Shown piece by piece: positions 1-64,000 of a DNA stretch of 64,000 bases (position 1 is its first letter; every line of letters begins with the position of its first letter). The position numbers were made by a program, and so were the translations under genes. The DNA comes from Antedon mediterranea (taxonomy: Eukaryota > Animalia > Echinodermata): contig NC_092678.1 of the NCBI RefSeq assembly GCF_964355755.1, positions 12,708,352 through 12,772,351 on the forward strand. The letters are read 5' to 3'. The notes beneath the pieces are model-generated. The model was not told the DNA's origin. It was given only the letters and a program-made list of their open reading frames with translations, and ran no database searches.

Positions 1-3000
1 CTTCCAACCTAATAAAGGCATTCAAGCGTAAGAAGAATCTTCTTAATATAATAATAATGTTCAATTTATATAGAGCAAAATACAGGGCGCCTCTAATTGC
101 TGAAAAATCAACAGAAAATGTTATAAAAGAGCAAAGGCTTAATAATGAAAAGGCAAAATATAACGGTGAAATTTGAGGAGTTGTTTAAATGTGGCGAGCG
201 GCTGTCCTGATTCAGTTTGAGAAGAACAACAGCTGAACAGGAACAGGTGCGTTGTCGATAATATTTTGTTGAAGGCTGTGTAGGTATAGGCCTGAGTAAA
301 ACCTCTGATGATGACCTCAGTGTCCGTTTTGGCTTGTATGAAGAAATTGGAAGTAAAATCAATTGACTCCTTCACAATTAAAGCACCATATTCCAAGTAA
401 TGATATTGTTTAAAATGCTTATTATTGCAGAGGTGGTCAAACCATCAGAGTGACCGGAACAAATTTCCAATATGTACAGAAAGCAATGATGTTGTTAAAT
501 AGCAAATCAGCTGAAAATGTAAGCTTTAGATACAGGATTTACATTTCTAATTTAATAAATTTCAACAGAAAGAGAGGTTTTCATTCAATGTCAACAATGT
601 TTACATCCATATCATTCATCCATATGAATATATCTATAATCCATATCCATCTCAACTCAAGGATGTAGATCCAACGCAAGCGAGTTGACCAATGAAAAGT
701 AACAGTTGGAATAATTAATTGCTTCTGATTGGTCAAATCACTTATGTTACATGCGTCCCTGTGCATCTCTAGTAGGAACCAAGCATAGTCCCTTCTCTGA
801 TGTAAATGTACTCAATACTCAGTACATTAAATCATCTGCAAAAGCATCTGATTATCAAGTATAGTTAGATGTCAAGTAGATAATTTTAAGATCGCTGATT
901 TTCTCTTTTCTACACAAAATAGACCTATTGTGTATTTATTTTGGTTATAATTGTTACTAAACAAAGTAGATTTTTTTTTCAGATTTAAGCAAAGCATATG
1001 ACTTTAAGAACATTAATTATTTATTTTTAAAATTCCTTGTAAATTGTTCTTTAATGTACATACTAAATAAAGAAATTGTGTGGTGTTTTTTCAGAACTGT
1101 ATAACTCTGTCAAATGAGGAGATGGATTGTGAAAGTCCACCAGCAGATCTCTCCACATCAGGTCATCGTAGCAGACGACAGGCAGACCAGACAGTTTTAC
1201 CTTTGACCTTTTCATTTGATGGTTTCATTCCTGCATTGAGGGGTGATTTTGGATTCTCAGTTTACCCTAGTCCAATATATTATCCCTTTGATAATATGTC
1301 TTTTTATGGAGAGACTGTAGTAGATGGAATATACAGATTTGACAAACATATTGATGAATTTATGAAGTTGATGGTAAATATCTAGTTTTATTTCTTCAGC
1401 AGTGTATTGCGTAAAAGCATTGAATCAACTCGACTTAACACAATAGAAGGATGTAATTGAAACGCAAGTCATTTGACTATTATAATGCATCAGTCGTCTA
1501 ATGAATAGTCAAGTTACTTGTGTTGTGCTTACATCATGCGATGCGTGCTAGGGGCAACCAAGTTACGTGTGTTGTGCTTACATCATGCGATGCGTGCTAG
1601 TGGCAACCAAGTTACTTGTGTTGTGCTTACATTATGCGATGCGTGCTAGTGGAAACCAAGTTACTTGTGTTGTGCTTACATCATGCAATGCGTGCTAGTG
1701 GAAACCAATTAGTTACTTGTGTTGTGCTTACATCATGCAATGCGTGCTAGTTGCAACCAAGTTACTTGTGTTGTGCTTACATCATGCGATGCGTGCTAGT
1801 GGCAACCAAGTTACTTGTGTTGTGCTTACATCATGCGATGCGTGCTAGTGGCAACCTAACTATAGTTTCTACTGCTGCACAAAATATTTACACAAATCTC
1901 AGAATTGTTATAATTGAATTTAGTTCTATTATAGTTGGTTTTTGTAAAGTGTATTATTGAGCTACATTTATTTTGTTATAAAAGAACTTTTCAAATCCTT
2001 ATTGAATCAGTAATTTACTGATTGTGATTAGTTATTATTAATTTAACAAATGCTTTTGTACATTAGGGTTCTGACATCAACCTTGCTAGTGATGTTGAGG
2101 ATGTTGAAGTCTTCATAGGAAGTGTTAAATGCACTGTAAATTCAATAACACGTACAGTAGTTCTTGTTGAGATACCAGACAAGGAACCTAATCCAGTAGA
2201 TGGTGAAGATCATCCTATTGTTATGGTAGGTCGTGAGCTCACTAGATAATACTTTTAATATTATATATAATATTTTTATCATTTTCAATAGTCTGTAACC
2301 AATAATGTCAAAATCACAAATTTTTTGTAAACGAACTCAGCAATATTGTAATATTAATTAATTTATTTTATTTTTAAGATGGACTACGTTATTTATGTTG
2401 TTCTGTTTTAATTGCTGTTTAGACTTAGGCTGAACAAGTAAAACAACGTGTAGAACTTAGAGACAAAAAGTGTTTGTCAAGATCCTAATTTTACAAAATT
2501 CTACTTAAACATTTTTGAATATATTCATTCTAACATTATTACTACTAGATTGTTTTTAACAAAAAAATGTACTACAGAATGTAACCAATGTTAGTGTTTT
2601 AATATTGATTGTCTCCAAATAACTTTAGATCCGTCATGGAAATCTAAAGTTCACTTTCGGTGCAATAAGATATGTAGGCATTGGATTGTCTACCACCGTC
2701 ATAATTATTATAATTACGGTTGTTGTGATTGTGGTTATCACCATTACAATCATACCTGTCTACTGGCGTAGATCAAGAATACTCGACAGACAATTGGAAG
2801 AAACAACAGTGAGATTTTTTACAAAAAGTAAGCTAAAAGGCATTATAGATAAACTCAAACTATTGATATCATAAGGGGCTTGAAAAGTAAAAGCTAAATT
2901 TGGATATATGAGTGATGTAAAATATAACTGATTATTTCTACAAAAATGTCCCATAAACTAAGAGTAGTGATTTACTTTTTGAAATTAGACGCATTTTGAA

Positions 3001-6000
3001 TTACTATCGCAAGTCTTCTAGAAACGAGTTTTAACAAGTTTTTGTAATAAAACAAGATAATTAGAGTGCCTATAGGAATACGCTACTGGAAAACTAATAT
3101 GCACAATTAATCCAAATGTTTTGCAATTTGTAGCGCCGAGTTTAGGGTTTATGTACTGTATATAGATGATGAGGATAGCATACCGGCATTATAATGAAAC
3201 AATCGATTACACATAAAGCTACATTCAGTATATACGAAAGTCAATAACTACAATCTAAGTAATTGTTAATAAATTAATTCATATTTAGAAGAAGAAAAAG
3301 AAAAGGAGTTTCTAGGAATAGATGACGATGATTCAGAAGTAAGGTATATGGGCATAGTACATGACAGCATAATAGCAAGGGAATTTAGTCAGAGTAAAGA
3401 GCATTATGTACAATGTATGCTGTTTCTTGGATGTGAGATGACTCCAGTAATGCAAGAAAGTGGATATGTAAGATATTGCTACTTGCTTGTGATTACACAA
3501 CGTTACAAAACATTCAATTAACGCGGGGTGTTACCTCAATGATTAATTGTATTTTGTAAGGATTTTGCAGTATTTACACCATGTCATCCGAAAGGAAGAA
3601 AGGAAGTAGGCAAATTGTTTACAATTAAAAATTCTCAACTTTACATAATCTTTTTTTAGAAAATTATAGTTTTACATTTATTTACAAATACGTAAGAGAA
3701 TACGATATAATATTATAATATTATTACTTTTCATATGTTATGTGGTATTTTTTTATTATTTTATAGACTGAACTGTTGGAAGATCATCGAGGTTTACCTG
3801 AACTGGATTTGTTTTTGGACGAGAAGTTTCTAATGAAAATAATTAACATTTTAGACAATGACTCATCGTTTACATCTGTACAAAGGTATATTAAAAAAAT
3901 TGTAATGATTTTAGATTTAGATTTAGATAATAAGTCTATGGTTATGATACAATATCGGTACAAACGGTGCAAGGAAGCTGCAATCAGTGCCACTTTTAAG
4001 TTACAATGGTTCACGTCTAACTTTGTCTATTATATGGTTCTGGTGGCAGAACACGTAAGAAAAACCGCTACAGTCTATTGGTTACTATATAATACTATAA
4101 TTACGCCTACAATTAATACAAACTTTTATCTGTTTTACTTTAGGCAAAACTTTTCCGCTTTGTTCTTAATGGCTATGGTTGGTGATGATAAAACAGAATA
4201 TCTATTTCAGTGAGTAATACTCAGTATATACCTTATTAATTTACAATTCTTGTGTATTACGTATGCAAGAATGAACGCTAGAATTGGCAGCACTGACTGA
4301 CTTAAGTGACAAGATGTAGTTGGAAAGTAAATTATCTAAGTCCACAGTAGCAATGATCGTTATACAATTTAAGTTATTATTAAGTAATTCTATGGTTACG
4401 CTTAACTCTAATATGTTGTGTGATTAAATATTTTTAGTATTATGGATATGCTTCTAAGCAAACATATTGCTAACAAAGTGAAGGCCAAAAATGTCAAGTT
4501 AGCTTTAAGCAAGTGGGTACAGTTATTTTGTGTTTTTAATAATTAATTATTAAAACCTAATTTGCAAACGTGTGTTTATCAAGTTATGACATATTACTTT
4601 AGTGACTGTGAATGTGAAATATACTTCAATATGTACTTATATACTTTTTATATACTTCATATACTTTTTATCTATTGCTATATTAATCAAATGTAATATA
4701 GCAATTACCTTCAATTACAGAAACGGCGAAACTGTTATCGAACATATGATATCTCACGTGATGGCATTATGCATGTATAAATACACAATGGTATGTAAAT
4801 TATTTTATAAATTAATAATTATATCTACATTATTCTACTAAATATTAGTAAGTAATACGATGTGATTTGGTTTACGTAATGTAAAATTAGCTTTGTTTAT
4901 GTTAGTTTAATAATAAAAGATTTTCTTTCTAAACAATAGAAGTCTCTTTTTTATTTGTAACAAATTTGACTCTTGTATAAGTTACCTTGATTAGTTAGGA
5001 ATATCAAATAAAGTCCATCAATCATCAATTAATCAATCAATCAAATAAGATCAGATCTAAAATAACGTACTGTATATAAATATATTATGTGTGTTGTATA
5101 CTACTTTCACTTCAATTTTGCAGAAGTATGTATCAGGGCCTCTTTTGCAACTTGTAGATGCTATAACTACGAGAATAGATAGTGGTGCGGTAGACGCTGT
5201 TCATCATCATTGTCAATATTCTTTAGACGAGAACTGCCTTCTGCCAATTGATGTCACTGGAGAGAATATAGTAAGATATCTGTATATGTTTTGGAAACAT
5301 TTGAGTATATAACATATAACACTGAAGCATAATACTACTTGCAAACAATTATTTTAATACATTTTTAGAGCCCATGACAAGTAAATGTGTTTATAATAAA
5401 AATGTTTAAGAAGGTCAGATAATCCCGCAAATATTTAATTATTAGCCAATCCGATAAATACTGAATTTCCACACAAATTCAATGGCATTTTTTTTTTAAT
5501 TTAGAATTTGAGTTTGGTAGTTGATGAGGAAAAACAAGAGATTGTGAAAGTAAACAGTTGTGATACGCTATTTCAAGTAAAACAAAAACTGTTAAATGTT
5601 ATGTTTAAGGAACAACCTTTTTCAAAAAGACCCAACGTTTCACACGTTCAGTTAGGTGAGTACACCAACAAACAGGCAATTTAATTGTATCTTGCTCCTT
5701 TATTCTGTAGATTTCAATTAAATACATAATATTTTTTTAAAATCTAGAATGGAGAGTGAATGTAGATCAACGACTTATTTTACAAGATACCGATTTGCAG
5801 ACAGAAAGAAAACTAAAAACAATTGCAGATTTTGGAGTAATATTACTGTAGTATTTTTTGTTTTGTAATATAAATTAACTGTTAGAAAAATGTATTAAAC
5901 CTATAATAGGCTTACTAGACATAGGCTGTGTACAGGCCGGACGTCAGTGTACACAAGCTGAACATGACGCATGTACCTTAATTGATTAAAAAAAATACTT

Positions 6001-9000
6001 TTCTACACCAACACGTTAGCAAACAAATAAATCAATCACTACTCGGATCGTAAATTTGAAGAATTATTTTTTTTCAGATTCAAAATAAAGCAGTGGTAGC
6101 GTTTGTAGACGTTTGGAAGGAAGATATCAACGCGTCAGACCATTATGATACAATTAAGCAACCAATAGTTGCTAGACATGGTAATAATAATAATATGTAT
6201 TGGTATACATACTACATTCCAACCTTACCAGTATCTAAAGTCACGGCCATTTATACTAAATATTTCTTATTGGTATTATGTTATATTTCGGCACACATTA
6301 ACAAACAACATCAAACAGCTTTATTGCGACAATGAGTGGCAGAATAGACCAAGTTATTTGTTGTTGTTGTTTGTGCTATTGTTATTATTGTCTATGATCT
6401 AACTTTACTTTTTAAGAAACTAACATCTACCAAACATCAATCAATGCAGATGGCACTTTCCACATTGTGAGTGTTTTTAGTTCAAATATTTTTACAGTCA
6501 TTTGATATCAACAAATCTTATTGCTTATTGGACATCTAATAATTAACTGTGAACTAAATATGCAGGAAAGTAGCTTTACGATAGTTGATAATCTGGCGTT
6601 ACACCAGTTACTGTTGGTCGTTTAGACGTTCTAGTTTAAAAAATATTTTGGCATACATTGCTTGTCATAACTAAACCAAAATCACCGCTCGTGGCGATAC
6701 GTAAAAAGAAACAATAACTAGAGACTTGACAAGTGTAGTCGGTCAGTTTTGATTTTGAAATGTAATTTGTTTGAATGTTTAGTTGGAAGGAAATGTGTAC
6801 ACGGGTGCGTATGATGCAATGGACGGCGAGAAGCCAGATATTGATGAATCCATCTTTGAAAGGTTAACTGAAACTAAGGTAGGAATAAATAAAAACAACA
6901 TTTTTTATTTTAACTATTTTTAAACAGTTGGGTTTTAATAGGAGGCAACTTGACATGCATATGAGACGAATCACCCTAAATGTATCTTGTTATTGGTCAA
7001 ACTTGTGTTGACCGTCTGGATACTGGGAACTTGTTTCACTCACTTTTATTGTTGTTCTGCATATATCGAACATCATTGGTTTGGTTTGATGAATCATGTT
7101 TTTCCTTAATATTTTACAGTAATAAGTATATTAATATCTCACATGTCCACAGCAAATGTACCAGCAGCATGTTGACTCCATAATGAATAATGTGTTTAGC
7201 TCATCATCGAACATCCACCTACCATTATTTGTTAAATATCTTTTTGAATTTCTGGATAACATGGCGACTAAGTATGGTGTTAGTATCAATGAATTGAAGA
7301 TATGGAAGAACAACAGGTATGGAAATTGCAAAAGAATTGTTAGATAATGAGGTTTTACTTAAAGCTCACGACGGTGTATCTACGATTTACATCGAAGAAT
7401 TAGCTCCCAATTATTTAATTATTTAATATTAAGAGAAACAAGGTAAAGAAATTTAAATTATAATTATTTAAAATTCAAATTAAAAATGTAATCATTTATT
7501 TTTATATAGGCCTATGAGCGTTTATTTCTTCATTTATAATGAGCATTTTTTTTAATGATTTTTCCTTACAATTTCCATATCATCTTGTATTTCTTCCATT
7601 GTCCATACAATATAATCAAAATAGCAAGAGAAACCAGAAATGGACTAGATCCATAATCATATTTGTATCCTTTTTTAGTTTAGCTGAGATGTTTTGGTTA
7701 AGAATTCTGAGAAACCCTGCTTATGTCTGTGACATTCACCAAACGCCCCCTATTGATATCACTCTCGGTGTCATCTCTACTGTTTTTCGAGAATCTTGGT
7801 CAATTGAGCTGTTTGGTTTTAAAAAGGTAAGCAAAAACAATGCATTTATTTATTTATTTATCGTATGTCCGGCTAATTTAATGTGTTATTTCCTGTCATC
7901 GACAACATCTGACCGTACCCTACTTCTAAACGTTACCGGTAATGAATCAGTCTTACTACTTTTGTTTATGTTGAGAATCATTTGTTCATATTATTCTTTT
8001 AGTTATATATTTGCACGATTTTGTTGAAATTAAGAACTAAACCTAATATACCGTAAACGAACAGTTTGTCTAAATCTGGCATAATTTTTATCGCGAATAA
8101 ACTTTGTTTTGATTATTTATATTCCAAACCGTCATCTGCAAATCGCTTCACAGCTCATCAATGTAGATCACCCTACGGTTTTAATATTATGATTAATATT
8201 TATATCTTTATACATATTGAATGATGCAAGCATTCACAAGCTACTTATGTTTTAATAGCTACATGACTATTTTGTAATATTTCATCAGTCATTTAATATG
8301 AAACGCCTATTTTTGGTTAAAGTCAGGTCAAAATGTGTTCTTTAGTGCTTGTCTAACTTTCAATTTTTTATTTCAAAGAATTCGCCAAGTCATCGACAGA
8401 TGTATGTAAAAGAGATTCCAAGATACCGCCAACTTGTTACTAAGTTCTATAGTGACGTCAAGCATACTCCATCTTGTGATCGCATGAACGTTATTGATGA
8501 AGTAAATTCTCTTATACAGGTATGTACAAAGACTATCAATATTGCTATTTCTCAAAGAAACTAATAGGCATAGGTCAAGGCATAGGCATATGTCAACAAA
8601 TACAAACATAGACAGAAATACGGTAACATGATATACTAATACTAATGTTTTTTATTCTCAGCCATTTAGCACATTGTTTAAGAAGTCGAGTGTGTTAGTG
8701 AATCTTCATTCATTTACGGACAAATATTTAAGAGAGGTAAATATAAATAATTATATACAGATATTTTGATAGTGTACCAGCAGAAAGAGATTTACTGATC
8801 TATACACGTCGGCTTTACTATACTGTACTAATTAGTTGAACTAGTAGTGAACTAGACAACTAGAGTACTAAACTCAAAACTCTTTCATATATTAAAATAA
8901 AAAAAGTCTTTCCACTTTAGTATCCGATTTACATACCAAATAAAAATACATAATTATTACATGTATCTTAGTAAAACAATGTGCATTTCAACATCATTGT

Positions 9001-9267
9001 GTGTCTAACATAATGTCATTTGAGTAAACGGTGTTAATATTTTAATATTTTATTAAATATCAGGTTAAAGACGCATTCCTGAAGGGTCCAAATAGAAATG
9101 AAACTAGTGTTGAAATTTTTACAACACAAGTAAGTAAGCCTTCGTCGTCGAAGGAACAAGTAGCGTATGTCAACTCAGAAATCCAGCAAAGTCGTCGACA
9201 CAATCAGAAAAGAAGAGAGGACACAGGTGTGATCATACTTTCTGATGACACAAACGCTGGCTGCTAA
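1..9267 (+). CDS. Plexin-like receptor, copy A (3' part: IPT/TIG domains, TM, split RasGAP-like domain with RBD); 5' end lies upstream of the window
   Basis: GT-AG exons with consistent phases: <1-27, 431-518, 1095-1373, 2067-2225, 2629-2827 (TM), 3289-3467, 3767-3885, 4144-4209, 4438-4512, 4721-4790, 5124-5270, 5505-5655, 5748-5836, 6078-6180, 6417-6466, 6783-6878, 7153-7316, 7679-7826, 8379-8519, 8662-8736, 9064-9267 (TAA 9265-9267). Plexin-like motifs: [12 protein letters not shown] (IPT), RIDSGAVDAV, VKVNSCDTLFQVKQK (RBD), VKYLFEFLD, WKNNS..FW..ILRNP, SPSHRQMYVKEIPRY. Confidence 0.88.
660..786. mobile_element. Degenerate MITE-like interspersed repeat
   Basis: Inverted core TGACCAAT...ATTGGTCA and terminus CTAGTAGGAACCAAGC. 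Related copies at ~30052-30170 (AAAGCTTGGTTTCCTCTAGAGACGCAA) and ~50305-50430. Confidence 0.4.
1510..1856. repeat. 49-bp minisatellite, ~7 copies (intron of plexin A)
   Basis: Unit CAAGTTACTTGTGTTGTGCTTACATCATGCGATGCGTGCTAGTGGCAAC. The same repeat occurs inverted at 49026-49561. Confidence 0.95.
2629..2827 (+). CDS. Transmembrane exon of plexin copy A
   Basis: Encodes ...LSTTVIIIIITVVVIVVITITIIPVYWRRSR...: hydrophobic span followed by basic stop-transfer residues. Donor A|GTAAGC at 2827/2828 gives phase 1, matching exon 3289. Confidence 0.8.
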
Positions 9268-10336
9268 TGGGAGGAAATAAGCTTTTGGTTATATTTGCAA
9301 ATACGTACGTTTGTCTGATTAACTATTGTAACTATAATTTAGTTCACTAAAGATTTATAGCTACTTAAATAGGCCTATTATAAGTACCAGTAGGCCTAGA
9401 GATAAAAACGTTCACTGACCATATAAGAAAATGTGTATAATAAGCTTTTGACCAATACTAATTAACATTAAAATACATTTCTTAAAAACTATAGTAAATA
9501 TAAATGGTATTGTATAAATAAATATATATTAGAATACGCAGAAATCCAGTTTCAATATGCATAATGTAATGTAATAAATTTATTTCTCTTAAATATTACC
9601 ATATATTAATAATAATTATATAAGTGCTTCTAATGTTTATAAAATGAAAGTTAGTGTATGTGTGTCATCCACACCTATGCGCAATTCAACTTAGTTAGGC
9701 TGCAAGACACATGTTATTCTCTCGCATTTACATTTACCGATGCACAAAATATTAGTTATCTCTGTAAATATTCTAACAATAAGTATTTTAAATTTGAGTA
9801 ATATTGATATTTTTTTGCGTGGCTATAAACATACTAGCATACTATTATTCATTTAATCACGTGACAACACATACATTGGATAATATAAGTAAAGATAATG
9901 ATCTAAAATTCTTTTGATGTTGAATATGCCATTTTCATGTTACATAATAGGTAGCCTATTCACTTTGACTAAAATTTGGATAAAAACTTATTACCTGAAA
10001 AAAAAAATTGTAGGCCTAATTTAAAGCAAAAAAAAATATCAAATTGGCTGCCAGCCAGGGGGTTTCGGTTAAATTTAACCGTTTAATTCGTCTCTTTATA
10101 AGTAGAATAATTTTGTTTGTTCGTAAGTGAATAACTTTATTAAAACTTTAAAATGGCCTATTCAAAGTCTGATTCCATGTTTTATGGAGTTAGGGTTAAT
10201 AAACAAGTTTTATTATCAATTTTCGAATCATAATATATTATAACCAAATATAAAATGAATGAAATGAATCAAAATATTACTGAAAAATACCTGCTACATA
10301 TCACAAATAGAAAGTGAAAAATATATTAATAATAGT

Positions 10337-10759
10337 TATCTCCATTGAGATCCAGCCACTGATACCCACAGCATTGTCATTTTTTTGAGTAATTTGCCTT
10401 TGGATTTATATATATTTTTTACTGTTTGTATCAATTTTGATCTGATTTTGCTGTAATTATGGAGGGTAATTTGAATAACTTTACCAAATTACGTCGCCTG
10501 TCCGAGAAACGTGTCAGATATTTCTTTTATTCCTGTCCACCCAGGCAGCACTTCCCAGCTTTATACTATGACGTTATCCACATTCCTTCACTTGCACTGA
10601 TGAAGGGCTAGTGTTGACCGAAAGCTCTGCTAACTTTTCTGGCTGTTTACTTTATCGTTTTGATTTAGCTTTTCGCTTTTTATTTTTGTATCTCCATTGA
10701 GATCCAGCCACTGATACCCACAGCATTGTCAATTTTTTTCAGTAATTTGCCTTTGGATT
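10337..10759 (+). mobile_element. Small non-autonomous retrozyme/Penelope-like element with terminal direct repeat
   Basis: ~70-bp direct repeat (TATCTCCATTGAGATCCAGCCACTGATACCCACAGCATTGTCA...AGTAATTTGCCTTTGGATT) at ~10337-10406 and ~10689-10759, giving a ~352-bp unit. Flanking duplication ATTAATAATAGTTAT at 10325-10339 and 10757-10771. Internal hammerhead motif. Confidence 0.75.
10592..10633 (+). ncRNA. Minimal type I hammerhead ribozyme (Penelope/retrozyme type)
   Basis: TTGCA-CTGATGA-A-GG(GCTAGTGTTGA)CC-GAAAGCTC-TGC(T)AA. Contains core CUGAUGA and GAAA, a short stem II, palindromic AGCT stem III, a UC cleavage site, and stem I GCA/TGC. Confidence 0.72.
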
Positions 10760-10964
10760 AATAATAGTTATTAGTAATAAATTATATTTTTGCGTATAAC
10801 AAGGTGATGCATTTCCAAAAATATGTTTTAGTGCTCAAAATGCAAATATTACTAAAAATACAGTAATAAAATTGTAAATATTGTTATATTTTAAAATACA
10901 ATAGGACAAATTCTTGTTTGCGTAATAATTTTGAAAGCTGAATAGAACTTCGAGTTGCTAGGTT

Positions 10965-13900
10965 TTAGCAGCAGTCTTTTTTCATTTTCAAAACGTTGTT
11001 ATACTTTAGGCCACTATCATCATCTGTTAAGGAGATAGACATTACAATTATTATTATTACATAATACCATAACTTATTATATTATATGGAATTATAATTA
11101 TATTATTATGTTTATGAAAATAAAAGAGACATTTTAATTAGTATTTTTATATATTTTCTTATCATCCTAAGGATGAACATATTGCACACAACATCTCACA
11201 CTGTACGAATCATTACAACTCGAACATATTGCACACAACATCTCACACTGTACGAATCATTACAACTCGAACATATTTCACACAACATCTCACACTGTAC
11301 GAATCATTACAACTCGAACATATTGCACACAACGTCTCACACTGTACGAATCATTACAACTCGAACATATTGCACACAACGTCTCACACTGTACGAATCA
11401 TTACAACTCGAACATATTGCACACAACATCTCACACTGTACGAATCATTACAACTCGAACATATTGCACACAACATCTCACACTGTACGAATCATTACAA
11501 CTCAAACATATTGCACACAACATCTCACACTGTACGAATCATTACAACTCGAACATATTGCACACAACATCTCACACTGTACGAATCATTACAACTCGAA
11601 CATATTGCACACAACATCTCACACTGTACGAATCATTACAACTCGAGATGCTTTGACCAAAATTAAATATTACGCAGTACTTAAAATAATATAGTATTTT
11701 TAGTGTATTTCCACATGGATATACTGGCAACGCATTCACAAGCATTTAAAATGAGCTAGCACTTTTGATTTGTCAAATTACTTGCGTTGTGCGTAAGTCT
11801 TTGCATTGCGCACCAACCATAATAGCATTCTTAACCTGTCGTAAGCTTCATACACACTTGAACGGAACGAAGGTCTGCGTCGTTTGATTGAATAATGGAA
11901 ACATTAAACAAAGAATTGACAGGACTTTGTCCGTAAAAATAAACAAAATGTAGCTGTATACGGGAACTATGATTTTATTGATAATTAAGGTAATAATAAC
12001 AACTCACATAGCCAGTTCCCCTCATTAGATCCTGCGGTCTTGAAGTCTGGCAACGTTTTTGATGAGTCCCACTTGTCCTTACTGACAAACTGCCAAGTTA
12101 CTCCATTATCTTTACTGCGCATGTAACTGCGCATATCCTTGTGAATTCCATAGATAAGCCCTTTGGATTGGTCCGAACCAATAACGTTGTGGAGGTACAT
12201 TGGCAGTGCTATTGACGAACAATGTAAATTATGTGTATTTAGGTTCAAAGAGAATGATTTAAACGCAATTTATCAAATTAATTTTACTGAACTAAGGTGA
12301 AGGCGAACCTACTTTGGATTTTCGCCGATTAAAAAAAATGGATATGGTTTGAGGCGCTTCTGCTCTTGATTCGATATAGGATAGTGGTTTTTGGCAGCTG
12401 AAAGTTTTTAAGTGTGTGGAGGTCCATGGTTCAGTGCTACCATTGGGGTTAAAAAATATTAAATCATTAAACTCACCTTTCCATCTCCCGTTTGGTGGAT
12501 CATCTTGTACATAACAGGACGGAACAAACTTCTGGGATAGACGTCCATATGAAGGATTACAAGCAAAAATGATGTAATTAGCTGGATCGTTCAATTTCTT
12601 AGTTATTACAAAACCCCGATCATAATAATCTGTCAACATAAAAATGCAATGTGGGCAATGTATGAGTTATTCGTTGGTTCTTGAAACTAATTTAAATAAT
12701 GATACACGTGCTATACATTGCAGTAATAACTGATTTGCATGGTATTTAAAAAAATCATGTGGAATATAAAGTTACTACACAAAGACAAGTTCACACATCA
12801 CTGCATAAAACAAATGTATGGCATTGTATATTAAAGCTCTTTCTATTAGTGGTAAGTGAGTGTGGCATTGCTAATAATTGCACGTGCAGTCGTCAACACT
12901 AAATACCCAGACTTGGAACGTAGTGTTTTGGATGTTATCAATTATGGCCCCCGTAAAAAAAAAGTTTTTTTTCTTCAAAATATTAACTGATTTGTTTATT
13001 AAAGAAAGTACCTGAAACTGGACAGTTACTAGAATCTCTGACACACACAGTGTGCTTTCCGTCTTCACATTTATGGGCACCAGCTACACAACAATCACAC
13101 TGGTTAGATCCCAAGTCGTAATGGCAGACACATGTCTGAGTATTAGCCCACTTGCTGTATCTCATCACAGTTTCTTTAGCATAGTTTGGTACACGTATCT
13201 CTGACGAATAATTATGTACTCTCTTTTATTTTGTGGTTAGAGTTCAATTTTGTTCCATTTTATTCGACTACACTATTAAGAACGTGGTGCTGGTTTGTAG
13301 GCTTAAAAACTGTTTTACTAAACATTGAATTGATTAAACTAAGAATACTCAAATAAATCAATGGATCAATTTTGTTTATATAAAATCTTGATTTACTTTG
13401 AAACAACCAAATTTGGCGCTTTTCAAATTCGTTCAAATACAGTAGCTATGTATTCTTTATACTACCTTGAGGCATAGAATATTCACAAATGGCTGGTAAG
13501 ATAGCGGTACACTCCATAATGTCCCAGTCTCCAAGATCAGTACTGACGTCGTCTCTTGCGTCATAGATCTCTATATAAGCCGCAGTTCCACAGTCTTTAT
13601 TCGAGCTTGTCCCGGGTCTGTTAGGTAGCCATTTTGTATATGACGCCGATGAACCGTCTGTCCACTTGAACTCATCACCCTGTGTGAAAGTTCATGGTAT
13701 ACACTAAAATTGTTTTTTAAATTGTTAAAATAATTGTTGAATAAACCCACCGATAATAATGAGAAATTTCAGAACACCGTTAACGTAGTAAATGACGAAA
13801 ATAATGTTTAATTTGTCGACGAACATGATAGGACACTAGCCCAATTGCAATCAGATACATTTACACATCCAACTAAAGTAGAACCCCTTAACTTGCAACC

Positions 13901-16900
13901 TTACATTGACTGTGTAGAGAATAACATGGGATTAGCAGCCCCATTCCAAATGAAAGAAGAACAAATTAAGAAACAAACTAATCTAATCATGACAGCACCT
14001 AATGATTCTAATATGAAAATAAACCGAGGTAGATTTAAAGCAGGACATTTCCAAGTTTTAGTTTCGTATTCTAAACCGACATCAGCCAAACGTAACACTG
14101 ATAATACAAAACACGAACCTACTGTTCGCAAATTTTGCGATTTTTTTTAAAATTACGACATTTGCTAAATTAATGATAGCATATAGTCTACGTATTTGAT
14201 GAGATTTGTTTAGTAATGATGTGATTTCAGTTAAAAGAGAATTGAATTTATGTTTAAGTATTGATTTTGTTTTGTTGAATTTTGATGATCGATATATTGC
14301 GATATTGAAAAGAACGACAATCATTTTGTAACAAATATTTTGTTTAACCTTTGAGTCGTTAATCTCAAGCATTAATTAATTGATATACAAAAACAGGAGA
14401 GTAGTACTTTATTTTGTATTTTTTGACATTGAGTACAAAAGTCGAATTTGTCGACCGACCGAAATCGTAATTACCTGTGAATAAAAATGCTTAAATCGAT
14501 AAAGTTGTGACGATAACGATATATTGTGAATAAGTTTGTGTCAACGGGACACACACATTTGTTTCTTTAAAGTTTTAAGTTATTAAGTTTTATATTTTGA
14601 GTCAATTATTGATTTTAGACTAATCAGTCACAGTTTTATTGAGTTTTATGTTATGATTTGATTGATTTATGTTTGAAGGCCTTTAGAACGCGATGAGTTG
14701 TCGCACGATCTGAGGTATGTTCAATGTAACATATTATTCTATACGTTTTGTATTTTTATTTTTAACCGATTTTTGTTTGATTTACGCGAATCCCGTTATT
14801 ATAGATTAGAGTGCATAATTAACAAGAGTCGACTTCGTGACCGATGTTCTTTAGGGAAACCCCACCGCTATGATGTCTTTATTTTAGTAATCCGAGTGTA
14901 GCATGCCTCCAAAGCAACGGACTCACAATTACGTCGATCTTGAACAACACTTTCGTTTTTTATACATTTGTTTTCCAATTTTTTTTTTATGAATTCTTGA
15001 ATTTTATACAAAATTCACTTTTTAATTTTAATTTTTTTAAGAGAGAGAAGAGAGAGAGTGAAAGTGATAAGGTTACACTTCAGAGTCAATGGTTTTGGCT
15101 AACTCAATTTTGCTTATATGTATAATAATGTTTTTTTCCTTTTATATAACTTTAATTTTACATGCCACTAATATAACCACTTTTATATTTTAAATAGATT
15201 AGGAAAAAAAAGGGAGACAGAGGGATGTAATGTAATGATATACTTTTATAATTAAGAAATCAACCTTTGTATTAGAATTCAACTAAGTTCACGAACTTGG
15301 CCCAGAAAGACCAGAGGACAAATTATCCAGATGTTTTAATGTCTATTTAGTTCATAATTAAATCCCAAAAGTAAACAGTTTATTTGACCTCTCTAACCGT
15401 TCCCATCGTAAAACAATTAGATATTGACAGTTTTTAGCAGAGACTCGACAGGGCCATTTCATCATTGTAACCTCCCCAGATAAGATCAATCATTCCCACT
15501 TAAACACCCCTGGATCAACTTAGGACCAATCATTAGCTCCAGAAATGATGTAATGACATATGCTAATGAATCGAAGCCAATATACCCCCAAGTTTCAGAA
15601 AAGCCCAGACACATCTCACAGCCACTTCCCCAGAAGCAGACCTACACACCTCACAGCCACTTCTCCAGAAGCAGACCTACACACCTCACAGCCACTTCCC
15701 CAGGAGCAGACCTACACACCTCACACCTCACCTACAGCATCACTGTATCCTCTATTCCTGTTTCTATATTGTATTGTATTGAGTATATAACGTATTATTG
15801 AATAAACAATATATGTGTTACTACATTCAAGCGAGTAGAGTCTTCATTACAAGTCAGAAACCTCATAACACCATATTACACTAGTAGTATGAAACGTGTA
15901 ATAATTTCTACTTAAATTCACGTCATTTGATTAGCCATGATATATCTTCAACAATACTTCTTTTATTACATCGTTTTGTTCATGGTATCGTTTTTAAACA
16001 ATTATTATCCTTTAAAAGTAATAAATATAAAAATATAATAATATAATATAATACTTACTCCAACGTCTTTCAAACCAATCCAATATCTGTAAGGAGATTG
16101 TATAGAAACAAGGCCCCGAAGAAATTGTTGTTCAAAAGCATCTTTGATCGTGACTAATTGAGCAGTGTCTGCTTCACAAGCCACCTTTGCTGCATCCCAA
16201 GTTTCTAGCGTGTCGTTGAACACTCGGTAACACGTTTCCTTGTAAGGTGTATAACCAGGTCGACATACATCTTAGATTTAAAAGTTAATAGTATAATAAT
16301 TCACTTCGCAAAATGATCGGTATATTCTCTAAAAATGACATTATTACTATTTAACGCCATGGGCAAATTCCAAGATTATAGCGTCACATATTATGTATCA
16401 CATGTGACGACTTTTAGTGCGATTCGGTTTAACATTGCTAAAAGATAAACATATGGCGTGCCATAGGTATACGTGAGCTAGAATCAATGTTGTTGAGCTC
16501 GTAAAAAAATACATAACATAAACAGAAGACTTAGGGCTATGTTAAGACATTTGTGTCATGTATTCGTGATACTAGAAAAGATGTAGATACAGTACGACAA
16601 ATGTGTACTGTATAATTACATTGATTGTAAACGAACAAACAGAAATCAAATGTAATAAAACTAGAAAAGAAACTAAAACGAAATTAAACGATGTATGCAC
16701 ACATCTAGTTCCAGATTATTTAGGCATGTAATAGTAGTTCAATTCATTCCATACAGTAACATAGTATCTACATAAACATTCCAGAATAAGAGTATGTTTA
16801 GATTTAAGAAACCATGTATAATTAATATAAGAACAATTAGGAATACTAGATGGTTCGCTCGCGCACCCTCTAGTGGGTGTACCCGAATGGTCTTCGAAAA

Positions 16901-19900
16901 CATGACCAACGCCTCTGGAAATTGAAGCCCGGGTGACACCTATGCATATGACTGATGAGTAATGTATTTTTATTTTGTGATGTTTCATGGTGGTCCATAA
17001 ATTAGGTACGCCAAAAATATCGCTTCCAGGGTAATATAGCAAATTAGAGTTTACAAAATGTACGAATAGAGAACAATATAGGCTAATTATTATATTTGGT
17101 CTTCCGCCGATCAATGTGTGTGTGAGATTTGAACCTGTACTGAAAATAAGGTTGGTAAGATGCAAAATGTATACCAATTATGATTGATTACGTCCCCTGT
17201 CAGTAATGATGTATGGACACTTGACAGCAATCGGTGGTTAGGAACGTAAAGGGGAAAAGTTACTCAATAGATTTATTTATTTGTAAACAAAATGTACATT
17301 AATTCTCCCTGTAATGATGTAAAAACTTTCAACAATTGGCATTACTACAATTGGTATTAATGCAAATAATATAATTGTAAAGAACAGTATACGTATAATG
17401 TACATATTATATTATTATATATATTATCTGAACGTTACACACAGGAGGAAACCGTTAATAGGGGTCATCAATCACTGAAACAGTCTCTAACGTGACCGTA
17501 CCAAGAGACCATGAAGCATAGTTTATCAACGTGGGTGACAGTGAGTGGGGCTTTAACATTTGTATCACAATATATCATGACAACAGCATCTTGTTAATTT
17601 TGGAACAAAATGATCAAATAACAACTTTCGTAGCCTACTTATATTTCGGTCGTAGTAGACACCATTTAGGCCTATAATTATAAATAGAGCAAGCAACAGA
17701 AATAATCGATAAACAGTAAAGGTGTTTCCATGGTAGGCCTGGCCTCCTATAGTAACATTGAATCGCACCTAAATTTGATAAAATGATTAATATAATTAGT
17801 TCAATTACTGAAACAAATTGTATTTCACGTAGGCCTAAAGTAAAGGCCTTTATAATTGATTAGTTGAATATCTAGGCTAAAACAAATAAATTGTAGTTCA
17901 CGATTCAGTTGAATCACTAACATCACATTGTAGTTCGCGTAAAAGTAAAGGCCTTCAATAAAAGTTAAATTACTAAAACAAATTGTAGTTCACGTAAAGT
18001 AAATGCCTTTAATCAATATAACTGATTAGTTGAATATCTAAAACAATCTAATTTCAGTAGTTCACGATACGTTGAACACTAAAATATTTTTGTATTTAAT
18101 ATTGAATTATTAAACGGCCATTTTGCCGGAAGTGACGAACCCGGAAGCCAGTTGAACAACAGCGCGAGTGTGTGAAAATAACCCTGTGATCCACAAATTT
18201 CGATAGGTAACGCTAAATTTTGTCGTTGTAAACGACAAAAATGGAACAATAGCGTCGATGTGAAAACTAATGAGATAGATGAGGTAGGTATCCAAGGCGG
18301 AGATTTGTACCGAAGTTTTTGCATTGTGCTCGCCTATGTCAGAACTAACCATAATTTATATATAGATTCCAGAAGTATACTATTAATAAAAACTGTAATC
18401 CAAAAGAGTAATAAGTATAAGGAATGATCTGGAAGGTTATGAACATATTGTATATAAATGGAAGTATGACATTTGTAAAGAGGGAGAAGAAGGATTTTTG
18501 ATTAAAGCATTTATTTTGAAGAAGGTTGGATATTAGATTGTAAAAGTTATTGTGAAGTCGTTGTTTAAAGTATTTACTGGATTGTTGAAAGTTGAAGTTG
18601 ATTGAAATTAATTTTTAGTTATTTTACAACTTTGAGGATTTTGTTTATATACTTTTATGTCACAAGGGACTTCCTAAAATATTTTCAACCGCTCGAAAAC
18701 ATTCAGATTCAGATAATTCAGATAATATTTATTTAGATAATAATGAATGAATATATACAAAATAGAAAAAAGATATTAAAGTGAACATAGATAAAGCAGT
18801 AATTGGTAGTCATTATTATCATGGATCCCTTCTAGAAGTTAAAAACTTGTCTCGTAGGGACCCACAACAAAACACATTACTAAAAAAATAAAAATAACCT
18901 AGAATATATAATTATATAATTTAGGATAAAAAATTACAGTATAACAACATAACTAACATCTTCTTTATAAAAATTATTTAAATTATATTTCAATAGTTTC
19001 ATGATAATTATAAATGAAATAACTACCGATATTGGTAAATGAAAAAAAAATATGTATACATAAATTATAATTCCAGTATATATATGTGGAATATATATAT
19101 ATTTACATACGTAAAATGAGTTCGTGACAAAGCATAGAAGAAATATTACCAATCTTTGGATAAGTTTATAGCAAATATAACATTTACGCTTATTCATTTA
19201 GAACGATTTTGCTTTAGGTTCTGAAATGTAACGCTTACCTCCACATCCAATATCTGGTCTGTCCGAATACTCAAACTGAAAAAGATTGGTAGAACCTAGA
19301 ACTTTTGAGCTAACCGTTGAGTGCCACAACAAATCAGCCACCCCGACAAAACGTCGAGTGCCAGGAGCACTTTTACCATTTTTGTCGATTCCCAAGCGTA
19401 CACGGAAAGTTGGCTTTGCGGCAATCTGAATGGTTCCAAGCTGTAAAATAAATAAAGCCTTACTAAATTTTCTATCGCCCTAGTTAGTATTTTCTTCCTT
19501 TTGGAAAACTGAAAATGAAAAAAAAACACCCACGCCAATCGTGTTGAAATAAAGTAATTTATATAGGCCGAAAGAACATCTGTCAAGCCAAGCTTGATTT
19601 TTTCCTGGCTGATATTAGACCAACGGTTATTTCTTACTTATTATTATCATTCTGAGGAGGATGCTCGAAATATTCTCTCTCATCATTCAAAACTTGAAGT
19701 AGGTTTCCTTGCATTTTTAACAAGCTTGCTTTGTGGAACCGTACATAAATGAATGATATACGGTAACTTTATTGCAGAATAACTTACATTCAATCGAACA
19801 GGAGTTGGACCAGGCATACTTGTGTTTACCACTGGCGGCTGCAACAGCTCTGTGTATTCCGATTCAATGCTAATATACTGGACGTTTTTCGACGTCATTA

Positions 19901-21579
19901 TTGTAAAAGTTACGTCTACCGCTTTTCCTGTTGAGTTCCCCTCATGCCATATTGCAATCAATAGTATTACATCTTCACTAGAAACATAGACCAGAATACA
20001 ATATTAATTTGTTCGTTGTAGTCATAACAATTTCACCAACTATAAACATTCATGAATGTTTATACCTGTCAATCAAATAATGTACATCAAACAGGAATTT
20101 TTAGAGATCATCGGTATTTTACATTCGTTTTCTAAATATCAGCATTATTTATAACAGACGTTACCGTATCAGCTACAGTATCATCGTATTGATGGAAGAT
20201 TAGATGATTAGTAAATATTCTGACGATGATTGTGAATTTGATATTATTTAGAATCAGTAGGTTGTTTATATTTGTAACCTTGGCTACCAATCCAGTTTCT
20301 ACATTTTTGGTTTAGTCTATACTTTTATTATATTAAAATAAAGAGTTTTATCCAAGAAAGACGCATACCGTTTTACTCACCCTTTATAAAATGAATTAGT
20401 TTCGTATAAAATCTTAAATGACATCTTCGGTTCTTGGACTTTGTTAATCAATGTATGGACAGGTACTTCTCCAACCCAGATGTGAGTACCGTCACCAATC
20501 TGCATTCCTATTCCTAACCAGTGCTCAGAACCATTGACTACTTCGTCTGTATCGTCTAGAACAACTTCTACTTCAAACGCTAAGACGTTATTGGAAGCGT
20601 CTTGGTCGGTCACCTCGATAAATCCGTCAATCCGCGTCAACGACCAGTCTTTAAGAATGCCATAGACATCATCCGTGGCAATGTACTGCGTCTGAAGAGC
20701 ATAATAACAGAACTCTGTCGAGTATGTACAGTATAAAGAGTCACTAACAAATGAAACCGACACTTTGTTAATACTCCACTGGTTACTTGTCTTGTTTGTT
20801 GAAAAGTTGTATGGCAGCGTGACTTCAATTATGGGATCGGCGGTTCCTTTTGGAAACTCAACAACAAGGTTTATATGCACCGTTTGACCAACGTTTACAA
20901 AAACGTTACCATCTTCAGACTGGTCGGTAACGTTCATCAAGAAATGCGGTAGTTTGCTGAAACCGACATTGACAGCTTCTTCTGCGGAGACTAAGCCGGG
21001 GTCATTAATCTCAGCCTTAATGTTAACTCGTAGATTAACTCCAGGTTTCACATCAGCTATAACAAGATGTACAGATATAATAAATGGAAGCATGAATATG
21101 TAGTAAATAACAGTTCTTTTATGACTCCTCCACAAACTAAAAAAAAAAACCCTGATGGAGAAAATATCATTTTCTTTTATTTATAATTATAAAGCTTTTT
21201 AAACATTCTCTAGTACTTTTTAGACAGGATGATATCTTTTGATGCACCTAGGTTGTAGATAAGAACCTTAAAACATTGTTAATCATCATCATTAATAGTA
21301 GTCAGATGTTTTGAAGTAACTTGTACTGTATACTAACACTTGCGACAGAATTAGCAAGGGATGCTCGGGACAGTAAACGATTCAACCATTTTAATGATTT
21401 ACTAATCAGTTTAATATTTAATACAGTTAATCTTCATAATAAAACACAATTTAGTTACCATTAACAGTAGAATTTATGGTCCCTTCAAATTGAATGTCAG
21501 ATAAAAAGTAAGAAATACTACTAAAAGATAAGATAATTTCTGATGTAACACCTACGGCTGGGGTGACAACAAAGTGGCT
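10965..21579 (-). CDS. Intact 3' portion of a mosaic extracellular protein: beta-rich repeats, C-type lectin domain, Cys-rich module, Asp-box (BNR) module, ending ..KKDCC*
   Basis: Phase-consistent exons (minus): 21459-21579, 20381-21056, 19788-19977, 19239-19440, 16059-16270, 13466-13679, 13012-13200, 12477-12629, 12008-12208, 10965-11023 (stop 10965-10967). No stops found in these exons. Confidence 0.75.
11175..11646. repeat. 47-bp minisatellite, 10 copies
   Basis: Unit GAACATATTGCACACAACATCTCACACTGTACGAATCATTACAACTC. Explains the overlapping repetitive ORFs at 11173-11694. Confidence 0.97.
13466..16270 (-). CDS. C-type lectin-like domain (two exons: 16059-16270 and 13466-13679)
   Basis: CRPGYTPYKETCYRVF...TWDAAKVACE...LVTI...YWIGLKD / FKWTDGS...YTKW..RPG...DC...WDIMEC...AICE has the canonical CTLD Cys/Trp and WIGL pattern. 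Confidence 0.9.
15616..15725. repeat. 35-bp tandem repeat, ~3 copies
   Basis: Unit TCACAGCCACTTCCCCAGAAGCAGACCTACACACC. Confidence 0.9.
16846..18366 (-). mobile_element. Candidate non-autonomous Helitron (~1.5 kb)
   Basis: On the minus strand it begins A|TCTATATATAAATTATGG (18366) and ends ...CACCC-ACTAGA-GGGTG...CATCTAG|T (16846): 5' TC, subterminal hairpin, 3' CTAG, inserted between A and T. The first ~95 bp recur at 25732-25826. Confidence 0.55.
18114..18150 (-). promoter_or_regulatory. Promoter-like motif cluster (YY1-like AAAATGGC plus two ETS-like CCGGAAG) inside the Helitron candidate
   Basis: AACGGCCATTTTGCCGGAAGTGACGAACCCGGAAGCC is a GC-rich patch in AT-rich surroundings. Motif match only, no functional evidence. 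Confidence 0.35.
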
Positions 21580-21945
21580 CTGAAAAAGAAAGTATAACTG
21601 AAGCATGATATCTCATAAATTTACCAAACCGCAATATACTTTAAACAAGAAAATTAAACAATAAAATAATCCCAGCAGATCGCAATATTTTTAAGGCAGA
21701 AATTACGCTGTTTAATATGGATAAAATTATTACTGTGACGTAAGTATAGTCATACAATGAAACGTGAATATATGTTCCATTTCACATAATCCCGTGACGT
21801 CATGGCTAACATAGACGGCAACAATTGCAAGATAGCTTTCCTATTTCCTAAACATAATTCTCTTTCTCTAAAATTGACCTCATGAACAGAAGAATGCCAA
21901 GTAACAAAATAATTATTAAGAAAGAAACCAAACTTACTGTTTTGG

Positions 21946-22391
21946 TTGAGTTTGTATTTCCGTTTCCTGTCAGAGTCCATACAAAAGGATTAGAGGACAT
22001 ATCGAACTGAAAACGAGGTTTATACTAGATTACATTGAGTTTGTATTTCCGTTTCCTGTCAGAGTCCATACAAAAGGATTAGAGGACATATCGAACTGAA
22101 AACGAGGTTTATACTAGATTACATTGAGTTTGTATTTCCGTTTCCTGTCAGAGTCCATACAAAAGGATTTGAGGACATATCGAACTGAAAACGAGGTTTA
22201 TACTAGATTAGATTGAGTTTGTATTTCCGTTTCCTGTCAGAGTCCATACAAAAGGATTAGAGGACATATCTAACTGAAAACGAGGTTTATACTAGATTAG
22301 ATTGAGTTTGTATTTCCGTTTCCTGTCAGAGTCCATACAAAAAGATTAGAGGACATATCGAACTGAAAACGAGGTTTATACTAGATTAGAT
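21946..22391. repeat. 89-bp tandem repeat, 5 copies
   Basis: Unit TTGAGTTTGTATTTCCGTTTCCTGTCAGAGTCCATACAAAAGGATTAGAGGACATATCGAACTGAAAACGAGGTTTATACTAGATTA(C/G)A. Confidence 0.96.
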
Positions 22392-25300
22392 TTACTGTAA
22401 GTGATGTTGACGACTCTCAATAGCGGATCTTTTATACTAATTATGATAATTAATCTTATTTTTTTTTTGTATTTTACCCAACGAAGACCTAAAATGCTGA
22501 TAATGCATTTGCAGCTCATATACTGTGGAACAATTAAACATTTCTCTAATTCAACTCATGATACACATTCTATTGAAGTTGTCAAAACCATTTTTTATTT
22601 TTTTCCCATCTTAAAAGTGCTCTGGGGCTATACAAATTCGACAACATCAAATTTAACGTGCCTATGCAACTATTGCCGTTATATTACACACGCATAAGCT
22701 TTAAACTTTGACCCAATGTATTTAAATTATTCATATTTTATTTTTATTGTATTTTATTAATTTGAAATTAAAATGTTATGTTTCAAAGAAGAATCAAATT
22801 TATTTAGTTACCAGAGAAAAAGATTGATAGAGATGGCAGCAGAAATATTACTTACTTTACTATTATTGCCTCGTATTTCAAACGTATCACCTCCAAACCG
22901 CTAGAACTTACACATCATAATTCCGTAAAGCTAGTGGTATTCTAGTTAAATTTAGCCGTACGGTAAACAGTATACTAACGGGAATTACGTATGTGCATGT
23001 TAACTGAGAGTTGGTAGGGTACAAGTAAAGAAAACCAGGTTGATATTCTTAAAGATTAGTTAAATGAAACAGAGTAATATATTATAAGCATGTATTCATG
23101 TTAGTTCTACTGTTACAGTGCCTTAGATAAGCACTTTCACGATAATAAAGATATATACCTCCATATTTTCAGCTGTAAGGGTGACTGTAAAGTCTGTTCC
23201 GGATGTCAATCCAGTAGTATTGATGAAGAAGTCCGTCTTCACTTTGTCTCCTGCTCCATAGTAGAATTTTGAATCGTTAACATTTATGCTCACATCCATG
23301 ACGGTATCAATAACTTAAGTTAACAGTAAAAAAAAATCAAATGGTTTACGATTAGCTAGAAAAATATATGATTTTATTGACGATACTTTATCGTGATTTT
23401 TGGAAAGCGAAGAATATTCCACTGTGTTTAAATCGGCAAATTACAACATACATGTAATGCTTTTGGCGGATTTTAAGATAAAGTTTAACAAATAATTACC
23501 TGGACAACCGTAAAGTTCCATTCTTAAACTTGGCCATCCACGTGCCTTATATGGATAAATTCGAATGTATCGAGCATTTACAGGAGAATTAAAAGAATTG
23601 ATAACGACACTGTATTTATTAAAATTTCCCGGAAACCGCTACAAATAAGATGTACAGATATCAATTTTTGATGATCTATTTTGTTTTCTCTTTTGTGGGG
23701 GCAGTCCACTATTATTGCACATATAAAAAACAATATGATAAAAGTTAGATAGATATCTGTCTATCTGTCTGAGAAAATTTATATTACAGAGCTAAAACGA
23801 TATAAAGATTGAAATTCAGTAATGAGATTCGGTATAATAATGATAAAATGATATATTGCACTATAGGCTAAGATTGTGGTTTGTGTAAATACTTTGATAA
23901 AATTGTATATTTTTACATTGATAAATAAAGACATTTCGAACATAATATTGCTTTAAAGATTTACATAAATTATATGATAAAATAAACTAATATACATTGC
24001 AAAGCTAAACCCAATTTTAAGCTACAATTACCTTTTTAATAATATTACGATAATTTAATAATTCATGGCTTTTATCTTGCTTGAATAAATTGATAATAGT
24101 CAGACACTTGACTGCCTGTAACTGCCATATATCTAGTCTTGAAAATAAAAAAAATGCTAAGAGTAAAATTACTTACTCCACCTTCTTCAGCAGTTATTTC
24201 CCAAAAAGTAGTTCCATTTGTACTGTATTTGACCCTGTATTCCTCAACATATTTTTTATTGGTATTTCCTTGAGTGGCGACTTTAGTTACTTTGGTAATG
24301 TTACCAAGATCAACTTGAATCCAATGATTTTTGGGATTACCTGTTGCAGATGCCCAACACGATCTACCATGAAGTCTTCCCTTATACGGTTGAAAGTGAT
24401 TAAGAGAACTATCAGCCGTCATCTGATTATCAGAAATTGCACCACTCTCAATTCCCAGAGCTGTATTGCACGATTTTATGAGTAAAATTTTGCTTACCAA
24501 TTCAATTCATTATCATTTGATATTATGTTTTAGCAATCAATCAATCAAAGAGAATATAGACTTGGGTTTTTATGGAATAAACACTGCCAAATTTATTATT
24601 TGAACATTATTGTAAATATATATGTAAATGTATATAGTTCTGTTGAGTTTTCTCTATCTCTCATACGTGGTGTACCGAAAACTTCATAATAATCCACATA
24701 TTTGAACCTTATTATGTAATTACCTGCACATCTCTAAAGTTCTATTCTCAAACTTGGCCAATCAACCCAGGCTTTTAGATAAATACGAATATATTGAGCG
24801 TTTACAGGAGAGGAAAACGAATTAATAACAACACTGTTTTCATCAACATTTCCGATAAACATCTAGAATTTAGGAAATAAACATATCATTATTATATTAT
24901 TAAATTATGTAAGATTTTTCCGATTATTCATTAATTTTAATATTTATGAATATTGTCCCAATGATTGTTCCTTTGAGTTATTAGAGTGATGTTAGGCCAG
25001 AACCACCGGTAGATGGCGCTGTACATGACCAGAACTTTAACGGAACACACTGAATACTTTCGTAGAAAAAAATCAGGTAATGACTTAAATGCCCTAGATA
25101 TGTATGTTGTAGCTATCATTTTGACATTGTATCACATGGAACGCCTTATAATAGTTTCAAGAAACGCAGAAAACGTACGAAACAGTATATATCTGTGCCA
25201 ACAAGTGAATTTTATAATTTTATTTAAAATACCTGTGACGTCACAAAGAACGTCATCTTCGGCATATATTCTGACGCAACGTCTTTGGAAGCATAGGGAT

Positions 25301-25731
25301 GTTCGGAAATATCACCCAAACAAAGTTAAAAATAATCATGCTGATTGGTGGATTAAAATAAATTTCTTTTAACAATTTCAACAAATTTTCGAGTGGGGAT
25401 TATTATTCAAAGTGATTTTTTTATTGGGGAGGTTTTGGGCGTTATTCAAATAAATACCATCCTAATAATTAATACATTATTTAATTTAAACATCTTTTGA
25501 AACTAACTTCCGCGCCGTTTCTGCCCAAGAAGAAAGACGTTGTAGACGGCTTGCAACATGGGCAGACGTATCCTGGTCCTAACTGGACACAGATAGCCCA
25601 CAGTTATTGAAAATCTACTAATGAAATCAGAAACTTGGTGTTAAACCCTTTATAATACCTTCCTAATAACTATGGAACAATATCGTAAAAGTGGAAAATA
25701 ATTTTATCAAATCTACGTTTTGCGTTACATC

Positions 25732-25826
25732 TGAGATAGATAAGGTAGGTAACCAAAGCGGAGATTTGTCCCAAAGTTTTCCAATGTGCTCGCCTATGTC
25801 AGAATTAACCATAATTTATATATAGA
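25732..25826 (-). mobile_element. Second copy of the Helitron-like 5' terminus (3' end not found)
   Basis: Closely matches 18271-18366 (GAGATAGAT..GGTAGGTA..CCAA..GCGGAGATTTGT..GTGCTCGCCTATGTCAGAA.TAACCATAATTTATATATAGAT). Confidence 0.5.
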
Positions 25827-25999
25827 TACGAAGGATCAATAGTTTGAAAGTAATCAGTAATAGAATGTGGTGTTCGGTTGTGATAAATATCATAAACAAA
25901 TTTAAGAAAATATAATTCATTTCATAGTTTATAGAACAATGGCGGTATATGATCTCTGAAATGAGAAAAAAAAATACATCTGACAATCATTTTTTAAAG

Positions 26000-26720
26000 A
26001 AAATACGTTCCATATGTTAACATAGGAAATATAAATGGGTTATAAAGTGTAACTAAATTATCTCTAAAAAATGCTTTAATTTAGACAGAAATCCAGCCTT
26101 TTTTCTAGCTCTTTCACAAACATCATCAATGTGGAGTTTCCAAGATAAGTGTTTGTCAAAGTTAATTCTAACAAATTTAATAAATCAACTACCTTTAATT
26201 AAAACATTGTTAATAGTTGAATAACATTGAATTCCAATAACTTAATTTTTAGAATGAAAAATCATATAATTAGTTGCAATTTTAAAGGAAGAAGGAAATA
26301 TTGAAATGAGATATTTAATATATAGCATAGAGGCAAATATATAAATGGTGTTGAAATTGAAATAGATTATCATAACCTGTAGCCTTTTTCTTGTCAAAAG
26401 AAGAAAGTAAATTAACAAGGCCAACATTAATAGATGGTTGGACAAAAAAAGAAAAATTTATTAGGTCATCATTGCGAATATCTTTAGCTAACTCAGAACC
26501 GACATTAGTAAAGAAATGATTAAATTCATTAACAATTGCATTACCATCCATAACATTAACATCAACGTCCGGTTTAGAGACTGTGATTTTGTCTGGTAGT
26601 TTGGTTGGCGATATATAAGTACGGTAGGTTATTTACTATCTGCCATGTTTTTGTGGAATCGTTTTTGTTATTTGAAATTAAATCGTTATAAAAAATGTCT
26701 TTCAGCAGTTCTGAGTATTT
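26000..26720 (-). mobile_element. Degraded, internally deleted LINE (CR1/L2-like) ORF2 fragments
   Basis: Translations include NEFNHFFTNVGSELAKDI and DKHLSWKLHIDDVC..ARKKAGFLSKLKHFL, typical of CR1/L2-clade ORF2, with frame breaks. Confidence 0.65.
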
Positions 26721-27879
26721 TGGTTAAAGTATTTCTGTATCGATTATAATGCCAAAAAAAAAGAAGATTATTCTGTTGGCTACGTTTTGGGTAAATCCCA
26801 AAAATGGGTATGTCGGTAGAAAATTGTTATAGAAAGTTGTTTTTTTTTCAGACCAAAAATGTGTTGGCGGGAAAAAAATAAACAATTTACACAAATGATA
26901 CAAAAAGACTTTTACACATATTTCATAGCACCCTAGGCTCACGGACGCTAGCTTTAAATATTGTTTCGAAAATAGTTTTAAAAAGGTTTATTAAACATCG
27001 GCCTAGCATTTTTAGGCATCCGGGCCTAGAGGGCTGCTAGGCCTAACTACCATTTTGAAAGCCAAAAACAATCAAGATCGAAATAAACTATTTCCGCGCT
27101 ATATGCTACAACCTTACGCGAGTTAATATATGATATTATATCAGATCATAGAGATATTATGTTCACTATAATATCTCTATGATCAGATGAAAAATATTGA
27201 GTTTTATCTATACGTAATTACACTGACATTAAAGATATAACATTAAAATGTTGGCCGTTATGGGCCATATTTCGCCGATTTCTTATCGCGGGAAAAATCC
27301 CACCACCAGAGACATCGATCGATTGAGGCCTAGGCTAGAGGCATTATGTGCATGTCGGAACGGTTGGATTATCGCTATATAAATATTAACAAGAGCTTAC
27401 AACAATCTTAGGTAAATTTTTATTAAAGGTATATAGGCCTACTTGCTTTGCGAAAAGTTCGAAATCGGATCGTAGTAGTAGTCATTGTACAGTAAAACCT
27501 CGTGCGATGACAATGACAATGACAATGACAATGATTCAATGACAATGATTCTTTATTTCTTTATCGACCCTTTTTCAGGGTATGAAAGAACATTCTTTCA
27601 ATCTTATACAGAAACAAACTAAACACTTCCAGACATAAATATTTGGTCTTATACATAATTAATATATCGAAAAGCAACATCGCCTGAACAACCTCGTGCG
27701 ATGTGCGATCTGTTGTTCTTTGCAGCAGATCAACATTAACTCTAGTAGTCCATGGGCTGGAGGGGTTACCATGCACCCCCTCCCCCTACCACCAACAGGT
27801 AAACTTCTTCTGAAACAAAATGATGTTAACAAGAAAAATATAATAATAAAATAGTTCATTCTTATATTGCGTTCTACAA

Positions 27880-28131
27880 GCAAGCTTCTCTACGCTGAAC
27901 ATTGTTACCCCAGTCATTTTTCGTATGGAAACATACTCCCATAATACAGGTAGTAATCAGAGCAAAGTTGTGTCTTGATCTAACCGGGTTCCCATTTATA
28001 CACCTGGGTGGAGAGGCAAACGTAAGTAAAGTATCTTGCCTAAGGATACAAGCAATGCGGCGAGAGTTAGATTCGAACCTCGGTCTCACGATTAGTAGTC
28101 CAACGTCCAACACCCTGCGCCACATGCCCTC
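27880..28131 (-). mobile_element. tRNA-derived SINE (CORE-like body)
   Basis: Minus strand has A-box-like TGGCGCAGGGTG and B-box GGTTCGAATC, then TATCCTTAGGCAAGATACTTTA..TGCCTCTCCACCCAGGTGTATAAATGGG. A fragment of the same body is at ~58163-58190. Confidence 0.65.
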
Positions 28132-30930
28132 ACGTATATAGATATATTAAAAATTGTTAGTTACAGTGTAAATAATGCAATACTAAGAAGAAAGGAATAG
28201 TGTTGTGGGATCAAGGACTAAAGATAAAAAAAAAATGAAGGTTTCAGGTGACAAGACTAATACTGATATCAAAGGACGAGTTATATCATTTCAACAATAT
28301 TTGAAAATGTTTGGAAAACAAAACTACTAATTAATTTTTTATCCTGATACGATGTAAAAATGTACATACCCCACCACCTTCAGCGTCAATAAAGTTAGTG
28401 CCATCGATGCCATATTTGATGCTGTATTTCGAGACTGACCCTCGACTACCTCCTTGAGTCGCCACTTGGGTTATATACGTTATGTTACCAAGATCTACTT
28501 GAATCCATTGACTGACATTGGCGGTAGCAAGTTACCAAGACTTATTGCCATGTAGCCTTCCATGATGGGCTGAAACATTATCGTAGGAACTTGATGCATT
28601 CATCTGGTTATCAGGGATGTCACCACTCTCAATTCCTAGATCCCTATCGCATGATTCTTTAAATAAAATAGTAACTTTATAAAGTCTTCATTCTCTTAGT
28701 CTCAGAAAATATTTTTTCATGATTAACATTTTTAATGTAAACATTATTGAACTAATCAGATAATAGTGAAAATTTTCTATAAATAAATTTCAAAAAGATC
28801 AGTCTTGTAAAAGGTTTTTTTAAAAATAAAATTGCTATTCGTTCAGGTGAATTAAAACTAAAACCGCAAAAGTCGTATCGTCTTGGTAATAAATGCAATA
28901 TTGAAACATAACTTTCTTAAATTTAGGTCTATTAAGATGAGTATTGTTTGGCATATTTCCTCTCCATATCAACAGTATGGAACATACTTGTGGGTACAAA
29001 CACAAACATGCGTTATGAATAGCTAAAATCACTCAAAACCAAGAATGTAAATGTCATATAAATTTCTACTGAATGAAACTTAGGCCTACTGCTATTTCTT
29101 AAACTTTTAATTTAAATTAAATCTTTAAGGGGTTATAATATGCCTATAATTTTACATTTAATTATAAAAATTCAGGTTAAATTTGATTCAGATCTAAAAA
29201 GTTTGACTTTTCAATGGCTTAAACTATTAAGAGACACACAACAACATTTAAAGATAAATGTGAAGATAAAGATAAACCATAAAATAGCAAAATATATTTA
29301 AATATTTTCTAATTCATTTTGTTCTACAGGAAAATGTATATTTATAGTGGATCGTTATCGTCCTAATAACAAATGAAATTTTATTTTGTTTCAGCATTTA
29401 TTAATCTAAAATATAACAGAAGGCCCTCATACCTTTACTCATATGCAGTATTATCCAAAGAAAAACACAGACAATTGTCCAACAAGCCATTATTAAGTTA
29501 TCAAAACAATCCGCAGTTAATCGACATTGTCCAATCCGTCGAAAAAAAACCCCGAATGCTTTACGTCTATAACAATTTCGCTTTGACACACGTAATGATT
29601 TGCGTCGATATTTTAACTTATAACAGTTATAGTGTTATGTGTGAATAAGAAATGTCACATTCTTAATGATTTTTAATTATTATTCAAGGTTAAAAGTGGC
29701 AATTGTATTAATAAATTAAATGAATATTAAATAAAAATAGATAATTTATTCAGAGTCACACAATTTCAATAAAACGATACTTTTAATTCATAACACACCC
29801 TAATCATATTTCATAGTTTTTAATTTAATGCCATATGGGAGTCAGAATAATACTTATATTGTACTATGTTGAATAATGAGTTGATGTTGTTTTGATATTA
29901 AATAATTATACTTTCATGAGAGCGGCATTAAACTTGCTCATAAAACCAAAACGTGCAAGGTAATACAGAATTTTGTATTATTCATTGTCACAGGTTAATT
30001 GGATGGCAACCCTTTTCTTCTAGTACAAATATTGACAATGTAATATTAGCTAAAGCTTGGTTTCCTCTAGAGACGCAATGCAAGGAACGAGCTGACCAAT
30101 GAATTCGAATAACCCACCGCTTGTGATTGGTCAAATGAGGTTGCATTACGTCGTTATGTTGCGTCTCTCTATTAAGATTGATGTGTGATGTCTTTGCATA
30201 CTAATAGAATGGAATTTACCACGTATAGAAAATAGAAACCTTGTTGTTTCTATGATGCACATTAACAGAAGGTATACTTTTGTTAAATTTCATCGAAGAA
30301 TGTAATTTATGATAAAAATTAGAATGTTGTAAATGTAAGACAAATAAGTTTCTCAGTGATTGGCGGTACAAACTGGCCACACAAAGAAATACATAGCGAA
30401 ATAATGTTCAATATTATATTTATTTTTAAAGTTCATAGCATTCTTTACAGTAATGAGATTTTAAACGTGATACATGCGAAATGTAATTATAATAATCGTT
30501 ATATCCCACTACATAAATCCGAATACAAATACATTATTTAAATAATACTGTATATCTAAAATCCAAAGTTAAATTTCAAACAAAGAGACCAAAAATGATT
30601 TTGGGTGATAATGCATTTTTAAGCTTTGCGTACACGATTATTTCTTAAGATTATACACTCTTTCATTGTTACAGTACTTTATGATATTCAAAATGTACGC
30701 ATTTACAGAGGAAAGGTTAGACTTGTCCCAAATTCTTTTTTATATAGTTCACCAGTCGGCATTTCGATGTTACGAGCTCAAATAGGATACGTATAAAAAG
30801 CCATATGTGCCAAAATATTTATCTTTTTACTAATAATAAGTCAAAACCCTTTCTAGAACACAAACTAAGGAAAGATAACATACTGTAGTAAAACTAGTGC
30901 ATTGAACTTATAAACAGTAGGCCTACAAGT

Positions 30931-31645
30931 AGTTGCTGATCTCCAGCAATTGGTACATGATTGTGAAGAGTTTTCGCAAGAGAATGATGTTTTATTTAAT
31001 GATAAGAAATCTTTTTGTATGTGCTTCTGTCCTCGTACTTGCAAACTTGAAGGTAATTCTATTACTAAACTTTTTGGTAAAAAACTTGCTTATGTTGAGA
31101 AAGGTACCTACCTTGGTCATATTCTTATGTGTGATTGCAGTGATGAGGCTGACATTCAAAGTCAGTACAGATCTTTGTGTATTAGAAGCAACTCACTCAA
31201 TCGCAAATTTATGAAATGCTATACCAATGTTAAATGTTGTCTCTTTAGATCTTACTGTATTAATATGTATTGTGCTGCCCTTTGGTGTACGGTAACTATC
31301 GTATGAAAAATATTAGATCTCTTAATGTATGTTACAATAATGCTCTGTGCCGTATACTTAATGTCTCTAGAAGTAGTAGTGCCAGTGCAATGTTTATTGA
31401 ACATGGTGACCCTTCCTTTAATGAGTACATGCGAAAATCTACCTATGGAAGTTTCATGCAACGTATGTTGAATAGTGGTAACATCCTTGTTGCTTGTGTT
31501 TGAAAAATATGCTCCATAACTCCAGAATGTATTGTAGATGGAGAAGCATTCTATATACTTAAGTTTAGAGTTTACGATTTTTGTTTGTTTATACGTTTAT
31601 TAATATGGATGATATTTCCGAAATAAAAAGAAATTGAATTGAATA
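30931..31645 (+). mobile_element. 5'-truncated LINE (RT C-terminal region, RTE-X-like) with frameshifts
   Basis: LQQLVHDCEEFSQENDVLFNDKKS...TYLGH...KCCLFRSYC..MY..ALW, then in a shifted frame YNNALCRILNVSRSSSASAMF. Ends with AATAAA and (TTGAA)n-type tail. Confidence 0.75.
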
Positions 31646-31909
31646 ACTGCTGATGACTTTCACGTTTTTGTTGGTCAATGCTATTAAATTATATCATATT
31701 TAAATAATGTTAAACCATTAATATTTTATTAATGTAACAGTAAGAATATCATGAGTGCGTATTGCATTGGACTGTATTATGCACTTTCAGATGCAAACAA
31801 TAAAAAGACGTTTATACGAATAAATACGGTATTTAAATGTACTGTGAAAAGGGTGATTAAGTAATGCATTCAACTGTTACGCCCATAACAATTTTATAGA
31901 CACATCGTT

Positions 31910-32530
31910 TATTTATTTATTTATTTATTTTCAATCTTTCTACATAGCAAAAAAAAACAAACATATAAGTATAACAGGGGAGTAGCGGAAAAGCAAAAAG
32001 TATTAAACTGTCATCTTGTGATGTGCTTGACCAGCCCCTGTCAACTTGAACGATACAATAAAACCGACATTTAACAAATTTAGAAAAATACATAGAAAAT
32101 ATGGTATAATAAAATGTTAACAAAAGTGTTATAAAAATGCAATTGCTATCTGAACAATCTGATTGTGTAAAAGTTAAAAATTCTGATTGTATAAAAGTTA
32201 AAAATTCTGATTGTATAAAAGTTAAAAATTCTGATTGTATAAAAGTTAAAAATTCTGATTGTGTAAAAGTTAAAAATTCTGATTGTATAAAAGTTAAAAA
32301 TTATGATTGCATTAAAGTTAAAAATTCTGATTGTATAAAAGTTAAAAATTCTGATTTTATAAAAGTTAAAAATTCTGATTGTATAAAAGTTAAAAGTTAA
32401 AAATTCAAAGTAGGTACAATCATGTTAATACAAATATGAACAGTTAAAAATCTATAAAATGTTGCTCTAAACTGTGTTTAAACTTAAAAAACGACTCTTC
32501 ATTTATATTTTAACATTAAAATTTGCCAAA
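31910..32530 (-). mobile_element. Possible LINE 3' remnant (tail and 3'UTR) containing the 24-bp repeat
   Basis: Minus strand ends in (AAAT)n after a short GC patch (GGGGCTGGTCAAGC...CTACTCCCCTG). Weak RT-terminal-like peptide near 32470-32530. Confidence 0.3.
32158..32406. repeat. 24-bp minisatellite, ~10 copies
   Basis: Unit TCTGATTGTATAAAAGTTAAAAAT. Confidence 0.95.
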
Positions 32531-32739
32531 AATTCACAAATTAGAGACTGCTCATTGCTTTGCTCAACCCAAGCAAATAAGTAACAGTTATTTGGTGACA
32601 ATTTCGTGCTGCAAATGATACTGTTTTTATCTTTTTTTTTATTGTACTTTTTGTCGACATTTTGTTTGAATCACATGACCTAAATAGTAAACAATTGAAT
32701 AATGATCTAGTTAATACATGTGACCTGAATACATAAACA

Positions 32740-33230
32740 AGATATCGCTAGTCACTACGTGTCACCAAATAACGCTGCGGCAGCGGCTAGTCAATACATG
32801 TGACAAAATATCGCTATTCACTACATGTGACTAAATATCGCTAGTCACTACGTATGACCAAATATCGCTAGACACTACGTATGACCAAATATCGCTAGAC
32901 ACTACGTGTGACCAAATATCGCTATTCACTACATGTGACCAAATATCGCTATTCACTACATGTGACCAAATATCGCTAGTCACTACGTGTGACCAAATAT
33001 CGCTAGACACTACGTGTGACCAAATATCGCTATTCACTACATGTGACCAAATATCGCTAGTCACGACGTGTGACCAAATATCGCTAGTCACTATGTGTGA
33101 CCAAATATTGCTAGTCATTACATGTGACCAAATATCACTAGTCACTACATGTGACTAAATATCGCTAGTCACTACGTATGACCAAATATCGCTAGTCGCT
33201 ACGTTTGACCAAATATCGCTAGTCACTAAT
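32740..33230. repeat. 27-bp minisatellite, ~17 copies
   Basis: Unit CCAAATATCGCTAGTCACTAC(A/G)TGTGA with variants. Confidence 0.93.
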
Positions 33231-33592
33231 TGATCTAGTTATTATATATGTGACAAAATATCAACAATCTAGTTACGATTTGCGATTGAATATAAATGAC
33301 CTAGTCATCATATGAAACCAATTACCAACAATCTAAACCAAGTACAGCCTACAACTGCTGTGATTTTCGGCCAACATTTTCTGTTCCACTTTTTGGTTGT
33401 GATCTAGTTTTTGACAGAAAGCAACATAATAACAATTAGGAAAGTGGGTTAAAAAAAAGGAATGTTGCTGTATTCTTTTTTAATGTGATTGATTGACTTG
33501 AACATTTGTTATTTGTTGTACTTTACAATGGTCATGCGTTAGTGCAGTATCTTAATGAAGTATTTGGCCAATAAACATCTTTTTTAATATTT

Positions 33593-34047
33593 TTATTCTA
33601 GTTTCATGTCTTCAACCTTGGCAGAGAGATCTTCTGTTTTTAGTTTTTTCTTTCCTCCTTCTTTTTGTTTCTTCTGTTTCTTTCCTTGTTGTTCTTCAAT
33701 TGGTGCTGGTTTAGTGAATTTAATTAATTCTTTCAAGCCTGCAATGAACACAACATCATATACATGAGCTACATATACAGTATTTATATACAAAAAAACA
33801 AATTATCTTAGTTTCAACTCCTGAAGAATAACAATTGGTACACTCTACAAAGTGCTGAAATCAAACTATAATGAAACCAGACTTGGCTACAACGACTCAA
33901 CGTATGCAAACAAAATGTCTTTAGAGGGTTTGTTTTTCTTTTACTTAAACAAAATTAATTTTTACCTCAGGCATAAATGGTCGTAGAATTTCAGGAACAA
34001 CAATGCCCTCTTCAGTTTGATTATTTTCTAGTATACAGCAGATGATT
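33593..34047 (-). pseudogene. SARS1: 3' fragment (last two exons) of cytoplasmic seryl-tRNA synthetase
   Basis: 33966-34047 encodes IICCILENNQTEEGIVVPEILRPFMPE and 33593-33738 encodes GLKELIKFTKPAPIEEQQGKKQKKQKEGGKKK...*, matching the animal cytosolic SerRS C-terminus (ICAILEN.QTE.GI.VPE.L..FMP.GL.ELI.F.KPAPIE..KKQKKQ). Upstream motif-3 sequence is absent and the splice phases mismatch. Confidence 0.85.
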
Positions 34048-34519
34048 TTGTAAAATATGAATAATATTAAAATACCTAAGTGCATACAATATTTAATGAT
34101 ATTTTAATATTATTATATGTTATATGTTTTAATATTAATATATGTTATATGTTTTAATATTAATATATGTTATATATTTTAATATTAATATATGTTTAAC
34201 TGCACTGCACTTCTCACCCGATATTATAACAATTTCATCAGATCTTTAAGTGTTTTATTTAACTGGGTTTGTCAATTTGGGAAACTAAACTGATTTTATG
34301 CAACTTTACTACAATTTAATAATTTAGTTGCTTGTATTGTATAGAATTTATGATTATGAAATGTCTAAGAAATGCACATACAGAATAGTACATAAATGTG
34401 AAGTTTACTGTTTATATTTGACTACAATGTTCCACAAATTATGAGCATTGAGCATGGCACAAAGTAAGGACATAAAACATTGAGTACAGTGATAAAGTGA
34501 CTTGCAACATAATTACTGT

Positions 34520-37500
34520 TTAATGAACATAAGGATTTTTAGAATTTTGACTGGTAGATGATTCTTCGTTAGGTTCTGCAAAGACGCTCCGCAACTGACG
34601 TAAATTGCGTTGTGTTTCATATCCCTCGTCTTGCTGGAGAAGACTTGTAAGCTGTATTAAAACAAACACAACATTATGTGAGGTTCAGTTTAAGAAAAAG
34701 GACAAACATTTTTATTGCATCGAATTATGAGGAATTCTGAACGCAAAAGGCCTTCATTTACAGCTGGTAAATTATCATAGAACCTGATCAAAATTGTATA
34801 ACAAAAGGGTGTCAGCATCAACTTTGGTGTGTGACCATGTTATGATGAATATAAAGAAAGAACAGGCTTATGAAAGATATCATTCAGGGAAGTACTGTAT
34901 ACAAAAAACTGTTAAAATAATTAAGAATGTGTCTTGATGTTAGAATTTGGAAAAGTCACAGAACTGATAGGAAGAGAAGCTACAATATCAAAACACGGAT
35001 TGGTTTTTAATGGATTGCAAAGAAAATAAAAAATACATAAAAAAAATGTTTGGCTGTTCCATTAGAATATTGAAACTTACCTTATCTGTGTGGTCTTTTA
35101 GATAGGTGAAAAGGTGCTCAAGTGTACTGGTTCGGCTAAAAATATCTCTGAAATTCTATTTTTAAAATATAAATTCATTAAATTAAACTCACAAAACTTT
35201 TATTTTAAATATTCTGGAAATGTTTGAACAACATATAAAAAAAACTATTATTCTTACTTTGCCAGAATTGTGTAGTTCTTGGACAAAGCTTGCACGCTGG
35301 AACTCGGCTGTCTGAACCTTCTTATAGAAATTGTCAACAAGACTTCTGTAGTGTGGCATTTCTTTTGTATACAGCAAACGGTTTACTTCAGATTCCTTTG
35401 AAATAAAATAAATACATCGAATAAAATCCTAATTTTGAAAATTTGGTTGCTCTTGACATAAAGTAATTAATTAAAAAACAATGAACAAATAATATAGTTA
35501 TTAAAATAAAGTAATGAGTAATCTATTCATAAAACACATTGCCTTGACATTTGTGGCGATAGTTTGAAGGTAAAATGAACAAAACAAATGTATACAATTA
35601 AAAACAAACAAAAACTATAATAAAACCATAAAAACATTGCATTGACATTTTTGGAAAGAAAAAAAAAACAATAATATATGAAATAAAAAACAATATTGAA
35701 ATAAATTAATGAGTATTAATTTATTCATAAAACAAATTGCCTTGACATTTGTGGCAATAGTTTGAAAATTAAAATGAACAACAACAAAAACAATGTATAA
35801 ATTTAATAACCAAAAATAAACCATAAAATAAAACCATAAAACATTGCCTTGACATTTATTGGCAAGAAAAAAAGTCAATAATATATGAAATAAAAAACGA
35901 AACACAAACCATACAAATAAAACTATAAAATCATTACCTTAATATGTTTGGCAATTGTTTGAAGGTAAAATAAAAACAAAAATAAAAAATGTATGGTTTA
36001 TTGTTTGTATCAGTATTCACTGCTGCTATTTACTATGGCTGCTTAAGTACAATATTTCCTGACCATAACTAGCGGCAGATGTATATAGATTTTTATCAGA
36101 TCAATAAAGGATATGTATCGTTGGCTCATTTTCAACACCATGTTGAACGATACTGGTCCCCGGCAGTGAACCTACTAGGCCTACAACACCATGTTGGACG
36201 ATACTGATCCCTGGCAGTGAACCTACTAGGCCTACAACACCATGTTGGACGATACTGGTCCCTGGCAGTGAACCTACTAGGCCTACAACACCATGTTGGA
36301 CGATACTGGTCCCTGGCAGTGAACCTACTAGGCCTACAACACCATGTTGGACGATACTGGTCCCTGGCAGTGAACATACTTACTTTAGTGAGTTGTATTT
36401 TCTTTGGTGAGCAAGATTCTATAAATGTTCTTGATATAATGCTCAAAGTACCCATTATGGGTCCTGTCTGCTTGATGTCAAATATATATTCAGGGTGTTT
36501 AATAACCTGTACCCAGAATTTAGAGGGTACGCTAAGAGGAAAAGAAAAAAAAAACATTCTATAAAATGTTCTGTGTCAAAATAGAAACAATACCAATATA
36601 AAAAACAAAATACAAAACTCCCTGAAATGATGGATTGGACAAAAAAAATCAATTTGGAACACACCTGTTATTTTTCCAGGTGGTCAACGTAAGGTCATCA
36701 ACACCTTGTTTCTTTGCTTCTTGATCAAATAGATCAAACAGATACTTAACAGATGGAGGAATTGGAGGTTGAGAGCTGGATGCCCAAAATATTGTATTAA
36801 ACATCTCATCCACATATTCTTTAATAGCTTCCTATATAACAAAAAAGAAAATCTTTCAATTAAAAAGTTTTGTGTTGCAGTCATCAGTGAACTAGGTTTT
36901 GACTGGTCACTTATAAGCTCTTCAAACTGAATAAATAAACAAATACATAAAATAAATGATAAATTACCTTTGTTGCCATTGCTCTGAGAAACTTGATTTC
37001 TTTGATGTCTCTTTTGGCATTTCTATGCATATTGAAGAGACTTTTTCTTTTAGGATCACTTCTGCCGACGTTATCTAGTGTCTAAAATAAAAGTAAATTT
37101 ATTGTAATTAACTTATCTTTACATACTACTGTTTTACTAGTTGATAAAAATAGTTAAAATGAAGTTTCATATTTCAATGAAGTGTACATGTTCCATGTAT
37201 TTGAAATGAGATGACCACCATGTCACGTTTAAAAAGGTCAAATGCAAAGATGTCACTAAAGATAAAACATATATTGTTACCAGATGATAATGCTTCATTC
37301 CAGATTCTTCTAAAGACTTCATTGAAATCACACCATTATCTGGTTCCAATGCTGCATTGTCAAACACTAGAAATAACAAAAAAACCAGTGCGATAATATA
37401 CAAATAATGAATATTTATGAGTGTAATGGTACAAATAATGGCATGAGGTGAATGATGAAAGGTTGTTATATATCAATGAGGCAACAGCCTCATTGATATA

Positions 37501-40500
37501 TAACCTTTCATATAAAACTTTCATTATTTGTTTCATATAACATCTAAATAGATTGCTGTCATTTGAATAAAATAAAAGGTAGGCCTAGCCTAACCAAGGC
37601 CTACATTTAATTTACATTGATTAAAACAGTAACATTTGGTTATTATATTATTATTTATATGGATTTTATAATGCACCTACTGTTAGTGTTAATTATGTCA
37701 ACAAACGACTAAACATCCTAGGCCTAACGCTTAGGCATTGCCTAATCCTAACAGGCCTGGGCCTAGTATGCTGAAAGACCGCAATACGACACTTCCGACA
37801 GGCAACTGGAACTCATCTAGGCTAATTATGATTCCACGTCTTTTAGAGATGTTCCCATTACTTCATCAAAATCCTAAAAACTTACAGACAAATATTGTAC
37901 TAACCAAACTTAGAAGCTGTACCAGCTGCAGGTGTTGCTGTTGCTGGACTGACAACATCTAAATCAATGTCAGCATTTGCAACCGTCTGCTTCTTGACAA
38001 GAGCTACAGTGCATCCATTGTCTGCAACCTACAGTGTTGATAACCAACATGATTAATATGCAAAGAAGCATAATATAATAAAGGTAGCAAGTCATAATAA
38101 AAATAATAATGCTAAATGAGTAAAAGAATAAATAAGGGCACAGTGTGTTGGACATTGGATTACTGATTGTGAATAAGGGCACAGTGTGTTGCACATTTGA
38201 TTACTGATTGTGAATAAGGGCACAGTGTGTTGGACATTGGATTACTGATTGTGAATAAGGGCACAGTGTGTTGCACATTTGATTACTGATTGTGAATAAG
38301 GGCACAGTGTGTTGGACATTGGATTACTGATTGTGAATAAGGGCACAGTGTGTTGGACATTGGATTACTGATTGTGAATAAGGGCACAGTGTGTTGGACA
38401 TTGGATTACTGATTGTGAATAAGGGCACAGTGTGTTGGATATTGGATTACTGATTGTGAATAAGGGCACAGTGTGTTGGACATTGGATTACTGATTGTGA
38501 ATAAGGGCACAGTGTGTTGGACATTGGATTACTGATTGTGAATAAGGGCAGAGTGTGTTGGACATTGGATTACTGATTGTGAATAAGGGCACAGTGTGTT
38601 GGACATTGGATTACTGATTGTGAATAAGGGCACAGTGTGTTGGACATTGGATTACTGATTGTGAATAAGGGCACAGTGTGTTGGACATTGGATTACTGAT
38701 TGTGAATAAGGGCACAGTGTGTTGGACATTGGATTACTGATTGTGAATAAGGGCACAGTGTATTGGACATTGGATTACTGATTGTGAATAAGGGCACAGT
38801 GTGTTGGACATTGGATTACTGATTGTGAATAAGGGCACAGTGTGTTGGACATTGGATTACTGATTGTAAATAAGGGCACAGTGTGTTGGACATTGGATTA
38901 CTGATTGTGAATAAGGGCAGAGTGTGTTGGACATTGGATTACTGATTGTGAATAAGGGCACAGTGTGTTGGACATTGGATTACTGATTGTGAATAAGGGC
39001 ACAGTGTGTTGGACATTGGATTACTGATTGTGAATAAGGGCACAGTGTGTTGGACATTGGATTACTGATTGTGAATAAGGGCACAGTGTGTTGGACATTG
39101 GATTACTGATTGTGAATAAGGGCACAGTGTGTTGGACATTGGATTACTGATTGTGAATAAGGGCACAGTGTGTTGGACATTGGATTACTGATTGTGAATA
39201 AGGGCACAGTGTGTTGGACATTGGATTACTGATTGTGAATAAGGGCACAGTGTGTTGGACATTGGATTACTGATTGTGAATAAGGGCACAGTGTGTTGGA
39301 CATTGGATTACTGATTGTGAATAAGGGCACAGTGTGTTGGACATTGGATTACTGATTGTGAATAGACAGATCAAGAGAGAAAGCTAATTACTAGCCGCAT
39401 TATGGGAGAATGTTTCAATAAGTGTTTGAAAAAAAATGAACGGCGTAATAATGTTAAGCGCTTAGAAGAATATCATTATAATAGCAAATAAGAAGAATAC
39501 ATCATTAATTTTCTAATACATTTTTTGGGGTTGTACCACTTTACTTTAGCTCCATAAACTTAAATAGTGATTTGGGATTAATGATTGGATCACTTTCGGT
39601 ACTGATTTTATTTTATTAATTTTGGCAAACATGAACAGACATCCACAAATAGCTTGAGTGTGCCAAAGGAATGGCAAAAGAGGCAATCATCTTCTGTTGG
39701 TGATCTGCGACACAGATTAGCAACGCAATTCTTAGATTCTATTATTATATACGTCTAGAAATGGTAATGCAATTCCACAATTTATTTATGTTGCAAAATA
39801 GAATTACTTTTTCAAAAGTTCGCTAATTCTAAATAAAAAAAAAAAAGCAGTAAGATTAATTATCATTCAGATATGATTGACTGTATGTGTAAATATTCTA
39901 CTAACAGCTTTAGGTATGAGGTCACCAATGGTATTGAGTTTTATCAGTTGACCATTTCGTTGTGATGTTGCATCGATGTCAGAAAGAATTAGGTGCCCAC
40001 CTCGCCCATGGCGCCAGCCTATAAAAAAAAAGTAGAGCATATCAAAGGGTAGGAAAACATGATAACTGAATTTACTGTACCTCCATCTATCTTCAAACAA
40101 CATAGATATTCCATAACATTTTTATTTGTACGGTATCAAAATAAACCAAATATAATAATAATTAATCAAAACATATCCCAAAGGCCTCTATAATTCTTAA
40201 AAACGAAGTACTGTAGGAAAAGTTGGTAATATCTGGATGTATTTCAAGAGTTGAAGATGATCTTTGGCTGACTAAACAATAGACTGTTTATAATACCAGG
40301 TTTGCATGTTCATAGTAGGAAACTGCTAGGAGGCAATAGAGAGTGAACATTAAATTAAGATAAAAGAGATCTTTCTGTAGTCAACACCTTTCAGTACATC
40401 TATGAATGAATAAGTAGTTGAGAGCAGGAATGCTAGTAAACTAAACCCAGTACCATTTTGATTTGACAAGAAATTATCTCTCTCTCTTTTGAAAATGTCT

Positions 40501-43500
40501 GTTAGTATAGTATCTTGGTGTGTAGAAGTTTATAAATAATTGTCATTGTTACATGTTTAGAAGAGAATTTATATCAGATCGTAGTTGTACTACACTGTTT
40601 TGTTATTCAAATGAGTTTTTGTTTTGTTAATTTTTTGTTAATTTTGTATATTAGAAGTTGCCTAGTATTGTATTAACTTTTTCCTGCCATACAACTTTAT
40701 GCTGTATTGTTGCTTACACCGGTAGGGAGATATCTGGTTCATGCCAGATATTTTATTGTAATATGTTATGCATTAATATTAATCGCTCTTGACCTTGGAA
40801 CTTTAAATTTTGTGTGGTCGCCACTGGAGGCTGGATGGAAATTTTTTAGAGATTTTCCCCCGATTCGGTTATCAGGGGTTTTATTCTTTGCCTATCGCAA
40901 GGTTAAGAGTGTTTTAGTAGAACATTACAGGTTAGCATCTGTTTGCCTTCAGTTCATTTAATTGAAAACAGAACAGAAAAGTAAAAAACACACGACTATT
41001 TAATTTTCGTCATTTTATCTAGAAACGAATATTGCATTTATTTTGTTTGTTATTTATACGGGGTTATGGAAGTTGGCGTGTGTGACCGCACTATCCTAGA
41101 ATAAACATGTTTTAAACAGATATTTTGTCCCCATTGGTTCATGTATGGGGTTAACAGGAGCTGAGATGAGATCCAAATTTAACTGTGCTGTATTAGGGCA
41201 TTAGGTTAGATCAATCACACTCCCACACCTCAAAAGACAAGGCCTGCTATTGGTTAATAAAGGACTTAAAGCAACTTACTGAGATCTAAATGTTGAACTT
41301 TTGGGCGATCTGTGTATGGATCATTTTTGTACAATGTATCCAGTATCTTCTCCTTTACTTGACTGATGGTGTCACAGCTAAGAACTTTCACTTTTTGAAA
41401 TTCACCACTGTCAGAATTTTGTATTGCATTCAGTGTCTGTAAAATAAAAAAAAAATATATTTTTAGAATATTAAGTTGTAATTAAAGTAATTACTATAGT
41501 ACACACACAAGAGAAAGTAAATACAGAGATTAACTCTGACTGTTTACTGTTGTTTTAATAGAAATCCATTGTGGCCATGAAATTTCATCTAATAATGAAA
41601 ATGGAATGCATGTATACAGGGAAATAGTTTATAGAATACATACAATGACTTGAGGACGTTCATCTGACTGAAGGCAATCATCAAGGTTCAATGAGTATGT
41701 AGCATGTCCAGTAATGGCATCTACTGGACCCATCTCAATCCTTAACTTCAGTGCATGGTACAGAACATACAGTGGATGCCCGGCATAGTCCTGCAAAACA
41801 CATGAATGTTTAAATGAGCAAATGGCCAAAAAGTTAAGACATTGGAACTGTAATCCATAGCCTTATGCCAAGGGTTTGAGGCTCACTTGCTCCATGGTTC
41901 TGGTGGTAGAACGAGTCTTCTTGGATAGTTAATTGTTTTTAACTGTGTGCTAGTTTATTTTGTATTCTTTTATTTTATTTCATACACATCCAACAGCGAG
42001 TACAAACTCGCCAATTACAGGATGGATGAACTATTTTATCGTGATTATAAACTAAGTCTCATTTGAGGGTTAGAGAGTGGAGTTAAAAGAGTCTTGAGTT
42101 ACAACCCTGCCATGGGGTCAGGATTGAACCCTGGACCTTGGGATTGGAAGGCAAGCATGTTGTAACCACCAAGCTACAGCTCCACTACAATGCGATAAGC
42201 TATGCTTTTCTGTTCAATGTGCAGTATGAAGACATACTACACTCAGGGAGTGGAAAGAAAAAATAAAAATATAATAATTTTCTCGATAGAACGACACTTC
42301 CTACACACAGACTAAGAATTGCACTTACTGGCATATAATTGCATCACAACGCATACGCATTAATAGATGAAAGTCGAACCAATAAATATGATAAAAATGT
42401 GCAATATTTCTGGGTTAATTTCAATGTTTAGTTAATATAAAACTAATAAACATTATAAGTAAATCTTCCAAATGATTATTTTTATTATATGAATGTGATT
42501 GTGAGAAAAGCAATATAAACATACCTTAAGGTAATTGTACATTGATAAAGCTATCCAATTGGACAATAGCTTTGCAGTCACAGAGTCTGTTCTATAAATG
42601 TTAAACAATAATTCAGTTTGAATATGTTGAACATATTTTCACATTTACTGTAACTAACAATAAATACATTGACTTTCATTGCTCCAACAATAACAATGTA
42701 CAGTAACATGGTAGTAAACATATTTTCTTTTTGGTAGAAAGAATGTGCCCTCTAATTTGCATAGCACACAAGATAATATACACCAGATGACCTGAAGTAG
42801 TTATGACTGTGAACAACTTTAACAATTTGGTTTGATACTCAATGCAGAAACTAATGCCATGTCTGATCACCTCAGCAACTCCATTTTGCAAAGACAATGA
42901 TTTTAACATAGAATACATGTGACTCAAAATAATGAGACAGAAGCTATGATTGAGCCACCGTTTTGATCTTCATTGGATCAATAAAGATTGAAACGTTGAA
43001 AACTGACTTCCCTCTCATTATTATATTTGGATTTAGTTTATTTCATGCTATCTAATATTGGATTAGGTTTGTAGATCATCTTGTGTTTTTGTTGTCTTGC
43101 TTTAGTATAATATCGGACATTATTATACGCTGTTGACAAAGAATAAATAAAAACAAACTGACCTGGCTAGGACCTGCTTGGCTTTATGCGATGACACACA
43201 ATAATCAATGTTGTCTATTAACAACTCCTCAAGTACCCTATAACACAACACAAATTATTGTCAGTTTCATTTATTTACACAATTAATTGTAACCAATAAA
43301 TGTCTATATTTGCTGGATTGTTGTGGTGAAACAAGACTTAAAGACACTTAAGGTTGGCTTTCTTCCAGCCTATGTATTTTATTGTTTTACTGATAATCTG
43401 TATTAATGTTTGATGAAGTGTGAAATAAAAACGAAAAAAAAAAACAAAAAAAAACACGGTTTGAACATCAAAATTGTTCAATTTGATTAAGACAAAATGG

Positions 43501-46500
43501 AAGTGAAATTATTTCCATCAAATGTATTATAATATAAAAAAAAAAGTAATTTACTCAGTAAAATAATCCATTTTATCTTCGATGAGAAATTCCACCACAA
43601 GTAACGATGCGATGTTACACCTAAAACATGACAAAATAATACACTTTAAATCATTGTTGAAATGAAAGTATAAACATTAGCATTATCATATCTTGCAATC
43701 AATTTGGACTACAAGTAGATCACAACTTTATAAGTAAAAAAATGGTTTTTAGAGGAGTTAACATGCAAATATTTAATCCAACAGAAACATGCTATGTTAT
43801 AGAATGTAAGGCTTCATACAATCAAATAGGTTAAGGAGCGGGTGTCTAGCAATAAATAGTGTGTTATTCACCCTATCCTGTATTGTAATAATTATGGGTC
43901 AAAAAACAACACATCTTACACATTTTAAATTGCTTTCATTTTGCTTAGTCAGTAAAAATAAGTTTGATGTCAGATGTCAAAATAAAATGCAAACGTTGTA
44001 ACTATCATCATTAGGCTTAAAACAACAATGTCATAATTAATATGTGATTGTGATTTTTAAAAATTCCATTAAATGGCCTTATTATTAAAATTTAATAAAT
44101 GTTTTTAAATAAACAAACAAATTTATGTGAACATCACTAAATTGTTGTTATATGTTATGTACTGTATATTGTTTGAAATTAAAGTTTATTGTAAATTGTT
44201 ATGTTGTATCTTAAAATAAAAGAATGTTCAACATATGACATTGGTCAACAAGAAAAAAAATATGTTGCCTAACAATGCATTAAATTTAATTAAATGAATT
44301 TGAGCTAATTTTGCAATTTAAATTTGGTTAAAAAACTGTAGACTGTAAATTGTAGACCTGAACTCACACGCTTTTTCATCATTTTGTGTCAATGATAACA
44401 GGTTTTGAATTCATAAAGCACAAATAACAAAAAAAATCTTTAAGCGCTGTGAACAACATTCAAGTGAAAGTTAATCAAGAAAAAGGCTGAAAGCGGAATT
44501 CCATGAAAACATGTTACCTAATTATTATGCACTAAAATGTGTCCCTTCACTATAGAGTACAGTACTTATTAACAAGGCCAACAGCCATTAAGTCGCGTGC
44601 TACAATGCATAGTGATACCGACAGACAGACAGACCGACAGACAGACGGACCGACCGACATAGTGAACTATACTGACCGAAATTACTGAACATGTTTAAAA
44701 ATGTTGAAATGTTTAAAAACATTTATATTTTTTTAATTTACACGTGCGTAGCCTGTCACTTTTGACGTGCTCGTATAACGTAATTTCGAGTTGAAAAGTA
44801 AGTCAAGAAAACAGAAATCGGGCAAAATGAGTGCGTAATAACATTTAACGCGCAGTGCGCGCGCAAAAATCTGCGCACTCATGGCAATTTTGTAAACGCT
44901 TAAAATTGCCTGAAACGTACTCTTATTTCATCAAAAATAAATTTTGAAAATTTTAAGCGCGCGTACGCATGCGTTACATGCGCTACGCACGTAATTGTAT
45001 TGCCATATGATGATTTATGCCCTGAAATTTATGAGTACCAAATTTTATTTAATTGTGATTCATGGTTGTTAAGATATGATTACAAACGTGATTTCGTTAA
45101 ATCGTGCGTAGACCGCGTAATTTTTTATTGCGCACCGTGAAAACATAACCACATCGATTCCTGGCAATAAGGAATATTCTGTGAAAAATTGACTTAGCTA
45201 GATTAAACTGATATCAAGATAAGGTCATAAAGCGATAAAACGCATAGTGATACCGGACCGACAGATAGACAGACAGACCGACAGACAGACAGACCGACCG
45301 ACCGACATAGTGAACTATAGAGTCGCTTCCACGCGACTAAAAACTAAAAAAGTTAACACAACTTGGTTAAACTGTAAAGGTTATCTTTAAAGTTGGTTTA
45401 AAAAAACAAATCATATTCAGTTTAAATGAAAAACAAAAACCACAATATTAAAGTAAAAATAATTTGATTTAAAATGTTACACCACAAATATTTTCCCCAT
45501 TTGTTATTCAAACATGCAGCAAGTTTTCAATAAAATGGAATGAACAACAATATGTAAGGGAGGTAAACATAAAATGTGGTACAAACAATGTAACCATATC
45601 AACAACAAAAAGAATAAAACAATTTGAATGCAAACAAATTAACTGAAATTAAAAAAAAATGTTGAGTGCAAAAGGTAAAAAACCCCAAACTTTACCACAA
45701 TGAACAGAAAACTGTAAAAGCTGTGGAGTGAATGGTATGATATTAACTTGAGGCAAATTAAAAAAAAACATGTTGTGATACACACTACAGTGAAACACCT
45801 TCTTTGAGACCTCACTATTAAGGGAATACACACCTCTATTAAAACACTACTGTCATTTGAAATGAACAAGGGCAATATTGTTTCAACATTATGGCCAATT
45901 ACCTTGTTTAGTGGACACTTTCTTGTGAAACAGACAAAGGGTAATGTGTTTTAACACTACGCTAACCACTATTCAGGAGACATCTTAATTAAGGCAAAGT
46001 TTTTTTTTGAGTTGATGTATACTTTAAAATGCCAAAAAATTATACAAGTCTTATAATTTCGGTTTGTAAATTTAATTTGAGACAATATTTTCTAGTACAG
46101 GCTAGATTGTGTGGAATTTGAAACAGTACAGTATATAAAACATACGTAAAGATGGCTCACTAATAATTGAAATGTGCAGTATTAACGGTAAAAAACTTAC
46201 TTCTCTTTAACAGTAACTTTTGAATTGCTGTCCAACATTTTGATGAAAGTTAACAAGAAACTCTTGTTAAGAAGAAGCTCTGAAAGTTGTTGTAAACGTT
46301 TTGTAATGTTTTCACTATCCTAAGTAAAGTAAATTATTAGAAAAGAAATAATTACTATACAAATATTTATTTCATATTATTAATTTTATTGATCAGAGTG
46401 TTTAAACGCAAGAAATTGGAATGTTGATCGTTGTCTAAGAACACCGGGACTTTTAAGGCCAAAGATTACCATACGTCTTACGTTAGATAACTAACCTAAC

Positions 46501-49500
46501 GCTGTGAGTCTGAACACACCCTTAGATTCTAAGACAACAAACAGAAATGTTTGCTGCTTAACTGTTACTTTGACCACTTTCACTCATCCATATTTATAGC
46601 ATATGACCATGGAGTACAACTCGGGTTGTAATACAACTGAATAGGGAATAGTTGAATGTTAAGTTTTTTTGTTCATAGTTGTTTTAACTCTTTCTAATTA
46701 TCACTTCATATTATCAGGCGTGGGAGTGCCTCCCCAATACACTCCAAAAAATGACCTGAAGTCGTGCCGTTTACCGCACGTTTGGTAAACTTTTACACAT
46801 GAAAAACAGCAAACCTAGATCACACTATGTGCTGAGGAGTACAATATGTAGCATACTAGCAATTTGAAAGACACAAAGCCTGTGATATGATATAATATGA
46901 GTGGAGAAAATAAACAAACTTACTTTGTTTTGTGAATCTGGAATATGTTCAAAGCCATTGAACATCATGTTACAGACATATTGTTTATGAGTAACAAAAG
47001 GCATTACAATCCCTTGAAAATCATCTGCCGTCAAATCAGTCAAGTAAACAGTTAAATCAGCGAATGCTATTACAAAAATAAATAAAAATGATAAGTTTGT
47101 GTTTACTAAGTATTTAACCAAATATTCTTTACAAAATATTCACATTTCTATACTTCATTCAATATTATTGTGTTTGTATTTTCTCTATGATTTTTAATTA
47201 ATATGTGAAGGGAAATTTATTAATATCAACAAGGTAAGTACAACATTTTAAGTATACATAAAATAGTGAGATTAATAATGTATGAACAGTTGAATGATAC
47301 TAATTACAATCCTTTATCCAAATTAAAATAGAAAAAAAACATTGAAAACAAATGTTATTTTTATAATTATACAAAATTTGAGAAAAATACTTTTTTTTAT
47401 TGAGGTTGTATGACAAATCTATACTGGAAGTCATTATTGCCTACAATCTGCAACTGTTGGTTGGTCAGGGTTGGGTTTGGGGGTAGTATCATGGCACAAA
47501 TGGAATTGTTCACCTAAGGAATGTACAGTACAGCCAGGCATACGTATTAAGAGGCAGTTGTAAAGATATTCTGGCCATTTGCATCTACTAAAGACACACA
47601 ACAGAATGCTGAGTACTTTGGCAATAAAACAAAGATGGGAATTCTGTGTACATAATTGAAAAATATTGGGACATACTTGAGAATGAATGACATTTTACCA
47701 GTTTAAAAGTACAAATTTATTGTAAATGGTTATCCTGCAATTTGGTCAGTGTTATGCCCAAATAAGGTCATGTTATGCCCAAATAAGGTCATGTTATGCC
47801 TAAATAAGGTCATGTTATGCTTGATTTTAATGATTCACCTGATTGAGCTTCTTCCTGTACTTCTTCTTGAATTCTTTCCATTTCAACATAAACTTTTTTG
47901 GTTTCTTTGTCATATTGTTTAATCCTTCTTCTATGGATCAGAAGAATGATAAAGAAGAGAAGTATTGTAACACCTATTACTGAACAAACTACAATTATTT
48001 CTACTTGAATGTTGGAAGAATATTCGATGGGTCCAAATGTCACATTAATGTTACCATGTTGAATCTGAAATGAAAACAATTCAATTATACTACTATACGC
48101 TATTATTTTGTTTTCTGTACAATAATATCTTGAACTTTGATATTTAGCAGTAGTTTAAAAAAAAGATTTAAAAAAATTAAAAAAAGAATTTAAAAACATA
48201 AATTCCCGCTTATTGAAGAATAGCATTTAAAAAAAAACAATCATTAATTAGAAATTAGACAGATAATGAATGTTTACGAGTTGAATGGTGAGAATATTTA
48301 ATAAGTTGAAAGATTGACTGCTCCCATTTAACGGGTAGCAAGATTACAATCATAGGTGTTATAAAATTCATTATTTTGTGATAAAAGATAATGTTCTATC
48401 AATTGCAGAACATTTGGCAAAATCAGGAGCAGAGTATTTTACTTTAAATGAGAGGGAGGTTACCTTTGGCTTTTAATTGAACTTCACTATCAATTCTATA
48501 TAATAATATTATAAAGTATTACTGCATCAGTACTTCAATTAATTTGAGAAAAATGTCCTTTTCTGTACCATGCTGTCTAAGAGGTTACTTTTAAAATGAG
48601 TAATAATTAGATTATGATTATTGTGATCTGGTGACCACAAACATTTGCTTACCTTAACAATAGGATGATCTTCACCATCTACTGGATTAGGTTCCTTGTC
48701 TGGTACTTCAACAAGAACTACTGTACGTGTTATTGAATTTACAGTGCATTTAACACTTCCAATGAACACTTCAACATTCTCAACATCACTTGCAAGGTTG
48801 ATGTCAGAACCCTAATGTACAAAAGCATTTGTTAAATTAATAATAAATAATCACAATCAGTAAATTACTGATTCAATAAGGATTTGAAAAGTTCTTTTTT
48901 AAATTTAAAAATAAATGTAGCTCAACAATACACTTTACAAAAACCAACTATAATAGAACTAAATTCAATAATTACAAAAATTCTGAGATTTGTGTAAATA
49001 TTTTGTGCAGTAGTGGAAACTAAGTTTGGTTGCTCCTAGCACGCATTGCATGATGTAAGCACAACACAAGTAACTTGGTTGCAACTAACACGCATTGCAT
49101 GATGTAAGTACAACACAAGTAACTTGGTTTCCACTAGCACGCATCGCATGATGTAAGCACAACACAAGTAACTTGGTTGCCACTAGCACGCATTGCATGA
49201 TGTAAGTACAACACAAGTATGGTTGCCACTAGCACGCATCGCATGATGTAAGCACAACACAAGTAACTTGGTTGCCACTAGCATGCATTGCATGATGTAA
49301 GTACAACACAAGTAACTTGGTTGCCACTAGCACGCATCGCACGATGTAAGCACAACACAAGTATGGTTGCCACTAGCACGCATTGCATGATGTAAGCACA
49401 ACACAAGTAACTTGGTTGCAACTAGCACGCATCGCATGATGTAAGTACAACACAAGTAACTTGGTTTCCACTAGCACGCATCGCATGATGTAAGCACAAC

Positions 49501-52500
49501 ACAAGTAACTTGGTTGCAACTAGCACGCATTGCATGATGTAAGCACAACACAAGTAACTTGACTATTCATGAAACGATTCATGGATCGTCCATTGCATCA
49601 TGATAGTCAAATGACTTGCGTTGTCAATTACATTCTTCCATTGTTCCAAAGTAGAGTTGATTCAATCCTTTTACGCAATATACTGCTGAAGAAATAAAAC
49701 TAGATATTTACCATCAACTTCATAAATTCATCAATATGTTTGTCATATCTGTATATTCCATCTACTACAGTCTCTCCATAAAAAGACATATTATCAAAGG
49801 GATAATATATTGGATTAGGGTAAACTGAAAATCCAAAATCACCACTCAATGCAGGAACGAAACCATCAAATGAAAAGGTCAAAGGTAAAACTTCTTGGTC
49901 TGCCTGTCGTCTGCTACGATGACCTGATGTGGAGAGATCAGCTGGTGGACTTTCACAATCCATATCCTCATTTGACAGAATTATACAGTTCTGAAAAAAC
50001 AACACATCATTTCTTTATTTATTATGTACATTAAAGAACAATTTACAAAGAATTTTAAAAATAAATAATTAATGTTCATAAAGTCATATACTTGCTTAAA
50101 TCTGACAAAACAATTCTACTTAGTAAACATTATAATCAAAATAAATACACAAATAAATTGTGTAAATAAGACAGAAGAGAAATCAGAGTGTTAATGTTGG
50201 AAAACAAAAACATGATCTTAAAATTATCTTTACTTGATAATCAGATGCTTTTGGAGATGATTTAATGTACTGAGCATTGAGTACAATTACATCAGAGAAG
50301 GGCCTATGCTTGGTTACTACTAGAGATGCACAAGGACGCATGTAACATAAGTGATTTGACAAATCACAAGCAATTGATTATTCCAACTGTTAATTTTCAT
50401 TGGTCAACTCGCTTGCGTTGGGTCTACTTCCTTGAGTTGAGATGGATATGGATTATAGATATATTCATATGGATGAATGATATGGATGTAAACATTGTTA
50501 ACATTGAATGAAAACCTCTCTTTCTGTTGAAATTTATTATATTAGAAATGTAAATGTATCTAAAGCTTACATTTTCAGCTGATACGCTATTTTACAACAT
50601 CGTTGCTTTCTGTACATATTGGAAATTTGTTCCGGTCACTCTGATGTTTTGACCACCTCTGCAAAAATAAGCATTTTAAACATTATCATTACATGGAATA
50701 TGGTGCTTTAAGTATGAAGGAGTTTATTGATTTTACTTCCAATTCTTAAAGCCCAACATTGTCACATTGTTTTGCATAATAATTTGATACACTGAGCTTT
50801 TGTATCAAGGTCAGTACAGTTTGTATCTTACTATAGTAAACAGCTCTGTAGGTCTGAACTAGACTAATTGCCCCAACTTTATATTATTGTCTTTTATTAT
50901 TTTAGTCTACCAGTCGGTGTTTTGATTTTTGTCCTGAAAGCTCAAGCAGTGTACGTATGAAAGGCCATATGTGTCAAAATATTTTTCTTTTTACTAATAT
51001 TAAGTCAAAACTCCGTCAGGAACCCAGATTAGGTCTGAACATTCCTTAAGACTATAATTCTCAAGTATTTTTTTAGATAATAAAATGTTTCTGTCCATTT
51101 ACAAAATTAAGTATATTAATCTCTCTTCTTCGAGGGCTTGCAGCTAAGGCTATCGCTTAGGTCTAGCATTTTCAGAACATAACATAACACCAGTATTGGA
51201 ACAGCTACATTTGGTGGCCAGTTGAGAAGAGAGTAATGTACAAGATACTTCATCACATTTAAATCACTCCAAAACATGGCTCCAACATTTCTATCTAAAA
51301 CATTTTCAAGCCAAAACGGACACTGAGGTCATCACTCAGGCCTATACCTAGACTGCCTTCAAAAAAATATTATGGACAACGCGCCTGTTTCTGGTCAGCT
51401 GCTCTTTGGAACGCCCTTCCAAACTCAATCAGGAATGCCGAATCACTCGACACATTCAAACAACTTCTCAAATCTCACCTTTTTATTTTGCATTTTCATT
51501 ATTAAGCTTTTGCTCTTTTATAACATTTTCTGTTGATTGTTCAACGCTTTGAGATGCCCTGTATTTTGCGGTATATTAAATTGAACATTATTATTATATA
51601 ATTAAGAAAATTCTTCTTACGCTTGAATGCCTTTATTAGGTTGGAAGTCAGTCACTGTGGGATTTGTAGTGTAATTAAATGTAAGACCATCTCTAACAGC
51701 ATTTCCAAATGTAACTGTTACTGCAACTTCAGCTCCAGATGTTGTATAGTTTGATGTTGTACAAATCATCTGGTTTTCATTGATACTGTAAAATAAATCA
51801 ACAGTGGTTAGAATTTTGTAAAGATACATCCTTTTGAAGTACGCTCTAAAATTAGTAAAATAATGGTCCAGAATTAGGATCCTGGTGTGGATTGCTATCA
51901 AAAAGTAATAGAGTATTCCGTGACCATTACATCTATCTGTGGTTTAAAATCGGTAAAGATCTGTCTAATAAATAATGCAAAATATAACCTCCTTGGCAGT
52001 CCTAATAATCTACATGTCAATCTATATACAAATAAGATTTATTTTGTAACATAACCTGCACCTACGTTAGACTAGACGATAATGTAAAGAATGTTATTTC
52101 GTACCTTGTAACATAACATTCACTTCCATCAATAGATACCATTACATCATTCCCAGTGTTCAGATTGGATCCACTTAATCTTAGTGTAGTTCCACCAGCT
52201 TGAATGCCAAACCTTGGACTCAACTCAGATATAAGTGGATTCTAAAATGAAATAAAAAAATGTTTAATTTAATAAATATACTAATAAAACACAGGTATTA
52301 CAATCTGTATGATTAATAATTGTTTTTAATATTTAAAAAAAAACAAATGTTTTTATACAAACATAACCACAAGTTTAAAAGTTAATATATTTATAGTATA
52401 AAAATTGGTCAGCGGAAACTATTTCATAAAATTGTTAATATCCTTCTCTTTTACTAGTAGGAATGAAAGTAGAGGAGAAGAGTGAAATTGCATTAGTTTC

Positions 52501-55500
52501 ACTCTTATCTTGTTCTATCAGGAGTGAAAGTAGAAGAAAAGAGTGAAATTGCATTAATTTCACTCTTATCTTGTTCTAGCAGGAATGAAAGTAGAAGAAA
52601 TAAGTGAATGTATCTTCACTCTTGGCTGGTTCTAGTGTTCATTTTAATATCATGAATACCACAAGTTTACAACAAATATACATGATTACTGTAGAATAAA
52701 CATTTTAAAATAACTTTAGTAATTACATAAAAATATTTATTAAGGTTGACTCTTCTACATCAAAGCAAGATTGTGAAATTTGAGTGAAAAAATATACCTG
52801 ATAGAGTATGACTACAGGTGCACTTGTCTTTCCTTGAACAGTTATGATGACGTCACGTTGAGAGACACTATCAAACACAGGAGCTTTACATTTCACACTG
52901 TGTATAGTAAATAATACAATTTCCTTTTCACTGATATACACCACAACAATAATTATAATAAAAAAAATAACATGCAATGTTACCCCCAATTGTGAGGATG
53001 GATCGGAATAATGCATGGCACATGATGCTTAATAAACGAACCAATCAAATAGTTTATGGATTCTGTGTGATAAGTTACAGAAGTGCTTTGTACTTCATCT
53101 TATGTTAGAATGGTGGTTTTCCATAAAAGTGTTTTTAGAAAATGTTTGTATAAGATCAGACAAATCTGAGGCATCTTAACATGGTAGCAGAGTTGTCAAA
53201 GATACCCGTCTGTAGGATGGGTATCAACTACTTATATTATGATCTGTTTTGCATTACATCAGTGAAAGCTGAATACATACAGTAGCAATCATAATATATT
53301 TACTTCTTGTCCATACACACATTATCACAATACACACTGAGAGAGGCATAGTTGGTTAAACTGAGGGTATTACCTGTGTTGTGCACTGAACCATGAAATA
53401 GGTTTGGTTCACGGTTCAATCTCGTGAATAAGTTAGAACACAGAGAGTGTTCTAACTTACAGGTTGGATTACATGCATATAGCGCACTATCTTCTGAATG
53501 AGATGTTAATCCGTTGGTCCTATGTGAAACTTGGCTTATGTACAGCCAGAAGGATCTTACCAGAAACAAGTACTGACTTAGTGCTGCATAATTAATGTAA
53601 AATTAAATATTAAAATACCTTTGTAAAGCTATGTTAAATCCATCAGCAACTATTACACATTTTTTGTTATCTATCATAATGTTGTCAATATCTGACATCA
53701 TCTGTCCAAAATCAGTTCCAAACAGTTCAATGACCTCTGTGAAATCAGGTTCAGGTTCAGTAGTTACCGTAGCAACAGAAATGGGAAGAGTCTGAACATA
53801 ATATTAGTAAAACATAAAAGCATGATGGATATTTAAAAAAAAACAAACATGATTGGTGTAATCATAAAAAAAAACAATATTGGATATTTTGGAGTAAAGC
53901 CATTTGCTCAAATATCATATATACTCTTTCAGTACCCTTTTCTTCTAATTTTCAGACTAATTGTTAATCTGCCACAAATATATACTGTAATGTAAATTTC
54001 ACACTATAAACTAGTAATAGAGGGCGACTAGTAAACATCATTTCAAACAAATTTAAGTTAGGCTAGGATGCTGGATTTTGAAGGAAGATAAAATGATTCC
54101 AATTACCTGAATAATAACAGGTGATGGACATTCATTCACTATTGATAAACAGAATAGACTGTAGGAACATTGGTCTCCAGTACACCAGACACAATCAAGT
54201 CCAGACCTAGTGGTGTTCATTGAATAACATCGACTGCAGTCTGGACGTTGAACACTACACTTGTACAATGTAACTGGTAAAGAAAAATAGAGAAATTAAT
54301 GTAAAAATGAAGCATTAACTGATAAAATATCATAATCATTAGCATATCATAATCATTAGCATATTACGAAGGTGTCACTATGAGTCATGACTTTGTGACT
54401 TTGTCTTTGAATATTAAAATGCCGAAAACAACATAATGAAAGAATGATATATATTTTTTATCATATTTTGACATTGTTTGTATGCATAACATGGATGTAT
54501 GCTAACTGACAAATGATGTTTATTCAATTGGTTTTATTCACTAGGTTTTGAAAACACGTCTCAAAGCCTGGTTGGATGAGAGTAGATAACATTAATATTA
54601 TTTATGATAACATTTAAGGATAAACTAAAAACTGTAATTCCTATAGGAACAATAATAATTGTGCAAACAAATACTCATTATCTACAGGTTTAACACCATA
54701 AAATAAGATATAATATTATTTGCACAGAATGACACCAGAAAGATCAGGGAATGAAGTAGGGATTTATAGTATACAAACTAATTGACTGTAATTTAAAGAT
54801 TATATCATCCTGTTGTTTGAACAATGTGGTGTTGAGTCAATACTTAGTAAAGTAAATTGTTGTTAAACTTCCTGTTTAAAAGTTAAACAACCATTTCATG
54901 TTCATTAAAAAACAATGTACTATATGTTAAAAACAGTTAATTGCCTGTCAGCTGAAACCACAGTCTCTGAACTGGGAACCTATCATAACCAGCTAAAAGG
55001 TTCAGATATTTTTTATTGTATTTACATGTTTCATGTGGACAGCTTGTCTGACTAAATCAAGTTGAATTAAAGGGGTGAATACTGTTTATACGTAACTAAA
55101 ACTCCATGTCAAATTTATTTGGAAAACCAGACTATCAAGAATATGACACAGTTTGGGCAAACTTAAAGATTTTCAGTTGACTGGATAATGTTCTTTGGGT
55201 TTTTAAAAAGTTTTCTGACAAAAAACTGGCAATATTAAAACGTTTTTTTTATTCTCAATAATCTTTTTTTATTGATTAATTATTTATTTTATTTTATTTT
55301 ATTTTATGTCTTTAGGCAATGTGGCCAAGGATTACCAATAGTGAATTAATCACTGTCCTATCAGATAGGTGGTAATCCCCCTGATACAGGGGCTATTGTG
55401 TGAACCAGTTCACCGGGGTAACCCCCTACTCTTTTTCGAATAATGAACTGGGTTCTTTAAAGTACACACAGGTTATAACTGTGTACACTGGACCTACGGT

Positions 55501-58500
55501 TTATAGTCCTTATCCGAGAAGACTTGTTCCACCACCAGAACTAGGAGCGAGTCGGCCTCGAACCCTTGCCGATGTTGTTGTTGGCTCTTTAGGTACGGTA
55601 AACGGCGCCCCTGCCTTAACCGCTCGGCCATATGACTCTTAATAACTCTTTGAATAAATTATCCCCAATTTGTAGCATAAATGAGACAGATTTGTGGTTG
55701 TTAAATGGCATTCTTAAAATAAATAAATGTTTGTGCACAATTTGATTGATTGCAGTTGACCTTGGGTGAACTACAGTAGCATTCCAAAGCTTGACCGGTT
55801 CTCAGCATTTTGGGTAATCTTAACGGTTTTTTTGTCCACTATACACCGCACACTGATTTACTGGTTTTTTGGGAGCACAAAATAAGCAGAAACAGTCAAT
55901 ATAAAAATAGGGTTGTTAAAGAGGTACTAGGAATACTGTATTTGTCTCAGGAGTTACATTTTTTTTAATGGAAAATTGAACAGGGGTATGTGGATATGAT
56001 AACAAAATGTATGATGTTATGTTTACCAAGTAAATAATTGATTTAATGATATTTATCAATGTAAACAATCAGGTGAAACCAACCTTGATAAGCATTGTCA
56101 ATTTCATTGTCGTTCCAAAATACTTTAATATATGCGTTTACTTCCTGCTTTTCCTTAGCTGTGTAGTCATACTAAAAAGAAATGTTTCCAAAAAGCAATT
56201 AAAAGTACACTTGAATTTCACATAACATTTGGCATAATGCCAAGATGAAATGTGACATTTACAGCAAAATTATACCACAAAAACTTCCTGAAACAACAAG
56301 TTTTTGGAAGTGGAGTTGTTATCGAGAATTCTAGTGGATATGAATCAACTAACATGGAATTGGTAGCAAATCTTTATTAAGTAACAAGCTAAATACATCC
56401 ATTCATTTTAAAATAATATCTCTATTAATTTCTGTTGTGGTTTTTAAAAATAGATTTAGGTCTAAGTTTAATAAATAATTATTACAGAGTAAATTTATGA
56501 ATAGAAAATTAATGAAAAAACTTTATAACCACTACTGTATCAGCAAACATAAATTTATTTACATATAGTTATAATAACTCTTTGTATATCTCTTGCTATT
56601 GAGATTAATTATCAAGCACTCTATAACAAGAGGTTTTGTAACATGTGTATGTACATGGTTAAGTTGTACCATGGACATATAGGTCCATGGTTGAACTACA
56701 ATGTGTCAATATTAATGTAATATTTTTGTTTCATTATTCATTTGAATGTCACTAAATGCTATTTGATATGTGTACATTTAATCCATCTGTTCAAATGTCT
56801 TGGTTGCTACTATACTTACAGTGTATTGTGAACATGTGATATTTGAGTTTGATTCATCAACTGTTGCTGGAATCCTGACAGTTTGTGTTTCAATTTCCAA
56901 CTCACATTCATAGCTGTTTACCTACAATAAACAGCTCAGACAAATAAATTAACATATACAATCTAGGTAGGTGTATGTTGGTGTTTTTCTACATTATAAT
57001 GTAAACTTTCCTACCTATTAAACAATTCTATATTAATACCCTACTGTATCTCTTGCGGGAATTGTTTCCTGGAACCTTAAAGTGGACGGAAATCTCACAC
57101 ACATCTCACTACTACGCTTCAAGTTCCTTTAATTATTTTATAATTAAGTTTTTATATAATATTGTGACCCATGGCTAATTAGCATATTGCATGGTCCTCC
57201 TGTGATTAAGTAACAACTCTGTATTTAATGAACAGTGTGCTATTGTTCGCTCTCTGTTCGCTCACAGCTGGCATTGAGCTTATATGTATATGTTAACGCC
57301 AATATATGGTTTTCTGAGATTTAGTTGTTGTCTGGCCATCTTACTCTAACAATATTCATTGCAAACTAAAAGTATCAAAACTTCATTAATATAGTACTTA
57401 ATCTACAAATTCATTGAAGTTTTTAGTAGTGCACTTTTACCAGCTGATAAGTTTTATAAAAAGAATTTATGTGCAAATTGCCTGCTATAAAACAGGAAGA
57501 AAGTTTAAATAACTTAGTCTGTCAATGGGTAAAACTTCTTTTCCATTCACATCTTGAATGGAATATAAACATTGAATGGAATAACATTATTGGTCAGTTG
57601 AAATCAGTATTATCATGACTGTACAGCAGTACAACTCAAGAGTTGAAAAAAAGTTTATTTGTGGAAAGTGAAAAGTTTTAATTCTCAATAAATGAATGAA
57701 TTAAAGTTAAGTTAAGTTGTAAATTATCATGGAGGAAATAAATTATGAAAATTCATAAAATTACCAACTTTAAATGTTTACCTTTGTAGCATTTGGTAAA
57801 TTCATAATTGGTATTCTGACTTCTTTCCGTATATTTGCATGAATAAGTTCCTCATTTGGTTGATAAATTTGTGGACATGACCCTTGACCTTGAAAACCAT
57901 TTGGTGGTGATGTTGCCTACATATTTAAACAATAGCTTATAAGTGATAACAATTAAACATAATTAAACATTTTGGATGCAATAATTACATAGATAATTTT
58001 CTGTTTGTTCTTCACACCGATAACTGTAGAGGATCTAATGGAAACTGTTACGAACCGTGGTAACTACTGTATATTACCGACAAACATCACTACAATATAA
58101 AGAATACTCCATTATTCTTACTAGTTCTATATCTGGCACCTAATGTTCCATCTGCATAGATTAAAGTATCTTGCCTAAGGACACAAGGCATGCATCAGCC
58201 ACCTCGTAATATAATTCCCATAAGCGTCATACTGTAAACTGAGCAACTCATTCGCACCTTAACAACCCCTTCCAAAAACAATTAGCTAAACCATGTTGTC
58301 TCAAAAAGTGCTTAATTGAGCAATAGAAGTTCAGCTTCCATTTGATTATACAGAACAAAAACGGAAAAAAAGTCATAATTACTTACGTTTCCATTCAAAA
58401 TAATTTTGTCGTCTCCTGTGCACAATGTTGATGCATTATGGGTACATTTGTTGTCATAGACACACCAAGAACAAGTAAAACTTGAAACACATTCAGAACA

Positions 58501-61288
58501 ACTGCAGTATTGAGAATAAAAACAAAACAATATTGTTATCTTATAACCGTTTGACACGCATGCCACCGATATAAAGATGTTGTTATTCTAATAAAGATAA
58601 TTATTAAATCATATACTTCATCATTTTTTTAATGCAAAAATGAGGGCCACTATGTTTTAACACTGCAGCCAACTCCTATCACTGAATTAACATAAGTTGA
58701 TCTATTTCATTGTATTTGATAATTCTAAACAGAAATGCATACAGTAGTAATTTGTTGATTGTAGAGGTAATGGTCGGTTATAATACTTGTTAAAAGCAAA
58801 ATACAGTAACTCACTGAGTTCAGAGTTGATAGAGCACTATGACTCTATGAGTTTGTTATATTGAATAAAAGTACAGTTTTTGGTAAAAATGTAAGAACAC
58901 AATTGTCTCACACCAATTTCCCTTTGATTCAAAGGAACCTTTTGTTATATACAAATAATAGGCTAAATTTAGGTAAACTTATTGTTGAAATACAATTTAG
59001 TAACAATACAGAAAACTTTAACAACAGAATCAAATCCTTGATGACATAATAGAGAGGTTTACAGTTCTGGTTTCAGTGACAGCAAGTCAGAGGCTGACAA
59101 AGTTAATACCAAGAAACAGTAAAAGCAAACATTGTTGTATTTTGTATGCTTGATTAAATAACCTGATTAATAAAGTATGTGAATGAATGGCATTAAAGCA
59201 TACTTGACTGCACAGGCAAGTCAAGCAAATGCTGTCAAATGGTTGATTATCAAGATTGCATACAATTATACCATGGAACTTCCTGGTCACTTATAATTAG
59301 CCTAGGTATGTCCATATGCCTGTTCGACATCATGTTTCATTTTCTGTGAGGGTTGTAAAGATCATTCAGGAAAGCAATCATCCTTACAAACCTATACATT
59401 TAACAGGTGTACTACTATTTACTCCAAATAACACAAATAATAACTTAACTTAATCAATAATAATAATCAAATGAATCTTTTGAATCAAGTTCAATTATCA
59501 AAACACTAACACTGAACAAACTCTCAGTCTCAGTAACTGTTTTTTTTTAAACACAGATAAGAGTACCACTCTCAACAGTTATGTTTTAAATTATACAGTT
59601 GTCTCTTACAGTCTAAACTAAATTCCTTCAAGTAGTTTATGATTTATGACATGCAAATACAGTCAACTTTCTTTCTGTCAGTAAAAATTAGAAACTAAGC
59701 TGCCAAAATAATAATATTCTGGATAATTGTGGGAAAACCATAGTTTGTTCTAAGGTGTTGCTATGCTTTTAAAAAGCCACCAGATATTTATTTTCTTCTG
59801 ATCTCTGAAGACTTTGGACCAACCCAAGACAAGAGTCTCATTGATAATATTTGATTGTTGACAATATTTGAAATAAAAAAAAAAAACTTAAATTACATTA
59901 CAACAAAGATAAATAAAAAAAAGTGTTATCTAATCTATAATAAACACGTAACTGATGAGTTGATTGTCTTGAAAGGAAGATAATATTGGTTAATTTGGCT
60001 GAACTATCTATCTGACTACAAATAATATTAAACAACAATGATGATTCAGTGTTTACACATTATGGTTTTAAATATTTGACAGTGTTTCATTCATTCCCTC
60101 ACAGCTATCCTATTTGCTATCATGGTCCTAATATAAAATTCAATTTGAAGGAAACAATCTTGTATGCTTTGCAAATGTTTGTACAGTAACGTATTACACA
60201 ATTACAACTGTCCCATTACAACAATATTATCAATATATTGTTTTGATTTCCTTATGTATTAAAGATGACAGTGAGATTATAACAAATTTTGTACATTGCA
60301 ACCTGGTAAAGATGACAGTGAGATTATAACAAATTATGTACATTGCAACCTGGTAAAGATGACAGTGAGATTATAACAAATTATGTACATTGCAACCTGG
60401 TAAAGATGACAGAGAGATTATAACAAATTATGTACATTGCAACCTGGTAAAGATGACAGTGAGATTATAACAAATTATGTACATTGCAACCTGGTAAAGA
60501 TGACAGTGAGATTACAACAAATTATGTACATTGCAACCTGGTAAAGATGACAGTGAGATTATAACAAATTATGTACATTGCAACCTGGTAAAGATGACAG
60601 TGAGATTATAACAAATTATGTACATTGCAACCTGGTAAAGATGACAGTGAGATTATAACAAATTATGTACATTGCAACCTGGTAAAGATGACAGTGAGAT
60701 TATAACAACTTATGTACATTGCAACCTGGTAAAGATGACAGTGAGATTATAACAAATTATGTACATTGCAACCTGGTAAAGATGACAGTGAGATTATAAC
60801 AAATTATGTACATTGCAACCTGGTAAAGATGACAGTGAGATTATAACAACTTATGTACATTGCAACCTGGTAAAGATGACAGTGAGATTATAACAAATTA
60901 TGTACATTGCAACCTGGTAAAGATGACAGTGAGATTATAACAAATTATGTACATTGCAACCTGGTAAAGATGACAGTGAGATTATAACAAATTATGTACA
61001 TTGCAACCTGGTACAGTAGAAACTAAATATGTTCATTTCCTTAAAATAATATGTCACTTGAATTTCAGATCCTTTTATTTCGTTATTACTTTTAGAAAAT
61101 GTGTGTTTACATTAAAAATTTGAAAGTTAAAGTAGTGAAATTTATTATTACACATGCTTCAGTCAATTCAGTCACAACAATCAATACTTACGAAGTAATG
61201 GCACTGCAGTCATAGAATGTGAAGTCAGTGGAAACGAAATCAACATCAGTTACAGATGAGTGAACTGATAAAATAACATCTACAAAAG
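34520..61288 (-). CDS. Plexin-like receptor, copy B (PSI and IPT domains, TM, GAP/RBD cytoplasmic region); Sema-domain exons not in window
   Basis: Phase-consistent exons (minus): 61192-61288, 58387-58501 (PSI), 57782-57916, 56820-56921, 56084-56171, 54107-54273 (PSI), 53619-53791, 52798-52897, 52105-52241 ([20 protein letters not shown]), 51621-51785, 50571-50658, 49712-49990, 48653-48811, 47839-48064 (TM), 46924-47066 (AFADL), 46201-46319, 43555-43620, 43163-43237, 42525-42591, 41644-41790 ([11 protein letters not shown]), 41280-41436 ([18 protein letters not shown]), 39906-40018 ([13 protein letters not shown]), 37905-38028, 37281-37366, 36968-37081, 36665-36831, 36384-36531, 35258-35395, 35081-35155, 34520-34651 (stop). 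Confidence 0.92.
36133..36376. repeat. 51-bp tandem repeat, ~4.7 copies, starting a few bases from a splice donor
   Basis: Unit CAACACCATGTTGGACGATACTGGTCCCTGGCAGTGAACCTACTAGGCCTA. Confidence 0.95.
38131..39364. repeat. 41-bp minisatellite, ~30 near-identical copies
   Basis: Unit AATAAGGGCACAGTGTGTTGGACATTGGATTACTGATTGTG. No unique spacers. Confidence 0.98.
42065..42183 (-). mobile_element. tRNA-derived SINE head fragment
   Basis: Minus strand GGAGCTGTAGCTTGGTGGTTA...GGTCCAGGGTTCAATCCTG has A/B-box-like motifs without a complete cloverleaf. Confidence 0.5.
44571..45343 (-). mobile_element. Helentron-associated / DINE-1-like non-autonomous element
   Basis: Minus strand starts TTTTTAGTCGCGTGGAAGCGACTCTATAG, followed by (GTCG/GTCT)n microsatellite. 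It ends CACGCGACTTAATGGCTGTTGGCCTTGTT: subterminal inverted repeat AGTCGCGTG, short stem-loop and T-rich ends. Confidence 0.7.
47751..47820. repeat. 20-bp tandem repeat, ~3 copies, just after the TM exon donor
   Basis: Unit GTTATGCCCAAATAAGGTCAT-like. Confidence 0.85.
48650..51650 (-). repeat. Inverted segmental homology to 1-2225 (exons and introns)
   Basis: Exons and intronic stretches match as reverse complements; ORF-track pairs 1080/49700 and 581/50326 are near-identical. Confidence 0.95.
49026..49561. repeat. 49-bp minisatellite, ~11 copies (paralogous to 1510-1856)
   Basis: Unit GGTTGCCACTAGCACGCATCGCATGATGTAAGCACAACACAAGTAACTT is the reverse complement of the unit at 1510. Confidence 0.95.
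52460..52612. repeat. ~63-bp tandem repeat, ~2.3 copies
   Basis: AGGAATGAAAGTAGAAGAAAAGAGTGAAATTGCATTA.TTTCACTCTTATCTTGTTCTA repeated. Confidence 0.75.
55310..55638 (-). mobile_element. tRNA-derived SINE with Deu-domain-like body
   Basis: Minus strand has TGGCCGAGCGGTTAAGGC (A box) and GGGTTCGAGGCC (B box), then TAAAGAACCCAG..TTCGAAAAAGAGTAGGGGGTTACCCCGGTG, resembling the DeuSINE/AmnSINE Deu-domain. A related degenerate piece is at ~41845-41928 (+). Confidence 0.65.
60260..61011. repeat. 47-bp minisatellite, 16 copies
   Basis: Unit TAAAGATGACAGTGAGATTATAACAAATTATGTACATTGCAACCTGG. Confidence 0.97.
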
Positions 61289-61427
61289 CTGTAAACAAAT
61301 TATTCAAAGGTTAGCTACTGTCTAGGCCGAGGCTTTAATTTCAAATGAATTTTATGGGTAAATACAAAATTAAATACAAAAAACCTAAATGTAATATTTA
61401 ATTACTTTTTTTTCCAGAGGTAGATAT

Positions 61428-62502
61428 CAGGGGCGGACGGAGGGGTGATGCCCCAGTCGCCCGGGCAACACCCTTAATTTCATACTAAATGTTTTTTTCT
61501 ACTACTAAATTAAAATTTAGATCCCATTTCATCTTATTATTAACCATTAACGTTATAGAAGTCCACGGTTGGAAGAGTCTATATGTAAATTGACAGACTG
61601 CAGCGTATAATTAAACGCGCACAATTTAACGGCGGCGGTCAGCGTAATTTTTTTAATGTTTTATATACAATCATGTTTCTGAACATGCTCAGAATGAATT
61701 TCTGACTGTTTGCTTGTGTGCGTCTTGAGAAGGTACGTGGAAAACCCTGTCATATGGGTTGTTGATTTGTCCGTAATTATTGCATTTTGCCGGGGATTCC
61801 CCATTATTTAAGTATTTCCGTAGTACCATATATTTATCTTCATTTCCCTACGTCCGTAATATTGGGAAGAATTTCCGTAGTAATTACGGACGTTCCGAAC
61901 TTTGAAATAACAGTGTTTAATTGCTTCTTTCTGCAAATTTCGATCATATTTTCTTTTCTGGAGTGTGGTTTAAGCAACACTGTTGTACAGTATAGTGGAT
62001 AAATGAAAATGAATTTCGGAAATTGTGGTTTAATCACCGACTTATTTAGCATTTATTTCAAAATAATACAATTCAACGTTTTGTTCAATATATTTATAAC
62101 AGCAGCTACACATGTTTTGTCTAACTTTTTAAAATTATTAATTGATAATAGGCCTAGTAATAATTGATTATAATTGCTAGACTAATATTACCTTACCGGA
62201 AGTACCTTCGTCGGGGACTTCCTCTGACGTTTGCATTGAACGCAAAAAAATGTTATCCTTATGGAAAAAATAGGCGGGATAAATACTGCTGTTTACTAAT
62301 GTAGCTCGGTAGATATAAGTGTCATTTCCGGTGAATTATAATAGGTGCCATTTATCATGAATTTTACGTGCGAGAGTACTATTTCCGGCCACCCAGAGGT
62401 GTCATTTAACAAAATTTGCTTCGCCACAGGCGAAGCACTTGGTTTCTATATGGCCCTAGACTCTTAGGCAACCCCCTTATAATAGTCCTGCGACCGCCCC
62501 TG
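61428..62502. mobile_element. Non-autonomous TIR DNA transposon (~1.07 kb)
   Basis: Ends CAGGGGCGGACGGAGG and CCTGCGACCGCCCCTG form an imperfect TIR, flanked by GATAT on both sides (61423-61427, 62503-62507). Confidence 0.6.
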
Positions 62503-63610
62503 GATATGTTTAAATACTTGGTGCAAATGTCTCCCAAAAAATGTGATTATGCCCATATATGGAGACAATGATGTGATATCACTACCATATTTGGGCATAT
62601 CACTACCATATTTGTTTTCTTAATCTAGTTTGATAGTGTAGACAGAGCTTAAGATATCACTAGGTTGAAACAAGGGTCACTTTGGGGAATCCCCCTTGTT
62701 GCCAATGTAGAGTAGTGACTGCATGATTTCTGTACTCCATAGTGTGTGCTAAAACCTATTTCCTCATGAGCTATTAATAGTATACACCTCCTACTGAGGA
62801 GAATGCATACCATGTGTGAAATACTAGTACAGCCACTGCTACAGTTACATTAAATAAAGAACAATAAAACAGAAAGTAAATAGACTGTGGGCTACCGTAA
62901 CCCCCTCCCCCTCCCCCCTGGGGATTTTATGACCCATACATTTTTGGAAACCTCACACATATAGGTTTTCAAATCAGGTTGTCTGCACAGTGACATTGCG
63001 CAGTGGTGCGTATACCGATGAGGGCGCTTTTTCCAAAATGGCCGCCAAATTTAATAAAATATTATATATTGATAAAACAGTAATTTATATGCTAAAATTA
63101 ACTTGTTTTTTAATTGTTCTGTATGAAATAATGTGTGGTCAGGTCATGGTATATGTTTGTATTCCAAAAAGTCAATATAGAGGGCGCATTTCAAAATGGC
63201 CGCCGAAAATCATAAAACTTAACAAAATTGAAGTAATTACTAGAAATGATTATATAAACAATCAGAAAAATGTCAGAATGTCATTTTACCATTCAATAAT
63301 TTAACTGGTACTGACATTATTTGATTAAACTAATAAAATAATATTATTATTATTAAAATAATACAAAAACTTCTATCAAACAAATTAGTTGATGCGTGAC
63401 ATTCAACTTTAAACCAATCAGAACACAGATAGCAGTGTAGTAGTCTAGTTGATCAGTTGTATGAAACCAGTCTAGTCTATATAACATTGAACTAAATTAT
63501 TGAAGAAAATTGTGCTTTTTCAACAACAAAGTTAATTCATAGTAAGTATTACAAGCAATTTGCTCTCCTAGTACAGTACATGGTGCAAAATGTGGACTAG
63601 CCTAGGCCTA

Positions 63611-64000
63611 GGAGAATTTGGTAAAACTGCACAGTTCTGGCTTAACTATATGGATCGAGTTTGGCTTATCCTTCATTCAAAGACCAACTAAGGAAAACAA
63701 TTTTGATTTGCATTTAGCTAGCCTACAAAGAATGTGTAGTCTGTTTTTTAGCTACGACCACCAAAACTATGCTAGATATACAATGGTGTATTTCCTGTCT
63801 CTCCTAAACATATCAGAGACACATCCCGGAGCAGAGGAGCTTTTGCGACACAATGGTTTCAGTGTTAAACGATCACAAATTCCGATGTCGAGAAATGCTG
63901 TTGACATCACAATTGAACAAACTATCAACCGTCACGCAAAGTGCCATGGTGCAATCATAGGATTCAGCAGGAACTATTCGGCATATCATAGGTGGTGCAC
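63611..64000 (+). mobile_element. Frameshifted transposase-like ORF fragment running off the window end; terminal region probably starts ~62890
   Basis: GEFGKTAQFWLNYMD.. then, after a frameshift near 63680, TKENNFDLHLASLQRMCSLFFSYDHQNYARY...FSVKRS...AVDITIEQTINRHAK..G.IIGFSRN..AYHRWC. The motifs are typical of large invertebrate DNA-transposon-derived ORFs. Repeated CAAAATGGCCGCC motifs lie upstream (63034, 63192). Confidence 0.65.

Follow-up and report, generated by a model that had tools for sequence, protein, structure and literature searches.

Two facing plexin genes and the stalk they share

The window, a 64,000-bp stretch of the genome of the crinoid Antedon mediterranea, carries two plexin genes that face each other. 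Copy A lies on the forward strand (1–9267) and is represented by its 3' part: 21 exons hold an open frame to a stop codon at 9265–9267. The model is 100% identical to the annotated A. mediterranea protein P0016 (XP_071961157), in which Pfam domains PF01833, PF08337 and PF20170 are present. A short alternative terminal exon at 2379–2411 on the same strand is used in the annotated model of P0001, another A-type copy, and is absent from P0016. Copy B occupies the reverse strand (34520–61288), with PSI/TIG/IPT exons from approximately 61288, a transmembrane exon at 48064–47839, 16 cytoplasmic exons and a stop codon at 34522–34520; we modelled it with 21 exons matching the 21 of A. The public annotation breaks B into two proteins, P0012 (with PF01833) and P0003 (with PF08337 and PF20170), at an in-frame TAA (50594–50592, reverse strand), where A has TTA, a leucine codon, at 495–497. 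Four other B-type proteins have leucine at this position. Judged from the sequence, the window copy of B is probably null, or else the TAA contains a base error; given the premature stop, the two genes of the window may not themselves be a working pair. A truncated SerRS remnant adjoins B and suggests duplication breakpoints.

The preliminary description of this locus held that A and B have exons, introns and a 49-bp minisatellite in common. Self-comparison of the window by blastn, together with exon and repeat comparison, bears this out: positions 1–336, 345–1856 and 1515–2228 match 51647–48650 on the opposite strand at 83–93% identity. The A side of the block (1–2228, forward strand) contains exons 1–27, 431–518, 1095–1373 and 2067–2225 with their introns and extends beyond the start of the window; the B side (48650–51647, reverse strand) contains exons 51647–51621, 50658–50571, 49990–49712 and 48811–48653. 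With introns included and the minisatellite excluded, the two sides are 93.8% identical (113 mismatches in 1,827 aligned columns), and indels also separate them. The minisatellite has seven units in A (7.0; 1510–1856) and eleven in B (11.1; 49026–49561). At the protein level the shared exons are identical at 8/8, 25/29, 86/93 and 50/53 residues, so that the earlier count of seven differences in the largest exon is exact. The "near-identical ectodomains" of that description are, as far as the window extends, near-identical membrane-proximal IPT stalks. Of note is the fact that the three shared introns are 90–96% identical; selection alone is thus insufficient to explain the similarity, and the block has a common ancestor of recent date.

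Similarity ends at the splice donor of the last IPT exon (2226–2228 in A; 48652 in B), exactly where it had been said to collapse. The boundary coincides with the exon end and does not fall within the following intron (403 bp in A, 588 bp in B), which fits an exchange that halts where old homology halts. Beyond it, the transmembrane exon retains just 16 of 65 identical residues, and among the 17 intron pairs further down not one aligns clearly better than shuffled sequences (best score 36, an AT-rich 25-mer; shuffle maximum 34). Intron phase is nevertheless equal at 20 of 20 introns in the two gene models, in keeping with the claim that the transmembrane and cytoplasmic exons are distant relatives with conserved intron positions.

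The contrast in divergence is equally marked. Shared exons differ by a dS of 0.063 and a dN of 0.036. In the GAP/RBD core, 170 of 489 codons specify the same amino acid, pS is 0.80 (saturated) and dN is 0.68; overall the tails are about 30% identical over 17 exons, with intron phases kept and synonymous sites saturated. Similar dS in ectodomain and cytoplasmic exons, which would speak against an old duplication with a more recent shared ectodomain, is thus not what was found.

Could the block be an artefact of assembly or of haplotypes? Two runs, X8 and X9, bear on the question. Neither is recorded as RNA; we treated both as such because their contigs skip modelled introns at GT..AG. Within region 1880–3900, one contig of X9, which derives from a second organism, joins 2225 to 2629, the start of the A transmembrane exon (2629–2827), its shorter side covering 38 letters; in another contig that IPT exon is followed by the transmembrane exon of B. 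In the same region X8 shows the B junction in two contigs and no A junction; the A junction is accordingly supported by one contig, in one of the two spliced runs. Further down the A tail, X8 provides joints 5836–6078, 6876–7151, 7314–7677, 7822–8375 and 8516–8659 (among 15 of 29 joint entries). The chimeric transcripts proposed earlier are therefore seen for both tails in spliced contigs of independent runs, making an artefact unlikely. What speaks for one is that the cluster is repetitive, that the stretch is not covered from end to end by any one contig, and that among the matches listed no DNA contig bridges 2228 by at least 31 bases. Set against this are a block that is 6% diverged and carries indels, the junctions spliced in independent samples, and a second annotated copy, P0001, in which the same IPT exon continues into the A-type intron. 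We regard the misassembly reading as largely refuted and consider it highly improbable. Base 2117 differs between the two organisms and is compatible with species-wide spread.

Contrasting catalytic sites in the two tails

Plexins are usually few in number and slow to evolve, and the GAP domain is their most conserved part. PMC3787391 identifies Arg711 as the arginine finger and Arg1001 as a second arginine, and names Asn1005 and Asn1009 as well as a juxtamembrane helix that dimer activation requires; PMC12183121 adds the RR pair of plexin B1. Alignment to plexin A1 and B1 chains, together with spacing, gave the corresponding positions, which we compared to a reference set of 89 other plexins kept after coverage and score filtering. 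Among these, the three arginines are retained in 86/89, 89/89 and 86/89.

The A-type tails depart from this pattern. Exons over the RR arginine-finger site (4438–4790, forward strand) encode Ser-Lys, with no arginine, in all five A-type copies that cover it, and a methionine codon (7689–7691 in window A) stands at the second conserved arginine (PlexinC1 Arg1001 by spacing) in 6/6. The Asn1005 equivalent is also missing. In the juxtamembrane exon (3289–3467, forward strand) the canonical activation-helix motif is gone, and the segment is predicted to be disordered, residues 400–429 being of low confidence in the structure model; the motif is kept in B, in P0065 and P0066 (two older paralogs from the same genome) and in P0022 of Anneissia. 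The plexin GAP/RBD fold itself is retained in A (Pfam E = 1.5e-71; TM-score of the model to plexin B1, 0.86). With IPT repeats, a transmembrane segment and a split RasGAP-fold domain bearing an RBD insert, A and B are both plexins by architecture; with arginines missing in every A-type copy that covers the sites, A lacks the residues of a catalytically active plexin Rap-GAP, and its tail is predicted to be GAP-dead.

B types present a different picture. At the RR site (exons over 42525–43237, reverse strand) they carry Ala-Arg, and the arginine they retain is the one that is invariant in 89/89 other plexins. Lysine (codon 36519–36521, reverse strand, in window B), glutamine and histidine occupy the positions equivalent to Arg1001, Asn1005 and Asn1009 in 5/5 B types; the glutamine and histidine also occur in P0065. 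B types would likely be GAP-active, although their GAP site is itself altered.

Measured against canonical plexins, as portrayed in the accessible parts of PMC3787391 and PMC12183121, A and B have, as far as they lie within the window, the Sema-PSI-IPT-TM-GAP/RBD architecture and fold, the Sema domain being seen in paralogs of the cluster. Relative to the canonical type, A is without both arginines of the finger pair, without the second arginine and without the Asn1005 equivalent, and its juxtamembrane motif is lost, whereas B keeps one arginine of the RR pair. The earlier suggestion that the two tails would signal differently thus gains support from the contrast in catalytic residues.

A cluster of copies with variable heads

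The two genes of the window are part of a larger cluster, which contains at least six A-type and at least five B-type tails and whose members we read as relatives on one chromosome. Six distinct A-type tails are 90.8–99.0% identical over approximately 207 aa, and five B-type tails are 97.3–100% identical over approximately 183 aa. Many of the annotated copies are fragments, and some may be uncollapsed haplotypes.

The Sema domains of A and B lie beyond the window, but Pfam finds the domain in cluster paralogs P0001 and P0010. Three copies have a Sema domain that is nearly complete; among them it is the most variable part (67–82% identity over the first 400 residues, where loops carry indels), while the tails of P0010 and P0004 are 98% identical. 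The excess of Sema divergence is significant in 3/3 pairs (p from 1e-20 to 2e-5) and is absent from the comparison with Anneissia (p = 0.71). With Sema outside the window and most divergent among copies, the family shares a stalk and not demonstrably a ligand.

Phylogenies were built separately for the tail (25 selected rows) and the stalk (22 rows). Tail trees place A on a branch of 1.7–2.6 changes per column, within a crinoid clade that includes B, P0065 and P0022 (support 98/97 and 98/98), and group P0065 with P0022. Topology tests reject neither an A + B clade (p-AU = 0.43) nor B + C + Anneissia (0.17), so that the tail tree fixes neither the place of A nor the order of the A/B and Anneissia splits. 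The path from A to B amounts to 2.5–3.65 changes per column in the tail and 0.07 in the stalk. In the stalk tree A and B types form a single clade (100/99), inside which the B types fall together (100/91). The control orthologs P0065 and P0022 display the opposite pattern, with 76% identity in the tail and 48% in the stalk.

If ectodomains had been exchanged repeatedly, then mosaics should exist among the copies. Signs of this kind are present at the protein level. The last 61 aa of P0013 are identical to the first 61 aa of A, yet its informative sites, 37 of 37, all match the B types; P0013 may be a separate locus and not the 5' part of A itself. A agrees with A-type P0001 at 14 of 15 informative sites. 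Window B agrees with A types at three of eight sites, which are clustered, and its stalk is closer to that of A (94.2%) than to those of the other B types (90.5–93.4%), whose tails are 98–99% identical. Repeated exchange is nonetheless only partly shown, for nucleotide divergence does not vary significantly along the block (bin variance, p = 0.10; longest run, p = 0.72) and stalks sort by tail type, so that one exchange fits as well as many. Of the earlier proposal of an old duplication with a homogenised ectodomain, the recent shared block stands, given a dS far below the saturation of the tails; on repeated conversion versus one replacement the evidence divides between even divergence and protein mosaics.

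A single graft would account for much of this: an ancient A plexin would once have received a B-type ectodomain in place of its own, about 6% divergence ago, and the A–B unit then multiplied by segmental duplication. Even divergence and the separation of A from B types in the stalk tree accord with such an event, and as the second organism already has both junctions, the event can predate the split between the two. Later exchange would still be needed for the mosaics and for the A-like sites of window B, and the precise coincidence of the boundary with the end of an exon favours an exchange guided by homology. A single graft is hence possible, if somewhat unlikely. We infer instead that recombination produced the shared block and that exchange was repeated.

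It is also conceivable that the cluster is birth-and-death debris, a set of segmental duplicates in decay, with an A tail that drifts and a pairing devoid of function. The stop codon in window B, the fragmentary state of many annotated copies and the truncated SerRS remnant are all expected of such a process. So too are the A-tail variants, which look near-neutral: among 21 exonic variants (in the best 40 of 426 and the best 40 of 177 rows) 16 are nonsynonymous and five synonymous, most of them near the membrane. However, the A tail is open over 17 exons with all splice sites present, despite the length of its branch; it is spliced in two organisms; its fold is intact in the structure model; and a dN of 0.68, where dS is saturated, implies that purifying selection has acted for a long time. 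Debris is accordingly an explanation to which we give little credence.

A possible decoy plexin and its relation to known receptor systems

The reading we favour, with a probability of roughly 0.55, is that the ectodomains of the two genes have been overwritten by recombination up to the last IPT exon, and that A is a GAP-dead decoy or dominant-negative partner of a likely GAP-active B type. The two paralogs would be old, and the recombination homologous (gene conversion or crossover), a process that would maintain a common stalk on two types of tail. A would bind and sequester ligand, or form inactive A/B dimers, both suggested by the activation of plexins through semaphorin-induced dimerisation (PMC3787391); either way it would damp the Rap-GAP output of B types, and it may possibly signal through its retained Rho-binding domain. 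The geometry of the window hints at a further route. A 46-kb interval containing both tails (2229–48649) is flanked by the inverted shared blocks, and a crossover between them would flip it, swapping tails without loss.

The preliminary description saw the logic of paired immune receptors in this locus. The layout of such receptors, in which linked paralogs resemble each other closely in the ectodomain and differ in the tail, is present, the resemblance being seen in the stalk only; the contrast between an ITIM tail and a charged-TM/ITAM partner is not. No charged transmembrane residue occurs in A or B, and a scan for ITIM and ITAM motifs returned two ITIM-like matches per tail, about the level of chance. 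We therefore do not place the locus in the Siglec-type family of paired receptors, despite the layout. The resemblance to Siglec-11/16 and Siglec-5/14, as presented in available sections of PMC5701461 and PMC13358205, is otherwise considerable: those pairs too are closely linked, oppositely oriented paralogs with null alleles, and their ectodomain exons and introns are homogenised to a boundary near an exon end ahead of different tails, the cause there being gene conversion. In Siglecs, however, it is the ligand-binding domain that is converted, whereas in the Antedon plexins the shared part seen is the stalk and the Sema heads vary. Siglec tails contrast an ITIM with a DAP12-binding transmembrane segment, whereas those of the plexins lack a charged transmembrane residue and contrast a GAP fold with and without catalytic arginines.

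With ligand-binding heads that vary, a stalk in common and a second tail that is predicted to be dead, the cluster has the layout of immune paired receptors, and A and B likely form a pair of on and decoy receptors comparable to those known from vertebrate immunity, though window B carries a stop. Searches combining plexin with crinoids, gene conversion, echinoderm expansion and allorecognition, in a body of literature with few subscription journals, listed no paper on this locus and none on plexin ectodomains shaped by conversion; a search on invertebrate paired receptors and gene conversion, of the same coverage, had the same outcome. Within that literature such a layout is without report in plexins or echinoderms. 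The locus is a candidate recognition locus in crinoids, at which diverse Sema heads, borne on a homogenised stalk, might be recombined (including by inversion of facing copies) onto an active or a GAP-dead tail; we consider this extension unlikely. If true, an axon-guidance receptor would here have given rise to a paired-receptor system of an invertebrate, serving to recognise self/non-self or pathogens. The A tail offers a natural pseudo-GAP plexin with which to ask what plexins do without Rap-GAP activity.

Expansion of plexins and reuse of their ectodomains have precedents in echinoderms. PMC6374515, in the portion available, reports a Plexin-B expansion in Acanthaster (B1–B8) and the echinoderm Met-LP, a plexin ectodomain on a kinase tail, adjoining a Plexin-B, for which repeated duplication of the pair was proposed; that portion does not report ectodomain homogenisation, GAP-dead plexins or crinoids. 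Met-LP gained a kinase, whereas the A and B tails of Antedon are both plexin GAP folds with matching intron phases.

Exon variants and tyrosine motifs of the plexin copies

An intron of copy A contains a short exon (2379–2411, + strand) that is in frame and includes a stop codon; the annotated model of P0001, another A-type copy of the cluster, terminates in this exon. Its use would yield an ectodomain form that lacks the tail; no reads supporting the exon were seen. The splice sites of a 66-nt GAP-domain exon of copy B (43620–43555, − strand), which is present in other B copies, look intact, yet the exon is omitted from P0003, one of the two annotated pieces of B.

Two ITIM-like tyrosine motifs, both in exposed positions, lie in the remodelled juxtamembrane region of A (residues 422–427 and 462–467 of P0016, the annotated A protein; exon 3289–3467 and its junction). 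In number, such motifs are at chance level.

GAP site of an older paralog

In alignment, the arginine-finger pair of P0066, an older A. mediterranea plexin paralog located on the same chromosome as the A/B pair, reads Arg-Trp, with Trp replacing the otherwise invariant arginine. P0066 may thus be a second, independently arisen GAP-dead plexin.

Neighboring genes, probable gene remnants and repeats

The tails of A and B flank a multi-exon gene (about 12000–28700, − strand) whose exons encode F5/8 type C (discoidin) and C-type lectin domains, found by Pfam search; by its predicted domains this gene is a lectin-like neighbor of both plexins. Approximately 470 bp past the stop of B lie two exon-like pieces (33595–34045, − strand), the last ones of a cytoplasmic seryl-tRNA synthetase gene. 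The first has a PDB match (E 3e-8); the second is assigned to the same gene. There is no space here for the upstream exons and, because these cannot fit, the pieces are probably a truncated remnant that marks a duplication breakpoint.

An open frame of 129 aa (63612–63998, + strand), for which there was no Pfam match, is probably a transposon-derived fragment. Four minisatellites, all large and highly homogeneous (98% matches each), have units of 47 bp (11175–11646), 89 bp (21946–22392), 41 bp (38131–39364) and 47 bp (60260–61013).
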